In this document: positions 1 to 64,000 of the stretch, in pieces
Layout: every line of letters starts with the position of its first letter
Numbering within the stretch: position 1 is the stretch's first letter
Origin: a virus
Length of the DNA stretch: 64,000 bases
Strand: one strand, 5' to 3'
IMG/VR virus record: IMGVR_UViG_3300003872_000001
Location: 32,001-96,000 of that record
Program-made: the position numbers and the translations under genes
The notes under the pieces: model-generated
The model's input: the letters and a program-made list of their open reading frames with translations, nothing else
Told to the model about the DNA's origin: nothing
Databases searched by the model: none

Positions 1-425
1 ATGTCTCACAATTTTCTACATTAGCTATACATGTTGTAAAACAAGAAGTTATGATAGTGGGACCTAATTATGATTTCAATGTAACTATTCCTAATGTACT
101 TAGATTTAAATATCTTTGTGATGCTACCTCTAGCATATGGGATATATATGCTGTAGAAAATGATGGATTAACTAAAGTAACATCAATCCATAGCATGCGT
201 GGTGATCCACATAGTATAGTAATTCCACCTAATAGTTTAAAAACTGGGCAAATTTATTATGTAGGAATTGAGATTACTAAAACTGACGGTACTAAATATC
301 CGATTGCATATGATGAAATTAGTACTTTCTACAGTGGAGCAGAGTCTAACGTTAACATTCATAACGAAACCAATACTTTCTATATAGAACCAAAATCTAA
401 TACCAATATACCTATCGGCGGATAA
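1..425 (+). CDS. 3' part of a probable virion structural protein (runs off the left edge)
   Basis: The frame of ORF 51..425 is open back to position 3 (VSQFSTLAIHVVKQEVM...). It is beta-rich, and its 'SSIWDIY' segment resembles the 'TSWEVW/TDWVIY' segments of 55970..57769. Confidence 0.5.
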   Translation, partial: VSQFSTLAIHVVKQEVMIVGPNYDFNVTIPNVLRFKYLCDATSSIWDIYAVENDGLTKVTSIHSMRGDPHSIVIPPNSLKTGQIYYVGIEITKTDGTKYPIAYDEISTFYSGAESNVNIHNETNTFYIEPKSNTNIPIGG

Positions 426-440
426 TTCATTATACCTATA

Positions 441-475
441 TTTACACTAGTAGCTTATAAGCTACTAGTGTAAAA
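441..475. terminator. Palindromic hairpin between convergent genes (CACTAGTAGC family)
   Basis: tttacactagtagc-ttataa-gctactagtgtaaa is a perfect inverted repeat. Confidence 0.75.
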
Positions 476-483
476 TAAAGTAT

Positions 484-1008
484 CTAAACCCTTTTCATCC
501 ATCCACTAAAGAATTTTTCTTGTTTAGGATTTCTTTTTACGATATTATAATATCGCATAAACTGTAATCCACTAATTACTTTTAGTAAAGATGGTTTATC
601 ATAACTTTCCAATGAATGTAAAGCTTTTAAGGTAGTGGGACCCGCAAAGCTATCTACTGTCATATCAGGAAATAATTTCTGATTTCTATTCATTAGGTTT
701 AAAGCTTCTTGTAAAAACTCTGCAGCAGACCCTACACCTTGGTTAACAGCTGAATCAAACAATTCTATAGCTAATTTATTACTAAACTCACCAATTGTAG
801 TTAAGTTCATATGTTTAGTATTCCAATAATTATCATAATATATTTTCTTAGCGTCAGCTAATGTTAAATTTTTAATATCTAAATTTGGATAATCCGCTTT
901 AGCTATTCCATATTTTGTTTCGCCGCCTGGGTCAGTTGGGTCATTTACATAACCACCTTCAAATCCTATTATTACCCCAAATGCTTGGTTGTATAATTCT
1001 GAATCCAT
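484..1008 (-). CDS. Glycoside hydrolase family 108 lysozyme / endolysin with C-terminal peptidoglycan-binding domain
   Basis: EGGYVNDPTDPGGETKYGI catalytic motif, FDSAVNQG, D-x-x-x-GP-x-T, and terminal QEKFFSGWMKRV. Confidence 0.93.
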   Translation of the reverse strand: MDSELYNQAFGVIIGFEGGYVNDPTDPGGETKYGIAKADYPNLDIKNLTLADAKKIYYDNYWNTKHMNLTTIGEFSNKLAIELFDSAVNQGVGSAAEFLQEALNLMNRNQKLFPDMTVDSFAGPTTLKALHSLESYDKPSLLKVISGLQFMRYYNIVKRNPKQEKFFSGWMKRV

Positions 1009-1111
1009 GTGTGTTCCTTTATTATTTGTCCGACTTAGAATAACTAAGCGGATAGATTGTGTAAGCAGGTTTCACTGCTCAATGAACTATTGAAACTTTG
1101 TATTTCCTTCT

Positions 1112-1477
1112 TTAAAATCTAAATGATTCACTATCTGCGCCAGTGTCATTTTCTTCAAATGCAATATGTTTATCGTCATTTATGTTTTCTTTAATAGGTG
1201 CATTCTTAGGGAATGGTAAGCTGAATACCATCTTCTCATCTGGTAGTATTCCTGGCTGTCTATCTTTGCCTCTACCCACAATTAATTTCCATTTTCGTTT
1301 AACACTAACTTTAGTTAGATATAATTCGAGATCTACTACTTGGTCTAGTTGTCTGGAACCTTGGAAGTAACCTTTATTTGCAACTTCATTAATAAACTCT
1401 TTTCCTTTAATGCCACCTCGTAACAAACCTTTAGCTTCAGTACTAAATTGATGATTAGTAATGGTAAGTATTTTGTG
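1112..1477 (-). CDS. DnaB-like replicative helicase (phiKZ gp118-like), exon 2
   Basis: The frame of ORF 1112..1426 extends up to HKILTITNHQFSTEAKGLL. It has DnaB-type ITxHQ and LDQVVDLE...RGKDR motifs and joins exon 1 in frame (about 505 aa spliced). Confidence 0.85.
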   Translation of the reverse strand, partial: HKILTITNHQFSTEAKGLLRGGIKGKEFINEVANKGYFQGSRQLDQVVDLELYLTKVSVKRKWKLIVGRGKDRQPGILPDEKMVFSLPFPKNAPIKENINDDKHIAFEENDTGADSESFRF

Positions 1478-1909
1478 CCTTTTTATTCTATATGTATCGT
1501 TACTACATATACGATTAGTTGGTTTATAACATTATCTTCATAATGTAACTAATCAGCTAGTACTCTCATACTAGAGTAGACTATATCATGATCTGTTATT
1601 CAATTAGATAACAGACCCTCTACATTTCGTCTTTAAGGGGACCATACCCCACCACTTGGCGCTACTCCCGTCAGGGATAGTCGTTGAACTCACACACTCC
1701 TACTAGAGGATAGTTCTCACTATTTAAGGTGCTTCGCTGCGTCGATTACCTACATATCCTACAAGGTTTTTACGATGCCTATTGACTATATTACGTCATA
1801 GGTATTACAGTCTATTTCTAGCTGTAAGTCGTACTTGTTGGCTTTAAGGGTTCCCCGCAATTAGAAGAGTTTGCATATAATGTCACCACTATATGGGCCT
1901 AGATAAATA
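1478..1909 (-). ncRNA. Group I intron 1 (ORF-less, 432 nt) in the helicase gene
   Basis: Minus strand carries P (AAUUGCGGGGAA), Q (AAUCGACGCAGC), R (GUUCAACGACUA) and S (GAUAUAGUCU). P1 is exon GGCU paired with GGCC (U.G at the splice site), and the intron ends in G. Splicing gives RNFSSA|HKILTITNHQ. Confidence 0.92.
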
Positions 1910-3061
1910 AGCCGAGCTAAAATTCCTAACTCTATTAAATAAGTCTAGTACATCATTACCAGTTGGACCTGAAGTAACACATCCGGTTGTTGGTAACTTA
2001 TATAAGTAATCTATTAACATAGCATGGATTTCATATCCATTTGCTTCTAATTCTAATACTTTATTAAATAAAGATTTATAAGTCCACTCACTTGGGTTAA
2101 CTCTCATCATTTTAACATGATAACCATTTACACTTAATCTCTTTCTAATGTAAGATGCTACTTCAGCACCAGTAACTTTAGTTAGATCTGGTAATTCATT
2201 ATTTTCGTTATAATATAAATATCTATACATAAATTCTGTAAATACTTCACTATCATCTTCAAAACTTATATATAATATAAGTGGCTTCTTAGTCGGATCA
2301 TCTAAGGCTGGTTTATTATGCATAGCGAATTGCATAAACAAACTCTGCATAAACCCAGATTTATAATTATGTTGTAATGCTGCTATCATACACATAATGC
2401 CACGTCTGAATCCATTTTGTGTCATTTCATTAAGTTCTTTCCATCCACTTAATAGCTTACCTCCTTCAACTTTTTGGTTTTTAACTTTATTTAATACTGC
2501 ACCTAATCCATTTTCATCACCAATATCTAATTCGTCCATGATACCAGGATCCTTAGTTCTCGCTTTAAGAGATAATGCTTCTAGTGCAGTTATTAATTTT
2601 TGTGTATAAGCTGTAATGGTATCACCGTCTAATTTACCCGTTCTCATTTGATATGATGCCTTACTTATAGTAGCTTTCAGTTTCTCCTCTTTATAATAAT
2701 TATTAATAAGATTTCTAATACTAACTACTGTTCTCTTAAGGCTAGCTTGTGAAAATTCATTATCAATAGCATTTGTTACAATTTTACATAGATCTGGTTT
2801 ATTCTTAAATATTAAATTAATACTTTGTAATAAAGAAACTTTATCATAATTATCAGGATTATTTAATAGATCTAATATTAGATGTTTTAAGTCATCTTCT
2901 ACACTACCGTCACCACCTATGAACTGATTATCCCTATTGTCACTGGTAAAGACAGATAAGACTGTTCTTACTAGGTCTTTACTATCGCTAGTATCATTCT
3001 CTATTTCTTTCTCTCTATATAAAAGAGTTAACATCTTTATTAATATCTCTAGTTTAGACAT
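1910..3061 (-). CDS. DnaB-like replicative helicase (phiKZ gp118-like), exon 1
   Basis: Walker A-like ALQHNYKS, GWKELNEMTQNGFRRG, ISFED and Walker B MLIDYL. It is divergent from the capsid operon, as in phiKZ. Confidence 0.88.
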
Positions 3062-3205
3062 TTTAATTCCTTGTACTTTTACTATTTTTACTAATAAAAT
3101 AAACTATTCATACTTTTTTGTTAAACTAATTATATGTGAATATTTAAAATTAGGTAGTTATAGCGATTTATTTGAATAAAAGAATAAAACATAATAGGAG
3201 TTAAT

Positions 3206-3847
3206 ATGACGCCACTATCATCACCACTTTCAGGGACACTTTATGGTCCTGGTAAAACAGGCCGGCAATTGATATATGAAACACCAAGTGTTGTTTATAT
3301 ACCAGATTTTTTATCATCTGCATTAAATATTAATACCTTAATAGATATAGCAGGTATTGGATTTCAAATGGATAAACGTTTTTATACGTATGATAATGTG
3401 GCTAGAGAAGCTATAATAAAGATATTTAATGCTAAACTTTCTAAATATGATATTAGTAGCTTTATAAGTATAAATCAATATCTATACGAATTCATAAATA
3501 ATAGTAGACCGCACCTTATGAATAATTTAGTTGATTTTTTAACTAACGGAGAGCTTAATGACTTCCGTACTATACCTGGTAGTAATGATAAAGAATACTT
3601 AGATGTATTAAATATTCTAAAAAGTTCGAATACTATGAGTGAAAATAAAAATGACATTTATAACTTTATTCATGCAGATGGTATAATATTTGTTATTCTT
3701 CACGAAGGTTTTAGTAATTTAGTAATAGACAGTAACGATGGTCTTCAATCATTTCGGGAAGACCTACTTAATAGTATGTATAGTAATTTTAATGATGAAC
3801 AAGTTAGTTCAACTAGATTGTTCAAAACGTTCTTAAAAAATAAATAA
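3206..3847 (+). CDS. Hypothetical protein, probably virion-associated (position of phiKZ gp119)
   Basis: 213-aa ORF with an AGGAG RBS, directly upstream of the capsid gene. Confidence 0.6.
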   Translation: MTPLSSPLSGTLYGPGKTGRQLIYETPSVVYIPDFLSSALNINTLIDIAGIGFQMDKRFYTYDNVAREAIIKIFNAKLSKYDISSFISINQYLYEFINNSRPHLMNNLVDFLTNGELNDFRTIPGSNDKEYLDVLNILKSSNTMSENKNDIYNFIHADGIIFVILHEGFSNLVIDSNDGLQSFREDLLNSMYSNFNDEQVSSTRLFKTFLKNK

Positions 3848-3865
3848 AAAGTGAGGAATCAGAAT

Positions 3866-6049
3866 ATGGCTGGTAAAAAGAAAATAGTCAAGGATTTGTT
3901 AGATACTCTAACATTAAATATTGGTGACGAAGGTCTAAATAAAAGAAAAGAGTTAACAAACTTTGTAATCTCTAATGAAGATATGGATTCAGCATCACGT
4001 GAGTCAGCTACAGTTGTGCTTGATAAACTACAAGATACTGTTAGCAGAACTTTAAGCGCTGTATTGTCACAAGAAGATATGGACGCATCTCAGTTTACAG
4101 AAGCACAATTTAATGCCGCAAACCAAATCGCTGCATTGGCATTAAATCCAAAAATTGCATTAGATGCATTTCGTAACCCAAAATCTGTTGATGTTAAAGG
4201 ACCACATAGTGTAATTGGCGCTGACGTTCTAGGTGTAGAAGATATACTACTAGGTGATCAATTGTCTTCTGAAGGTTATGATGGTGAAGCTACAAACAAT
4301 GCTATATATTTTTCAATTGTATCTAACTTCATGTCAGCAACACAAGATAAATTTGGTGAAGCATTTTTCCCAACTATTAGTATGGACCCAACTGTTTCAG
4401 GTGCAACTATTGAATGTGAATTTACTTCAATTTATAAAGAAATAGCTAGAAAAACTGATGGTTCATCTAGTATGAAAGATTTCGATAAAACTCCTATCGT
4501 AAAAGCAATCTTTGATAATAAACTATTCGGTAATGATAAAAATAGACTCATTCCAGTTGTAAGAAAGAATAACAGTTCAGTGCTTTTAGCTGACGTTTAC
4601 TCATTTGTAGAGTATAATGGCTCTGAAGATGTAACTACTGCTCCTTTAGCATTTGGTAAAACTATTGGTCTACTAGGTATTTCTCAAACTGACGCACAAC
4701 TTGCTAAAGGTGTTATGGATAATACTGATGCACTAGACAGAACTCTTAACTTAGAGAATATCTATTATTCACTAACTGGTACTGACTCAGCTGGAAAAAC
4801 TGTAACTGAAAACTTTATGGCTAATATATCTATATTACCACATAGTAACTTTACTTATAGCCCACAAGCACATGCAAAATCATTAGGATTAACTTTTTCT
4901 AGCGATGCTATTGCAATAGGAACTAGTACTAAAACTACTGTAACAGGTGCAGCTTCTGCTATATTATCACAACTCCCTGCTGGTCACACTATACAAATGC
5001 AAACAGTATTACATGGTGATGGCGATACTCAATCTGGTGATATTGCTGTTTATGCTTCTGAAATGAAAGTTGCTGCAATCTTGGATTCTGCAGGTAATGT
5101 ACTACCAACAACAAGTGCTGATTATGTAACTATTGAGAAAGTAATGTCAACTGTTAAACTTCTAGGTTATACTGTTGAAGCATATAGCACTAACTCTAAC
5201 CTTAGAAAACGTGGACAGCTTGTTACAACTGACCGTTATATTCAAATTTATAATGTTCCACTAAGAACAGGTGTTACTGTACTTGCTCCAGTTAACTCTA
5301 TGTCTGGTACTGATAATGATGCAGCTAGATTAACTAGTCAAATTACATATGCTGGTATAAGAACTTCTGTTGATGCAGTTAAAGCACTTGTTAACCATGC
5401 TGATATGTTGAATAACATAACTAATAATGGTGTTCCAGTTACAGCTGATCTAATGGGTGTTGGTAGATTCTATGTTGATACATATTACAATGAACTTAAC
5501 ATCGCAATTGATACTCATGTTGATTCTATTAAATCAAAAGATAGACTTGCTGACATTAGAGCTCTTTTAGTTAACAAAATTAAAAATGAAACAGTTAATA
5601 TGGCTATTAAAGCAAATTACTATATTGCTAATGTTGTCCTTAATGGAGCTAATAATGGTAAAATACAAGTTATCATAGGTACTGACCCGATTATAGGTTC
5701 ATACTTAACTGAAAATGGCGAAGGTGTTATTGACCTAGGACCTGACTATGAAGGCATTGTTGTTACTACACCTAATAAACTTATCCGTGGTTCAATCTTT
5801 GTATCATTTGGTATATTTGATGCAAATAGAAACACTAAAGCTAACCCATTGAACTTTGGTCAATGTTTCCGATCACCATCAATCACTACTGATGTTGTAA
5901 GAACATTAAGCGGATCTACTTCACGTGAATTAACATCTATGAATAGATATCTTCATGTTATTAACCTTCCACTTATGTTTAGACTAAACATTACTGGTAT
6001 CGCTACAGCACTAGAAAAAGTTGCAGTAGATTTTCGTACTGTAAAATAA
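3866..6049 (+). CDS. Major capsid protein (phiKZ gp120-like)
   Basis: About 727 aa. Motifs QDKFGEAFFPT, TAPL, GVMDNTDALD, TNSNLRKRG, NPLNFG and YLHVINLP; S-x-E propeptide sites; highly expressed codon bias; GAGGA RBS before ATG 3866. Confidence 0.9.
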   Translation: MAGKKKIVKDLLDTLTLNIGDEGLNKRKELTNFVISNEDMDSASRESATVVLDKLQDTVSRTLSAVLSQEDMDASQFTEAQFNAANQIAALALNPKIALDAFRNPKSVDVKGPHSVIGADVLGVEDILLGDQLSSEGYDGEATNNAIYFSIVSNFMSATQDKFGEAFFPTISMDPTVSGATIECEFTSIYKEIARKTDGSSSMKDFDKTPIVKAIFDNKLFGNDKNRLIPVVRKNNSSVLLADVYSFVEYNGSEDVTTAPLAFGKTIGLLGISQTDAQLAKGVMDNTDALDRTLNLENIYYSLTGTDSAGKTVTENFMANISILPHSNFTYSPQAHAKSLGLTFSSDAIAIGTSTKTTVTGAASAILSQLPAGHTIQMQTVLHGDGDTQSGDIAVYASEMKVAAILDSAGNVLPTTSADYVTIEKVMSTVKLLGYTVEAYSTNSNLRKRGQLVTTDRYIQIYNVPLRTGVTVLAPVNSMSGTDNDAARLTSQITYAGIRTSVDAVKALVNHADMLNNITNNGVPVTADLMGVGRFYVDTYYNELNIAIDTHVDSIKSKDRLADIRALLVNKIKNETVNMAIKANYYIANVVLNGANNGKIQVIIGTDPIIGSYLTENGEGVIDLGPDYEGIVVTTPNKLIRGSIFVSFGIFDANRNTKANPLNFGQCFRSPSITTDVVRTLSGSTSRELTSMNRYLHVINLPLMFRLNITGIATALEKVAVDFRTVK

Positions 6050-6053
6050 TTAT

Positions 6054-6325
6054 CTCTTCATAGTTAGTAAAACTCTGTCCTTCAGGACAGAGATACACTA
6101 ATGTAATATTAATATCTTAAGATATAGATAACTATAACAACATAAGGAGTACCTATGCTCATACAGATGATGCAGATATCAATGCTGCTAAGAACATCCA
6201 ACATATAGGTGCTACTAGAGTGTTACAACTAGTAGTATAGCTACCAGGTACTATAGGTAGGGGACCGACCTTAGCTGCTCTTAGAGTAGTCTAGAAGCCA
6301 CCTCGTTCACGGGGTGATAGTTCAC
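6054..6325 (+). mobile_element. tnpB: Non-autonomous IS200/IS605-family element with internally deleted tnpB (copy 1)
   Basis: Left-end hairpin AAAA-CTCTGTCC-TTCA-GGACAGAG. RBS and ATG at 6155 are fused out of frame to the TnpB C-terminal motif HTDDADINAAKNIQHIG. Right end GAAGC-CACCTCG-TTCA-CGGGGTG-ATAG-TTCAC. The left boundary is approximate. Confidence 0.85.
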
Positions 6326-6382
6326 ACATTTAGTCAAGATTAATTTCTTGGCTGATTTAAAGCACTATACAACACGCACTAT

Positions 6383-6479
6383 TATAACACCAGTGGCTAA
6401 TATGCCACTGGTGTTATATGGTCTTTATATTCATTTTAAGGTACCTAGAAGACACGATCTATTCTAATGTGATGAATTA
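6383..6479 (+). repeat. ~95-bp dispersed repeat, copy A (inverted copy at 50541-50635)
   Basis: Hairpin plus a ~60-bp tail that is nearly identical to the reverse complement of 50541-50635. Confidence 0.9.
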
Positions 6480-6514
6480 TATGTATTTGACATTTAGACG
6501 TTATATGTGAGCTA

Positions 6515-6550
6515 TTGACTTTGATTCAATATCAAATATATAATATTAAT
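6515..6550 (+). promoter_or_regulatory. Putative phage promoter (TTGA..N17-18..TATAATATTAA family)
   Basis: TTGACT-N18-TATAATATTAA; related copies at 10498, 29621 and 51787. Confidence 0.55.
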
Positions 6551-6645
6551 ATAGAAGGAATGAGTAATATTAATAAAAGTGAATAACAGCTGAATTCATA
6601 TTTAATAATATTCATAACTTACTATTTAAATAAAAGAAGGCATAC

Positions 6646-8106
6646 ATGAATACATTACCGTACAATGTGAATAGTTTTGTAAGTCTAGAAAATGACCGTG
6701 AGGATAATGTATATGCGCACTATGTGCCGTATACAGAAAATGTTGGATCAGTTAGAAATAAAAATGATCTATATTTAAATTGTGATTATAAGTTAACTTT
6801 TATTAGCACTATAGGACCTGATATAAAAGTAATTCATAAGCGTAACATTGTGAGTGAGATAAGAGAAGATAGTAGTTTAAAATCTTTGATTGGATCTTAT
6901 GTTAAAGGTCTATCTGGTAAAGGGATTTATATAATTGAAACGTATACATTAAATGTCTTTAATAAAGATAAATTAGATAAAATTATTAATAATCTTGCTA
7001 ATGCCGATGGTGTAGCACTAACCTCTGATATTATTAAAGATATTTATGAGCAATATTCTAATAAGAAGCCTAAATATAGCCTAAGTATCCCGATCAATAT
7101 AAGATTTATATCCTTTGTACCAGAAGGACCACTTCGTGAATATGGATCTCTGTATGTAAGACAGTATGATATTGTTTTAACAAGTAATAGTTATGGTGCA
7201 CTACCAGAGCATCCGAACTCACAATTTAAAATAAATCTATCTCATAAGGATAGAGTTAATGGGATTCCATCAAATGTATTAACTTTAGATATTACAGATA
7301 ATGAATCTGTATTAAAAGAAACTAATGGTAGTAATAAGAAAGGTACAAATTACTTTATGAAGATTGGTAATGGTGTATATAGATTTGTATCTACTAGCGA
7401 TGGTGTAACTCCTAGTGGCGCAGTTATGGCTATTAAACATCAATATAGTGACCTACCAGAAGTAATCAATATAGATAAGGCTGATTTTGAAAAATATGGA
7501 TTATATAAGGATCGTGATTTAGCTATTTATAATGGAGATAAGAAAGGGCTACTAGAAGACAGGAAATTACAATTAGAATTAGATAAAATATCTAATGATA
7601 AAGCTAAATTACATAGAGAGATAAAAACATTAAAAGATGATAGAAAATCTTATAAAAAGGAACTCAAACTCAGGAATGATAAGTTGAACTTAGAACGAAA
7701 AAAGTTAGAGCATGAGCTTATTAAGATGGAGCATGAATTAGAGAAAATGAGGATGGATAGGCAAATGTTAAGAAAGAAAGCTGCTATGGAAATTATTTCT
7801 AATAGTTTTAAACTTCTTAGTCTGGAAATAGACATGAGTAGAGACCGACAAAAATTTCTATTAGAACAAAGTAGGTTGGATAATAAATTTAAATTGGATA
7901 ATTCATTGCTTAAAGCCAAATTTAAATTGGATAGTGATCTTACTAAATATAAGTTTAACAGGGAGGACAAGTTAGCAGAGGAGAAGTTTATCAGAGAAGA
8001 TAAAATAGCAAAGGATAAAAATCGTCGTGAAAATATTAAGAATACTTTTGACACTGTATCTAAGGCAGTTAATACTGGTATCAATATAGGAAAAGAATTT
8101 CTATAG
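6646..8106 (+). CDS. Conserved hypothetical protein with long C-terminal coiled coil (position of phiKZ gp122)
   Basis: 486-aa ORF with a K/E/L heptad-rich C-terminal third, lying between the capsid gene and the nvRNAP subunit gene. Confidence 0.65.
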   Translation: MNTLPYNVNSFVSLENDREDNVYAHYVPYTENVGSVRNKNDLYLNCDYKLTFISTIGPDIKVIHKRNIVSEIREDSSLKSLIGSYVKGLSGKGIYIIETYTLNVFNKDKLDKIINNLANADGVALTSDIIKDIYEQYSNKKPKYSLSIPINIRFISFVPEGPLREYGSLYVRQYDIVLTSNSYGALPEHPNSQFKINLSHKDRVNGIPSNVLTLDITDNESVLKETNGSNKKGTNYFMKIGNGVYRFVSTSDGVTPSGAVMAIKHQYSDLPEVINIDKADFEKYGLYKDRDLAIYNGDKKGLLEDRKLQLELDKISNDKAKLHREIKTLKDDRKSYKKELKLRNDKLNLERKKLEHELIKMEHELEKMRMDRQMLRKKAAMEIISNSFKLLSLEIDMSRDRQKFLLEQSRLDNKFKLDNSLLKAKFKLDSDLTKYKFNREDKLAEEKFIREDKIAKDKNRRENIKNTFDTVSKAVNTGINIGKEFL

Positions 8107-8124
8107 TAATAAAAAGGAAAACAT

Positions 8125-9459
8125 ATGAATGCAATTTTTGCGAAAATGATAGACGAAGTTGCACCGAAAGTTAATAAGAAGATAACTGATGGTGTTAATG
8201 CAGACATACTTAAACTATGTCCTACCTATATTAATAGCATAATTATGTCTGGTATGCGGTCTATAAATACAGATATACCATTAGTGTACCACGGGTGGCG
8301 CAGGTTGACACCTAAAGAAGAATTTGAAAAAATATATTCTGGTAAAAATAATAGAGTGAATTATGATATAGCTATAAGTTATTTATATGTTATCGAATTA
8401 AGATTTTCTTATAGAGGTGAACCAATTGTAAGACATATGTATCTTCCTTATGCCTCAGAAGGTAATATTATGAAAATATCTAGCACGCCATATAATATTG
8501 TATCTATTATGTCAGATACAGTAATATCACCAACGCATAAAAATATCTTTGTAAGATTGCATAGAGCTAAATTGATATTTGAAAAGACCGATAGAAATTT
8601 CTTATTAAATAATATTAAAACTCCAGGTCAAATTATCTATTCTGATATATACAAAACAAATAATAGGAATATTGAAGATAAGTTAGGTACTGTAGTGCCA
8701 CCCGTATGTCTTTATATATTAGGATTTTATGGACTAGTTAGATCTCTTGAAAAATATGCAAGTGTAAAAGGTGTGCAAGTATTAACAGGTGATGCTAACT
8801 ATTTAATGGAAACACATAGAGTATATGCGTCTACTAAATTAAAACCTAAAGATCTAAATGAAAGTTATTATACTGGTCATGATTTGAAAATAGCTATACC
8901 TAATGCTGCTATAGATAATAGTAATAGAGATTTTATAGATAATTTTGTATTTAGTATTATGTATACTATAGATATATTTCCAGATGATAGTGCCGATGAT
9001 TTAGTTTATGTAATCAATTCTAATGATCTAAAAAGTGAAAAGTTATTTTGGAGAGTTCTATTAGGTAAGATAGTATTTAAGAATAGTTTTTCTATAGATA
9101 AGATTATAGCTGATATTAATGATCATTTTACAACGCTTAATAGTTATATAGACGCATTACTTAAAACAAAGTTAGAAGAGTCGGGTGTGGTTATAGATAA
9201 CTTTTTTGATTTAATAGCTATCATTGTAAGTAATTATAATGGCTGGATAATCAACAGTAAACTTTATAATAGTGATCTCAATAATCGTTATATTGATGTT
9301 TTGTATTACTTAATGTACGATATAGTAATTTCTGTTAATAAAGCTTTATTCGATATTAATAGGAAATATAATAAGAATAAAAAAGATCTGTCATTTTTAG
9401 AGATAAATAAGATCTTATCAGACATTGGTCTCAGAAAAATTTTTTCGATTTTATCAGGT
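8125..9459 (+). CDS. Non-virion RNA polymerase beta-like N-terminal subunit (phiKZ gp123-like), exon 1
   Basis: LTPKEEF, YLPY, SDTVISP, IFVRL..AKL and YIDVLYYLM-type motifs plus synteny. The reading frame is interrupted by the intron. Confidence 0.8.
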
Positions 9460-9933
9460 TCGATTTTGTCTAAATAAAATAAATAAAAAAATAGGTAGTG
9501 ATATACCTTATTTAGACAAGAGCCCTTCACAGTAGCGATATTGTGATTGCATCTATCTAATTGCGGGAAATCCTTAAAGCCAACAAGTACGACTTATACA
9601 TAGAAATATAGTATAATACCTATGGAGTAATGTTTCCAATAGGCATCGTAAAAACCTTGTAGGATATGTAGGTAATCGACGCAGCGAAGCACCTTAAACA
9701 GTGAGAACTATCTACTTGATGTAGAGTGTGTGAGTTCAACGACTATCCCTGACGGGAGTAGCGCCAAGTGGTGGGGTATGATCCCCTTAAAGACGAAATG
9801 GTAGACATCTCTAGTAGATGATGATATAGTCTATTCTAGTATGAGAGTACTAGCTGATTGGTTATACTTATGACATAAAGTATTATAAATAAACCAATCG
9901 TGGTTAGAGTAACGATCTAATCAGAATACCAAG
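9460..9933 (+). ncRNA. Group I intron 2 (ORF-less, ~474 nt) in the nvRNAP subunit gene
   Basis: P at 9559-9570, Q at ~9674-9685, R at 9734-9745 and S at 9823-9832. P1 is GGU|UC paired with GAGCC. The 3' G at 9933 is placed by analogy with the other three introns and restores the frame (ILSG|GLNLCLMPG). Confidence 0.88.
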
Positions 9934-10311
9934 GGACTTAACTTATGTCTTATGCCGGGTGGCGATTCTTCACCTGATATTAAATACCCAAAAATAACTA
10001 GCGTGTTATTAGATCAGAGTAATGGCGTGGGTGTTAAAAGAGCTAAAACATCTAGCTTACCAGAAAGTATGAGGTTTATTAGAGGTACAGATCTTTATGT
10101 TGGTTCTATTCTATTCCTACTTAAGAGTTCTAATAGTCCGCGTTATAAGAAAAATATTTATATGGATTATAATGAAAATACTGGTAGGGTTATAATGTCT
10201 AATGACATGGTACATATTACAACTAAATTAGATAAATTATTAACAAGTAAAATAGGGAGAGAAATTGTTAAAATCAATGTGCTCGGAGAAGAAGAAGAAG
10301 TGGATGACTGA
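9934..10311 (+). CDS. Non-virion RNA polymerase subunit (gp123-like), exon 2
   Basis: In frame with exon 1 after intron removal (about 570 aa spliced); KITSVLLDQ and VGSILFLLKS motifs. Confidence 0.78.
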   Translation, partial: GLNLCLMPGGDSSPDIKYPKITSVLLDQSNGVGVKRAKTSSLPESMRFIRGTDLYVGSILFLLKSSNSPRYKKNIYMDYNENTGRVIMSNDMVHITTKLDKLLTSKIGREIVKINVLGEEEEVDD

Positions 10312-10492
10312 AGTAAAATTAGTACGAAGTATTTTACATAATATTAGTACTGGTTGTGATAGAAGTGATCCTAGTTCGTATGAACGTATAGTTACAAGTC
10401 GTAAATTATTACAAATGAATAATAGCAAGCTTATAGATGAGTTATTAAAAATGGATAATCCAGAGGATTTCTTAAAATTGATTCTAGAGTAG
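10304..10492 (+). CDS. Small hypothetical protein
   Basis: The ATG at 10304 overlaps the end of the upstream gene; 62 aa. Confidence 0.5.
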   Translation: MTEVKLVRSILHNISTGCDRSDPSSYERIVTSRKLLQMNNSKLIDELLKMDNPEDFLKLILE

Positions 10493-10497
10493 ATGAA

Positions 10498-10532
10498 TTG
10501 ATTCTAGAAAGAATCAAGTATATAATATTAAA
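10498..10532 (+). promoter_or_regulatory. Putative phage promoter
   Basis: TTGATT-ctagaaagaatcaagta(17)-TATAAT-ATTAAAA. Confidence 0.7.
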
Positions 10533-10578
10533 ATAGTGTGTAATGCGCAAACACATCAAATATATAAAAGGAAAAAAC

Positions 10579-11928
10579 ATGTATAGAAATATGAATCAAC
10601 AACAGCCGGCATATCCTGTTGAGCAACAAATTATGAGTGCATCGCCACAATCATTACCACAGGCAAATGCAGTTCAGTACGCACAACCAAACATGTCATT
10701 GCAACAACTACAGCAACAACAACAGTATCAAATGATGCAACAAGCTCAGGCTATGCAACAAGCTCAGGCTATGCAAAATCAAATTATGCAGCAACCAGCT
10801 CCACTACAAGGTTTTGGTACACCAGTTACCAATGTAATGCCTATGCCAGAATCTCCAATAGTACAAGCTACAAATAGATTTAGTCAAAATGTTGAAGTAG
10901 CAAAAGAAATGGCGACACCCGCTCAAGTACAAGGAACACCATGTACAACACAGCAACCAGCGCCTCCTACGAATAATGTTTCAGAAATAAAAATATACCC
11001 AATGCTAGGAAATGAATTTGAGCCACTAACAACAGAAAATATTCTAGTTGAAAAACAAGTACAGGGTGATAATTATAAATACGCTATTATGGGTAAACTT
11101 GATGATACTATTTTGAAATCAAAAGAGTTTGCTGCGGATGAAATCATTCCGATGGATGATCCAATAACACGTAGGTTATCTAGAACCCTATTGGTATATA
11201 AAATGAAAAATAAAGTAGAAACTGAATCTATAGATGCAACATTTCAAACAGTTAGTCTGTTAGAATATTTACCAATAACTGATGATAGATTTTTATTAAA
11301 TGGTATGATTGCTTCTACTAATAATTTAAGTGAATTAGCAAGTACACTATTGGTTAAATATCGAGGTGTTGATTCAGAAGAAGATAAAATTTATCTTGAA
11401 GCAGTAAATGAGTATCTTACAAAGGCTGTTATGTTAGTAATTAAACTATGTTTAAACGAAACAGAAAAGATTAGTTCGTTTATGGACGATTATAAACTAC
11501 TATTAGATACTTATGAAAATGCATTTATTAAGATGCCGGGTGTGGCTAAGCGATATAAATTTAGCTTAGAAAGCATCTTTACTGACCTGCAAGCATCTAT
11601 GGATATATACAATATAATGAATGAGGATTTAGCAGAAGAGGAACCTACTACTTCTTTTAAAAATTTTAAAAGAGGTATCATAATAGACCCAGTTGTAATT
11701 ATGGTTTTAAATACCAATTCACAGTTAGTAAAGGCAACAAATATACTTTCTGTATTTAAAGATATGGAAGGAGTTAAAGCTATACGTGAAGATGTACTAC
11801 CTACATTACATCGCTTAATAGATCAAGCATATGAAACTGGTTATACTAAATTGGTCCTGATCGTAGGTGATGCTACTTTCATTGTTAAACGAACAGTATC
11901 AGACTACTTCACTATAAGTAAACTATGA
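10579..11928 (+). CDS. Hypothetical protein with Q/P/M-rich low-complexity N-terminus
   Basis: AAGGA RBS before ATG 10579. The first ~130 aa are Q/P/A/M-rich, followed by a globular-looking domain. Confidence 0.7.
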   Translation: MYRNMNQQQPAYPVEQQIMSASPQSLPQANAVQYAQPNMSLQQLQQQQQYQMMQQAQAMQQAQAMQNQIMQQPAPLQGFGTPVTNVMPMPESPIVQATNRFSQNVEVAKEMATPAQVQGTPCTTQQPAPPTNNVSEIKIYPMLGNEFEPLTTENILVEKQVQGDNYKYAIMGKLDDTILKSKEFAADEIIPMDDPITRRLSRTLLVYKMKNKVETESIDATFQTVSLLEYLPITDDRFLLNGMIASTNNLSELASTLLVKYRGVDSEEDKIYLEAVNEYLTKAVMLVIKLCLNETEKISSFMDDYKLLLDTYENAFIKMPGVAKRYKFSLESIFTDLQASMDIYNIMNEDLAEEEPTTSFKNFKRGIIIDPVVIMVLNTNSQLVKATNILSVFKDMEGVKAIREDVLPTLHRLIDQAYETGYTKLVLIVGDATFIVKRTVSDYFTISKL

Positions 11929-11931
11929 TAT

Positions 11932-11961
11932 ATCACTAGTAGCATATTAGCTACTAGTGAT
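11932..11961. terminator. Palindromic hairpin (CACTAGTAGC family)
   Basis: atcactagtagc-atatta-gctactagtgat between convergent genes. Confidence 0.75.
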
Positions 11962-12046
11962 AATTTAAGCAACTATTAAGAAGAAGTTTTTTTATTTTTT
12001 TAAAAAATTAATAGCTGTAAGCGTATATACATCTAAACAAATACCG

Positions 12047-14656
12047 TTAAACCGTGAGATCATCTTCTGTATCGCCGCTATCATCACCTGTGTCACCATC
12101 ACCACTATCACCGGTATCTGTATTGTCATCATCACTAGCATCACCAGCATCAGTAGTATCATCCGGAATATCACCTTCAGGATCTCCTTCATCTTCTCCG
12201 CCGGTATTGTCCTCATTGGTATCATCTGCTGTGCCATCTCCTTCCTCATCAATTTTATCTAATTTCTTATTTACGTCTTTAACAAATTTACCTGTCTTCT
12301 TAAAGAATGGTATAAGTAGTTCACTAAGAATACTAGTGTAATCTTGATATTCATCTAATAAATCAAATTTAATTTTACCTTCTTCATTCCTGGTCATAAA
12401 CTCAGTTATTTCAGGAAAATAGTTATTATCAACCATCCATTTCTTAATTAATATAGTTTTCATAACTACTTTAATACCATCTATCTTACCGCTCATATCA
12501 CCTATAAGTTCATCTGGCAAAGCGTCACTGCTCATAACTAAATCTAGATAGTCATCTAGTGCACTACTATAGTCCCCGAATAGATCTTTCACATTAGTAT
12601 TATCAGTAACTTCTGGTTTAGGTAAACTAACATTTAAATTATCGATATATTCTTTGGTAAGATAGTCCACAATAATATCTTTTTTATTTTCCAATCCTAA
12701 TTGAGCTATATCTGATTTAAAATTTTTTATTAGTTTGGTGTAGTTACTCTCTATCAAACCTTTTATTTTATTATAAATTCTAGGATCATTATAAATAATC
12801 TTTCTAGTATAAGATTGAACTTGTGGTATCAATATATTTTGTAACTGCATAACACGCTTAGACAGTAATATATTCTTTGCAACTACTGTTGTAGCGAAAT
12901 CTGGATCGTATCCACTTTTAACTAATTCTTGTGTTAAACCAAATGACATAATAATATGTTCTTGTATCATATTATCTAATTCGTCATCTGGGATTACTTT
13001 ACTTGTATTAGTGTCTGTAGTTGTTATATCCATAGCTGGTAGACGTGGGTGTTTAAATTTAAACACAAAACCTACCTTATGTGCCCAATCAACTAGGTCG
13101 TCGATTTTAGTAACTCCTAGAGGCAATTGTGTTTGTCTAGTTTTCATAGCTTCAGAAATTATTTTTTCTTTAGTACCATCTGGATCGATATCATCGTCAT
13201 CCAACTCAGCAGAAACTTCAGTAGTAGTGGTACTATTTTTTATATTCGCCATTAGTTTAGTAAATAGAATAATACTTCTTATACTAAATAGCATAGTTAC
13301 TTTTTCCAGCATGCTTTTACCAGTACCATTATCTCTATAATCAAATGCGAAATATTCTAATAGTTGTTTTGGAATATATAATAATTTAGTTTTCTTACCA
13401 TCTAAAGCACGGAATAACATAGTTTCATATATATCGTCAGCATCACTTAAAGTAGCTAATGATCCATACACTCCAGTTTCTAATCGTTTTTTAAGTTTAT
13501 TTTCAATTAGAGTATTATAAATTTTTTTAATATCTTTTAATTTAGGATCTTTCTTTATAATACCTTTTAAAGCTTTTTGTGTCTTCTTTATAATATCCAA
13601 TTTATTATCAGTACTACCACTATTTAGAGATCCATTTAACACTTCAGTATTAGATAAAGCTTTCTGTGTATTTTTTAGAGGAGCACCATTATCGTCAAGC
13701 ATAATAAAATATCCCAAATGATCAGTATTATCATTAACACTATGCACCGGGATAATAGATTCAGGAGATAATTTAAGTATAAGTGGTTTACCTACATTTT
13801 CTCTAATAGTTTCATCAGAAGTTTTAACTTCAAGATAAGTAGCCTCTTTATATGAAGTTGTTCTAAATAGGCTATCCAGGCCCATTTTATTTTCCAATTT
13901 CTTCATTTTTTCTTTTACACTCATATCGACATTTGCTTCTGTGCTAATATTAAATATATCATCGATTTTACTATTAACTTTACGCTTAAATACTTCATTT
14001 GCTACTAGACATGTATAGTCATCTGTGATGTCCAATACATCATTTTCTAAATATTCTAATTTTATTTCTTCATTACCAAACGTATAAGATTCAGTGGATA
14101 ATTTATCAGACGCACTACCTAATAATCCTTTACTCTTTTCTGATTTTTGAATATATTTAGCCACATCCATATCTTCATGTGATGCATATATATCGCTGTT
14201 TATGATTTCATCTAATGCAGATTCTGGTATGATGGCCTCGGCGTAACAACCTTTAGTAAATAATGCTTCTCTTATAATAGTTGGTAATTTAGCATTTATG
14301 TCATATTCTTTTAACATGAATGTTTCGATTTCATTTAGGATAGTATTATTTATATCTATTGGTATGTTCAATTCTGGCTTAACATATCTTAATTTACTTT
14401 CAAGCATGTCATTAGGTGCCAGTATACTAGAAGTTAATATTTGTATCGATAGCTCAACATCCGGAAATAATTGTGTGATATCTTCATTATTCTTGATTCT
14501 ATCAAGTACACTATTTCCTATATCACTAATATTACTAGCGTTATTACCCATATTGTAACCAGAACTTTTTCCTGGTTGTGTTAATTTACTGAATACAGCT
14601 TCAGCTTCAGCATTTTTCATAATATACTTTGGTATTTTAGCAGTTGGTTTTTTCAT
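12047..14656 (-). CDS. Portal protein (phiKZ gp129-like)
   Basis: About 870 aa. LFPDVELSIQILTSSILAP, IIPES, GKPLILKLSPESIIPVH, YFAFDY..NGTGKS and PDFATTVV motifs; acidic D/G tail; GGAG RBS favours ATG 14656. Confidence 0.82.
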   Translation of the reverse strand: MKKPTAKIPKYIMKNAEAEAVFSKLTQPGKSSGYNMGNNASNISDIGNSVLDRIKNNEDITQLFPDVELSIQILTSSILAPNDMLESKLRYVKPELNIPIDINNTILNEIETFMLKEYDINAKLPTIIREALFTKGCYAEAIIPESALDEIINSDIYASHEDMDVAKYIQKSEKSKGLLGSASDKLSTESYTFGNEEIKLEYLENDVLDITDDYTCLVANEVFKRKVNSKIDDIFNISTEANVDMSVKEKMKKLENKMGLDSLFRTTSYKEATYLEVKTSDETIRENVGKPLILKLSPESIIPVHSVNDNTDHLGYFIMLDDNGAPLKNTQKALSNTEVLNGSLNSGSTDNKLDIIKKTQKALKGIIKKDPKLKDIKKIYNTLIENKLKKRLETGVYGSLATLSDADDIYETMLFRALDGKKTKLLYIPKQLLEYFAFDYRDNGTGKSMLEKVTMLFSIRSIILFTKLMANIKNSTTTTEVSAELDDDDIDPDGTKEKIISEAMKTRQTQLPLGVTKIDDLVDWAHKVGFVFKFKHPRLPAMDITTTDTNTSKVIPDDELDNMIQEHIIMSFGLTQELVKSGYDPDFATTVVAKNILLSKRVMQLQNILIPQVQSYTRKIIYNDPRIYNKIKGLIESNYTKLIKNFKSDIAQLGLENKKDIIVDYLTKEYIDNLNVSLPKPEVTDNTNVKDLFGDYSSALDDYLDLVMSSDALPDELIGDMSGKIDGIKVVMKTILIKKWMVDNNYFPEITEFMTRNEEGKIKFDLLDEYQDYTSILSELLIPFFKKTGKFVKDVNKKLDKIDEEGDGTADDTNEDNTGGEDEGDPEGDIPDDTTDAGDASDDDNTDTGDSGDGDTGDDSGDTEDDLTV

Positions 14657-14686
14657 TATAGCTCCATTCATTTTAAGGATATTCAT

Positions 14687-17200
14687 ATGTATACATTACA
14701 GCAATACGTAGATGACAATATAGTATTGGCCAAATCTATGGTCATAAAATTAACCGATATAGGTGAGCAAATAAACAATAGTTTAAAAGCTTTATTCAAT
14801 ATAGATATACCCTCAGATAAACATGACTGGAAATATTTTTTAAACCTTTCTGGTCAGCCACATTCTACTAATAGTAGAGATATTAAAATAAACATATTAG
14901 AACTAAATCAGATAAGACCATTTAATATAGACACATTAGATAAATACCCAGACACAAGAGCTTCTCTTACAGGATTTAGTAACTATTATAATGAATTAAT
15001 ATATAAGTATCCTAATGATATAGCATATATAAATGGTTGTATAAACCCTGTTAATATCGATGTAGCTATATCAGCCCCAGAAGGTACTATCTTAACTTAT
15101 GATGATACACTTGTTGAGGAACAAGAATTATCGATAATTAGGAAATTAGAAAAATTCATTATAGATTATCTTGCAAGATGGCATCTTAAAAATTATATGG
15201 TCTGCGATGAACTTTATATGTCATCTATGTTAGCTACCTTATATGGTGCGATACCTAATAAGTTAATGAATATAAGATTAGCCAATGCTAGATCTAATGA
15301 AGCTCATAGCTTCCATGTAGAACATTATTTTAGGTCAAATTTTAATTTATGGGATGATGTGCAAGTATTGAATAAAGAGTCACTCTGGTGGCTTTATAAC
15401 AATCTAGATTACATCATCAAACATGGAGGTAGAGAGAGCACAACTGATCTTATATTAAATAAAATTTTTAATGTAAATAATATTGGCGTCGGCAGGATTA
15501 TGTTAGGTTTCCAAGATGCTACACTTAAGAAATCTCCTACACTAGATGAATCAGTTTATAATAATTCTACTAGCAATATTATTTCTATAAAAGCAAATGA
15601 CAGTTACTTTATGAACAATAACAAAACTAGAAGTATTCAAACTTTTATAGACACACAATTAGCTAGTAAACAAATAACATCTGACTTATTTAAAAATGAT
15701 CCATTTTACACTGATATATTTAAAGAAAAACTAAATGGTAAAAATGATGTATTAGAAAATACAAAAACATTTGATATTAATCCAGTAGTTTTATTAGATA
15801 TATACGGATTAGATCTTTTTGAAACCATTGTTGATACATGGGCACATAAAGCTTATAATGACCAATATTTAGCTTTACAATATTTTACCGACCCTAACAC
15901 TAACGCGAGGTATACTTTATCGCCTAAGCAAGGTTTCTTAGTATTGATTAAAATGATCGCTATGTTATATGGTGACACTAATACGACTATAGATGATTAC
16001 TATTATAATAATGTGATATCACCTTCTTATGATAAGTCTACATTAATAAATAATTTATTTACTACAGAAGATTTATCAGATATAGCAGACGTTATATTAG
16101 CTAATGTTCCTAATACAGTATTTATTTCCACTAACACTAAGTTTACTACTTATATTAATGATATATTAAAACTTTTTGTAACGGTTAAACTCATTGATTC
16201 TAATATAGAAGATTTATCCATTTCTACGGATATAAAAGCAATTGCAAATCGCTTAGCACAACGTGGAGTTATAAGTATATCCAAAGGTAAGACGATAGAT
16301 GAATTACTAATGGCAGAAGGTATAAATATAAGTATGCCTGGGATATACAATCCTAAGTTAACTATTGCTGAACTACTATTAGTCTTTACAGGTATGAATG
16401 TCGACATATATCAAAAGTTTACAGATATTAATGACCACTATATATCAATATTCAATAAGTTAACATCTTATACAACACAGATAAATTATACGTCAGATGG
16501 TGCTAAATCGTTATATTCTGAATATACTACTATGTCTGTTAACCATATCACTAAAGGTGTGATAACAACTGAAGCAGCACATGGCTTCCCGTTGGAACAA
16601 GAAAAAACTATAGTTAAAGGTATGGGTAATAACTTTAAAGATAGGTTAGATGGGTTCATACTAGATAATACAGATAATATATTTGTATATGATGTATGTG
16701 GGATAACCGGCATATGTGAAATATATTCTATGCAAAAGGATATACTGGCAGAAGTAACTCAGCCTAATGTTTATGTGGAAGTACTTAGAAATTGTATACC
16801 GTATTATAGCCCTAGTGTTGATGTTGAGTCTAATACATTTAAAGAAGAAATATCTTATAAATGGATAGATAATACAGAAGGATTACACTATGCTAATTGC
16901 AAAATAGGAGGGTTAGTAATTATTGATCAGCAACAGAAAAATTTAGTAGGCAATGTAACAGAACCTAATGTAATAGGTGAAGTTCTACAAGAATGTATAC
17001 CGTATTATAGTCCAGAGATAGTATCTGCAGCTAACGACTTTAAAGACAGTACCCATGGAAAAATAGTTAATACTAATACTATTAAAAATGTATCTAAAGT
17101 TGTTATAGATCCAGTTATAGCGTATACAGGAGATAATACTACAAATCAACCTACAGGAAATGCTACTGTGCCTAATATAATTGCTCAAATAGATATTTAA
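14687..17200 (+). CDS. Virion structural / baseplate protein (phiKZ gp128-like)
   Basis: WKYFLNLSG, L.N.R..EAHSFH and WLYNNL.YI motifs; divergent from the portal gene, as in phiKZ. Confidence 0.72.
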   Translation: MYTLQQYVDDNIVLAKSMVIKLTDIGEQINNSLKALFNIDIPSDKHDWKYFLNLSGQPHSTNSRDIKINILELNQIRPFNIDTLDKYPDTRASLTGFSNYYNELIYKYPNDIAYINGCINPVNIDVAISAPEGTILTYDDTLVEEQELSIIRKLEKFIIDYLARWHLKNYMVCDELYMSSMLATLYGAIPNKLMNIRLANARSNEAHSFHVEHYFRSNFNLWDDVQVLNKESLWWLYNNLDYIIKHGGRESTTDLILNKIFNVNNIGVGRIMLGFQDATLKKSPTLDESVYNNSTSNIISIKANDSYFMNNNKTRSIQTFIDTQLASKQITSDLFKNDPFYTDIFKEKLNGKNDVLENTKTFDINPVVLLDIYGLDLFETIVDTWAHKAYNDQYLALQYFTDPNTNARYTLSPKQGFLVLIKMIAMLYGDTNTTIDDYYYNNVISPSYDKSTLINNLFTTEDLSDIADVILANVPNTVFISTNTKFTTYINDILKLFVTVKLIDSNIEDLSISTDIKAIANRLAQRGVISISKGKTIDELLMAEGINISMPGIYNPKLTIAELLLVFTGMNVDIYQKFTDINDHYISIFNKLTSYTTQINYTSDGAKSLYSEYTTMSVNHITKGVITTEAAHGFPLEQEKTIVKGMGNNFKDRLDGFILDNTDNIFVYDVCGITGICEIYSMQKDILAEVTQPNVYVEVLRNCIPYYSPSVDVESNTFKEEISYKWIDNTEGLHYANCKIGGLVIIDQQQKNLVGNVTEPNVIGEVLQECIPYYSPEIVSAANDFKDSTHGKIVNTNTIKNVSKVVIDPVIAYTGDNTTNQPTGNATVPNIIAQIDI

Positions 17201-17203
17201 CAT

Positions 17204-17237
17204 AACTACTATTAGCCACATATGGCTAATAGTAGTT
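17204..17237. terminator. Palindromic hairpin between convergent genes
   Basis: aactactattagcca-cata-tggctaatagtagtt. Confidence 0.75.
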
Positions 17238-17892
17238 AAAGATTACTTCGTATCATCATAGCATGTAACATAGCTTTTACAGTATTAGTAGAAACTACAC
17301 CAGTAGCATAGTTTGCTAGTACTTTTTGACTAACAGAACCTTGGCTTATTAACAATTTAGTCATAGCATCTTTACTGCCTAAATCACCACCACGATCTTT
17401 CATAAGTTCTTGAGCACTCTCTTTAATACCCATACCAACTAATATTTGTAATTCAGGTAAAGTTAATTTGCTAGCTTTACTTTCTCCAGTAACTTGACCA
17501 GTTAATAGATCTATTGTTTTATCATCCTTAGGAATAGATATTTTTTTAGTTAAGATTTGGCTAGCACGTCTTGTTGCTATATTAAGAACTAAATATTTAT
17601 TTGGTGTAATGTAAGGATGTTTTTTAGCAAATCGTAAACGTTGAAATACTGGCTCACCTAACTCCTCTACTATTTTCATACATTTTTTAGTGTCTAATTT
17701 AATATCAGATCCATTAGGTGCAACGACAGATAATTTAATTTTTCTATCTCTTAGATCTCTCATAAAGTTATCAAAATCTTTATTAGACATATTTTTAAAT
17801 ATAAGATCTTTATATAGTTTCTTATTCTTGGTACCAGCTATCTTTTCTATATAAGTAAGTATAGTTTGTTCAGCTTTTTTTCTATCGGCCAT
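17236..17892 (-). CDS. Virion RNA polymerase beta C-terminal subunit (phiKZ gp149-like)
   Basis: RRASQILTKKISIP, DLLTGQVTGESKASKLTLPE and ELMKDRGGD correspond to the beta C-terminal GQ.../E.L..KSDD region. Confidence 0.85.
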   Translation of the reverse strand: MADRKKAEQTILTYIEKIAGTKNKKLYKDLIFKNMSNKDFDNFMRDLRDRKIKLSVVAPNGSDIKLDTKKCMKIVEELGEPVFQRLRFAKKHPYITPNKYLVLNIATRRASQILTKKISIPKDDKTIDLLTGQVTGESKASKLTLPELQILVGMGIKESAQELMKDRGGDLGSKDAMTKLLISQGSVSQKVLANYATGVVSTNTVKAMLHAMMIRSNL

Positions 17893-17934
17893 TGGGATTC
17901 CTTATATATGATGTAATATATTACATCATATGAT

Positions 17935-18708
17935 TTAAAACATTATTGGTATACATATATTGGTAGGTGTCTTAATACCTAAGTATTTTACACGATATGT
18001 TTCACGATCAGACTGAGTTATCGTATATGTTGGAATAGGACTAGGTGTAGTGAATACGTCCTTAGGAGTACCAAGATTTAATAAACCAGCTAATTGATTC
18101 TTCTTATCTAAAACACCTACTTCTGGGGAATCTACAATTGTTTTCCATACATTATTACTACCATTACTTGCTAGTCCGTGCATAGTTACAACTTGGTGTT
18201 TATTAGATATGTCCTCTTTAACTGTAGGTAATTTAAATATAGTTTCTAAAGGAAGAACGGCATCACTTGCTTCTTCATTCATAATACTACCACCACCAAC
18301 TCTATAACCCCACACATCATAACTATTACCCTTTAAGTTTTGATCTATATATTCAAGTTCAGGTATGAGTATAATATCCATATACACTTTATCATAATAT
18401 GCACGCATATAGTTATTAGTAACAGATGATGTAAATGATGTTAGAAATATAAATCTGTAATCTTTATTCTTTTTATAATAATTAGTATCAACAATGGTAT
18501 TATTAGCGTCTTTACGACTTAAAACTAAAGGTGAATAAGTACTTGTTTTTACTTCTCTTCTGCTTATTAATGTATCACTAATGCTCATTAACGGTAAGGT
18601 CTCTTTAATAGTGATAACTAAGTTATTTCCTGTTAACGTTTGTTTTTTGCTTTCACTAACAGCTAACTCTACTTTACGTGTCTGAAAGTCTGGTTTTTTA
18701 TATATCAT
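17935..18708 (-). CDS. Hypothetical protein
   Basis: 257-aa ORF with an AAGGA RBS. Confidence 0.65.
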   Translation of the reverse strand: MIYKKPDFQTRKVELAVSESKKQTLTGNNLVITIKETLPLMSISDTLISRREVKTSTYSPLVLSRKDANNTIVDTNYYKKNKDYRFIFLTSFTSSVTNNYMRAYYDKVYMDIILIPELEYIDQNLKGNSYDVWGYRVGGGSIMNEEASDAVLPLETIFKLPTVKEDISNKHQVVTMHGLASNGSNNVWKTIVDSPEVGVLDKKNQLAGLLNLGTPKDVFTTPSPIPTYTITQSDRETYRVKYLGIKTPTNICIPIMF

Positions 18709-18727
18709 CTATTTATCCTTCAATTTT

Positions 18728-19120
18728 TTAAATATCAAGAAAAATGTTATTAGTTATAAAGTATGGTAAAACTATTTCTTTCATAAGAGTAACCCAGTCT
18801 TCAATGTAACCATCATTTGCAATAAACGGCAATACGTTATTTATAATATTACCACTAACACTTCTGTACACTAATAACTCGGTTATAAATAATCTATTTA
18901 TAATTATCCTCTGCACTACTTGGTTCTTATTATAGATTGATTTAATATCAGGATTATTCAAAAACTTTTTACTGTGGTCTTTATTAGTAGTTGCTATATG
19001 GTCAGCTATTAGCTTAACCAAATTAATATCTCCCGATGCTCTGGGTTCATTATATAAATCCATAACATTAACTATTGGTATTGGTTTTTCTTTCTTTTTT
19101 GTAACTTTATTAACACTCAT
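18728..19120 (-). CDS. Hypothetical protein
   Basis: 130-aa ORF with an AGGAG RBS, in an operon with its neighbours. Confidence 0.65.
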   Translation of the reverse strand: MSVNKVTKKKEKPIPIVNVMDLYNEPRASGDINLVKLIADHIATTNKDHSKKFLNNPDIKSIYNKNQVVQRIIINRLFITELLVYRSVSGNIINNVLPFIANDGYIEDWVTLMKEIVLPYFITNNIFLDI

Positions 19121-19436
19121 AAGTATCTCCTAATTTAGTATTTTCTTTTAGCCAATTGAAATGTCTAATAACTTCAAAATTCTTATGCTTAGCGGCTATC
19201 TCATGCATAATAGTTATTATATTTTTATATTTAGCATCGGTAGCTAATTTATTAACTACTTTAATTTCTGCACTCTGTATTAAAGGTCTAGTAGTTTCGG
19301 TTTGTGTCACACCACTCATGTGAAAACATAGTCTTTCTAAATAGTAAAAGTAAGTCTCTATTAAGGTATCATCCTTAACATTTAAATTGAATTTTAACCA
19401 TTCCGGATCCATTGTACACCAATTCTTAAGCTTCAT
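19110..19436 (-). CDS. Hypothetical protein
   Basis: Start MKLKNW lies just after the dUTPase stop. The longer ORF-track start overlaps the dUTPase gene. Confidence 0.6.
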   Translation of the reverse strand: MKLKNWCTMDPEWLKFNLNVKDDTLIETYFYYLERLCFHMSGVTQTETTRPLIQSAEIKVVNKLATDAKYKNIITIMHEIAAKHKNFEVIRHFNWLKENTKLGDTYEC

Positions 19437-19437
19437 T

Positions 19438-20133
19438 CTATTTACCTTGACAATCTTGATCTTGAAAATCTTTATTTGCAATATAATATTTATCATACTC
19501 TGCATATAGCTCGTCAAATGATAAATCATTATTATTAGAAAATATTCTACAAATATGAACATTATCTTCCTCACCATTTATCACTTTCATATAAGTTCCA
19601 TCTTTATAACCGTTATCTTGTCTAAATATATTAAGTACATTCTTAATGACGTATAAAGTGTATAATTCATCTATATCCATATGTATACTATTCATAACTT
19701 TAGCAAAATTAAATATTAATGTTCCTATACTGTATGGTCTAATAAAAGTTACCTCAAGAAGACCTTCTAAGCATTCTACAGTTTCTAAATAATCTAGCGG
19801 ACCAGTTTTCTTTTCAATATGTTCAGATAATAAATCAGAGCACATCTCTTCAGTTATATTTGTACCTGCTATCTCAATACCCCTACTCATAATGAAATGC
19901 CAAATATCAACAACTTCTATTTTAAGATTATCCCAATCTACAGCACCATCTAAATTCTTCCAATGCTTATAAGTATCGCTACTGTCTATGGCCTCAGCTA
20001 TTTCTTGTCTAATATATCTTAACCATGTTATTTTTCTACCATTAGTAGTTCTACCTTCAGGCCAATTTTTACCACATGTTTTAACATTAAGTGCATCTTG
20101 TAATGCAACCATTTCTCCTATTTTAGAATTCAT
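19438..20133 (-). CDS. dut: Dimeric all-alpha dUTPase (Campylobacter-type, dUTPase_2)
   Basis: E.AE.IDS, KHWKN, DWDNLKIEVVDIWHFIMS and KNVLNIFRQDNGYKDGTY.K..NGEEDN motifs. Confidence 0.92.
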   Translation of the reverse strand: MNSKIGEMVALQDALNVKTCGKNWPEGRTTNGRKITWLRYIRQEIAEAIDSSDTYKHWKNLDGAVDWDNLKIEVVDIWHFIMSRGIEIAGTNITEEMCSDLLSEHIEKKTGPLDYLETVECLEGLLEVTFIRPYSIGTLIFNFAKVMNSIHMDIDELYTLYVIKNVLNIFRQDNGYKDGTYMKVINGEEDNVHICRIFSNNNDLSFDELYAEYDKYYIANKDFQDQDCQGK

Positions 20134-20134
20134 C

Positions 20135-21595
20135 TTATTTATCCTTTTTTGTTATATTTAATTTTTTTCGTAGATCTTCTGGGTACCAATAAGGTATATA
20201 CTCACCTTTTCTCATTTTAAGTAAATCTATAGTACTTAAGAAAGGTATAACATTTTTATCATATTGATTAGGTATCCAAAATCCTCTAGTGTTTAATAAT
20301 AAATCCCAATCATAACCCATAGTTTTAAGATCGTCATATAGTTCCTTAGGAGTACATAATAATCCATTTTCACGATATAAAGGTTTAAATACACTTAATT
20401 GTAACATTTCACTAGTAATGTTAATAGCCCTTCTTAGACTACTATCTTCTTCAGTTTTTTTTCTAATTGTTGTCCTGCCTAAGTTAACTTCAGGATATAT
20501 ATCTAAATGATAATGAACTAAGCTACCATCTATACCATATCTATTATTACTTTTAATATAATGGAATTCAGTCAAACTAGGTAATACACCCTCATTTTGG
20601 CTAACTACTAATTCAATAGTAAATCCACTAGCGCCACCTTTATTCCTAAGAGCAGTAAGCTTAACAATATTCAATTCTGTTTCACTAGCATCATCTTTAG
20701 ATCTAGGATATTCTGGTAGTCTAGTAGATTGATTTTTTAATACTCTAGCTGTATGAGCATACCATGCTATGTTAGTTAAGAAGAAAAATTTAGGACCAAC
20801 TCCTTTAATAGCATCATCCTGCTTCAGATATTGTAATTTTTTAGTGGGTTGATTATACATAGCTGGGCCGCTAGCCATATTAATCTTTTCACCAATATGT
20901 GCTGTTGTTAAAAAACATATATTAGCTTTATTCCCTAATGTAGGAATACTACTTAGAAACTTAGTTTTAAATAAACCTTGTTTCATAAACGCAGTATTAG
21001 TTTTACTATCATCTATATCTTTACTCATAAGCGAGCTTGTGGAACCTGGTTCAAATTCAGTAAGACTATCTATTTCAGCAAATGTGGGTATAATCAATTC
21101 TAATGGTTTTTTTGTATACGGGTCTCTGAATGCTGTAAAAATCATTCTAGTATTTTTAGATTTAGCTTTTTCATCTGCATATTTATTAATATCATTCACC
21201 CATTCATCTGCATTCTCTAAAGATTTATCAGTTATATGCCAAAGTGCATTTTCTCCTAAGATTACACTATTCTCATCCATATTAACAAATGGTTTAGCTA
21301 GCATTGATAATCTGTCTAGAGATACATTAACTTCGGTATCATATGTAGTCATAGCAGTTGGTGTGGAATATAATAGTTTATCAGCTGCTGACAACATTAT
21401 ATAGTGTGTTAAAGTGCTTTTAAATGAGTTACCTGTACCAACTACTGCCGACATGCCCCCAATACTTATACCACCATTAACCACGGTCTCCCCGTTTTTA
21501 CCTATAACAAAATTTGCTGTTGGTATATCCATTAGAGCACCTATATTAATAGACACCTTAGGTAATGTCCTTGTTTTAGTATTAAATTTTAACAT
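20135..21595 (-). CDS. uvsX: RecA/UvsX-like recombinase (phiKZ gp152-like)
   Basis: NIGALMDIPT, Walker A GTGNSFKST, YDTE, EIDSLTEF, TAHIG, RNKGGASG and SQNEGVLPSLTEF motifs. Confidence 0.88.
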   Translation of the reverse strand: MLKFNTKTRTLPKVSINIGALMDIPTANFVIGKNGETVVNGGISIGGMSAVVGTGNSFKSTLTHYIMLSAADKLLYSTPTAMTTYDTEVNVSLDRLSMLAKPFVNMDENSVILGENALWHITDKSLENADEWVNDINKYADEKAKSKNTRMIFTAFRDPYTKKPLELIIPTFAEIDSLTEFEPGSTSSLMSKDIDDSKTNTAFMKQGLFKTKFLSSIPTLGNKANICFLTTAHIGEKINMASGPAMYNQPTKKLQYLKQDDAIKGVGPKFFFLTNIAWYAHTARVLKNQSTRLPEYPRSKDDASETELNIVKLTALRNKGGASGFTIELVVSQNEGVLPSLTEFHYIKSNNRYGIDGSLVHYHLDIYPEVNLGRTTIRKKTEEDSSLRRAINITSEMLQLSVFKPLYRENGLLCTPKELYDDLKTMGYDWDLLLNTRGFWIPNQYDKNVIPFLSTIDLLKMRKGEYIPYWYPEDLRKKLNITKKDK

Positions 21596-21764
21596 TTATA
21601 TTCCTTTAATTTATTTCATCAAGTAATACATGTATAGTATAAATTATTTGTAATTTAACGAAAGCTAATTTATTCTAGTTTAGTATTATATGATAATATT
21701 TAATTTTAATTCTATTTCATTTAACATATGGAGTTAAAAAATAATACACACAAAAGGAAACAAA

Positions 21765-23210
21765 ATGGATAAGATAGAAACTAGGCATGAGTCAGTGGTA
21801 AATAGTTTATATAAAAGTATATGTTATAAGTTAAGTAATGATAATAAAATTAGAATGTTCACTAAGGATCAATTAGATAAATATCTATTATCTAATGAAA
21901 CATATAATACTATATTAAATAATCTACAACATACACAAAATAAAGAAGACTACCCGGTATTAGACTATGTAGATAATGGTAGAAATGAAATATATTTAGA
22001 CCATTTAACTATAGATACTAAATCGGGCATATTGAAATTAACAGGTTCTAAAGTATGTAGTGTTTGTAAAAAGGAATTACCTTTAACAGATTTTGGTAAA
22101 ACTGGTGTTAATAGTAGATCAGCTACCGGTAGACATTCAGCCTGTAAGAAATGTATTAGATTAAAAATGAAAGAGCCTAAACAACTATTATCTTTTATAC
22201 ATAGATATTTAGATAAAAATCCTAAAATAGATTTAAAATTTACTAGAGAAGAGATGTGGGATAGTTGGTTACGACCGGATAGTGAATTTATGAAGTTATA
22301 TAACGCATGGGACAAAATAAATATAAATGATACTCCGAGAATAGAACTCATTGATAAAACTAAACCTTATACATTAGATAATATAAGGCCAATCACTATG
22401 AGAATACTTAAACGATTAGCTAAAGAATCCACTACTAAAGTATGTCAAAAATGTAAAAAAGAATTACCTAAAGAAGCATTCTCTATAAATAGTAAAACTA
22501 AAGATGGTAGAGATACTACTTGTAAACAGTGTACTATAAACGAAAGTAGAGATTTTCATAAGTTAGGATGGCGTATGTATAATGGTATGGTTGGTCGTAG
22601 TAAACGTAGAGGGCATGCGTTACCGACATATGATAAATATGAGTTTCAAAAATGGTTAGAGAACCAACCTAATTACAAAACACTATACAATAATTGGAAA
22701 GAACATAATTGGAACGAAAATTATTCTCCTAGTATTGACAGAATAAATAATTATATAGGTTATACTTTAGATAATATACAATTAACTACACGGGAAGCTA
22801 ATAATGGTAAAGAGAGAATTCCTGTTTTACTATATGATAAAAGGGGCAATCTCTTAAAGTATTTTGTTAATATAAAAAATTGCGCAGAATATCTAGAGAT
22901 ACACCCAGTTACTATTTTTAGGAATGTTAAAAAAGGTAAATTTTACTATAATGAACATATAGTTATACCTGAAAGAATATTTTCTGAAATGTTATTAAAA
23001 TCTATATTAAAAAGAGTAGTTACTATAGTAGACAATAAAGATAAAATTTTATCTATAGGTAAAAAAGGTAACATTAAAGTGTATGATAATATTAAAGATT
23101 GCTCTAGTGATACTAATGATTCTCCTAAAGCTATTAATAATATATTAAGATCCGGTAATAAAAGAAAATTTAGCAAGAATGGTTATACATATGAAAAACT
23201 AGTTAAGTAG
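21765..23210 (+). CDS. Free-standing putative homing endonuclease (Zn-finger + HNH-like + NUMOD1-like HTH)
   Basis: Two CxxCKKELP...CKxC fingers, an HNH-like motif SPSIDRINNYIGYTLDNIQL...NNGK, and two C-terminal 'F/Y.NIK.C...' HTH modules. Confidence 0.75.
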   Translation: MDKIETRHESVVNSLYKSICYKLSNDNKIRMFTKDQLDKYLLSNETYNTILNNLQHTQNKEDYPVLDYVDNGRNEIYLDHLTIDTKSGILKLTGSKVCSVCKKELPLTDFGKTGVNSRSATGRHSACKKCIRLKMKEPKQLLSFIHRYLDKNPKIDLKFTREEMWDSWLRPDSEFMKLYNAWDKININDTPRIELIDKTKPYTLDNIRPITMRILKRLAKESTTKVCQKCKKELPKEAFSINSKTKDGRDTTCKQCTINESRDFHKLGWRMYNGMVGRSKRRGHALPTYDKYEFQKWLENQPNYKTLYNNWKEHNWNENYSPSIDRINNYIGYTLDNIQLTTREANNGKERIPVLLYDKRGNLLKYFVNIKNCAEYLEIHPVTIFRNVKKGKFYYNEHIVIPERIFSEMLLKSILKRVVTIVDNKDKILSIGKKGNIKVYDNIKDCSSDTNDSPKAINNILRSGNKRKFSKNGYTYEKLVK

Positions 23211-23231
23211 CTAAATTCTAATATTTCTTGA

Positions 23232-24134
23232 ATGTTCCAAAATAAAAATAAGGTTAATGTCATGACAGAAAATGTATTAAAAGAATATAGGTTAGCTATA
23301 GAGAGTTTACCTAATTTAAAACAACGCGTAGATATGTTAGAATCTTCTAATGAGAATTTAGGAGCTGTATTCAATAGTGTCTCAGGATTTATAACATCAC
23401 AATTCACAGCTATATATAATACCTTTAGTAATAACAGCAGTAGATTAGAGAAGGTTAATAAAAAAGATCTAAGCGAACAAGCGAAAGACCTTATTAAAAC
23501 TAAAAAAGATATAGCTAAAATTATATCTAGTAAAGAAATGGCTACTTTACATAATATTGAAGTGCCTGTACCACTAGGTATGAAAGTAGATATGCTTACT
23601 GCATCAAGTTATCTAAATACAGCAACTACTAGAATCTCTAAAAAGATATTAGTGTATATATACGAAGTAGATACATTAGTTAGTAAAATGTTAGCTGACG
23701 CTGACTATAGGAAGAAACTTAAACCAGGCAAAATGTTCTTTGAAATACGAAGTGACTCTAATGATAATTTAGATAATATAAAAGCTATCATTGATGAAAA
23801 TGGTGTTAAAGATAGGATGACTCTAGATAACCTTTTACCTAACTTAAATAGTTTAAATTCAATTTTAGCTAATTTAAATAGTGCTAATAACACACTCACT
23901 TATAGTAAGGTAAAAAAAATAGCAGAATCTATAAATGAATTAAGTAGCAAAATAAATGATTTATACGAATATTATACTGATAATAAAGATCTCGGTATAA
24001 CTAAATCTAGTATATCTGAATTAGCTTATGGTGTAGAAAATCTAGCAGATTATACTACTAGTAGTATAACAGTTTTCTATTTAGTTAACCAACTGAATAG
24101 TTCATTTGTCAATATGATAAAATTAATAAAATAA
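23232..24134 (+). CDS. Probable virion head protein
   Basis: Helical ~300-aa ORF (start may be 23262) with an N-terminal S-x-E site (SSNE). Confidence 0.6.
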   Translation: MFQNKNKVNVMTENVLKEYRLAIESLPNLKQRVDMLESSNENLGAVFNSVSGFITSQFTAIYNTFSNNSSRLEKVNKKDLSEQAKDLIKTKKDIAKIISSKEMATLHNIEVPVPLGMKVDMLTASSYLNTATTRISKKILVYIYEVDTLVSKMLADADYRKKLKPGKMFFEIRSDSNDNLDNIKAIIDENGVKDRMTLDNLLPNLNSLNSILANLNSANNTLTYSKVKKIAESINELSSKINDLYEYYTDNKDLGITKSSISELAYGVENLADYTTSSITVFYLVNQLNSSFVNMIKLIK

Positions 24135-24143
24135 GGAAACAGA

Positions 24144-25448
24144 ATGAAGTTATTCGACTTAAGTAATGAAGAAGTAGTTGCTACTGAAGCATATGTACCA
24201 AATGAAGATATGGTTGAAGAAATAACTAACCTACAGAATGAGATAGTTATGAGTTGTGAGGCTATGACTGAAGGTCTAGCTACAGTTGAAAGACTAGAGA
24301 CTATGTTAGCTAGTCACGAGAATCTACCAAAGAATATTAAGTCTGATGTAGCTTATTGTAATGTAGCTACAGAGAACATCTCTATGGTATGTGCTAATAT
24401 AGGCCTAACTCCGTCAGTACAAGTATCTGTAGAGTCTATAGATGATAAAGAACTAGGATCGCTATCTACTGAAGATATTAAAGATACTATACAAAAAATA
24501 ATAAATGCAATCAAGAAGATGTTCTTGAAAGTAGCAGCTAAGATCAAACAGTTCATAACTAAACTAGTTCATAATGGTAGAAGACTAGATGCTAGATTGG
24601 ATGCATTTAAAAAAATAGTTAATGACTCTAAAGCAGAAGATGTGCAAGATGAAAAGAAAGAAATTTTATTAAAGAAATTAAAGAAATTCACAACTTTATT
24701 TTCAGCTGCATTAGATGATGGCGCTTCTGGTTCATTAACACTTAAACAACTTGATACATTAATTAGCTTTAGTTCAGAATACAAAAACGTGGATAGTTCT
24801 ATTGAAGTACCAGAAGAATTAATGAATGCTTTCATGAATGGTTTTGCTGACCCTGAAAATGAAGACAAAATATGGGCCGATATCGTTAAACGTTACGAGC
24901 ATAATTATAAAACTCTATTCGGTAAACTATTACATAATCTGGCTAAGAATAAAATAGAAGGAGATGACGAAAAAAAAATTGTAACTGATATAAAAATACA
25001 GCCAATACGCGTGGATGGTGATGTGATTTCCGGTATGATATACTACATGTATACCAAGAATAAAGATAAAGAACCAGAACTTATGTTAAAATTTATGAGC
25101 TTTAAATGTGACCAAGATCGGGTATTCCATGATACTTCAAGTGAGAAAGTTTCTGTTCCGGATTTAGCAGATGTTAAAAAATTTATATCTGGTATTGAAA
25201 AGCCTAGTTCCGTATTAAGTAAATTATCTAAAGGTGGTGAAGAAGATTTAGACACAACTGAAAGATCTATTAAAAGATTAGAAGAAATTGTCAAAGACGA
25301 TGATAGTGAAAGTGTTCGTATTAGTTCAAAAATTAATGAAATATATAGTATAGTTCCTAAAGTAGTTAATGGTAATATTATTAACTATTATAACAATATT
25401 GTTAATATATTAGATTTATTTTCTGCATATATTGTAGTTAAAAAATAA
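24144..25448 (+). CDS. phiKZ-like internal head (inner body/ejection) protein
   Basis: Acidic propeptide with repeated S/A-x-E sites (SNE, ATE, SCE, SHE, ATE, SVE, STE), followed by the typical amphipathic helix IKDTIQKIINAIKKMF. Confidence 0.78.
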   Translation: MKLFDLSNEEVVATEAYVPNEDMVEEITNLQNEIVMSCEAMTEGLATVERLETMLASHENLPKNIKSDVAYCNVATENISMVCANIGLTPSVQVSVESIDDKELGSLSTEDIKDTIQKIINAIKKMFLKVAAKIKQFITKLVHNGRRLDARLDAFKKIVNDSKAEDVQDEKKEILLKKLKKFTTLFSAALDDGASGSLTLKQLDTLISFSSEYKNVDSSIEVPEELMNAFMNGFADPENEDKIWADIVKRYEHNYKTLFGKLLHNLAKNKIEGDDEKKIVTDIKIQPIRVDGDVISGMIYYMYTKNKDKEPELMLKFMSFKCDQDRVFHDTSSEKVSVPDLADVKKFISGIEKPSSVLSKLSKGGEEDLDTTERSIKRLEEIVKDDDSESVRISSKINEIYSIVPKVVNGNIINYYNNIVNILDLFSAYIVVKK

Positions 25449-25456
25449 GTATAGTT

Positions 25457-25488
25457 ATACGCTAGTAGCTAATATGCTACTAGTGTAT
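25457..25488. terminator. Palindromic hairpin (CACTAGTAGC family)
   Basis: atacgctagtagc-taatat-gctactagtgtat. Confidence 0.7.
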
Positions 25489-25543
25489 ATAACTTTTAAA
25501 TTACTTATTTCATTAGTGGAAAATAGAAAATAAAGGTTAAGAA

Positions 25544-26971
25544 ATGTCTAAAACTAAAGAAGAGAATGATATTGAAGTAGAACCTACATATCATATGGTT
25601 ATATATTGTGATGGAAGTGCTGGGCCTACTAATCCCGGATTCTATGGTACTGGTATACATGGTTATATTTATAGTAATAAAAGTATAGGTATGAAAAATG
25701 GTGACCGGCCTAATAAGTTTATGATAACCGATATGGGGTATATAGAAAATGGTCAAATGAGTGATAAGGCTAATACTATTATTCCATTAGTCTACTTAGA
25801 TGGCTATAGGTCTAATAATGGTATAAATAGTAATAATGCTGCTGAAATAGATGGTATACAAATAGCTATAGAAACTGCTCTGGATAATTCTAAATATAAA
25901 ATATCGTCTATCTATATTAAAACAGATAGTCTATATGCTATGGGTGTTTTTGAGAAAGCTAAAGGGAGTGTGAAAATTTGGGATACACCAGACAGACCTA
26001 ATATCGAAAGATATTGGTTAGCTAAGGATATATTAGAAAGAGCTAAAGAAGTTAACCTTGAAATTAATATTATTAAAGTACTTGGACATAGTACTGCTAT
26101 CGGTAATCATTTAGCTGATAGGATGGCATTCTTAGGTAGAGATATGAGTGGTAAGTATTCTAAAGATGAAACTATTATTAAATATACCGAACCAAAATAC
26201 TGGAAGCCTAAAATAATTAAAAATTCTCTTATTAATTTTAAGAATTTATACTTTATGAAAGGTCTGACTAATCCTAATATGTATTCTATATTAAATTATG
26301 GTGATGTGGAATTAGGTAAAAAAACAAACACAGCAACATTTGGGCTAGTTAAATTAAATGAGCCTATTACATATATTAATAATATTATAGATCAATTTAA
26401 CAGGTATCTAGGAACTAAAGCAGTTATTTCAACTATAGATCTTAGTGTACTTTATTCGCAACGCATGATGCATTATTATGATTTATTTAAAGATGAAATA
26501 CTTATTCCTAATCCTAGAGGTAGAAAATACTTAGCTGTTCTAGAAGAAGATATAGTGTGTAGTGAAGTATACCCGCCTGGATTAGCTAAAAGTGCCCTAG
26601 ACAAGACTTTGATACTTAATAATATCATCTATGATTATGAACATGAGAAGAATATGTTCCACTATGTAGATATAACAGATAAGATTTATGGTGTGGACAG
26701 TAAAGGTAAACCTAAAACTCTACTAACACAAACTGATACTATAATAGATGTTACTATAGAATGTGGTGTTGTTAAATTAGAAGTAGGCACAGATATAATA
26801 AATAGAAATTTACTTAAGAAGATTGAAAATGAAGAAACTAAAGTTTATTTAGTTTATGTATATAAAAGTAAAACTAGTGTACAATACTGGACCTTAGTTG
26901 ATGCTACTAAGGTTAATAATATTGGTGTGTACTGTAATTTTTATACTGGTTATTTATTCTGTAAAAAGTAA
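25544..26971 (+). CDS. rnhA: Ribonuclease H with C-terminal extension (phiKZ gp155-like)
   Basis: RNase HI catalytic motifs IYCDGSA..NPG, NNAAE, IKTDSLY and KVLGHS..IGNHLAD. Confidence 0.9.
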   Translation: MSKTKEENDIEVEPTYHMVIYCDGSAGPTNPGFYGTGIHGYIYSNKSIGMKNGDRPNKFMITDMGYIENGQMSDKANTIIPLVYLDGYRSNNGINSNNAAEIDGIQIAIETALDNSKYKISSIYIKTDSLYAMGVFEKAKGSVKIWDTPDRPNIERYWLAKDILERAKEVNLEINIIKVLGHSTAIGNHLADRMAFLGRDMSGKYSKDETIIKYTEPKYWKPKIIKNSLINFKNLYFMKGLTNPNMYSILNYGDVELGKKTNTATFGLVKLNEPITYINNIIDQFNRYLGTKAVISTIDLSVLYSQRMMHYYDLFKDEILIPNPRGRKYLAVLEEDIVCSEVYPPGLAKSALDKTLILNNIIYDYEHEKNMFHYVDITDKIYGVDSKGKPKTLLTQTDTIIDVTIECGVVKLEVGTDIINRNLLKKIENEETKVYLVYVYKSKTSVQYWTLVDATKVNNIGVYCNFYTGYLFCKK

Positions 26972-27086
26972 TATCTGTATACTAGTAGGCAACTACTGGT
27001 ATACTTGTAAGCATTTCTTGAATAATATGTAACCTTTAGTTATTAAAAAGAGGTTCATTATGTTAAATATGAAAAATTAATAAGGA

Positions 27087-27500
27087 ATGATTATGTCTGA
27101 TAATAGTATATTTACCGATGACGAAAAAGAAATATTAGAACTTACTAAAAAAGTAAGAATCGATGCTTTAAAATCTTTAACAAAAAATGGCTCACCTGTA
27201 AAAACTAATGAACTAAGAATATTAAATGAAATAAGTACATCTTTAGATAAGGTTGTACAAGATTCTGCGTCAAATAGACTTAAGTCAGAGGATGTTAAAA
27301 ATAGTAGTGCCACTGTAGATTTAGTTAGGGAGACATTATTAAATGCTCAGAAGATTAAAAGTAAAATGACCATGAATACTGTACGTGAATTAGATAGCAA
27401 TTTTAAATTAGAACATATTGTTCCCGGTCATACTGATATCAACCCTGGTAAACTAGAGCCTTCTGAATTTATAGATATTAACGATGGAGATGCCAAATGA
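27087..27500 (+). CDS. Hypothetical protein (position of phiKZ gp156)
   Basis: 137-aa ORF with an AAGGA RBS, coupled by ATGA overlap to the next gene. Confidence 0.65.
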   Translation: MIMSDNSIFTDDEKEILELTKKVRIDALKSLTKNGSPVKTNELRILNEISTSLDKVVQDSASNRLKSEDVKNSSATVDLVRETLLNAQKIKSKMTMNTVRELDSNFKLEHIVPGHTDINPGKLEPSEFIDINDGDAK

Positions 27501-28300
27501 TAATCAACTCACAAAGAACTATATACGCACTAGACATGCAATCACATATGATGCTAGGTATGCCATATGAAACATTACCGAATACTACATTAAATGAAAA
27601 ATATAATTTTTTAACTAACTTAACTACAAATGGTGTATATCCTACTATTAAATATCTGGTAATAGGTAAGGGCGGTACACCTAAGTTCACTAATAGTCTA
27701 ATGAAGCACTCTGCACACACAGCTAAAGATGCAGCACTATTCGAACAAGTTCCTTTTGTGATGAAAACACATGAGACTGATTTGTCTGCAGCAGACCAAG
27801 CTAAATATAGATTTAGATTTATAGAGATTCATAATGGTGTAGAATATGTATGTTACTATTTAAAAATTATTCCATCGATTGATTTAAATCGTGGTATTTA
27901 CCAGGTTAATGTTGTTGGTAATGATGGTAAGTTAGGTTACTTCGACACAAACAGAAGCGATATATTACTACCTAAACCAGCGGCTAATATAAATTATTTA
28001 GATACAGCAAATAGTGTTTACCTTGCAAAAAGTATGAAAGTTATGTTCGAGATGACTATTGATGATATAGACAACCTTAAAGAAGTATATAAAATACTTT
28101 ATAAGGAACCTGTTAACATAACTGAAATTGGAGTTTGTAGCGGGATTGACACACCTATTGCTAGTGGAGCTATTGAGGCTAAATGCGTACAACTTAATTA
28201 CTTTGTAGGAGTAGACATTAATCTGGTAGAAGATCTTGACGCCAATGGCCAGTTTATTAGATCGATAGAAATTGGTGGTAGTGAAATGTTAATAATGTAA
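27497..28300 (+). CDS. Virion structural protein (phiKZ gp157-like)
   Basis: NTTLNEKY, YLVIGKGG, DAALFEQVPFV, YYLK and EIGVCSGID motifs plus synteny. Confidence 0.72.
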   Translation: MIINSQRTIYALDMQSHMMLGMPYETLPNTTLNEKYNFLTNLTTNGVYPTIKYLVIGKGGTPKFTNSLMKHSAHTAKDAALFEQVPFVMKTHETDLSAADQAKYRFRFIEIHNGVEYVCYYLKIIPSIDLNRGIYQVNVVGNDGKLGYFDTNRSDILLPKPAANINYLDTANSVYLAKSMKVMFEMTIDDIDNLKEVYKILYKEPVNITEIGVCSGIDTPIASGAIEAKCVQLNYFVGVDINLVEDLDANGQFIRSIEIGGSEMLIM

Positions 28301-28314
28301 ATTAAGGAGGATCT

Positions 28315-28869
28315 ATGGATACAATTAATATTTTAGCAATAGATCCTGGTGGGAATACAGGTGTTTCTATATTTACTATAAATGTAGTTACTATTGAAAT
28401 CGTTAATATAGAAACATTTTTTATAGATTTAGAATATTATGATAAAGATAATGATTATGAAAAACTAAAAAATAAACTATTAGGTTTAAGCGTTAGCATA
28501 AAACATATAATAGATGTTTATAATCCACACATACTAGCAATTGAAGATACATTTGTAAATTATAGATTTCCCAAATCAGCAATTTATCTTTCCCAATATA
28601 TAGCAACTATTGAACTAGCTGTAATGTCGTCTAATAAATTTATTAAAATATATAAATATCCTCCTAAACTTATAAAATATTATGTAGGAGCTAAAGGTAA
28701 TGCCGATAAAGATATGATGTTAGCTAGAGTAGCTCTTATACCTGAGATAACTAAATATATTAACCCATACCATATAACTGAACATGAAATCGATAGTTTA
28801 GCTATAGGTTATATTACTATAAATTTTATACGAGAAGATCCTTTACAATTATTAATCCTTTGTAGTTAG
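28315..28869 (+). CDS. ruvC: RuvC-like Holliday junction resolvase
   Basis: ILAIDPG..TG, LAIED, Y.P..IK..VG..GNADK and HEIDSLAIG motifs. Confidence 0.9.
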   Translation: MDTINILAIDPGGNTGVSIFTINVVTIEIVNIETFFIDLEYYDKDNDYEKLKNKLLGLSVSIKHIIDVYNPHILAIEDTFVNYRFPKSAIYLSQYIATIELAVMSSNKFIKIYKYPPKLIKYYVGAKGNADKDMMLARVALIPEITKYINPYHITEHEIDSLAIGYITINFIREDPLQLLILCS

Positions 28870-29010
28870 TAAAACTTCATCCTTCAGAGCTGGGTAACAC
28901 TAGAGTGTTACAACTAGTAATATAACTATCAAGTACTATAGGTAGGGAACCGACCTTAGCTGCTCTTAGAGTAGTCTAGAAGCCACCTCGTTCGCAAAGT
29001 GGTAGTTCAC
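28856..29010 (+). mobile_element. Non-autonomous IS200/IS605-family element (copy 2, further deleted)
   Basis: TAGTTAGTAAAACT..TCCTTCAG left end, plus ~110 bp matching 6214-6325 and ending GAAGCCACCTCGTTC...GGTAGTTCAC. It overlaps the last codons of ruvC. Confidence 0.82.
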
Positions 29011-29106
29011 TAATGATATAACATACTATTAGGTATTACCTAATAGTGTGTAAATATTTGACATATATCACTTCCCTGAATGAAGAAAATATAAATAGGA
29101 GGAGCT

Positions 29107-29586
29107 ATGATTAAAAGGATTATAAATAAGTTACAAAATTATTTAAATATACATAATGAAGACCCAATCATAGTAAAAATTAATAAATTAGAATCACATA
29201 TTTCTAAATATGAATTTAATCCTTATTTAACAGCAAGTAATATAGAAGTCATACATCCAGATATATTGATCTATACAAAAGCCATTAATGACTTACTTGC
29301 ACAAAATTTATCTAAAAATTATATTAAGGTACAACCTATAAATAAGAATAGTGTATTAACAGTCCATATAGGTACCTTCTGGACTGATCAAGGCAATTTA
29401 CTAACAAATACTAATGCAGCTTTTAAAGAGTGGCTAGAGGCCTCTAAAGAGCTTATTAATAGATACAATATAAATATCAAATTAGTAGGATCTGGTATAC
29501 CATATAGTAATGCAGTCAAACTACAACCATACATCACTAATATAAGGAGTATAATCAATACATTGGAATTAGATTACTTCTCTTAG
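29107..29586 (+). CDS. Hypothetical protein
   Basis: 159-aa ORF with an AGGAGG RBS. Confidence 0.65.
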   Translation: MIKRIINKLQNYLNIHNEDPIIVKINKLESHISKYEFNPYLTASNIEVIHPDILIYTKAINDLLAQNLSKNYIKVQPINKNSVLTVHIGTFWTDQGNLLTNTNAAFKEWLEASKELINRYNINIKLVGSGIPYSNAVKLQPYITNIRSIINTLELDYFS

Positions 29587-29620
29587 TTACCAGAAGTAAG
29601 TATTTGAGATATGTGCGTAT

Positions 29621-29656
29621 TTGATTCTAAACAGAAACAAGTATATAATATTAAAA
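29621..29656 (+). promoter_or_regulatory. Putative phage promoter
   Basis: TTGATT-ctaaacagaaacaagta(17)-TATAAT-ATTAAAA. Confidence 0.7.
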
Positions 29657-29718
29657 TAAGCATAACAATCAATGTTGTGTAAGCCATCACCAAGTATGGT
29701 GATATAAAAGGAAACTTT

Positions 29719-30132
29719 ATGAATAAAGGTAAGATCAAGTTAGAGGAAATAACAACTTTCCAAGAAGGAACAATATTAACGAAACTATGGCGTAATATTT
29801 TACATGATATTAACTATATAAATAATTTAGAATATTTAGTTAATAGATATGTCAATAAGACTAAATCTTCTGTTAATATGGTTAATAGACGAACTAAGTC
29901 GTCACTTATTAAAAATATAACAGCCAAAGATATGAGTTGGAGAACTTTTATAGATTTAATATTTAATGTCTTAGATATCAAATTTATGACAATTAGTATT
30001 AAGTTAGATCATGCTGACGGTACTAGTACTGTGCACCATATTAAAACAGCTAAACCAATTATTAAAAAGACACTTAAGGGAGTCATAGATGGAGATACAG
30101 ATGAAGAAACAAATGATAAAAAGTCTATATGA
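29719..30132 (+). CDS. Conserved phiKZ-like hypothetical protein
   Basis: 137 aa with a GTILTKLWRNIL...DMSWRTF pattern and an AAGGA RBS. Confidence 0.65.
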   Translation: MNKGKIKLEEITTFQEGTILTKLWRNILHDINYINNLEYLVNRYVNKTKSSVNMVNRRTKSSLIKNITAKDMSWRTFIDLIFNVLDIKFMTISIKLDHADGTSTVHHIKTAKPIIKKTLKGVIDGDTDEETNDKKSI

Positions 30133-30553
30133 CACAATAACAGAAACACGATCACCAGAATTAAAAAAGCTATCTGATTTCTTTAAAGAGATATATAAAT
30201 ATAATGTACATACTCTATCTACAGAGATAAGTATAAATAAACTTATGGGATATATTTATGAAAATGATACAGACACCATCTTTGACTTTTTATATAGATT
30301 GAAGTACAACTTACTTTTAGCTAATTGTGAAGATGCTTTGCAGACTGTAAGTAAACTAAATAAGAATGATAAATTGTTCTTAAAAAGTAAATATATAGAT
30401 AAAACATTATCTGCAATTATGACATATAATTTTGATAATACAGATGAATTTGTAGAGCTGGTTGTCTTATTAAGATTAAATATTAATTATGTTATAAAAG
30501 ATATTATATTTAAAATGGAAGGAAATGATGATGTACCAAATAACAATGAATGA
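30089..30553 (+). CDS. Hypothetical protein
   Basis: 154-aa ORF in an overlapping operon, with a GGAG RBS. Confidence 0.6.
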   Translation: MEIQMKKQMIKSLYDTITETRSPELKKLSDFFKEIYKYNVHTLSTEISINKLMGYIYENDTDTIFDFLYRLKYNLLLANCEDALQTVSKLNKNDKLFLKSKYIDKTLSAIMTYNFDNTDEFVELVVLLRLNINYVIKDIIFKMEGNDDVPNNNE

Positions 30554-31103
30554 TATTGAAGGTAAAGATTATATCAATATTAGCACATATAGTAAAATTA
30601 AAGTAGGTAAGCAACTTGCGCCAGGATACCCTACATCTTTTAAAACGATATTAGGTACTACTGGAAGTATCAAGAATGCATTAAGTTTCCTTACCATCAA
30701 AGGTTTCCCCGTTAAACTCATAGGTAAGAAACGATTAACCTCATATGACGTTAAATCCCTACAAACTAAAGAGTCGGTTAAAATAGATAACTATAAAGCT
30801 TATTTAATTTATTTCATAAGTCTCAGAATACTAAATGATCCCGAGCTACTTGAGGCATTAAAGAAACTCCCAAAAGATATTAAATTCACTAGCTTTAATA
30901 CCTGTACAGATAAAATACTAGACTGTAAAAGTAGGTTATATAATAGTAATCAAAATATGTATTGTGATGTAGTAAGTGAATTATTCGCACTAATACAAGA
31001 TGATAAATTTGATAATACTTCTATTCAAAAATTTGTAATAGATAATAAGTCTAAAGATATTGAACTGTTTACTTGTTTACCGAATCCAGTTTCTATAATC
31101 TAA
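30525..31103 (+). CDS. Hypothetical phage protein
   Basis: 192 aa. The N-terminal GKDYINISTYSKIKVGKQL resembles the 'DHINIYS.G.T.LG..L' family of large-phage proteins. Confidence 0.6.
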   Translation: MMMYQITMNDIEGKDYINISTYSKIKVGKQLAPGYPTSFKTILGTTGSIKNALSFLTIKGFPVKLIGKKRLTSYDVKSLQTKESVKIDNYKAYLIYFISLRILNDPELLEALKKLPKDIKFTSFNTCTDKILDCKSRLYNSNQNMYCDVVSELFALIQDDKFDNTSIQKFVIDNKSKDIELFTCLPNPVSII

Positions 31104-31126
31104 TCTATTAAGAAGACATAACTTGT

Positions 31127-31162
31127 TGTATACCTATAGCCTTATTTGGCTATAGGTATACA
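31127..31162. terminator. Palindromic hairpin between convergent genes
   Basis: tgtatacctatagcc-ttattt-ggctataggtataca. Confidence 0.75.
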
Positions 31163-31170
31163 ATCATTAG

Positions 31171-34100
31171 TTATGACGCAAAATTAGTATGTTTACTAAT
31201 GTCTATTGTTGGTTTGGGAAATTCTGTTCTCCTATGTTCTATTTGCTGTTTAGGTGTTGTATCAAATACACTACTTATAACATCACTAACTGCATTTGTA
31301 TTATTTTTTTTATCACTTTCCATCTTAGTTAATAACTCTAATATTTTTAATTGTATATTAACTGTATAACCAATATTATTATCCATATTAGCTAATAGTT
31401 TATTAGAGTCCTGGCTAACCATATGTAAATCATTTAATGGCTTATTTATGTCCTGAGGAACAGGTTGATAATGCTTAGTAGGTACGATTCTCTTTTTAGG
31501 TTGTGACGTAACCACACCAACGATAGCTGCGTTATTACTATTTATCTTAGCAATTTTATCATTAGGTAGATCTCTATCAGTTGATAAAGCATTATCACTT
31601 TTTATAATATGATTAGTAGCTTTAGTTGTATTTTGTTTTTTAGCAAATTGACTATAAGCACTTTTATAATCACTAGGATTATTGAAAATATTACTACCTA
31701 ATTTATACCCGACAGTTGAACCTATAGCATGATTAGACTTAACAGTATTTAGGATACTGTTATTAGTATTATTATTGGCAGGAATGAGCTTAGATCTACT
31801 AGTTTTATCACCCAATCCTGGTTTAATACTAATATGTTTAACCGTACTTGGTATATTGTTATTAGCAGGAGTAAGTTTATCAGTTGCTGTATGTTTAACT
31901 CCAATATGTGTTTTATTTTTATCATTCTTTTTAGGATATTTTACTTTTATAGTTGGCTTAATAGGCTGACCCTCGGCATTGACTGGTGCCGAATCTTTAG
32001 AGAATAAGTCAAAGCCCAATATCTGTTTAGATACAGCTGATTTTAAAGATAGTTTATCGACTACCATATATTTAATAATCCAACCAGCATCCCATAATAG
32101 TAATGACCATCCTACAAAAGGAACTAACCTTGCTGCTATTTTTGCACTCAATTCACCTACTAGTTCTGCACCAGCTTTTTCTCCTAATTTTTCTAAAATT
32201 TTAGTTTTAAAACTGCGGAGTATATCTATGATCTTAGATGCGACACCTGACTTGCTTATTTTTTCACCTACTTTAAGAGCTTCTTCCCCGACCTTACTAA
32301 ATGTCTTACCTATCTTTTCAGCTCGCTCAGTTCCAAGTAAAGTTTTAGATGCATACTTACCAACAGCACTGATTCCTTTACCTGCTAATTTAACTGCACC
32401 AACGCCAGCTCCTATTACTGTGCTGCCTACACCTTTAACTGCTTTTACAACACCCCCTAATAATCCTGGCATAAATTTTTTTAGAAGGCCTCCTAATTTA
32501 AATGGAAGTTTAAGTATGTTTTTACCGATATTTTTTAGTAAACCAGGGATATGTTTTAAACCGCCCCATAAAAGTTTCTTTAAACCAGCTACAGCTATAC
32601 CCATAGCAGCTAAAACTAAGCCAGGAATACCTTTACTAGTAAAACCTTTACCTAATTTGTGAAGGGATTCTTTAGCAGCTCCTTTAGTGTGTTTATTCCA
32701 ACTCTTTAACTCATCTCTCCAGTTACCATCTCTTCTACCATCTTTATCTGTATCGAATATTTTAGCATCTTTTTGAGCTTGAGTTTCTTTTTTATGGAAT
32801 GGGGATAGTTTAGATAACAGACCAGCGGCGCCACCGAGTATCACTCCTCCAGCTCCTACTAAACCTTCTTTTAATGTACTTTCCTTACTACCTGAGTCTT
32901 TAGTCGTATCATTAGATGTTTTTTTAGTTTCAGACTTCTTGGATTTATTCCAATTTTTTAATCTTACTTTCCAATTACCATCTCTAGTGCCATCTTTATT
33001 TTGGTCGAAGAGTTCATTTTCTTCTTTTATCTTTTGTTCTTTTTTATATAACGGGTTCAGTGTATGGAATAATCCTGTAATTCCTTTTTTCAATAAGCTA
33101 GCAGCTTCTCTATCTAAATCAGTCCTATGTATGCCAGTAACTAGTGATTTTATTTTAGCAAATTTTCCAGTTTTTATGCTAGTCTTATTGTCTAATATAT
33201 CATCTTTAATAAGTTTCTTAGGTATATGTAAGCCAAGGCCTTCAGCATATTCAGAAATGTTTTTAACAATACCTTTCTTATATGCTTCAGAGTTATAAAA
33301 TTCTTCTTTAAGCTTTTTATACTCGCGCAAATCTACATGTAAATATTTACTAGTTATATCTAATAACTTTTCTTTTGTTTTATTAGCTGCGTCTAATGGA
33401 TTTAAATTATCTTTGACCTTATCATATCCATCTTTTGCCATATCAAGATGAATATCTTTAGCTAAAATCGCATAAGCTTTAAGTGCTTTAGTATATTCCT
33501 TTATTTCAACATAATGCAAAACTTCATTAATGGCTGATTTATGCTTAACACTTAATTGTTCATTATAATCTTTCATTTCATCCAGAATACTCATTATTCT
33601 TTTTTTAGTTGAAAATACCATATCAGAATTTTTAATAACTGCTTGAGATAAATATATTTTATCTCTGACACTGAATGAATTTAAATCTATTTTAGATGCT
33701 GCTGCACTTATATTATTAAATTTTTTTGTAGTAAATGTTTTAGTTTTATTATACATACTATCTTCTGTAGTACGTTCTTTATCTATAAAGTGTTCAGCAT
33801 TATTAATTAAAGTATCTATTAGTTCTGGTCGCTTAGGAACCTTATGTTTACCCATTAGCTTATTAAATAAGCCTGATACTTTATCTAATTTTTTGCTATT
33901 AATAACTGTCTCATCGCCATGAACTAAACCTACTATATCATCTTTAGTTTCTGGATTACCAGTATAGCCACCTTGTTTGAATTTAGGTATATCACTTACA
34001 TGTACAGCATCTTTATGTTCAGTTTCGTTAAACTCATAGCTACTAATATTAGGTAAGTTAGGCTTATGTCTCATTTTATTAAGAATGATCTTACCATTTT

Positions 34101-36567
34101 TTGCTATAGGATGTTGCTGTAATCTTTTTCCTAATTTTCTAACTTTCTTAGCTTTAGTAGCTACTGTAGTTTTCTTAAGTTCATCTATAGTCTTTTCAGC
34201 TTTAGTAGCTACTGTAGTTTTCTTAAGTTCATCTATAGTCTTTTCAGCTTTGGCTATAGTGTCATCTTTAAGCTTATTTCTACCTTCTTCGGTTTTTAGC
34301 TTAGATACAGTTTTCTTAAGTTTATCTGCTGCTTCTTCAGCTTTGGCTATAGTATCATCTTTAAGCTTATTTCTGTCTTCTTCAGTTTTTAACTTAGATA
34401 CAGTTTTCTTAAGTTTATCTGCTGCTGCTTTAGCTTTAGCCGCAGAATCTTTCTTAAACTTATCTTTCTTCTTCTTTAGACTCTCTTTAGCTTTTTCTGC
34501 AAAGCTTTTTTCTGCATTCTTTTCTGCGTCCTTTTTATTAACTTCTTCTTTATATTTATTAGCATCTTTTGCACTAACTTTACCCATTTCATCTAGCAAC
34601 ATTTCCTTATATTGCTCATTATTAAAACTTAGCTCACCGGTTTCTTTATTGGTTTTAAGTAGCCTCATGGCAGCTAATTCTTTAGCATTACCAGAATCTA
34701 TTAATTCTTGTGGTAAATCACCTAATGTAGGTAAACTTTCTTTTGCATGTTTTAAATTACTATTAGTTCTACTTAGTATATTAACATCTTCTTTTGCTTT
34801 TTTAAGCATTTTAACTACCGAAGCTAGAACTTTTTTCTTCATTTCTTTTGTAAAGTTATTTAGAAATTTCTTAGATGTTAAACTAGTAGGAGCTAATGAC
34901 CCACCGCTTAATAAATATTTAGTTACTCCTCTTCTTAGCTGTTTAACTTCTATTTCGCTAGTAAGTTTTAAGCCACCGTATTTAGTTAAATCATCCATAA
35001 ATGCATCTACATAATAGGTGGTGTCCTTAGATATTTTATTATGTATATCGGATCTAATATTTTTTTCTATTTGGGAGCTTGTAGTAAATTTATCTCTTCT
35101 ATAATCATATATTAGTTCATTAGATTCTGGTTTACCATCTTTAGTACGGATAGACTTTACTTCACCATATATCTTAGATAACAATTGAGGTATAACTTTA
35201 TTTATGCTAGACTTAGTTCTATTATCAAATATTGTACTATCTGTGAGCTTTTCTTTATTAATAGTTAATGTATTCTCTTTATCGTCTCGTGATCCCGTAA
35301 AGTTACTAGCAATACTTGCTGCCCCGTGCATCAAACGACTTTTTAATGTTTCTTTTCTATTACCATCTTTATCAGTTGTATACTCTCTTTCTTTAGATTT
35401 AATTTTATCTATATTACCGCCGATATCCATAAATGCATTTTTAGTTTTATAAATATTCTTTTTAATATTTTTATTTTCAGCTAAGCGATCACCTATAGTC
35501 GATCCTAAGAATTCTTTAATCTTGGATCCTAATAACATACCTAAGATACCGCCAGTTCCTCCGGCCATAGCAGCTGTTTCGCCAAAAGTTTCTTTTGATT
35601 CTGCAGTGTCATCTATAAGGCCCATCCCAGCTAAAGCCTGATTCTTTATATTGCTAATGCCATTAACTAGATTTCTCCTAGTATTACCAAATATATTATT
35701 TCCATTGTATAACGTTTCTGTTATTCCGCCATAAGCTTTAGATTTTAAATCGTGCTTAAGTGCTTCATTTTTATGTATCTTCACCATATCAGGAAGACCA
35801 GTATTAGTGACTATAGCGTTGAATTGATTTTTAAATCCATCCATAGCAGTAGCTAATAAATCTAATTGTTTTTGTGCTATGAATAGTGACTTATATTTTA
35901 GTTCCAAAGATCGTCTATAATAATTAGCAGTTATTTCATTATTAAACGCACGAATACTTTCTAAATTTACTGCTGCTGTATTTGCTAATTCAGTAGATGT
36001 CTTAAATCTATTTAATTCTATTTTCTTAGAAATTAATTCTTCAACTTTTTCTCGTTGAGTCTTTTCACCTAAAGTATCACCAATAGCTTCTGCTATTTTA
36101 GCTGCTTGTAATTCACTTTCAGATTTTTTACGATCTTCATTGGAATCATCATCTACACCCATCCACTTTCTGATTTTATTAGTTACAGCTGTAACTTTTT
36201 CATTTTTAGGTAATAGTCGTTCAAAACTATTAAGTGTAGTATTAGCTTTAGTTCTTATTTCAGTAGCTGCTTTTACTAATTCATCTTTAACATCTTTAGC
36301 TACATGTACTACTTCGTCTTGCTCACCTGATAATGATTTAGGTAAAGCATTTTTAGCAATAGTAGTAGCCGTTTCTAATTTATCATCCTTTATATCATCC
36401 ACGAAACTTTTAGTGCCCGACTTAAGTGTGTTAAGTACAGCTTCTCTTTTATTTTTAGCGGGAGGAGGTGTAGCGAATGGATCAAAATTATCCATACTTA
36501 ATAGATCGTCATCAAGCCCTAAATCGTCGTTATCAAAATCTAATTTATTATCTAAATCTTTAGCCAT
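31171..36567 (-). CDS. Large tail tape-measure-like protein (phiKZ gp181-like)
   Basis: 1798 aa, helical and K-rich. It has the tape-measure motif FKQGGYTG...GLVHGDETV and G/A-rich hydrophobic segments, and is divergent from the vRNAP beta' gene. Confidence 0.75.
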   Translation of the reverse strand: MAKDLDNKLDFDNDDLGLDDDLLSMDNFDPFATPPPAKNKREAVLNTLKSGTKSFVDDIKDDKLETATTIAKNALPKSLSGEQDEVVHVAKDVKDELVKAATEIRTKANTTLNSFERLLPKNEKVTAVTNKIRKWMGVDDDSNEDRKKSESELQAAKIAEAIGDTLGEKTQREKVEELISKKIELNRFKTSTELANTAAVNLESIRAFNNEITANYYRRSLELKYKSLFIAQKQLDLLATAMDGFKNQFNAIVTNTGLPDMVKIHKNEALKHDLKSKAYGGITETLYNGNNIFGNTRRNLVNGISNIKNQALAGMGLIDDTAESKETFGETAAMAGGTGGILGMLLGSKIKEFLGSTIGDRLAENKNIKKNIYKTKNAFMDIGGNIDKIKSKEREYTTDKDGNRKETLKSRLMHGAASIASNFTGSRDDKENTLTINKEKLTDSTIFDNRTKSSINKVIPQLLSKIYGEVKSIRTKDGKPESNELIYDYRRDKFTTSSQIEKNIRSDIHNKISKDTTYYVDAFMDDLTKYGGLKLTSEIEVKQLRRGVTKYLLSGGSLAPTSLTSKKFLNNFTKEMKKKVLASVVKMLKKAKEDVNILSRTNSNLKHAKESLPTLGDLPQELIDSGNAKELAAMRLLKTNKETGELSFNNEQYKEMLLDEMGKVSAKDANKYKEEVNKKDAEKNAEKSFAEKAKESLKKKKDKFKKDSAAKAKAAADKLKKTVSKLKTEEDRNKLKDDTIAKAEEAADKLKKTVSKLKTEEGRNKLKDDTIAKAEKTIDELKKTTVATKAEKTIDELKKTTVATKAKKVRKLGKRLQQHPIAKNGKIILNKMRHKPNLPNISSYEFNETEHKDAVHVSDIPKFKQGGYTGNPETKDDIVGLVHGDETVINSKKLDKVSGLFNKLMGKHKVPKRPELIDTLINNAEHFIDKERTTEDSMYNKTKTFTTKKFNNISAAASKIDLNSFSVRDKIYLSQAVIKNSDMVFSTKKRIMSILDEMKDYNEQLSVKHKSAINEVLHYVEIKEYTKALKAYAILAKDIHLDMAKDGYDKVKDNLNPLDAANKTKEKLLDITSKYLHVDLREYKKLKEEFYNSEAYKKGIVKNISEYAEGLGLHIPKKLIKDDILDNKTSIKTGKFAKIKSLVTGIHRTDLDREAASLLKKGITGLFHTLNPLYKKEQKIKEENELFDQNKDGTRDGNWKVRLKNWNKSKKSETKKTSNDTTKDSGSKESTLKEGLVGAGGVILGGAAGLLSKLSPFHKKETQAQKDAKIFDTDKDGRRDGNWRDELKSWNKHTKGAAKESLHKLGKGFTSKGIPGLVLAAMGIAVAGLKKLLWGGLKHIPGLLKNIGKNILKLPFKLGGLLKKFMPGLLGGVVKAVKGVGSTVIGAGVGAVKLAGKGISAVGKYASKTLLGTERAEKIGKTFSKVGEEALKVGEKISKSGVASKIIDILRSFKTKILEKLGEKAGAELVGELSAKIAARLVPFVGWSLLLWDAGWIIKYMVVDKLSLKSAVSKQILGFDLFSKDSAPVNAEGQPIKPTIKVKYPKKNDKNKTHIGVKHTATDKLTPANNNIPSTVKHISIKPGLGDKTSRSKLIPANNNTNNSILNTVKSNHAIGSTVGYKLGSNIFNNPSDYKSAYSQFAKKQNTTKATNHIIKSDNALSTDRDLPNDKIAKINSNNAAIVGVVTSQPKKRIVPTKHYQPVPQDINKPLNDLHMVSQDSNKLLANMDNNIGYTVNIQLKILELLTKMESDKKNNTNAVSDVISSVFDTTPKQQIEHRRTEFPKPTIDISKHTNFAS
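34150..34430 (-). repeat. In-frame tandem repeats (2 x 93 bp, 2 x 48 bp) in the tape-measure gene
   Basis: AADKLKKTVSKLKTEE.RNKLKDDTIAKAE twice and KTIDELKKTTVATKA twice, near-identical at DNA level. Confidence 0.9.
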
Positions 36568-36693
36568 AATATTTTCCTTGATTAATCTTACGACTACTAT
36601 ATAGTCTTCAGTTATAGTCGTTCATTCAAAAAAATGAATGAGCCACTAGTTTAATCACAGTATCCTATATAATAGTTAATTCAAGGAGATGTT

Positions 36694-38139
36694 ATGGACC
36701 CGTTTAATATAGAATTATTATTTTTAAATAAAAATAATTTAAAGCAATTAGGACAAGTAAAAAGTCTTGATATATTTGAGCCTAATACAGATATATTTAA
36801 AATAGATGGATTATTCTCACAGGAAATATTTGGACCTGTTGGATCAGAGATACGTACTATGAAATATGGTTATATAGATCTTAAACTTAAGATCATGCAC
36901 CCACTGGCATTTAGATCACTTATACAATTAAAAACATTATACAGCGACATTGCATCTGGTAAAAAATACGCAATATTTGATGAAGAACTTGGTGACTTTA
37001 CTTTATCTAACCCTATAGATGGAAAAACAGGTTATGACTTTTTTTATAACCATATATTTAAACTTAAATTACTTGCTAATAATAGTGACAGTAGAAGTTT
37101 TAAAATAGAATTGATAAAGAAGTATTATAGTGTACCTAGTCAAGTACATACTTTAACTAAATGGTTAGTGTACCCAGCCGGATTAAGAGACTATAGTTTA
37201 GATAAAGATGGTAGAGGTAGTTATGATGAAGTAAATGATATTTATAAGAAGCTATTATCTACTGCCAATATGCTTAATAATACAACTATAGACAGTAATA
37301 ATTTAAGAATGTTCAATACTATACGATATAAGCTACAAGGTATAACTTTAGAAATTTATGAGTATTTTGAAAATTTACTTAAAGGTAAAAAGAAATTCCT
37401 ACAAAATAAATGGACAAAAAGAGCTATCGTTTATGGTACGCGAAATGTTATTACAGCTACACCTATCGTTATAGATGATGTTAATAATAAAAATAAAATA
37501 TCTTTTAATAATACTGTTATAGGGTTATACCAATATTTAGAAGCAGCTAACCCTATAGTTAAGCATCAAGTATTGAAAATGTTTTCTCATAAGATATTCA
37601 ATCCTGATACTAATACAGCTCCGTTAGTAAACATTAAAACTATGCAAACAACATTAGTGGACATAAGTAGCAAAAGTAGAGACGATTGGCTATCGGAAGA
37701 GTACTTAGATAATACTATAGCTAAAATGGGACAAGAGTTCTATAGAAGTGAACCTATTTTAGTAGAAGATAATTATTTAATGTTAATATACGATGACGGG
37801 AAGTACGTAGAACTGATCTTTAATACTGGTGAAATGGATAGTAGTTTAAATAAGAAATATCTTAGACCTATTACATATGCAGAATTATTTTATCTTGCTA
37901 TATATGAGATTCGTAATAAATATCCAGGCCTTATAACAAGATACCCAGTTACTGAAGAGGGATCTATATACCCAACTATCCCTTATGTAAAAACTACTAA
38001 TATTAGTAGGACAGTTAAAATGAAGTACTATGGAGAAATGATTGACGTGTATGAGTATCCTATTCTAAGCGAAAATTATTTTAACTCACTAAGTGTACAT
38101 AGTACACACTTAGGTCACCTTGGAGCTGACTTTGATGGT
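36694..38139 (+). CDS. Virion RNA polymerase beta' subunit (phiKZ gp180-like), exon 1
   Basis: DGLFSQEIFGPVG, PAGLRD, GKKKFLQ.KW..R....GTRNVIT and ITRYP motifs; ends LGADFDG. Confidence 0.92.
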
Positions 38140-40126
38140 ACAGTCGTAGAATAGTTTCCGTAGATATTAAAAAGTAAGAGATTTACTGCACTTAGAAGCT
38201 TTTATATTACTAAAAAAGCTTACTACCTTATTTATTGATAGTATAAAATAAATAAGGATTTAACATGAGTAATCTCAGATTCGATGTAGTCGGTAACAAC
38301 GACTATTATATAACAGAACATTTAGAAATTGGTAAAAATAATGAAAAAGCTAGAAATCTTGTATTCGATAAAGATAAAGTTTTTATAACATTATTTGGTT
38401 ATAGACACAAGGTAAAATTAGAATGGCTTTATTGGTTAAGCTACTATAAACTAAATTTACCGAATAATTATGAAAGATATATTAGTGATATTAGATTTTA
38501 TAGTTTAAGCAGAGATGGTAGAACTCTTACCGATGACCATATAGTTTTATTTAAAAAGCCTGTTATAATAAAATATGGCTCTACTGTGTTTAGATTATTG
38601 GCAAGATTTCCTAATTACGCTATATCTAAAGACGGAACTATTATGAACATGAAAACTAAGTTCTTTAAAAAGCCTAGTAGTAATGAAAAAAATAGATATT
38701 TAAGATCTAATATTATTGATCAAGCTGGACTTTATTCTAGTAACACTAGAGTCACACATAGATTAGTAGCACTAGCATGGGTTCCCAATCCTAATAACGA
38801 TTTTATAGCTAGACCTATAGTAGATCACATAGATGGTAATAAAACTAACTGTCATGCCGATAACTTAAGATGGATATCGTTTTTAGGTAATAGTTTAGCA
38901 GCAGTAGATCAAGGTCTCAATACTATAGCGATACCGGTACTTAGTAAAAATATAGATACGGGTGAGGTAGAAAAATGGGGATCTTTAACCAGGTTCACTG
39001 AAGCCAAAGGTAGGACGAGAATAGATACTAATGCAGCTCCATTATATAAGTCTAAAGTATGGAAAACTCCTAATGGCGATTATTTACTTAAGTACTTAAG
39101 TGATTCCACACCTTGGGCTAATAGTGAAGATATTAAAAACAATACCAATACTAAATTAACTATAATTATTAAAGATAAAACATTCACTATACATGGTCGT
39201 AACTCTTTGAAAGATTTTGCCAAGAAAGAATTTGATATAATTATACATGGTAAACAAAGTATAAATAAATCTATAAAACAATTCTTAGATAGATACATAG
39301 CTAAATATGATAATAATATAAAAATAATCATAGATAGACCTAAATACCAAAATGATTTAAATAAAATATTATATAAAGCTAAGAATTTAGTAACTGGTGA
39401 AGTGTTAATAAATAAAACTAGAAAAGAGTTATTAGAATATACCGGTATACCAAAATCATCTATAACTAAAAGCATAGCTAATACTGGATTATATTCTTAC
39501 AATGATTGGGTGTTTACTACTATGTATATAGACTTTCCTAAAGAGAAAGATGTTAAATTTGTTAAATATAATTATAAAATAAAAGTAACCAATACAAAAA
39601 CCAATAAATCTGTTATATATGATAGCTTAAGAAAAGCTTCTAGTGAATTAGACATACCTAGAAGAAAACTTAAAGCTATATTGAATAATACTAATAATAT
39701 CTTTAGTGGACATATATTCACTATGATATAAGTGCCCGTTGTAGAAGTAATTCTATAATGACAACCAAGCTAATTGCGGGAAGCCACTAAAGCTTATAAC
39801 TACCACTTATAGATGGAAACATACTATAATACTCCAGCCGTAATAGAGGAACTAGGAGCATGGTAAAAACGTTATAAGATGTATATGGGTAATCAGCGCA
39901 GCGAAGCACCTTAAACAGCGAGAGCTATCCTGTATGGAGTGTGTGTGTTCAACGACTAACGGATTGATCACCGTGTAGGGCTCAAGTGAGTGGGTATAGA
40001 ATCCCTTAAATCGAAATGCTGGGAACCTATCTATAAGGTTCTTGATATAGTCTCGTCATGCAGGGAAAGCCTGCAGCAGTTCATAAGAGAACGCGGTCAG
40101 TGTAACGAACTGATTGGAAGGTTTCG
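38140..40126 (+). mobile_element. Group I intron 3 (1987 nt) carrying an HNH endonuclease gene and splitting the DFDG|D catalytic motif
   Basis: P at ~39772, R at ~39947 and S at ~40043. P1 is GGU|AC paired with GUGCC at ~39733, and the intron ends in G40126. Exon joining gives GADFDG|DVVSFN. Confidence 0.93.
38265..39731 (+). CDS. Intron-encoded HNH homing endonuclease
   Basis: PNYAISKDG and THRLVALAWVPNP...VDHIDGNKTNCHADNLRW motifs, with a C-terminal NUMOD1-like YDSLRKASSELDI. Confidence 0.9.
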   Translation: MSNLRFDVVGNNDYYITEHLEIGKNNEKARNLVFDKDKVFITLFGYRHKVKLEWLYWLSYYKLNLPNNYERYISDIRFYSLSRDGRTLTDDHIVLFKKPVIIKYGSTVFRLLARFPNYAISKDGTIMNMKTKFFKKPSSNEKNRYLRSNIIDQAGLYSSNTRVTHRLVALAWVPNPNNDFIARPIVDHIDGNKTNCHADNLRWISFLGNSLAAVDQGLNTIAIPVLSKNIDTGEVEKWGSLTRFTEAKGRTRIDTNAAPLYKSKVWKTPNGDYLLKYLSDSTPWANSEDIKNNTNTKLTIIIKDKTFTIHGRNSLKDFAKKEFDIIIHGKQSINKSIKQFLDRYIAKYDNNIKIIIDRPKYQNDLNKILYKAKNLVTGEVLINKTRKELLEYTGIPKSSITKSIANTGLYSYNDWVFTTMYIDFPKEKDVKFVKYNYKIKVTNTKTNKSVIYDSLRKASSELDIPRRKLKAILNNTNNIFSGHIFTMI

Positions 40127-40285
40127 GACGTGGTTTCATTTAACCTTCTCTATACTGATGAAAGTATAGCTGAAATAAATAAACTACTTAAAAATAAAAA
40201 ATTTTATCTAACAGGTAATAATGACCTGATGTACCGAGTGAGTACAGATCCATTAGAGCTAGTATTAAAACATTTAACTTTTTAA
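40127..40285 (+). CDS. Virion RNAP beta' subunit, exon 2 (absent from the ORF track)
   Basis: DVVSFNLLYTDESIAEINKLL...LELVLKHLTF*, 52 aa. It supplies the third catalytic Asp; the spliced product is 534 aa. Confidence 0.9.
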   Translation, partial: DVVSFNLLYTDESIAEINKLLKNKKFYLTGNNDLMYRVSTDPLELVLKHLTF

Positions 40286-40300
40286 AGGAATACTATAGTA

Positions 40301-40549
40301 ATGAAAGAAATGAAGATATATTTAGAAAAAGATTCAAAACATAGAACTAGACGAACTAAATATCGTGATGTAGCTGACCAAGGTACAGTTATAGGCGATA
40401 TTGATGAGGGACAAGTATTTTTATGTGGTACTAGAATAGCCGCTAATCAAATGGTTTGGCGTATACCATTCGCATGGAGATATGATATTTATGATATATA
40501 TTATGAAGGTAATATACCAGTTATCGAATTTACACAAATTAAGGAATAA
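40301..40549 (+). CDS. Small hypothetical protein
   Basis: 82-aa ORF between the two vRNAP genes. Confidence 0.55.
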   Translation: MKEMKIYLEKDSKHRTRRTKYRDVADQGTVIGDIDEGQVFLCGTRIAANQMVWRIPFAWRYDIYDIYYEGNIPVIEFTQIKE

Positions 40550-40551
40550 TA

Positions 40552-43500
40552 ATGAATTTCAATGAATTTTATAAAAAATATGGTAATAGACGTAGTACAA
40601 GTCTTATAGAGCCTAAAACTGTAGATAACGATAGTTTTAAATTTCCTAGAAATAGTATCTTGCAATGGGTTATGGTATCTGATGTAGTGGTTCCTATGAC
40701 TACAGATTATGGATATTTACATAATGAAAAGTTGCCAGTGGTAACTACACCATTAAAGTATAGTAAAGATATTGATCTCGTAGGAACTCCTATACAAAAA
40801 CCTATAGTTGTCGCTAGAATAATGAAAGAGTTAAAATCTAATGAACCTACATTTAAATTTTTAAAACCTAATATTAAATCTATAAAAGTACCTAATACTA
40901 AATTATTCATTTTTAATTATGGAGTAGTAGGTGCAAGTTATAGATATAGTATAGATCCACTTAATGACTATTACAAATATGTTAATACGATGAAAACTAT
41001 TCTATATAACAGCAGCATAGCTAATATGGGCGATGGTAGACATCAATTTATACTTATTGATTTACCATTATCTATACCAAACCGTATGGTTCTAGATAGG
41101 TTTTTAACTAAAATGACTAAAGTAGGATTAGAACATTTTAGTACTTATAAACATTTGATTATGTTAGAATTATGGAAATTCCTATCACCTGATACAGAAT
41201 CACTATTTGATGTACTATCATTAGCCGATTATAAAAATATAACTTTAATGTTTAATAGTAACGGCAAAGTGTCATTCCTTAATTTAAATTTATTATTAAG
41301 TTTATCTAAGGATAGACCTGATGTAGTTACAGGATTAAATAAGGTTCCTTCTGAAACTTTAAAGAAAATGTTTTATGTATTTATTACTAAATTATCAAAT
41401 GTAGTTAATATTCCCGATGCTGCTATTAAAAAAACAAATGAGTTAATGAACAGTGTGGTAGGTAGTAATAATATGCAATTAGAAGAAAATGAAGAACATT
41501 TAGACTCTAAGAATATAGATAAAGCATTATCAGAAGAACTAGATGATATACCAGATAGTGATAGTATTGACGATATGGTTACTGATTCTGAGATAGAAAA
41601 AATATCAGAAACTGCTATGACAACCTATGATACAAAAAAAGAACTATTAGACACTAAAGATAATCCTAAAGCAGAGCTAACTAAGAAATTAGATTTATTA
41701 AAGAAACATAAAGTTATTTCTAAAACAAAATTTGATAATTTACATACAGCACTTGCTAATCAAACTAAAATGACAATAGATTTACCAGGTAAAGGTGAAA
41801 CAAAACTTACTGATCTTTTAACTATATCTGATAAAGATTTAACGTTAACTAATAAAGAAATAGAATTACCTGCAGCTAAATCAGTATTAGATCCAACTAT
41901 GAATAAAAATGTAACATCAGTTATGATTTCTAAATATATTGAAAATAAATATTATAAAGATATGACTAGAAGTTTATTCGGATTACAAAAGGCTGGTGTA
42001 ATTATTAATAGTTATAAAATAGAGTCAGGTGCGAATATATTAGGTGAATTTCAAATCCATACAATAGAAGTTGTATTATTAGATGGTAGTAAAAGTAAAC
42101 TAACATTTAAATTACCTACTATTTCTAAAGATGGTTCTTTTAAAATGAGTACTCATTCTTATTATATGCGTATGCAGAAAGTAGACAAGGTTATAGTTAA
42201 AGTAGGCTTTAACAAAGTTAATCTTAATACATACTATGGTAAATTATCTGTGACTAAAGCTACATTTAAAAAAGATGATGCCGGATATGTCTTTAGGAAT
42301 AAGTTATTAAAATTATCAGAGATTAATAAAGAACTAACTAATATAGGACTATTAGATAATATCAAAATGGATCAAACTTTACCTATTGCTTATACTACTA
42401 TTTCTCGTTATGTAAAAAAGTTTACACTAGGTAATCTCAATTATAATTTTGATTATGATAATAGAGATAAATTACTACCTAAGATTAAGTTAGACTCTAT
42501 TGAAAAAAATAAAATTTTAGTAGGTGTAACTAATGACGGGAAGCCACTATTGATGGATAATGATGGTGTGGTTTATTTAAACAATAAACCTATAGGTACA
42601 ATATTGCACCAATTAGGCCTTAAACAAAATGCATTACCAATAGAGTATGCTAATTTAAGGATTCTTAAAAAACAAATACCACTAGTTACTATACTCAGTT
42701 ATTATATAGGCTTACAATCACTGTTCAAAATACTTAACACTAAATTTACTAAACATCAAGTTAAAGAAAAAATTACATTAGATCCTAATCAGTATGTAGT
42801 ATTATTTAAAGATGTTAAGTTAATCATTGAAAGAGACTATGGTCTAAGTGATATGATTATAGCTGGACTAGTTAGTATAAAAAATATTACAAGAAATATT
42901 AATTTTTCAGTTATGACAAATAAAGATAACTTTAGCATACTCTTCAATATGATGGAGTTAAGTATAACTTATATTAATGAGATTAAACTTTTAGAGACAA
43001 TGTATATAGATCCTATGAGTGAAAATGTACTTAAAAGTATGCATGAACCAATTGTCTTTAAAGCACTATTGATAAGAGCTGCTGAATTGCTTTTAACGGA
43101 TGATTATATAAATCCAAATGATGTAACTAACATATTGGTAAAAGGTTATGAACGCATTCCTGGTATGGTTTATAATGAATTAGTACGGGCTATGAAAGAG
43201 CATGCAAATGCATCAATCTTTGGCAAAAGTAGATTACAGATTAACCCTTACTCAGTATGGGCAACTATAGGCTCTGATAGTACAACTGTATTGATAGATG
43301 ATCTCAACCCAGTAGCTGAAATAAAACAATTTGAAGATGTATCAGCATTAGGTAAATTTGGTAGAATAAAAGAAACATTCACTAAGGATACCCGTAGTAT
43401 TGATGAATCAGAAATAGGACTATTTTCAGAAGCAGTTAAAGATAGTGGTGATGTGGGTATAACTGCATATTTATCAGGTGCACCTACATTTAAAAATATA

Positions 43501-43606
43501 TTAGGAGAAGTTAATAAATTTGACTGGAAAGAAGATGGAATGACTTCTATTTTATCTACTCCGGGATTACTGACTCCATTTACAATAACTGATGATGCAA
43601 AAAGAT
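40552..43606 (+). CDS. Virion RNA polymerase beta subunit (phiKZ gp178-like), exon 1
   Basis: FYKKYG.R, DGSF......YMR.QK.D, KGYERIPG, DDLNP and SEA.KDSGDVG motifs; ends DDAKR. Confidence 0.9.
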
Positions 43607-44140
43607 CAACAGACATCCTATAAGAGAGTTATATTTCTTATAAGAATGTGATATGTAGATAATAAATAATATAGAATATTTTGAAATATCAGGATATTCC
43701 AATAATATAAAAAAGATTCTAATAAATTTATTTATTATCACACATATCGTTTAGGTCCAGATTTACAGTAATGTAAATTGGTTATCTTTCTAATTGCGGG
43801 GAATCCTTAAAGTCTATAGATACTACTTACATATGGAAACATGATGTAATACTCACTTCAGTAATGGAGATAGTGAGCATAGTAAAAACTCTATAGAATA
43901 TGACAATAGGCAACCGGCGCAGCGAAGTCTCTACGTGACTCAGTCATACGAGATGTGTTCAACGACTATCCCTGTAACGGGAGTAGGGCTCAAGTGAGTG
44001 GGTATGAAATCCCTTAAATCGAAATGTTAGACACCCTATCATTATAAATGAGGGTGAAGATATAGTCTCGACATGCAGGGAAAGCCTGCAGCAGTTCATA
44101 AGAGAACGCGGTCAGTGTAACGAACTGATCGGAAGATACG
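43607..44140 (+). ncRNA. Group I intron 4 (ORF-less, 534 nt) in the vRNAP beta gene
   Basis: P at ~43792, R at ~43957 and S at ~44059. P1 is GAU|C paired with GGUC, and the intron ends in G44140. Splicing gives DDAKRS-NFSTIMASHAIP. Confidence 0.92.
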
Positions 44141-45240
44141 CAAATTTCTCTACGATTATGGCGTCACACGCTATACCAATGAAGTCATCTAGTTCTTCTT
44201 ATGTACGAACTGGTTATGAATCTGTGCTAGCATTAAGAGCTAGTAAAAAGTTTGTAATACATGCGGAGCAAGATGGAAAAATAACTGATGTTAGTCCACA
44301 GTACATTAAAGGTGTTTATAAGGACGGTACACAATTTAAATATAGTATTAAGAAATGGACTTCTAAAGAAGAGGCTGGCTCAACTTATACGCATAAAATG
44401 ATACCTGCATTAGGCAAAAATAAAACATTTAAAACTGGTGATGCATTAGTATATGATCCTATCTTTTTTGAAAAAGATATATTCGATCCAGGTAAAGTTG
44501 TCTATAAGACTTCCACTAATATGCGCATCGCGTTATTAGAAGACATTCAAACATTTGAGGACTCTTGTACTATAAGCAAAAAGATGTCTAAAAAAACAGG
44601 TATAGAAATTACAAAGGTAAAGTCATTTGTTTTAAATACTTCTGATGTAATAGCTAACCTAGTAAAAATTGGTAGTAAGATAAATGCCAATGATCCATTA
44701 TTTACAATTGTAGATAAGTATGTAGCTCGCTCTGCTAAAACTTTAGATAAAGAAACATTAGAGTTACTTAAAGCATTAAAGAACAATAGTCCTAAAGCTA
44801 AATACAAAGGAATTATTGAGAATGTTGTTATTATGTATAATGCAGAGCCGGATGAAATTTCTAAAAGTGCACAAGAACTTATAGATGCTAGTGATATTAG
44901 ATTAAAAGCTAATAAAGGTTTTATAGGGAAAGTTGATAGCACATATAGTGTTGCGGGAAGTAAATTGATGCCTGGTACTATGGAAATCAAAATATATATT
45001 ATTACAAAAGAAAATAGTGGTATTGGCGATAAGTTTATAGTTGGAGGTCAACTTAAGTGTACAGTTTCAGAGGTTGCTGATTATGAAATATATACAGCAG
45101 ATACCAATACTGAAGTTGATATGACATTTAGTATGAAGGCTATAAACGCCAGGATTGTTAATAGTGCTTTCATCACAGGTATGGCGGGTAGGGCTTTAGA
45201 AGCTCTGGAAAATAAAGTAATACGGGAATATTTTGGTTAA
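44141..45240 (+). CDS. Virion RNAP beta subunit, exon 2
   Basis: Beta motifs VRTGYE, TFEDS, GIGDK..VGGQLK and INARIV; the spliced product is 1384 aa. Confidence 0.9.
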
Positions 45241-45291
45241 GAACGTTTGTTCTTCGACCATATTTCTTGATATTTTAAATAAGGAATAATT

Positions 45292-45525
45292 ATGATTATA
45301 AGTTCTAATCTCCAAGAAGAAGATAGAGTTGCAGTTAATCTAAATAGTTTAACACTACTTACAACGTTGGCAACTAAAGTTATTGATAGAGTTGTAAATG
45401 ACCATAGTGATATTTTATATGCTCCAAAAAACACAATAGGTATAGAGAACTTTTACTCATCAGTAGATGTAATCATATCTGATAAAATTAAAAATGCATT
45501 ATTAGGAGATGACAATGTTAAATAA
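45292..45525 (+). CDS. Small hypothetical protein
   Basis: 77 aa with an AAGGA RBS, overlapping the start of the next gene. Confidence 0.55.
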   Translation: MIISSNLQEEDRVAVNLNSLTLLTTLATKVIDRVVNDHSDILYAPKNTIGIENFYSSVDVIISDKIKNALLGDDNVK

Positions 45526-46813
45526 AACTGTTAAATTGCTAGCCGATGAATTAGCATTAAAAGATAAAGTAATTCAACCAGTTAATAATACAGCATTAGC
45601 GTTAATTAATGGTGCATCTATAGAAAGTCAAAATATAGTAGCTAATAAAATAGCTAATAAAATAGGCAATGAAGTTAATCTTTATAGAAATGGATTCGTT
45701 CCAGTTCTTAAAAATTATATTAATATTATTGAAAAAACTATTGAAAACCGTACACCTAATAACCCAGTTGAGCAATATCAAATTGATGTTATTAAAATAC
45801 CTGATATAATAAAACTACTTATTAAAAAAGGTACTATTAAAAAACAGGCTTCAGTTTATGACCTACCGATAGCTTCTTTAATTATTCCTGCTCCTACAGA
45901 AAATATTAAGAGTTATTTTAAAGTAACTTCCATTGAAGAGCAACTAGCAGTTGATGCTGCATTGGATCGTTATACTAATGAACAATTGACAGCTCTATGG
46001 GAAAAATATCTTTCGAATGTATCTGGTAGTAATATTAATATTAGTTCTATATCGTATAATGGTTTAGATAATTTCGATGAAATATCTTTACTATTAATAT
46101 TAGTAGGAAATTTAAAAAATAATATACCTGACGGAGTATCTATAAAAGAGAATGCTTATGGCACTATCATGCGTGAATTCTATAATAAACTAGTAGAAGA
46201 TATATCTGTTATAGTCAGAACTTATAACGACTATGTTGCTATGAAAAGACTAGTTATTAAAATAGATAATTTTACTATTAAAGTTGTAGAAGATATTTAT
46301 AATATCTTTTTAAAAGATAATAGTGCTGAAATTCTACTAGGTATGATTATTACCAAAATAGATGGTTTTGCTAAATATATGTTAGATGATATTGTTGCAA
46401 ATAGTGATACATATATGAGTAATTGGGAAAAATTCCTTAGACTAAATACTATTGCTATGAAACTAGAGTCTAACAATATTTACAAATTAGCTTATACATT
46501 TGGTATAGATGAATTATTAAAAGAAATACCAGAAAGTCTAAACAAATATGTAGTATACGTTGAATCAGACATAGTTACTATTACTGAGAAGTATGTTAGT
46601 AAATTAAGCACTGAGAATATATTAAATATTCCGGATGTAGCACTATACATTATTGGTAAACTCGTTTTCCCTAATACTAATGCGTATATTTTCTTTCAAG
46701 CTATGAATAAGTATAAAGAACTCGACACTAAGATTACTTCAATGGAAGCAGCTTCATTAGCAACACTAGATATGATAGTAGATTACTTATTACAGCAAGT
46801 TAAAGTAGTATAA
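45509..46813 (+). CDS. Conserved virion-associated protein (position of phiKZ gp177)
   Basis: 434-aa ORF in the gp178-177-176-175-174 gene order. Confidence 0.65.
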   Translation: MTMLNKTVKLLADELALKDKVIQPVNNTALALINGASIESQNIVANKIANKIGNEVNLYRNGFVPVLKNYINIIEKTIENRTPNNPVEQYQIDVIKIPDIIKLLIKKGTIKKQASVYDLPIASLIIPAPTENIKSYFKVTSIEEQLAVDAALDRYTNEQLTALWEKYLSNVSGSNINISSISYNGLDNFDEISLLLILVGNLKNNIPDGVSIKENAYGTIMREFYNKLVEDISVIVRTYNDYVAMKRLVIKIDNFTIKVVEDIYNIFLKDNSAEILLGMIITKIDGFAKYMLDDIVANSDTYMSNWEKFLRLNTIAMKLESNNIYKLAYTFGIDELLKEIPESLNKYVVYVESDIVTITEKYVSKLSTENILNIPDVALYIIGKLVFPNTNAYIFFQAMNKYKELDTKITSMEAASLATLDMIVDYLLQQVKVV

Positions 46814-46822
46814 AGGTATAGT

Positions 46823-47533
46823 ATGGAAAGTTTAGAAGTTAATAAATTAGTTAGAAATGCAGATAAAAGTAAGTCTGCTTTTAAAATAGTTGGCGATGTA
46901 ACCATGGCTACTGAAGATCTTTCTATTATCTTTCCAGAGAACTTTATCAATGCTGGCTTAGCTAATATGTCTGATGGAGTTTCAGTTATAGGTATCGTTG
47001 CCGTGATTATAGGTAATACCTATAGTGTGTTGAATATACCTACTAATATTAGGTTAACTCCCTCCACAATAGATAGTGTAGATGTGGGTGGTATTACACA
47101 GGTTTTATGTAAATTTAATAAGGGTGATATTGTCTTAAAAACTAACGGGGTAACTAAGACCACAAAGTATCTTTATAAAATATTAAGTTTCTTTTATATT
47201 AAAGGTAAAATACCATGGTATATAAGTTATGAAGATGCCAGCAACTTTATATTGGAATCTGTAAAATATACAGGTAGTCATATAGGTGATAACTTCACAG
47301 CTACAGAAATCATCACGTCAATTGTTTCATATGATCCTAAAAATAGTGATACTGCATATAGACTTAGTGATTTTGAATGGTTCCCAGTATATAAGGGAAT
47401 GAATAATCAATTTCATGCATTTGATAATACTACTTCAAAATTAGTTGGTGCGTATTTTTCAGATGGTGTTATAACGAGTATAGTTGATAAAAGTGAAGAA
47501 GTTAGCAATATAGAAGAAATAATAAGGAAATGA
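46823..47533 (+). CDS. Conserved protein (phiKZ gp176-like)
   Basis: GKIPWYISYED and NTTSKLVGAYFSDG motifs plus synteny. Confidence 0.68.
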   Translation: MESLEVNKLVRNADKSKSAFKIVGDVTMATEDLSIIFPENFINAGLANMSDGVSVIGIVAVIIGNTYSVLNIPTNIRLTPSTIDSVDVGGITQVLCKFNKGDIVLKTNGVTKTTKYLYKILSFFYIKGKIPWYISYEDASNFILESVKYTGSHIGDNFTATEIITSIVSYDPKNSDTAYRLSDFEWFPVYKGMNNQFHAFDNTTSKLVGAYFSDGVITSIVDKSEEVSNIEEIIRK

Positions 47534-47534
47534 T

Positions 47535-48299
47535 ATGAGTGAAGTTGTTTTTACTACTGTAAAATCTAATGGTGATAATAGGAAATTAGAGAAAGATGAT
47601 AACGGATATTATAAGGTTACCTTAGGTGCTTTAAATGTTTTCAATTCCGCTAATCAATATTATGAATTATCCGATAGTGTTAAAAAATTATTTACAGAAG
47701 ATTCTTCTATATTAATGCGTCGAATAAAAAGTGGTTCTCTGAAGTCTGAAGTAGGTCATCCTAAGTTAGTACCTGGTATGACTAAGAATGAATATTATGC
47801 TAGAAACTTGAGAATAGAAGAGACTAACATATGTGCTCATATTAGAGATATTATGTTAGAAGAAACTAATATTGATTCAGGTTATGGTAATGGCGACAAA
47901 GTAGTTTTAATTACTGGTTGGATAGCACCTAGCGGAGTTCACGGAGAAGCATTAAAAAAAGATCTAGATAATCCAGATGTCAATGTGGCATTCTCTATTA
48001 GGTCATTTACTAACAACAGAATGGTTGCTGGTACACTTGTGAAAAGAATAGGTCAAGTTGTTACTTGGGATTGGGTTAATGAACCTGGTATTAATTATGC
48101 TACTAAATGGAAAACCCTTGGTATCGAGTCAAATGATAAATTCACTATGAGTATTGTAGAACTTAAAGGCGGAGATGAAGATATAAATGAATGTCTAAAT
48201 TGCTCTTTAGAGTCTAATGACGAAAAAGAACTTACAAGAGAATTGATTCATACTCTAGAAGATGACGATAATAAAAAACACATTATATTAGATTGGTAA
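47535..48299 (+). CDS. Prohead (head maturation) serine protease (phiKZ gp175-like)
   Basis: GYY...LGALN.FNS, SEVGHP, CAHI, AFSIRSFT and TWDWVNEPGI motifs, with C-terminal GIE/SLE putative autocleavage sites. Confidence 0.9.
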   Translation: MSEVVFTTVKSNGDNRKLEKDDNGYYKVTLGALNVFNSANQYYELSDSVKKLFTEDSSILMRRIKSGSLKSEVGHPKLVPGMTKNEYYARNLRIEETNICAHIRDIMLEETNIDSGYGNGDKVVLITGWIAPSGVHGEALKKDLDNPDVNVAFSIRSFTNNRMVAGTLVKRIGQVVTWDWVNEPGINYATKWKTLGIESNDKFTMSIVELKGGDEDINECLNCSLESNDEKELTRELIHTLEDDDNKKHIILDW

Positions 48300-48302
48300 T
48301 AG

Positions 48303-48328
48303 CACTAGTAGCTAAATAGCTACTAGTG
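48303..48328. terminator. Palindromic hairpin (CACTAGTAGC family)
   Basis: cactagtagcta-aa-tagctactagtg. Confidence 0.7.
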
Positions 48329-48367
48329 TATATTTTTTGAATAATGCACCATTAAGGAGGTACTAAG

Positions 48368-50539
48368 ATGATCGGGAGAACTAATAATGTAAATCCAAAA
48401 TTAAAACTTAAATCAGGTATTTTAAAAAATCAGAATGATCAAACTAACGAGAAAATTGATAGTCTTAATATAATAGATAGTAAATGGGTAAATACTATGT
48501 TTATGATTCCTAATTCAGACTTACCAACTAAGACAGACATGCAATATAGGTATTGGTCTACAGCTGATGATAAGTTTACTGATACTTCACTAGGTGGCTC
48601 CATAGCTATCAATGCTAGGCCACAGTTTACTCCTTATGCAGACATTCCATCTAAAGGAAGGATATCTTCTCGTCATGATGTTACTATCAATGGTAGAACC
48701 GGCGATTACGGTATGGGTAGATATTATAGTGAAGCCATTGACGATAATAGTGAATTGGTATACCTCACATTCGGCATACCTAGATTTAACTCAATATTCG
48801 ATTTCTTTAGTAAAAGTGTTGACTATGTTGATAGTGTTGTTGCTAATACAGGTAGAAGCCCAATAGGGTACCGTGCTGGTCAACTTATGGGTGATGTAGC
48901 TATGTTAGTTGCATTCCCAGTTATAACTCTTTCAATATGGTTTACTAAGACTGTAATAGGATTCCTAACTGGACATGGTGCATTTGATTATTATTATATA
49001 GAAGAAACTATGCATACGTATTGGGGTACAGTTAATACCATAGTTACTCAAATGGCTACAGAATTAGGTATACTTATTCCTGAACTTATACAAAGTGAAA
49101 GTTCTCAATCCGATAAGATCGGTACTAACTATAAATTTAATCAAACTGCACTTAACAACTTAAAAGCATTAATGCCAGGAATTATCGGACCTAATAACTA
49201 TATAGATGTATTTGCTATAGCTACTAGAGCACAAACTATGGCTGATCAACAAATGTTACGTGATCGTGCGTTATTCGAAAGTAAACAACCACATGTAGAT
49301 GGGTTATTTGGATATCTTAAACGAAAATTTAGTTCAGATGGAAGTGGCGATCCGGGATCAACCACACTGGATGCTATAAACTCAGCTATATCATTTGAAA
49401 CTTTTATTAAAAAATTTACTACTGATCCTTCTTATCCTTTTGCTAAAGAAGTTAAAGGTTCAGTTGATATGAATACTAACACACCTAAGCCAGGCAGTAA
49501 AAACACTATACCAACCAATAAGAAAAATGCACGTTTCGTACAGGGACCACAAGGACGTTATAAAAATACTGGTAATGATCCAAGTGCTCTACTTAAATTT
49601 ACTAAAGCATTAGACAGTGCAGTAAGAGGTGGCGGGGAATTTGCAATATTCAAAGTCGACTATAGTGGTAGTGTGAGTGAATCTTTTTCTAATAGTACGA
49701 GTGAAATTGGAACATCTGAAAAATTAAAATCTTTAGCTAAAAAAAGTAGAGATGTGCGTTTTGACTTATCAGGCGGAAACATTTTAGGTGATACTGTAGG
49801 TAAGATATTCGGATATGCAAAAGACACTATCATGGGTGCATTAGATAGTGTGACTTTTGGAGCATCTAATGTAGTACAAACTTTACTAGGCGGAGGATAT
49901 ATAAACATTCCTAAAAAATGGGATGACTCATCATATAGTGCACCTTCGACTAATTATAAGATACAACTTGTATCACCTTATGCTAACCAAATAAGTCAAT
50001 TACAAAATATTTACATACCATTAGCATTATTATTAGCAGGAGCCTTACCACAAGCTACAGGTAGAGCAAGTTATACTTCTCCTTATTTATGTAAACTATT
50101 TAATAAAGGTAAGCAAACCATTGATTTAGGAATGATCACTAGTGTTACTATTTCTAGGGGCACATCTAATCTTGCATTTAATAAATTTAAACAAGCATTA
50201 GCTATTGATGTTAGTTTTACTGTTACTGATTTTAGTAATTTATTAACATCTCCTGTCCCGGTATCTATCTTCCAAACATTCTCTCCGGAGTTACAGGATG
50301 ATACACCGTTCAGTAAGTTTATAGCAACAATATGTAGTAGAGACTTACTAACATCAAAATATGCTGTTCCTAAAGCTAAAATAAATCTATCTAGAAAGAT
50401 TATGAATATGGAACAAACATTTAGTCCTAATAGTTGGGGACTATTAGCTGGTGAATCACTAAGGGGATTGTTGGGCGGAGCGGCTGCAGATTCAAGTCTA
50501 GCTAGCGGTACTCAATCTAACCAATATCCTTCACTATGA
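48368..50539 (+). CDS. Virion structural protein (phiKZ gp174-like)
   Basis: KFTDTSLGG..AIN..PQFT.YAD, GMGRYYSEAIDDN and SYTSPYLC motifs plus synteny. Confidence 0.75.
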   Translation: MIGRTNNVNPKLKLKSGILKNQNDQTNEKIDSLNIIDSKWVNTMFMIPNSDLPTKTDMQYRYWSTADDKFTDTSLGGSIAINARPQFTPYADIPSKGRISSRHDVTINGRTGDYGMGRYYSEAIDDNSELVYLTFGIPRFNSIFDFFSKSVDYVDSVVANTGRSPIGYRAGQLMGDVAMLVAFPVITLSIWFTKTVIGFLTGHGAFDYYYIEETMHTYWGTVNTIVTQMATELGILIPELIQSESSQSDKIGTNYKFNQTALNNLKALMPGIIGPNNYIDVFAIATRAQTMADQQMLRDRALFESKQPHVDGLFGYLKRKFSSDGSGDPGSTTLDAINSAISFETFIKKFTTDPSYPFAKEVKGSVDMNTNTPKPGSKNTIPTNKKNARFVQGPQGRYKNTGNDPSALLKFTKALDSAVRGGGEFAIFKVDYSGSVSESFSNSTSEIGTSEKLKSLAKKSRDVRFDLSGGNILGDTVGKIFGYAKDTIMGALDSVTFGASNVVQTLLGGGYINIPKKWDDSSYSAPSTNYKIQLVSPYANQISQLQNIYIPLALLLAGALPQATGRASYTSPYLCKLFNKGKQTIDLGMITSVTISRGTSNLAFNKFKQALAIDVSFTVTDFSNLLTSPVPVSIFQTFSPELQDDTPFSKFIATICSRDLLTSKYAVPKAKINLSRKIMNMEQTFSPNSWGLLAGESLRGLLGGAAADSSLASGTQSNQYPSL

Positions 50540-50540
50540 G

Positions 50541-50635
50541 TAATTCATCACATTAGAATAGATCGTGCCTTCTAGGTACCTTAAAATGAATATAAAGACT
50601 ATATAACACTAGTAGCCATAGCTACTAGTGTTATA
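50541..50635 (-). repeat. ~95-bp dispersed repeat, copy B, including the terminator-like palindrome
   Basis: The reverse complement matches 6383-6479. It fills the whole gap between two convergent stop codons. Confidence 0.9.
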
Positions 50636-50636
50636 C

Positions 50637-51728
50637 TTATATTTTATGTAGAATACTCATAATAAGACTACTTCTGCTATTAGTAGTAACATTGTTAGTT
50701 GGTGCTGTGGGCATAGAAAAATCATTTTCTGTTTTATGCACTGCAATTGATCCCATAAATAAATTATTTTTTACACGATAATAATTAGTGTTGCCTTGAC
50801 TATCTGTTTTCCAAGAAGGATCATAACTATCTAACCCACTAGTAATATTCTCATATGTGTAATTACTACTAGTAGCATCTTTTTTTGTTCCAGATAAATT
50901 AGACATTACATTATCTATATTACCTTTAGTATTAACACGTGCTACACTACGTTCATTTTCAGGCATAGAGTCAGTAATAGCTTTATTAAGCATTATCTTA
51001 TCATATACTTTACTACTACCTATTTTCCCAACGGAACCACTTATGGCACTCATCATACCAGATTTGTCTATTACGCCTTTAGCAAATTTTTCTATACTAC
51101 TACAATCTAGCCAGTTTAATAAACTTTTATTAGTTAAAAAATCTAATAGACCACTTATATCTAATCCGCCCATATGAAAACAACTTGTTAATGTTGACAT
51201 AAGATTATTTTTACTCATAATGGTACTACCAACATGGCTATTCAAATCAGACATAACATTACCTTTAATAATAGGTGTTAAAGCTGATATGTCTAATCCT
51301 GGATGACTTGTTTTAGCTATTGTTAATTTAGCATGAATCATTTTATCTAGTTTACTATTTTGAAGTGAAGATAATGTTACACTATGTGTGTTTTCTTTAC
51401 TAGCACTGGTATTCGATAGTACACTATCAATTCCTACAGTAGGTGTTAGAGAAGAATCTCTACTTACATTAGTTTTACTAGATAATTCTTTTTTATTAGC
51501 TGGTGTAGTTACAGAACCATTATATAGTGCATTAGTCGGGCTAGACACTATACCGTGTTTGGGATGCTCATTATTAACCATAGCTTTATTAGCTGCAGTT
51601 TTACTAGGACTTAACTCTTGACTACCCACACTTGCTTTATTAGTTATACTGTCTTTTTTATTCTCAAAACTTACCTGATTAAGTTTCGTTATTGTTTCAA
51701 CATTTAGTCTTTTTGTAATAATAGCCAT
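50637..51728 (-). CDS. Hypothetical S/T/N-rich protein
   Basis: 363-aa ORF with an AAGGAG RBS. Confidence 0.62.
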   Translation of the reverse strand: MAIITKRLNVETITKLNQVSFENKKDSITNKASVGSQELSPSKTAANKAMVNNEHPKHGIVSSPTNALYNGSVTTPANKKELSSKTNVSRDSSLTPTVGIDSVLSNTSASKENTHSVTLSSLQNSKLDKMIHAKLTIAKTSHPGLDISALTPIIKGNVMSDLNSHVGSTIMSKNNLMSTLTSCFHMGGLDISGLLDFLTNKSLLNWLDCSSIEKFAKGVIDKSGMMSAISGSVGKIGSSKVYDKIMLNKAITDSMPENERSVARVNTKGNIDNVMSNLSGTKKDATSSNYTYENITSGLDSYDPSWKTDSQGNTNYYRVKNNLFMGSIAVHKTENDFSMPTAPTNNVTTNSRSSLIMSILHKI

Positions 51729-51786
51729 TATATAACTCCTTATCTTTTTTCATGAAAATAAGAAATAATGAACTAACAGTAAATAG

Positions 51787-51822
51787 TTGATTCTAGAAAA
51801 AATTAAGTACATAATATTAATA
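51787..51822 (+). promoter_or_regulatory. Putative phage promoter
   Basis: TTGATT-ctagaaaaaattaagta(17)-CATAAT-ATTAA. Confidence 0.68.
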
Positions 51823-51870
51823 TGAAGAGTATGTAATGTACTTGGAATATTTCAAGTTAAGGAGACAGAT

Positions 51871-52299
51871 ATGTCTATTGAATTCGATAAGGATAAGTTT
51901 GATGTCACAATATCAAATGGTGTGGCTAATATCACATATACAGATAAAGAGGCGTTCTTTAAGAACACTAAAATTCCTAAAAAGGTTCTTAAGGAAGTAT
52001 TCGATTATGAGAATGAATACATCCTGGCTGCAAACATAGAGGGTGCAAAGCAAGCCAAGAACTTGATGGGAGAAAACAAAAACCTAGATGAAGTAGTGAC
52101 GGAACTTCCATTTTCACCATCGGCACGTGGTAAGGTTACGGTAGTAGGTAAACGATCACAAAAATTCCGAAGTCCAAAAGATGGTAGTGAGATTGTAAAA
52201 TCCACACTAAGGACAATCGTTAAAAATCCATTCTTAAAAGTAAGTGACTCTAAGATAAAAGAACTCACCAAGGATATGACTGAGACACTTCTATCATAG
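51871..52299 (+). CDS. Small K/E-rich protein, possibly nucleic-acid binding
   Basis: 142 aa, own promoter, AAGGAG RBS and a more GC-rich codon usage than its neighbours. Confidence 0.7.
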   Translation: MSIEFDKDKFDVTISNGVANITYTDKEAFFKNTKIPKKVLKEVFDYENEYILAANIEGAKQAKNLMGENKNLDEVVTELPFSPSARGKVTVVGKRSQKFRSPKDGSEIVKSTLRTIVKNPFLKVSDSKIKELTKDMTETLLS

Positions 52300-52650
52300 T
52301 CCGTAAATTCTACCCAGCTATAGTTTACATATAGTATGGTTGTTTAGCTGCATAAGCCACTTGTTAAATCGTAAAAGAAAGAGTGCACATATCCTACAAC
52401 TCTAGAAGTTTAGTAGAGATCAAGTGATTTCGAAATGATGAAGGATAAATCTTGTGTTTAGTCATAAGAAGATTAGACACAAGCAGTTCATAAAGAGAAC
52501 GGATACTATGTAACGAATAGTATCGAATACACATAAGATAGACCTTAGTTACTCTTTACTCTTAAGAGTAACTCAATAACCTATTGATAATACTCTACAT
52601 TAGGGTTCTAAATAGGTAATACTTAATACTGTAGGCTGCAGAATAAGATA
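52300..52650 (+). ncRNA. Putative structured ncRNA related to the peripheral domains of the resident group I introns
   Basis: ORF-free region with serial hairpins. It shares GTAG..TCAAGTGA..TCGAAATG, GCAGTTCATAA.GAGAACG and stem-TGTAACGAA-stem-GAA with introns 3 and 4, but has no P/Q/R/S core. Confidence 0.7.
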
Positions 52651-52659
52651 AGTATACGT

Positions 52660-52692
52660 ATATACACTAGTAGCATATGCTACTAGTGTATA
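52660..52692. terminator. Palindromic hairpin (CACTAGTAGC family)
   Basis: tatacactagtagc-atat-gctactagtgtata. Confidence 0.78.
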
Positions 52693-52701
52693 TTATTTTT
52701 T

Positions 52702-53571
52702 TTAGTAGTCGTTAAAACCTACTTTAGATGCAGTAACATTAGCGTCCGCTCCATCTTTATTAGGTACAATCATATCAGTGTCAGGTATTTTATTAAGTAC
52801 ACTTAACGCTGACAATGTTGTTTGTCCTAAGTCCAAAACATTTTCATTGTTCATAGTTATACCAGTCCAGTCAATAGAAAGTTCTTTACCTTCTCCGGCT
52901 GAATTCATATTCCTTTGCCCAGTTCTTTCGCCGTTTGATTTAGGCATCATATTAACTCTTAGCCAAGCATCAACTACAACCTTTTGAGTAATATCAGGTT
53001 CTATAAATAACACCGTACCGGTATAAAAATCTGGAGTATAAATACCAATAGTATCCATATTTTTAATTAAATTAGATACTAATGGTTTTTTAGTATCAGG
53101 ATCCATCATACCATATCGGATTAGAATATCAAAGAACTTAGTAATAGCTTTATTAGCTTTTTCTTTATAAGTTGTAGCTAATGAACTTCTAGCTCTTTTG
53201 ACATCAGTTATTGACTCTTGTTGTTCACCGCCACCGCCAATTGGTGTTTCATCAAATTCAACTGTTAAACCTGAAGTTAAACCAGTTATAGTTAATGGAT
53301 GAAGTTCTATAAGAGCTTTATACGTAGCTATCCATTTTGCCGTGTCTTGCATATATTGAAAAAATCCAGGTGTTCGCAGAACGATCGGGATTACATTATT
53401 CGATACATATGACGCATTCGATATCCATTCGTCATATACTTTACCATCAGCAGCGATAGTACCTATCTTAGGCATATATCCTTGCTGTCCACCATCAACT
53501 AAGTTTGCGGTTGGTGCAGCTTCTGCAAAAAGTTTATTCTTTTCTAAAACAGCATTTTTTAATCTTGCCAT
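52702..53571 (-). CDS. Tail tube protein (phiKZ gp30-like)
   Basis: 289 aa downstream of the sheath gene; ELHP..I.GL...LTVEF, YGMMDPDTK.P and LFIEPD..NMMPK motifs. Confidence 0.85.
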   Translation of the reverse strand: MARLKNAVLEKNKLFAEAAPTANLVDGGQQGYMPKIGTIAADGKVYDEWISNASYVSNNVIPIVLRTPGFFQYMQDTAKWIATYKALIELHPLTITGLTSGLTVEFDETPIGGGGEQQESITDVKRARSSLATTYKEKANKAITKFFDILIRYGMMDPDTKKPLVSNLIKNMDTIGIYTPDFYTGTVLFIEPDITQKVVVDAWLRVNMMPKSNGERTGQRNMNSAGEGKELSIDWTGITMNNENVLDLGQTTLSALSVLNKIPDTDMIVPNKDGADANVTASKVGFNDY

Positions 53572-53650
53572 ATTAAATCCTTTTTTATTTTTTGTAGAAC
53601 TTAAGAAAGCCCTATTTAGTTCCTTTTAAAAGGAACTTATAGATGAGTGA

Positions 53651-55825
53651 TTATTTTTTAGCTAAATCACTTAAACGATGAGCTTCTATTGTTGTTACCT
53701 GAACAGAAAGCATATTAGAGCTGTAGATACTTATTATCAAATTCCAACTATATCCACGTTGTATATCAGCATCTGTAAATACAACTTCTGGAATAATTAC
53801 AAACATACCTGCAAATCGATCTTTAATATTTAGGTTAACAAAATCTACAACTTGTTGTGCGAATTCTGCTTTAGTAAGAGCCACAGAGCCAGTGAAGTTA
53901 CGCCATGCCCAGTCAGCTACTTTTTGTAATGTACAAATTGCTGCAACTGTAAACCAACTATTAAGAACAGAAGTATCATTATCATACACAGTTTGAATAG
54001 CAGGGAAACTATATTGTCGTCTATCATATGGTTGTGCCCATACTAAACCACTATTCCATAAGACTGGCTTAATACCTGCTGGTATGAATTTTGGTTCATA
54101 ATCTATTAATTCTGTTAATATATTTCCTGGAGCTTTATCAAATAGATAAACTGGATTCCATTTACCATCGCCTGCACCCATCATTTTAGATGATTTAATA
54201 AGAAGGCTGTAAGTAGCAGGTATTGCATCTTGTGTACTATTATCAGGCATCTTTCCTGTACCAGCAACTAAAACACCTCTCATAACAGATGTACCAAAAT
54301 ATGTTGATTCCGGAGTTAACTTCAATCGAGTTTTTAGTGCAACAGCAATAGCTCTTTCATCACTGAGTGGTAATGTCTTTGTACCTAATGAAGCATCATG
54401 TGTACCCATAATAACTGCGGTATCTTTTCTAACAGCTATAAAATTACATAATTCTTCTTTAGTTGGTAATGTAAAACCTGAATCATACATAACACTTTCG
54501 ACATTGATTGCCAAATCCATTACAGTACTATTTATATCTAAATATTTCTGCATTTCAGCAACTACTAATTTTTCAAACATTTCATTTGATAGCGTACCAT
54601 CCGAACCACCATTCATAAAGATAGGTGTTTTATAAGAAAATTGTGTTACAGTTTCACCTTTAGTAGGTGTTACATTATTGTCTACTATCAAGCTAAAGTA
54701 GTTGATAGATTTACTAGATTCAGCATTAAAAATATCAAGTAGATAAAATTGTTCTGGGTTCTTAGCAAGTGTAGTGCCAGTATCGGCAAAGTCAAACCAT
54801 GTGGATGTTGCAGCACTTAAGCCATCTTCCCAAACAGTAGGAGTATTGCTAACGTATTTAGCTTCTTCCGCCATAACTAAACCTAATACAAGTTCATAAT
54901 TCTCTTTATAAAATTTCCTATTACCAAAATCACTATATTTAAGAGGTAGTAATGGGTTACCTTCGTTGAACCAGTTGTTATCAAAAACAGCATCAAAATC
55001 ATATCGTGCTTGAGTTAATGGATTTATCGCTTTTTCTCTAAATGTAAACATTACACTTGGTTCACCGTACAATGATCTCATTCTAACAGGTGTAGCATTA
55101 GGATTTGGTCGTTCGAATAAAGATAAGTTATATGGTAATGCTTGATTAGCTGTTAGCAATCTGTCATCTATATTATCATGAAGAACTTTATCTATACTAA
55201 AGCCAATATTGTTATATGCTTCACCCTGATATGCAGCTACAAATTCTAGTATAGGATACATAGTTGAAGTAGTTGCTGTACCAGTTGAAGTTTTTCCTTT
55301 TAGGTTACCTGCTTTAGATTTAGCAGTACCAAATGTATACATTGGGTCAGTCATAACTTCAGTTACTATATTAACTTTATGACCACTAATCGTAGGTGTG
55401 GTAGTATTAGCTATCGGGTCACCGTTAGTGTCTAGTACATAATCACCTGTTGATGTTCTTTTATAATTAGGGATTTGATCCGCTACTATATCTAAATAAA
55501 CTACTATATTAGATTTAATACCAGCATCAGTAGGTATAACTCGCTGAGCCATAACTGTAGAACCAGCTCCGACAGCACCAGTTAAAAATCTAGTAGAATG
55601 ATTATAATACTGTTTATTCATATCAAATGTTTCTTCGCCATACATAAGTAACATAGGTCCACCAGCTGTAAGTGTAGGGACTGTTGTTCCTTTTCTAGCA
55701 AAAATGAAACTTTTCAATAGATGTTGCGGTATTTCTAATGCACCAGGTTTAATAACTCTGGTACTAAGGTCATCAGTACCTAAGCTCTTATTCATTGGGG
55801 AACTAGAGATAATATTTAAAGACAT
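53651..55825 (-). CDS. Contractile tail sheath protein (phiKZ gp29-like)
   Basis: 724 aa; GT.D.S.R, IPQHL, YGEETFD, GGSDGT, YDSGF and FPAIQTVYDNDTSVLNS motifs. Confidence 0.88.
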   Translation of the reverse strand: MSLNIISSSPMNKSLGTDDLSTRVIKPGALEIPQHLLKSFIFARKGTTVPTLTAGGPMLLMYGEETFDMNKQYYNHSTRFLTGAVGAGSTVMAQRVIPTDAGIKSNIVVYLDIVADQIPNYKRTSTGDYVLDTNGDPIANTTTPTISGHKVNIVTEVMTDPMYTFGTAKSKAGNLKGKTSTGTATTSTMYPILEFVAAYQGEAYNNIGFSIDKVLHDNIDDRLLTANQALPYNLSLFERPNPNATPVRMRSLYGEPSVMFTFREKAINPLTQARYDFDAVFDNNWFNEGNPLLPLKYSDFGNRKFYKENYELVLGLVMAEEAKYVSNTPTVWEDGLSAATSTWFDFADTGTTLAKNPEQFYLLDIFNAESSKSINYFSLIVDNNVTPTKGETVTQFSYKTPIFMNGGSDGTLSNEMFEKLVVAEMQKYLDINSTVMDLAINVESVMYDSGFTLPTKEELCNFIAVRKDTAVIMGTHDASLGTKTLPLSDERAIAVALKTRLKLTPESTYFGTSVMRGVLVAGTGKMPDNSTQDAIPATYSLLIKSSKMMGAGDGKWNPVYLFDKAPGNILTELIDYEPKFIPAGIKPVLWNSGLVWAQPYDRRQYSFPAIQTVYDNDTSVLNSWFTVAAICTLQKVADWAWRNFTGSVALTKAEFAQQVVDFVNLNIKDRFAGMFVIIPEVVFTDADIQRGYSWNLIISIYSSNMLSVQVTTIEAHRLSDLAKK

Positions 55826-55969
55826 GTTGTCTCCTTATTAATTTATTTCTTTAAGGTTAATTAAAACCAAGAGTATATGCATACTCATTAGTGTAATTCT
55901 ACACTATATCACATGTGATAGTTTGTTTTGTAACAAATTCTCAACTAAATGAAAAATTTTAACTAGATA

Positions 55970-57769
55970 TTAGTAGAATTTACTTATAGATTCTGTTTTA
56001 GTAGTGGTGTCTAATATAGCCCTTAATACATCACCAGTTTTCAATTTTATACAAGTATTAGGTTCTGTATTATTTACATTAGGATTAACTATATCGTCTA
56101 ATGTTCCATTTATAGGGTTATAAATCATAAAGTTATTAGAATCAGTATAATTAGTTTTAAAGATAACTGAATTGGTATTTACAAGATCAACTTTTTGTAA
56201 ATCACTATTTCTAAAGGCTTTTGGTACTCTCACACCATCCAACCATATTTTTTCTTTTATATTATAGTCTTTGCTTATAGCGCTTGTACCGCCCATAACA
56301 GTAACACGACCATCATGTTGGTCTACTAATGTTGCATTACCTAATCCGGTTAATGGTACCTTTGTAACTGTAGTTACAGCTTTCGTAGTGAAATTTATAG
56401 ATTTTAATATTGAACCTCCTACTGGAAGATATATGGCTTCATCCACACCAGTCATAACTATTCCGTTTGTTTTACCTAAAGGTATGGTTTCATCAGCTAA
56501 TGTTATAGTTTGTTTAAACTGGACAGTATTAGTATAAGCATCAAAATCGTATATATCAAATACTACATCTCCATTATTATTAACTGTATTAATTACTAAT
56601 AAGTTATTAGGTAATAATTTTATCCACATATTACTTTTATTATTATATAATGTAACATTAGGTAAAGTTTTAACAATATTTAATCTTTGAGTACTCCTAT
56701 CATAATTTGCTAATACAAATTGTCCATTACTAACCATCGGTATCTGTTTAGTATATATTTCATTAGTTACCATAAATGGTGGCATAAGATTATTAGTAGT
56801 ATCATACATAAACTTTGTTTTATTTGCATATGTAAAATTCTTATCTATTATATCAAATTCATTAATAGTAACTGTGTTTAATGTAATTTCATTAGTTAAA
56901 TAACTACCATCACCAACCATACTTAAAAGAGTTATTGTATAAGTATTATTATCGGCTAATAACTCTCCGGGTATTAAAACTCTGGGAGCTGTTGGTAATA
57001 TGTTTTTACTATATATAGGATCTTTTGTAAATGTGTCAAATACCTCTAATTTTATAACACCATAGTCTTTATATTGGTTAACTTTTTTAAAATTAATTAT
57101 ATAATCATTATAAGGATATACTCTATTATTATTGGTATTAGTTATTTCATAATTAAACAAATTATTAGATAGTATAATGTTTCTTATACCAGCTCTACTA
57201 GTCATCCCACTACCTGTACCATGTATAGCTATAATTTTTAACATAGCTAAATTATATAAATTGATATCTGCCTTATTGATAGTAATACTAGTTAGGTTAG
57301 TAGTATCAGCTAAAGAAGCAAATACTACATCACCTGTGCCATTGTATATTACCCAATCTGTTAAACTATGACCTTCTAATGTACTTTTAAAAGTACTAGT
57401 TTTAATCGTAAAAGTAGATTTACTTTTATCTTTTATTTCATCTTCATTTATATAAACCATAGGAGTATCAATAACCACATCTACATTTATCAATAAGGTA
57501 CTTGCATTATCTTCCACACTACCTCTCACTGGCACCAAATCACTCCAACCTGAACTCGTATTATTATTAAAGAATCTTTCTGCTCTGATATAATATACAG
57601 CGTTAGTAGGTGGTGTTATATTACTATAATATATATCTAAGAATTCTGTACTATTATAAAGACTATCTAACTTAATAGTCATTGCAGCATCACCCCAAAC
57701 TTCCCATGATGTTTGGATATGATCTACATTATTAATAGGTACCCATTTCTTAATTTTAAGTGTAATCAT
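55970..57769 (-). CDS. Probable tail/baseplate-associated beta-rich protein
   Basis: 599 aa. Repeated H..T.W.I/V beta-sandwich segments are followed by propeller-like repeats; it lies upstream of the sheath gene. Confidence 0.55.
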   Translation of the reverse strand: MITLKIKKWVPINNVDHIQTSWEVWGDAAMTIKLDSLYNSTEFLDIYYSNITPPTNAVYYIRAERFFNNNTSSGWSDLVPVRGSVEDNASTLLINVDVVIDTPMVYINEDEIKDKSKSTFTIKTSTFKSTLEGHSLTDWVIYNGTGDVVFASLADTTNLTSITINKADINLYNLAMLKIIAIHGTGSGMTSRAGIRNIILSNNLFNYEITNTNNNRVYPYNDYIINFKKVNQYKDYGVIKLEVFDTFTKDPIYSKNILPTAPRVLIPGELLADNNTYTITLLSMVGDGSYLTNEITLNTVTINEFDIIDKNFTYANKTKFMYDTTNNLMPPFMVTNEIYTKQIPMVSNGQFVLANYDRSTQRLNIVKTLPNVTLYNNKSNMWIKLLPNNLLVINTVNNNGDVVFDIYDFDAYTNTVQFKQTITLADETIPLGKTNGIVMTGVDEAIYLPVGGSILKSINFTTKAVTTVTKVPLTGLGNATLVDQHDGRVTVMGGTSAISKDYNIKEKIWLDGVRVPKAFRNSDLQKVDLVNTNSVIFKTNYTDSNNFMIYNPINGTLDDIVNPNVNNTEPNTCIKLKTGDVLRAILDTTTKTESISKFY

Positions 57770-57868
57770 ATCTATCTCCTGTAATTTGAATATTCAACTA
57801 ATTATCACCACCCCTCGTAAAAAATCAAATATTCTCTAATACTATGAGTACATAAATAAGGAAATAAA

Positions 57869-60298
57869 ATGCAAATAAAGAAACTTATTTTACATAAATA
57901 TAATAGATATAATTTTAATAATATAGAAACTTTAGAATATACACCACAACAACATTTACAAATTATACTAGGTACTAATTTAAGTGGTAAAAGTTCTACT
58001 ATGAAAGAGCTATCACCTCTTCCTGCTGATATTAAAAAAGATTTTAAAGAAGGAGGTTACAAAAAAATAACTATACTTCATAATAACAAAGAATACGATA
58101 TATCATCTGGTGTAATAAGTTCTACCAAACATAGTTTTAAAATAGATAATATAGAACAGAACCCTACTGGTCTTAGAAAAATACAATTAGAGTTAGTAAA
58201 AGAACATTTTAATTTAACACCACAAGTATTCAGCATTATATTAGGTACTCATAAATTCACAGGAATGTCTATAGCTGATAGAAGAAAATGGTTAACTACT
58301 ATATCTAATGTTGACTACACTTATCCCCTGGGTGTTTATAACAAGATAAAAAATAATTACAGAGATATAGTCGGCGCTCTTAAAATAGCTAATAATAAAC
58401 TATTGCAAAATACTGATAAAGTAATTGAGCCAAAACTTAAATCTAAATTATTAAAAGATTTAGAGCACCTTAATAAACTAATAGACCATATCTTATCTAC
58501 TAAAACAAATGTTAATTATAATGAATCTAATTTCGTATCAGTATTAAAAACTTCTATAGCTGAAGTAAGACAAGCACTAAGTACTTTAAATCTTAATATA
58601 GAAAACCCTGAAGAAAAAGTAGTCGCTAAACAATATGAGTTGAAAACAGTTATAAATAATATAACTATGATCAATGATAAACTAAATAAGATATCTAAAA
58701 TAGATACTAGTTTAGATTTAAAAACTTTATATAAAGAAAAAGACATTTTAACACAACAATTAAAAGAGTTAAGTAGCTTAAATAAATATGGAGTTGATCT
58801 CGACATCATAGATACGGTTATTGCTTCTTATAATGAAATCTCAACTGATATTATATCTCTGTTAAATAACATAGCTGAAATAGATGTTATTTATTCTGCT
58901 GATAAGTTACACAAACTTAATAATAAAATAAACCAATTTAATTCTGATAAAGAAAAGATCACTAACCATATAAATAGGTTACAATTAGAAAAGAAAAAAT
59001 ATGATGACCTATTAAATAAACCATCTATAACATGTGACAAATGTGGTAATGAGTGGAAACTTAATTATGATAAGATAACACATACTAATGTTATAGAAAA
59101 ACTAAGTTCATTAGAAGATCAACTCGATAAGTTAAATAATGTTATTGAAACAACTAAAAAGATATATGACGAATATATAGTTAAAAAGAATAGTATAGAT
59201 AACTTAAGGAATTATATTAAAAATAATATAGTAATTAAACCTATTTTTAATTACATATTTACTAAATATGATCTACAAAAAGATACAGGTCCTATACTTA
59301 ATGAATTTAATATGGTTACGATATTCCTTAATAGGATAAAAAATTATACTGCTATTAAAGATAAGTTAATATCATTAGAGAATGATATCAACATAGTTAA
59401 AACTTCGGATAAAGTTAAAAATGAATTAACTATATTAAATAAAGAATCTCTTAATAAAGATTTATCTTCGAATATAGCTAAAAGAGAGGATCTATTAAAA
59501 CAGATAAAAGATTTAAATAATTATATTAATAAGAAACAAGAAATCACAGTGTTAGCCGATAAATTAAAAAATGCTATTAAGCAAACCTATCGACATAGAG
59601 ATTATACCTTAAATAAGATAAAAAATGAACATCTTAATGAACTTGTTAATCTCCTCAGATATGATGTATCACAGATAGAATCTAGACTTAAGGATGATGA
59701 GTTAGCTGCTACTAGAACTCATATTATAAAAAAAGATATCGATGAATATCAATCTAAAGAAAAAATACTTAAAATCATGATGAAAGAATTATCACCTACA
59801 GAAGGTCTTATAGCTAAGAGTATCAATAGTTTCTTAAATTTATTCATTAAAGATCTTAATATCATAGTCAATAGTCTATTTATTAATGATATTAAAGTAT
59901 TAGCTCCTAATATAGAAGATGGTGATCTTGACTACAAATTCCCTATCCTTATGAATAATACTGATACAATAAATGATGTCTCAGAAGGCAGTACTGGTCT
60001 TAAAGAAGTATTAGATTTAGCATTTAGAATTATATTTATGAAATATTTAGGTCTTAACGATTTTCCTTTATACCTAGATGAATATGCTGTAAATGCAGAT
60101 ACCGGTAATAGAATAAAAGCTTATACTGCTATTGAAACCATATTAGGTCCTAATTTTAGTCAAGTATTTTTAATAAGTCATTTTGAAAGTATGTTCGGTA
60201 GATTCAGTAATGCTGATATATCTGTTCTTAGTAAAGAGAATTTACTTATAGATGATGATCTAACATATAACCAACACCTTAAACTAACTTATAACTGA
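57869..60298 (+). CDS. sbcC: SbcC/Rad50-like SMC-family ATPase (phiKZ gp165-like)
   Basis: Walker A GTNLSGKSS, coiled coils with a central CDKC zinc hook, signature SEGSTG, Walker B LYLDE and H-loop ISH. Confidence 0.9.
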   Translation: MQIKKLILHKYNRYNFNNIETLEYTPQQHLQIILGTNLSGKSSTMKELSPLPADIKKDFKEGGYKKITILHNNKEYDISSGVISSTKHSFKIDNIEQNPTGLRKIQLELVKEHFNLTPQVFSIILGTHKFTGMSIADRRKWLTTISNVDYTYPLGVYNKIKNNYRDIVGALKIANNKLLQNTDKVIEPKLKSKLLKDLEHLNKLIDHILSTKTNVNYNESNFVSVLKTSIAEVRQALSTLNLNIENPEEKVVAKQYELKTVINNITMINDKLNKISKIDTSLDLKTLYKEKDILTQQLKELSSLNKYGVDLDIIDTVIASYNEISTDIISLLNNIAEIDVIYSADKLHKLNNKINQFNSDKEKITNHINRLQLEKKKYDDLLNKPSITCDKCGNEWKLNYDKITHTNVIEKLSSLEDQLDKLNNVIETTKKIYDEYIVKKNSIDNLRNYIKNNIVIKPIFNYIFTKYDLQKDTGPILNEFNMVTIFLNRIKNYTAIKDKLISLENDINIVKTSDKVKNELTILNKESLNKDLSSNIAKREDLLKQIKDLNNYINKKQEITVLADKLKNAIKQTYRHRDYTLNKIKNEHLNELVNLLRYDVSQIESRLKDDELAATRTHIIKKDIDEYQSKEKILKIMMKELSPTEGLIAKSINSFLNLFIKDLNIIVNSLFINDIKVLAPNIEDGDLDYKFPILMNNTDTINDVSEGSTGLKEVLDLAFRIIFMKYLGLNDFPLYLDEYAVNADTGNRIKAYTAIETILGPNFSQVFLISHFESMFGRFSNADISVLSKENLLIDDDLTYNQHLKLTYN

Positions 60299-60323
60299 TG
60301 ATAGCTATAGCTATCATCAGTTA
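60292..60323. terminator. Palindromic hairpin between convergent genes
   Basis: taactgatgatagcta-tagctatcatcagtta is a perfect palindrome. Confidence 0.7.
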
Positions 60324-60324
60324 T

Positions 60325-60948
60325 CTACTTAGCTGGTATATAGTGTTCTTGTATATATTTCTCTAAAGCTTGTAATTTAATTTTATCTTGTTTATATAAT
60401 TCACGCAACTCTATTAGTTGTGTTCTATAACTTTTATAAACTGATTTATCATTTTCACGAAGTTTCTTAAACTTTTCAGCTTCAGTTACTGGTATAACTG
60501 CTACAGCTGATGCTAGTATTTCCTCTACAGTACTATTAACTCCTACTATATCCTTTACATCATTTACTATAGTATCTTTAATTATAGTTAAATCCATATC
60601 AACAGGTATATTACCTAAACTAATAGCTAAAACTCTCTCTTGATAATTTACACCATTTATCTTAGGTATACTTAATATTTTATTCGCTGGTACATAAAAG
60701 AACTCACTACCAGATGTAGTAAATACAACTATAGGGATATCTTTATTTAAATCACTACTAAATTCACTAGAAGATAATCCTACTGGTGTGTATATAGTTA
60801 GATAAGGCTTCTCTCCACTTTTATCTAACTCTACTAGACTCCTAACTGCCTGTACTGTATACTCCTGATTATCTCTAACTATGGTATCGAATGGAGGAGC
60901 AAACTTAAAAAAACCTTTACTACCTATCGGTGGAACTAATGTTAACAT
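60325..60948 (-). CDS. Conserved virion-associated hypothetical protein
   Basis: 207 aa with a PPIG.KG.F.F..PF start and a C-terminal coiled coil; downstream of the spike gene. Confidence 0.62.
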   Translation of the reverse strand: MLTLVPPIGSKGFFKFAPPFDTIVRDNQEYTVQAVRSLVELDKSGEKPYLTIYTPVGLSSSEFSSDLNKDIPIVVFTTSGSEFFYVPANKILSIPKINGVNYQERVLAISLGNIPVDMDLTIIKDTIVNDVKDIVGVNSTVEEILASAVAVIPVTEAEKFKKLRENDKSVYKSYRTQLIELRELYKQDKIKLQALEKYIQEHYIPAK

Positions 60949-60957
60949 ATCATATCC

Positions 60958-61833
60958 TTACATTTTAAAACTATCTATTTTTTTCTTAAGTGCTTTAAAC
61001 TTATTTTTACTAGCAGATGTTCTAGGTACATTAGCACCTAGATTACCTACACCCTCATCATCCATACATACTTGTAGCCAATTGCTCAATATAGATATCA
61101 ATTCACCAGTATCATTTTTTATACTTAATTTCTTAAGTGTTACAGATTTATTATTACCTATTGTTTCAGTACTGTTATTATTTACTGTTTCAGTACGATC
61201 ATTACCTATTTTAGTAATGATGTCATGATTGGCATTAAAAGTGAAATCTTCTTTAGCACTATCTAATTCCATAGAATTATTTTTACCATCTATTAAGGTT
61301 ACAGTGCCATCTTTAGTATTAATTTCAAAATCATAAGTAGTTAGTTCACCATCGCTATCATCTGTATGTAATCTAACAAATTTATTTATAGTATCTATAG
61401 TCCAATAATAAACCTTTTCTAATAAAGTTTTATCTTCTATAGTACCTTTATTGCTGTACACATAAGTAGCTTTTTCTCTTTTCCTAAGATCTAATTCGTT
61501 ATATATAGTTCCCCAAAAGTATTTGTCTGTATTACCATATCTATATATTCTAACAGTCTCACCTTTACATACAGAAGGAGGAGTCAGTCTATTATTATCA
61601 CCATCATTTAACCATTTACACATAATCTTAGTACTCTTAATAATTTTAGTAACTATAGTCTCACCATGTATATTAAGTACTTTAGCATTTTCTATATTTG
61701 TATCATCTATGATACCATTACTACCTGACATTTGTTCTAACGGATGGACTTCAGCCCATACATCATCTTCTGGTAAGTCATGTGTAATCATACCTAGCGA
61801 ATATACGTGTAGTGCACTTGTCTTCATATACAA
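60958..61833 (-). CDS. Baseplate central spike / tail tip protein (phiKZ gp164-like)
   Basis: CKWL....NRLTPP.V.KGETV.IY OB-fold pattern followed by gp5-like beta-helix repeats (IGNDRTETVNNNSTETIGNNKSVT). Confidence 0.8.
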   Translation of the reverse strand: MYMKTSALHVYSLGMITHDLPEDDVWAEVHPLEQMSGSNGIIDDTNIENAKVLNIHGETIVTKIIKSTKIMCKWLNDGDNNRLTPPSVCKGETVRIYRYGNTDKYFWGTIYNELDLRKREKATYVYSNKGTIEDKTLLEKVYYWTIDTINKFVRLHTDDSDGELTTYDFEINTKDGTVTLIDGKNNSMELDSAKEDFTFNANHDIITKIGNDRTETVNNNSTETIGNNKSVTLKKLSIKNDTGELISILSNWLQVCMDDEGVGNLGANVPRTSASKNKFKALKKKIDSFKM

Positions 61834-62380
61834 TCTCCTTAATTCTTTATTTCTATCTATTAGACCCCTTATTAAGCTGTTAAGTGGTATAGTTAGGTCT
61901 TAACTCATGCAAATACTAAATTAAAAATAGTTTATAGTAACATATATAGCTATACCTATACAAGCTTATATAAGCCTGTATAGTTTAATTTATTTAGTTA
62001 TTATTTTAATTCAATATAGTCTATTTAATTACTATACTCACTTAATTAATAGTTTATAATTTTTAATTTCGTATATAAGGCGGCATAGCCGCCTTATATA
62101 ATATTAGTATTATAGTCTATATAGTCTGTATTATATTAGGTCACTTTAGTTACTTAGGGTAGTTACTTTTTTACTTTAAGTTTCTATAAGGTCTCTCCGA
62201 AGATGCTGCTTCGGTCATCAAGTAAATAGTATACTTTTTAATTTATTATTAATTTATTCATAATACCCTAGTGAACTAAGTAAGTATAGTTAGTAAGTTC
62301 TTTGATTAACTTAGTAGACTATATTACTTAGTCTATTGAAGCAAATTCTTAAATCAATTATAAACATAAGGAACTATGCT

Positions 62381-62875
62381 ATGAGTATACAAAAAATAAG
62401 AAATAAGAAGATAAGAAATAAACCTGTTTTTATGCCTGTAGATAAACTTCGTAAAATAGGAAAAATGAATGGTAGTATATTTAGTAGTAAGTATGTAGCT
62501 GATGATCAAGGTAATGTATATATACATAAGATAACAGTTAAGTCTAGATCTATAAATAATGAAATATGTATCTTAGTTGTTAAGATGAACCCATACCAAA
62601 CCAGGAATGGTTATATGGAATATGTATTAACAGATAAGCATGGTATAAAGAAACATCTACAGGTACATAGGATAGTAGCTACTAAGTTTATACCTAATCC
62701 TGAGAATAAACCCCATGTTAATCATAAGGATGGTAATAGGAGCCATAATGCTGTAGGTAATTTAGAATGGAATACTGTATCTGAGAATAATATTCACAGA
62801 GTAATGATGATGAAAAAACGTATGGGTGATAATTATACATTTAAAATAGATAATGATATAAAAAAGGAAAACTAA
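62381..62875 (+). CDS. Free-standing HNH endonuclease
   Basis: VHRIVATKFIPNPENKPHVNHKDGNRSHNAVGNLEW...EN..H motif; AAGGA RBS before ATG 62381. Confidence 0.88.
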   Translation: MSIQKIRNKKIRNKPVFMPVDKLRKIGKMNGSIFSSKYVADDQGNVYIHKITVKSRSINNEICILVVKMNPYQTRNGYMEYVLTDKHGIKKHLQVHRIVATKFIPNPENKPHVNHKDGNRSHNAVGNLEWNTVSENNIHRVMMMKKRMGDNYTFKIDNDIKKEN

Positions 62876-62917
62876 ATAATTACTTAGTAATGAAATCGCA
62901 TCTCTAAAGGACTTTAA

Positions 62918-63747
62918 ATGAAAGCAGAACAAATAGATTTTAATATAGTAGTAAATTGTGGATATAGTAATAGGACTATAGCTAGATACAAAGATATATG
63001 CTATATAGGTTGTTTAATTATGCCTTAAAATGGGCTAGCGGTTATGATTATCTAGATATAGTTAAGTATTTAGTGGAACATGGAGCGGATATAACTGCTA
63101 ATCATAATTGTGCTGTACGATATGCTAGCAAAAATGGTAACTTAGATATAGTTAAGTATCTGGTAGAACACGGAGCAGATGTAACTGCTGGTGATAATTA
63201 TGCTGTTAAATGGGCTGGTATGTATGGTTATTTAGATACAGTTAAATATCTAGTACAATGCGGTGCTGATGTAACTGCTGGTGATAACTGGGCTATAGTA
63301 GAGGCTAGCCGAAATGGTTATTTAAGCACAGTCAAATACTTGGTAAAATATGGCGGTGATGTAACTGATAGTAATAATATGGCTATAGGATCAGCTAGTG
63401 CAAATGGTAATTTAGATATAGTCAAATATCTAGTACAATGCGGGGCTGATATTACTGCTAATGATAATTATGCTATAAGATGGGCGAGCGAAAATGGTTA
63501 TTTAGATACAGTTAAATATCTAGCGGAATGCGGTGCAGATATAAATGCTAAAGATAACTGTACTGTTAAATGGGCTAGCGCTAACGGCCACTTAGATATA
63601 GTTAAGTATTTAGTGGAACATGGTGCTGATGTAACTGCTGGCGATAATGGCGCCTTAAAATGGGCTAGTAAAGAAGGTCATTTAGATATAGTTAAATATC
63701 TAGAACAAGTAAATAAGGAAAATGAAATCGCATCTCTAGAAGTGTAA
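62918..63747 (+). pseudogene. Ankyrin-repeat protein gene, apparently frameshifted by a 5' internal deletion
   Basis: The RBS-preceded ATG at 62918 opens only 36 codons (stop at 63026-63028). About eight 30-aa ankyrin repeats (AS.NG.LDIVKYLV..GADVTA.DN.A) are in another frame (62998..63747). Confidence 0.7.
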
Positions 63748-63767
63748 GCCGAATTTAAGGACTTTAA

Positions 63768-64000
63768 ATGAAACATTATAACCCAACTGAGTTAGTACTT
63801 AACATGCCAGTTATGTATAGCGAAGCAGACAGTTCTGGTGATAAGTTACTCAATGGACATTTTGCATCTTATGATGTAGATGGTAATGCTTATGTATGGT
63901 CAGAAGGTGGAACTAGTTATACTAGATCTATTAAATTTAAACAAATAGTTAAATGTAAATATTGTTTCCCTATGACAACTATGGATGAAGGCGTATTAAG
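63768..64000 (+). CDS. Hypothetical phage protein (runs off the right edge)
   Basis: AAGGACTTTAAATG leader, then an open frame MKHYNPTELVLNMPVMY...GHFASY..GNAYVWSEGGTS. Confidence 0.65.
   Translation, partial: MKHYNPTELVLNMPVMYSEADSSGDKLLNGHFASYDVDGNAYVWSEGGTSYTRSIKFKQIVKCKYCFPMTTMDEGVL

Follow-up and report, generated by a model that had tools for sequence, protein, structure and literature searches.

The 64,000-nt window analysed here (positions 32,001 to 96,000 of IMG/VR record IMGVR_UViG_3300003872_000001) belongs to an uncultured phiKZ-like (Chimalliviridae-like) jumbo phage, in which four genes are each interrupted by a group I intron (I1 to I4). Megablast of 10–11-kb pieces against 50,697 phage records gave no matches, and the closest isolates, Bacillus phage AgentSmith (40%), Goslar and RSL2, are detectable at the protein level only. 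The interrupted genes encode a DnaB-like helicase, a non-virion RNAP (nvRNAP)-type subunit, the virion RNAP (vRNAP) β′ subunit with its DFDGD motif, and vRNAP β. Exon 1 of the helicase gene (1910..3061, − strand; 384 codons ending in RNFSSA) matches PF20307 (6.8e-67) and phrog_3213 (2.3e-97); exon 2 (1112..1477, −) covers phrog_3213 positions 409–501, and the junction aligns without gaps to the uninterrupted AgentSmith helicase. Exon 1 of the nvRNAP-type gene (8125..9459, +; 445 codons; phrog_2943, 4.5e-65) and exon 2 (9934..10311, +) are uninterrupted in the L018, L014 and AgentSmith homologues, and tblastn matches to this gene carry the annotation non-virion RNAP subunit or polymerase. In vRNAP β′, exon 1 (36694..38139, +; phrog_2986, 1.7e-148) ends in GADFDG and exon 2 (40127..40285, +; 52 codons) begins with the third Asp of DFDGD; the predicted spliced product has 534 aa, and its alignment to RSL2 ORF038 runs to the end of the protein. 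An ORF at 40301–40549, considered as part of β′ exon 2, is a separate gene; the exon stops at 40285. Exon 1 of vRNAP β (40552..43606, +; phrog_3148, 1.5e-203) can be aligned with RSL2 ORF037 and Goslar gp207 and ends in DDAKR plus 1 nt (phase 1); exon 2 (44141..45240, +) was assigned from phrog_3148 positions 1062–1420 and the junction alignment.

Removal of the introns restores ORFs colinear with uninterrupted homologues at all four predicted junctions. Together with the Rfam matches described below, this substantiates the placement of four introns in these genes by an earlier note on this DNA. A DNA contig from a second sample (S2) joins position 9452 to position 9933, with six letters substituted, and represents an I2-less nvRNAP allele; it encodes ILSGGLN, as does the predicted spliced product. 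In P0002 (90% identity), which has an uninterrupted nvRNAP gene, the sequence is exactly that of the predicted I2 junction, and in P0003 (86% identity) the read-through SILSK is identical to that at the I2 site. The check that showed the I2 joint showed no joint marking an I1-less allele. For I4, we rejected an alternative junction right after DD, the site used in phage PhiPA3, which would keep the frame but leave an intron ending in C and lose the conserved KR. An allelic intron in G002 has the same site and phase as I4, with the guide UGGUCU, which supports the chosen junction.

The four introns look functional and are predicted to self-splice. I1 (1478..1909, −; 432 nt), I2 (9460..9933, +; 474 nt) and I4 (43607..44140, +; 534 nt) contain no ORF and score 84.3 bits (match 1557–1919), 75.5 bits (9499–9853) and 74.6 bits (43726–44091), respectively, against Rfam RF00028, above its curated cut-off of 50 bits. 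I3 (38140..40126, +; 1987 nt), supported by its core and by the family alignment, holds an HNH gene within L1; its core (39710–40076, +) scores 49.1 bits (E 1.4e-11), 0.9 bits under the cut-off, with the 5′ strand of P1 1.6 kb distant. An Rfam scan of the whole window missed I2 and I3, and a scan of 38000–40700 missed I3; narrower windows recovered both. We attribute the failure to see I3 in wide scans to the HNH/NUMOD1 ORF, which separates the 5′ splice site from the guide. This ORF (38265..39731, +) encodes a 488-aa endonuclease (PF13392, 1.4e-6; NUMOD1, 0.008; phrog_59, 2.6e-25), and its predicted HNH_3 and NUMOD1 domains make I3 the only one of the four with a homing endonuclease. G001 has a homologue (29% identical) upstream of a family intron. 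Neighbouring ORFs were checked for free-standing endonucleases, and none was found.

The guide pairings described in the earlier note are also present. All four 5′ exons end in U, P1 comprises 4–6 bp with a U·G wobble in every case, and the terminal intron base is always G. Across the splice site (slash), GGCU/UA pairs with UAGGCC in I1, GGU/UC with GAGCC in I2, GGU/AC with GUGCC in I3 and GAU/C with GGUC in I4; as DNA, these guides (TAGGCC, GAGCC, GTGCC and GGTC) each lie 32–34 nt upstream of the J3/4–P4 motif. L1 is tiny in I1, closed by a 12-bp stem in I2, and AT-rich and about 145 nt long in I4. A consensus fold of 21 family members contains 57 pairs, 47 of them with compensatory double changes, and the covarying helices include P3, P6, P7.1, P7.2, P8 and a terminal hairpin. 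P7.1 and P7.2 form two covarying hairpins between GTTCAACGACTA and CGAAATG in all four introns, which, with these hairpins and their extended P9 region, correspond to subgroup IA; we infer the IA2 label itself.

It is very improbable that the genes are truly split or decaying, with inserts that no longer splice and fragments that serve as separate subunits or persist as pseudogenes. Jumbo-phage RNAP genes are indeed naturally divided into several polypeptides (PMC7598289), but here the core helices are intact and covarying, the Rfam scores of I1, I2 and I4 are high, β′ exon 2 opens with a catalytic Asp, and splicing as predicted would yield the very protein that the intron-less nvRNAP allele encodes.

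The four introns are part of a family of which related metagenomic jumbo-phage fragments contain at least 20 more copies, and 18 further full-length members were found in IMG/VR fragments. A scan with RF00028 (E ≤ 0.001) gave six matches in a 138-kb fragment and five in an 80-kb fragment; in the 107-kb contig analysed here, a family HMM found no fifth copy, even at E 10. Close family members (70–80% identity over about 400 nt) were found only in uncultured relatives. The earlier description of one family in four genes stands as to a single family and its non-allelic spread but was too narrow, as the family is larger and extends to other phages. Judged from these sequences, non-allelic spread must have happened. 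The family uses many sites: three are no more than 9 nt away from the β′ DFDGD motif, at least four fall in a 50-codon span of the nvRNAP gene, and elsewhere in the family other sites within the same genes are occupied.

Occupancy differs between sites. At the I1 site (helicase 384), 27 of the 120 best helicase homologues break off at the same point. The I3 site is occupied in G005 and the I4 site in G002, and both are empty in RSL2 and Goslar. Because the helicase 384, β′ DFDG/D and β DDxKR sites are occupied in other phages, ordinary homing can explain the arrivals there. Occupation of the I2 site (nv 445) is limited to this phage and P0003, with no case among 14 IMG/VR loci, and the site shows presence/absence polymorphism both in the S2 joint and between P0002 (empty) and P0003 (occupied); the closest relatives (P0002, P0003, P0109 and P0110; 86–95%) were judged from protein termini.

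The near-identity of I1 and I2 across unrelated genes, reported in the earlier note, is confirmed. The two are 81% identical, versus at most 73% to any other family copy, and are mutual nearest relatives (clade support 100/99). The 58-mer quoted for them occurs exactly twice, in I1 and I2, and would not be expected by chance; the pair also shares an identical run of 52 family-polymorphic sites (permutation p ≤ 5e-5). Their guides differ by a compensatory change at intron position +2 and its guide partner. The wide occupancy of the I1 site and the rare, polymorphic occupancy of the I2 site fit a recent ectopic spread, and it is these occupancy patterns that suggest the direction from I1 to I2. 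A likeness between the I1 and I2 5′ exons (ATTTTA..C..GG..T) was considered as a shared endonuclease target and rejected as too weak in this AT-rich genome.

The ectopic step may have been made either by reverse splicing or by a DNA route. Passage through RNA, with reverse splicing at 4–6 nt of guide complementarity followed by reverse transcription, recombination and guide retuning, is possible but doubtful. It would accord with the short P1 pairings, the compensatory I1/I2 change, the absence of an endonuclease from three of the four introns, and the independent G002 intron at the I4 site, which has the GGUC guide core of I4. However, no reverse transcriptase gene was evident close to the introns, I1 in its present form has a guide that would not base-pair at the I2 site, direct evidence from bacteria or phages is absent from the literature (PMC3984707), and sequence data alone cannot separate this route from illegitimate recombination at the DNA level or from relaxed specificity of an endonuclease. 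The last is a recognized alternative route to non-allelic sites (PMC3984707), and the earlier note thus overstated the case in taking homing to be confined to allelic sites. Similarly, closely related copies of nuclear rDNA group I introns at different sites are taken as circumstantial evidence for ectopic movement, for which reverse splicing has been proposed (PMC1299323); their targets are rRNAs, whereas I1 to I4 lie in protein-coding phage genes, and the mechanism is equally unproven in both. If the I1/I2 jump did use RNA, nature would offer no better case than this pair for testing reverse splicing, which has long been proposed and never demonstrated. A tentative and, in our judgement, unlikely reading is that the pair may show an intron shortly after an ectopic jump from the helicase to the nvRNAP gene, with a guide retuned by a few substitutions and a new copy that is still gaining ground on the intron-less allele of that community.

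I3 and I4 are linked by their 3′ domains, which the earlier note rightly described as near-identical: 64 of 71 positions match, versus 35 of 80 for the next-best match, and a 41-mer not expected by chance occurs exactly twice, in I3 and I4. Identity between the two rises from 0.73 in the 5′ core to 0.93 in the 3′ domain (Fisher p 3e-4), whereas the median difference across the family is −0.15. A 3SEQ-like test of the pair gave p ≤ 5e-5, and in reciprocal AU tests each region's tree was rejected on the data of the other (p 0.0025), results that partly reflect the alignment of non-homologous module types. The 5′ half of I3 resembles certain introns from other phages (76/93 and 74/93) more than it does its genome-mates (64–65/93) and, with a 3′ domain unique to I3 and I4, this fits exchange between co-resident introns. 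A second genome, G002, also has co-resident introns that share a 3′ domain (identity 0.64 versus 0.93); a more tentative and less likely reading is that this domain can be exchanged as a module by itself. Searches of IMG/VR with exact patterns from the I3/I4 3′ domain and from stretches specific to I1/I2 gave no matches.

I3 and I4 could instead be sister introns in which the 5′ half of I4 evolved fast and its P6 was replaced. I4 forms a long branch in the 5′ half tree and, in AU tests of the 5′ half only, the clades I3+I4 (p 0.50), I1+I2+I3 and all four introns were not rejected (p 0.35–0.50). Two further signs of mosaicism claimed in the earlier note dissolve within the wider family. I3 was said to have the P6 of I1 and I2, but this form is the commonest in the family, and the P6 of I3 matches those of other phages at 38/40 positions versus 34/42 for I1 and 32/44 for I2. 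The P7.1 that I4 was said to take from I1 and I2 is likewise the commonest form, and its 15/18 match is no better than chance among members.

These family-wide P6 and P7.1 forms, the occupancy of the I1, I3 and I4 sites in other phages, and the affinity of the I3 5′ half to introns outside this genome would all be expected if each intron had come separately by allelic homing from co-infecting phages, its likeness to the others reflecting a shared family pool with no within-genome movement or exchange. We consider this account unlikely, as I1 and I2 pair as mutual nearest relatives despite their unrelated host genes and share a long exact tract, the 3′ domain of I3 and I4 is unique to the pair, and G002 repeats the sharing of that domain between co-residents. 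Allelic introns of other phages are also far less similar, those from helicase genes having been compared from distant phages only (33–59% protein identity).

Taken together, the data probably reflect a modular family that circulates among related phages, with an old site, a recent ectopic paralogue and a 3′ exchange. A large set of such introns occupies many essential-gene sites, and I1 sits at a widely occupied, probably old one in the helicase gene. I2 would be a recent paralogue of I1 that reached the rarely occupied nvRNAP site ectopically, had its guide altered to fit and still segregates against the intron-less allele. I3, the sole copy with a homing endonuclease in L1, splits the catalytic DFDG/D motif, and I4, 3.5 kb downstream, would have gained the common 3′ domain by recombination or gene conversion between co-residents, leaving the 5′ halves of the two with separate histories.

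Exchange of this kind has a parallel in phage T4, in which spontaneous domain shuffling between the td, nrdB and sunY introns was reportedly observed by Bryk & Belfort in 1990. Those introns, too, are homologous subgroup-IA elements in different genes of one phage that recombine at shared segments to give chimeras. In T4 the exchange occurred in crosses, whereas here it is deduced from natural sequences, and the tracts in common, with exact runs of 58 and 41 nt, exceed those of T4 in both length and likeness.

The set adds a new example to a documented phenomenon and does not define a novel kind of element; phages with several introns per genome, and introns in jumbo-phage RNAP genes, have already been described. 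Bacillus phages AR9/PBS1, Staphylococcus phages Twort/K, and the Jug and crAss-like phages likewise carry several related group I introns in different essential genes, with an average of 18.5 introns per genome in Jug phages (PMC12880540). The 3′ half of I4 has 7–10 matches per AR9/PBS1-type record and also matches lysK and RNAP introns of staphylococcal phages; the identity of the introns of these multi-intron phages to the present ones is confined to the core (about 70–78% over about 150 nt). Ectopic movement of group I introns is supported circumstantially only, and the four introns form a clean natural data set, with clear bounds, on the way in which such introns gain new sites. The set combines two close paralogues that have retuned guides, a segregating empty site and unrelated essential genes as hosts, co-resident introns with one common domain, and a family with several insertion points that lie a few nucleotides from one another in the catalytic motifs of RNAPs. 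For annotation, the helicase gene and the three RNAP genes will be mis-called as truncated in such phages if the introns are kept.

A close counterpart is the gp210 intron of the nucleus-forming jumbo phage PhiPA3, which interrupts a vRNAP gene (PMC11620839). There, as here, a group I intron with an HNH gene cuts a virion RNAP gene of a phiKZ-like phage at a catalytic motif, and the 3′ half of the PhiPA3 intron is 70.8% identical to I4 over about 170 nt. The PhiPA3 intron lies in the β gene right after the conserved DD, whereas I4, which has no ORF, is inserted 10 nt downstream of that point (DDAKR+1); in the present phage the intron with the HNH gene is in β′, at DFDG/D, rather than in β.

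The source virus is a single record of 107,322 bp, of which the window spans bases 32001–96000, and the content and order of the window genes (major head protein, virion structural protein, tail fibre, then vRNAP beta′ and beta) are those of a phiKZ-like (Chimalliviridae-type) jumbo phage. No isolate is close: megablast returned no match, and the top protein matches, at 25–42% identity, are to Bacillus phage AgentSmith, Goslar, RSL2 and others. Intergenic repeats at 6001–6420 and 10498–10535 have about fivefold the contig depth, with assembly joints connecting both places, and 272 bp (6054–6325) are missing from a second sample.

The contig carries only four copies of the intron family: I1 in the helicase gene (1478–1909, minus strand) and, on the plus strand, I2 in the nvRNAP-type subunit (nv) gene (9460–9933), I3 in vRNAP beta′ (38140–40126) and I4 in vRNAP beta (43607–44140). 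Their assignment to group I by the earlier note is borne out by Rfam RF00028 scores, by P1 and terminal G in all four, and by colinear junctions. I1, I2 and I4 score 84.3, 75.5 and 74.6 bits. I3 was not detected in wide Rfam scans because a 488-aa HNH/NUMOD1 open reading frame (ORF; 38265–39731) splits its 5′ splice site from the remainder; its core alone (39710–40076) scores 49.1 bits (E = 1.4e-11). All four 5′ exons have a terminal U and all four introns a terminal G, and each intron has a guide that forms 4–6 bp with a U·G wobble, 32–34 nt upstream of the J3/4–P4 motif. The P1 pairings, with a slash at the splice site, are GGCU/UA with UAGGCC (I1), GGU/UC with GAGCC (I2), GGU/AC with GUGCC (I3) and GAU/C with GGUC (I4). 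The guide position in I3 places its HNH gene within loop L1. AT-rich L1 inserts occur in I2 (57 nt) and I4 (about 145 nt), and the L1 of I1 is almost nil. The I4 insert (43607–43755) may be the debris of a lost ORF. Within it, the last 8 nt of the 5′ exon (AAAAAGAT) recur about 110 nt into the intron, and there are several AT-rich palindromes. In the beta′ intron of a related phage fragment, G003 (L024, reverse complement 93–900), the L1 ORF is Cys/His-rich and differs from the HNH gene of I3; different phages thus put different endonuclease genes in the same loop.

Predicted removal of the introns makes all four proteins colinear with uninterrupted homologues. The helicase junction (SSA/HKIL) is gap-free against AgentSmith, the nv junction (SILSG/GLNL) is continuous in AgentSmith and two related loci (L018 and L014), the beta′ junction (GADFDG/DVVSF) falls within the catalytic DFDGD motif, and the beta junction (DDAKR/S) is in phase 1. 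The predicted spliced beta′ product has 534 aa, so exon 2 is 40127–40285; the ORF at 40301–40549 is separate from the gene. The strongest support for the predicted junctions is an intron-less nv allele in another sample from that study: a contig at about one-quarter of the main depth links 9452 to 9933 with GAGCGG between and, despite synonymous changes at this point, still codes for ILSGGLN. The uninterrupted homologue P0002 (90% identity) likewise matches the predicted I2 junction exactly. Another homologue, P0003 (86% identity), ends in the same read-through SILSK as the I2-interrupted gene, which indicates that the same intron is present there.

The kinship of I1 and I2, described in the earlier note as nearly identical through P4–P7 despite unrelated host genes, was upheld. 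The two share an exact 58-mer, agree at 52 family-polymorphic sites in a row (p ≤ 5e-5), form a clade with 100/99 support in the 5′-half tree, and are mutual nearest relatives by segment (P4–P5 76/90, P5′–P4′ 42/42, P7.1 16/16, P7.2 31/32, 3′ domain 73/102); P1–P2 and P8 are unrelated. The I1 site is old and widespread, as 27 of the 120 best helicase homologues (95% to 45% identity) stop there, at ...RNFxS[AS] with a short read-through tail. In the helicase gene of fragment G004 it is empty and a family intron lies near residue 225. Occupation of the I2 site, nv residue 445, was seen only here and in P0003, and in 0 of 14 IMG/VR loci. Some 50 codons of the nv gene form a hot-spot for introns, its truncated homologues falling into at least four classes (P0013–P0103; L018, L014, L041) that end near residues 428, 445, 456 and 473, with DNA-level confirmation for 445 and 473 only. 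A sister phage appears to combine the helicase intron (P0109, 95% identity) with an uninterrupted nv gene (P0002, 90%), if both proteins belong to one contig, as the same 20,527-bp longest contig listed for both suggests; of the two copies, I2 is on this account probably the younger. I1 would have been resident at a long-occupied helicase site, and I2 would stem from the ectopic insertion of an I1-like intron, its guide altered, followed by spread through recombination within the circle of close relatives. The ectopic step may have gone by reverse splicing, by relaxed endonuclease specificity or by illegitimate recombination; direct evidence for the first of these, the RNA route, is absent from the literature (PMC3984707).

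I3 and I4 do share a near-identical 3′ domain, unique to the pair: they match there at 64/71, where the next best pairing reaches 35/80, and have an exact 41-mer in common. The run test gives 55 sites for them (p ≤ 5e-5). The P4–P5 arm of I3 is closer to other phages' introns (76/93 and 74/93) than to I4 (64/93). Identity between the two rises from 0.73 in the 5′ core to 0.93 in the 3′ domain (Fisher p = 3e-4), whereas the family median difference, 3′ minus 5′, runs in the opposite direction (−0.15); two co-resident introns of fragment G002 repeat the pattern (0.64 versus 0.93). With tests that in part pick up non-homologous module types, I3 resembled V159/G001/tanA of the wider family in its 5′ part and I4 in its 3′ part (3SEQ-like test, p ≤ 5e-5), and the tree of either region was rejected on the other region's data (reciprocal AU tests, p = 0.0025). 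For the 5′ half alone an I3+I4 clade was not rejected (AU p = 0.50), because I4 is a long branch. Two further claims of mosaicism fell away: the P6 that I3 was said to have from I1/I2 is the commonest family form (38/40 to other phages, 34/42 to I1, 32/44 to I2), and the P7.1 credited to I4 is likewise common (15/18 versus 14/18 and 13/18 elsewhere), with no significant run for either in the run test.

Both the I3 and the I4 sites are occupied in other phages, for which reason the two introns probably arrived by homing; the 3′ domain would later have been exchanged, or inherited in common. In beta′, three insertion points lie at most 9 nt from DFDGD: GAT/TTC in Goslar, a point 1 nt further used by G003 and by intron A of fragment G005, and the point after GGT used by I3 and by G005 intron B. 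Such a pair of family introns, recorded for G005 and at locus L016 (4835–5635; IMG/VR 3300003873_000117), stands back to back inside the ADxDG motif, separated by an 8-nt exon (ATGACGGT); one of its two sites is that of G003, the other that of I3. In beta, a G002 intron (guide UGGUCU) occupies the exact site and phase of I4.

The family is far larger than the four copies of the window. A 19-nt P6 motif search of IMG/VR found 11 loci in 7 contigs, and an RF00028 scan (E ≤ 0.001) of five of these contigs' records gave 16 matches, six in a 138-kb and five in an 80-kb fragment. Eighteen further full-length members align with I1–I4 over the entire ribozyme, and 47 of the 57 pairs in the consensus fold show compensatory changes. 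A 712-aa gene upstream of the window (genome 7088–9223) is intact here. In four related contigs (L008, L015/L017/L021, L009 and L010) it is interrupted near residue 406 by between one and three family introns; the G004 copy has two, spaced by about 1.2 kb, and no residue of the exon is lost between the two.

The four-intron set is a well-resolved further example of phenomena already described. Twort is an intron-rich phage genome, and the T4 introns have reportedly recombined with each other (Bryk and Belfort, 1990). More distant matches to the 3′ half of I4 occur in introns of PhiPA3, staphylococcal phages and Vibrio phage BONAISHI, and in those of AR9/PBS1, at 7–10 places per record, on which we base the description of AR9/PBS1 as intron-rich. 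Jug phages have a mean of 18.5 introns per genome (PMC12880540). The PhiPA3 gp210 intron, described as directly after DD (PMC11620839), lies 10 nt upstream of the I4 site; an HNH-bearing intron in a jumbo-phage RNAP gene was already known from PhiPA3, and I3 is likewise HNH-bearing and in an RNAP gene.

Family-HMM searches gave no match at 52400–52530, where the P3–P7 core is absent. This ORF-free stretch is arranged like the region from P7.2 to the 3′ domain of the introns, with CAGTTCATAAAGAGAACGG and, after it, a hairpin whose loop is GTAACGA. It is probably either what is left of a fifth family member or a 3′ module that stands alone.

Follow-up and report, generated by a model that had tools for sequence, protein, structure and literature searches.

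Core-less RNA elements with the peripheral modules of subgroup-IA2 group I introns in two phiKZ-like phages

Group I introns are generally regarded as surviving only in the form of complete ribozymes, within genes that have to be spliced. In these introns the GNRA loop of P9 docks on P5 of the core, and Golden et al. 2005 are said to have described the peripheral elements of the Twort intron as a ring around the active site. The lariat-capping ribozyme (GIR1) of twin-ribozyme introns is a group I descendant which no longer splices and has its own job at an mRNA end. A free-standing intron piece is known in the tscA RNA of the trans-spliced group II intron of Chlamydomonas psaA. A contact of P7.2 with P7 is cited in bioRxiv 10.1101/2021.08.11.455951. 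In collaborative homing, a free-standing endonuclease gene lies beside an ORF-less group I intron, as for the S-PM2 psbA intron with F-CphI and T4 mobE with nrdB (PMC3984707). In their 2008 survey, Tourasse and Kolsto write that fragmentation 'has not been specifically reported' for group I introns of bacteria (PMC2504315), and a literature search returned no description of a conserved core-less group I intron derivative.

The locus analysed here lies in a window of 64,000 nucleotides, positions 32,001 to 96,000 of IMG/VR record IMGVR_UViG_3300003872_000001; the record has 107 kb and covers about 40% of a phiKZ-like jumbo phage. At 52389-52532 (+) the window carries counterparts of P7.1, P7.2, P9, P9.1 and P9.2 of subgroup-IA2 introns, in intron order and outside any intron.

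The insertion behind the 142-aa gene

The genes around the locus and the resident introns of the window are as follows.

51871-52299 (+): 142-aa gene, the ORF directly 5' of the insertion
52702-53571 (-): tail tube gene, convergent with the 142-aa gene
53651-55825 (-): tail sheath gene
1557-1919 (-): group I intron 1, Rfam RF00028
9499-9853 (+): group I intron 2, Rfam RF00028
39706-40076 (+): group I intron 3, Rfam RF00028
43726-44091 (+): group I intron 4, Rfam RF00028

The four introns scored 49-84 bits with RF00028, and the introns of the record belong to subgroup IA2 (Twort/AR9-type). The 142-aa protein gave no match in Pfam and PHROG searches, and its AF2 model (pLDDT 72.7) gave none in a fold search of the PDB. 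Its homologues show 35-70% identity, four of them 67-70%, and in many phiKZ-like contigs the family is conserved as a neighbour of the tail-tube gene. Neither blastn with the locus nor tblastn with the protein matched any GenBank phage, and a scan of the reference genomes at protein level returned no match. The promoter of its own which the earlier note gave to this small gene came down to a sigma-70-like match of 9/12, no better than in shuffles; phiKZ-like phages use their own RNA polymerases.

The element lies inside an insertion of about 360 nt, which runs from the stop codon of the 142-aa gene to the terminator. The terminator palindrome named earlier was recovered at 52660-52693 (+) with a T run, and it is the sole terminator, none being found earlier. 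Since no terminator precedes 52660, the element is probably transcribed as the 3'UTR of the 142-aa gene mRNA. The parts of the insertion, all on the + strand, are listed below.

52300-52388 (+): 5' flank of the insertion, with hairpins; intron similarity not detected
52389-52396 (+): ATATCCTA, remnant of the R/P7-P7.1 junction, which in introns is GACTATCCC; the same 8-mer is collinear in the second copy described below
52390-52395 (+): 5' strand of a closing stem, TATCCT, pairing with AGGATA 52442-52447 in the minimum-energy fold
52398-52410 (+): small hairpin AACT-CTAGA-AGTT at the P7.1 position, read from the sequence
52409-52417 (+): TTTAGTAGA joint (J7.1/7.2), in introns GGAGTAGG; 9-mer identical in both elements
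52418-52429 (+): P7.2-like hairpin GATC-AAGT-GATT, loop 52422-52425; loop position 4 (52425) covaries with 52513
52430-52437 (+): TCGAAATG joint, as after P7.2 in introns (alignment to introns 3 and 4)
52440-52452 (+): GAAGGATAAATCT, degraded S element by intron comparison; introns have GAAGATATAGTCT and the second copy GTGAACAAATCT
52442-52447 (+): 3' strand of the closing stem, AGGATA, within GAAGGATAAATCT
52451-52483 (+): P9-like 13-bp hairpin in the fold, loop ATAAGAA (not GNRA)
52486-52500 (+): P9.1-like hairpin GTTC-ATAAAGA-GAAC, near-match to an 18-mer of introns 3 and 4
52502-52524 (+): P9.2-like 8-bp hairpin, loop GTAACGA 52510-52516; stem unlike that of every resident intron
52525-52532 (+): GAATACAC tail, identical in both elements
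52533-52659 (+): 3' flank of the insertion, two further hairpins in the fold
52660-52703 (+): intrinsic terminator from the terminator search, 15-bp palindrome (52660-52693) and T run

The modules reported in the earlier note, namely the P7.1 hairpin, the 52413-52437 block, the P9 hairpin, the near-match at P9.1 and the terminal hairpin, were all located in intron order, the last with the intron loop GTAACGA on a different but paired 8-bp stem. The 52413-52437 block (GTAG, AAGT hairpin, TCGAAATG) aligned to the equivalent block of introns 3 and 4. An AGTAG joint followed by an AAGY-loop P7.2, a layout present in all introns examined, was found at 52409-52429, and the layout of a terminal hairpin followed by GAA at 52502-52527. 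The 19-mer at 52484-52502 is the intron 3/4 18-mer with one inserted A; exact copies of this 18-mer in the window are confined to 40076 (intron 3) and 44091 (intron 4), the chance expectation being 0.01, and outside the window it is present in introns of AR9 and other phages. Hairpins of 8 bp with the loop GTAACGA number five in the 107-kb record, which are the four introns and the element. The GAATACAC tail also forms the 3' end of a complete intron of another phage (L094).

The 401-nt region gave a fold z of -6.2 against shuffles, in accordance with the extra hairpins claimed on both sides of the module, and the 150-nt module alone (z = -4.0) folds into the closing stem/P7.2, P9, P9.1 and P9.2. 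The small hairpin at 52398-52410 is outside the minimum-energy fold, and the second copy has a larger hairpin there. A closing stem at the place of P3 had also been claimed; the TATCCT/AGGATA pair does form in the minimum-energy fold, at the position of P7 and not of P3. Neither flank of the insertion has a second copy in the rest of the genome, so that a repeat family was excluded, and local alignment of the flanks with the intron 5' halves gave similarity at the level of shuffles.

The catalytic core was searched for and found to be absent, as had been claimed. The Rfam search of 52250-52720 returned nothing at the gathering score nor at E<=10, and the element has neither the R (CAACGACTA) nor the S (GATATAGTC) motif, only the remnants ATATCCTA and GAAGGATAAATCT. 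P1-P6, P3, P7 and P8 are missing, and the joint after P7.2 is separated from P9 by 14 nt only. The G-to-A change in TAGTC, which reads AAATC in both copies, removes the 3' strand of P7, and the loss of P1-P6, P3, P7 and P8 would leave neither guanosine binding nor splicing. None of the following group I intron features was found in the element: an RF00028 match at the gathering score, a P7 formed by R and S, P3-P8, P4-P6, a P1 guide with 5' splice site, or joined exons. The C-terminal residue of the 142-aa protein is the same with or without the insert, which indicates that no exon is involved. One half of a split, trans-spliced intron was excluded, there being no 3' strand of P7, no P3, no P8 and no exon. 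A small protein on either strand was excluded too, the two candidate ORFs being unrelated, and no conserved ORF was found after or overlapping the element.

The second copy and the loop-loop pair

An equivalent core-less fragment was found at the equivalent place in a related phiKZ-like phage, IMGVR_UViG_3300028534_000016 (G001). The gene upstream encodes a 140-aa homologue (50% identity with the 142-aa protein); behind it lies a highly structured non-coding stretch of about 640 nt (z = -6.5), which ends with a terminator of its own. Rfam gave no match on the G001 element. Between the terminator of the element and the tail-tube gene lies one additional gene.

L009:4911-6491 (-): free-standing 526-aa HNH homing-endonuclease gene (phrog_559, 9e-98; DUF723, treble-clef zinc fingers)

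No homologue of this endonuclease was found in the record of the window, which holds about 40% of the genome. Terminal 8-bp hairpins with a GTARCGA loop number five in the record of the window and seven in G001, and the non-intronic ones are one element each.

A covariance model built from the window element aligned to G001 over its full length with filters off (36.2 bits, E 2e-6), the order of all four helices being kept; the single-sequence model R1 missed the orthologue under default filters and recovered it with filters off. Aligning the two UTRs with MAFFT did not bring out the structure, and these alignments were set aside. In the model alignment, which is fitted to the model and so favours pairing, 100% of comparable cells were paired and 12 pairs were changed on both sides. 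None of 500 shuffles reached 12 double changes with full pairing, and slid controls were 31-40% paired. The result for P9.2 is independent of alignment choices: the hairpin has 8 bp in both copies, with six pairs changed on both sides and two on one side. P9 in G001 is a 7-bp hairpin with a GCGA loop, four of its pairs being changed on both sides with respect to the window. The two copies agree exactly in the unpaired TTTAGTAGA, AAATC, GCAG and GAATACAC, and the modules fold individually to the same layout in both. The closing stem occupies different places in the window and in G001, and the sequences flanking the element within the insertions barely align. An RNA whose fold is constrained typically shows this combination of conserved joints and loops with drifting but compensated stems, and the conserved loops and re-paired stems from which the earlier note had read constraint on structure are seen directly in the orthologue. 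As two copies are known, the covariation rests on one comparison in a model-fitted alignment.

The 3' flank of the G001 element also contains two tandem hairpins (L011:3759-3860) whose stems are different and fully paired, while the same block of 27 nt makes up the loop in each. Apart from these two places (starts at L011 3765 and 3820), neither phage record contains the block, and no Rfam family matched it.

The loops of P7.2 and P9.2 revealed a second level of conservation. In the phage of the window, the four introns and the element all have L7.2 = AAGT and L9.2 = GTAACGA, and in G001 the six introns and the element all have AAGC and GTAGCGA. The element pair between position 4 of L7.2 and position 4 of L9.2 is U52425:A52513 in the window and C:G in G001, a compensatory difference. 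A pattern permitting all four combinations was applied to IMG/VR and to the reference genomes. It caught 34 distinct introns with an S element, of which 21 had C/G, 13 had T/A and none had C/A or T/G, while chance matches to the pattern were spread 11/9/7/6. Three introns of AR9 have U:G, and the A:C combination was absent from every intron examined. This covariation (34/34) argues strongly for a tertiary Watson-Crick pair L7.2-L9.2 in this phage intron family (window introns and 34 introns in L181-L257), and would give a large family of phage introns a clean tertiary contact. The element follows the same rule in both phages, which suggests that the two arms can lock without the core.

PhiPA3 has both loop states within one genome, so that the loop pair is better understood as an intramolecular contact of the peripheral arms than as a phage-wide code; a phage-wide trans partner, with one loop state per phage, was dropped for this reason. 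The same observation bears on a trans-acting RNA, either a helper clamping intron cores or a decoy for a periphery-binding factor, roles which had been proposed earlier. Introns of this family are numerous in both phages, with 4 in 107 kb and 6 in 138 kb, in either phage the element has the same loops as every resident intron, and the 3'-terminal domains of the phage T4 sunY intron can reportedly activate the core from a distance, as Michel et al. 1992 are said to have found. However, P7.2 and P9.2 are already present in each of the 10 resident introns, leaving no client without a ring, the window P9 loop is ATAAGAA and not the core-docking GNRA, a two-base loop contact would be too weak to join two RNAs, and both loop states in PhiPA3 speak for a contact within one molecule. 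The proposal is left without support and is considered very unlikely.

Relatives, descent and possible role

In seven related loci (L018/L019, L021, L147, L148, L157, L158) the gene is followed by a terminator and the tail-tube gene, without the insertion. The terminator of L018/L019 stands about a dozen nt past the stop codon and is much like that of the window; the terminator palindromes of the window (52660-52693) and of L018:1531-1565 are alike though the upstream 142-aa proteins are 49% identical. Among the sampled relatives, L018 has the highest tail-tube identity (74%) and lacks the element, which indicates that the element is dispensable. Co-occurrence with the 51871-52299 gene, a check proposed in the earlier note, proved not to be obligatory, and a dedicated protein-RNA pair was excluded, as the gene occurs alone in these seven relatives and the model of its protein resembles no known fold. 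The homologous loci were either insert-free or core-less, never a complete intron, no Rfam family matched, and one covarying homologue was found, so that none of the three refuting outcomes named in the earlier note was observed.

The precise insertion between stop codon and terminator, with much the same terminator in an insert-free relative, could also be explained at the level of DNA. The insertion would then be an immunity spacer which breaks the site of the neighbouring free-standing endonuclease between gene and terminator and so shields the genome that carries it, insert-free phages being cut, as in collaborative homing, and the RNA fold being incidental. The patchy distribution and the HNH homing-endonuclease gene directly 3' of the G001 element agree with this, whereas a homologue of the endonuclease is missing from the roughly 40% of the genome in the window's record, and a spacer has no need for conserved loops, compensated stems and a tertiary pair. 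Such a spacer is judged very unlikely.

As regards descent, the element is best read as a catalytically dead descendant of a subgroup-IA2 group I intron. The degraded R and S remnants in both copies point to descent from one decayed intron, and the shared remnants, boundaries and locus point to one origin, the core being already lost in the common ancestor. The covariance model of the element scored 33-50 bits on intron peripheries. With the window model, the L094 intron (49.8 bits) and intron 4 (41.8 bits) both scored above the G001 element (36.2 bits); because complete introns outscore the G001 element, common descent rests on locus and remnants and not on overall similarity. The P7.2 of G001 shares 20 identical nt with the intron of an unrelated genome, L241. 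Given this outscoring, and short modules identical to those in introns of unrelated genomes, modules may have been exchanged inside a mosaic intron family.

An intron subtype with about 20 nt from P7.2 to S and no obvious P8 hairpin was observed at L226:6065-6456, L241:6934-7042 (-), L242:736-846 and L222:706-814 (-), some copies having an endonuclease ORF upstream of R. Rfam scored L226 below threshold (32 bits) and missed L241, L242 and L222. The ancestor of the element may have been of this compact type, with about 20 nt between P7.2 and S as in L226, L241 and L242. In PhiPA3, the CDS of gene 133 (L166:855-1157), annotated as 'putative endonuclease', overlaps the 3' ribozyme part of an intron (R, P7.2, S, P9.2), so that part of this annotation is probably intron RNA.

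The element is a lineage-specific, intron-derived RNA and does not represent a broad class of RNAs. In IMG/VR, a pattern tailored to the pair of elements returned only G001, and a spacing-restricted pattern returned true introns and G001 only from IMG/VR and the reference genomes. In ten phage genomes (AR9, PhiPA3, MarsHill and seven related or intron-bearing IMG/VR records), model R2 found complete introns with R and S only. The exact 19-mer had one chance match in IMG/VR, inside a coding region, and a loose tail pattern gave more than 117 matches, mostly by chance, of which screening left one true intron, L094. Of the undescribed ncRNA class suggested earlier, the intron-derived, core-less structured RNA stands; a class sharing modules with introns while independent of them does not agree with the R and S remnants, and with two copies at one orthologous locus the element is not widespread.

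The rarity raises the question of a neutral relic of an intron/endonuclease cassette, whose decay is recent or whose stems have been refreshed by recombination with mosaic introns. Only two copies exist, patchily among relatives, their R and S remnants are degraded, and a homing-endonuclease gene adjoins the element in G001. Shared modules fit a relic as well, the P9.1 18-mer being shared with introns 3 and 4 and 20 nt of the G001 P7.2 being identical to the L241 intron. Against this, the genes are 50% identical and the flanks no longer align, yet four helices are fully paired, 12 pairs carry double changes and the joints are identical. Moreover, the P7.2, P9 and P9.2 stems match no resident intron in the available DNA, so that recent conversion is not evident. 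A relic of this kind is a serious rival, though less likely than not; it would document the decay of an intron after landing outside coding sequence.

The explanation tentatively preferred, at somewhat less than an even chance, is a cis-acting, tertiary-locked 3'UTR structure kept by selection. The insertion would have arrived most likely with an intron/homing-endonuclease cassette, of which the HNH gene 3' of the G001 element may be what is left. In an untranslated region splicing would not have been needed, leaving the core free to decay. The parts retained would be the P7.2 arm and the P9/P9.1/P9.2 arm, joined by the putative U52425-A52513 loop-loop pair. Selection on the fold seemingly holds this scaffold, given the conservation of its joints and loops, the re-pairing of its stems and the compensated tertiary pair. 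Its role may be that of a compact structure acting in cis on the mRNA 3' end, for example as an exonuclease block upstream of the terminator. The end of an mRNA would also be protected by a plain hairpin, which leaves the kept loops and the tertiary pair unexplained by a role as stabiliser.

Beyond this cis-acting structure, the peripheral ring of the intron might have been exapted after core loss and have gained an independent function as RNA, perhaps as a tertiary-locked cap protecting an mRNA 3' end and less likely in trans on the many resident introns or their binding factor. Exaptation is a conceivable outcome, on balance unlikely; if true, this would be the first known case of selection maintaining a group I intron periphery that has lost its core.

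Comparison with known systems

The known RNAs nearest to the element are the subgroup-IA2 introns of Twort (orf142-I2), AR9/PBS1 and PhiPA3, which likewise have the P7.1/P7.2 insertion, P9.1 and the terminal hairpin. The AAGY, TAAGA and GTARCGA loops, the GAA tail and the L7.2-L9.2 pair are common to both. Unlike these introns, the element has no P1 with guide, no P2, P3, P4-P6, P7 or P8, no exons and no RF00028 match, and its place is an untranslated region. A covarying periphery without a core in two diverged phages would suggest that the ring may be an autonomous folding unit.

As in G001, collaborative homing joins an intron-type insert with a free-standing endonuclease gene next to it, and the two move jointly. 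The introns in collaborative homing are intact and splice from a coding gene, whereas the element is non-coding and core-less, and the window copy has no adjacent endonuclease. Fragmented bacterial introns and tscA are of group II, while the element is derived from group I, with no partner pieces seen. GIR1 keeps a rearranged catalytic core and is still a ribozyme; the element, in contrast, keeps the periphery only and no catalytic parts, and a covarying core-less fragment of this kind would suggest that pieces of introns may be recruited as non-catalytic RNA structure.
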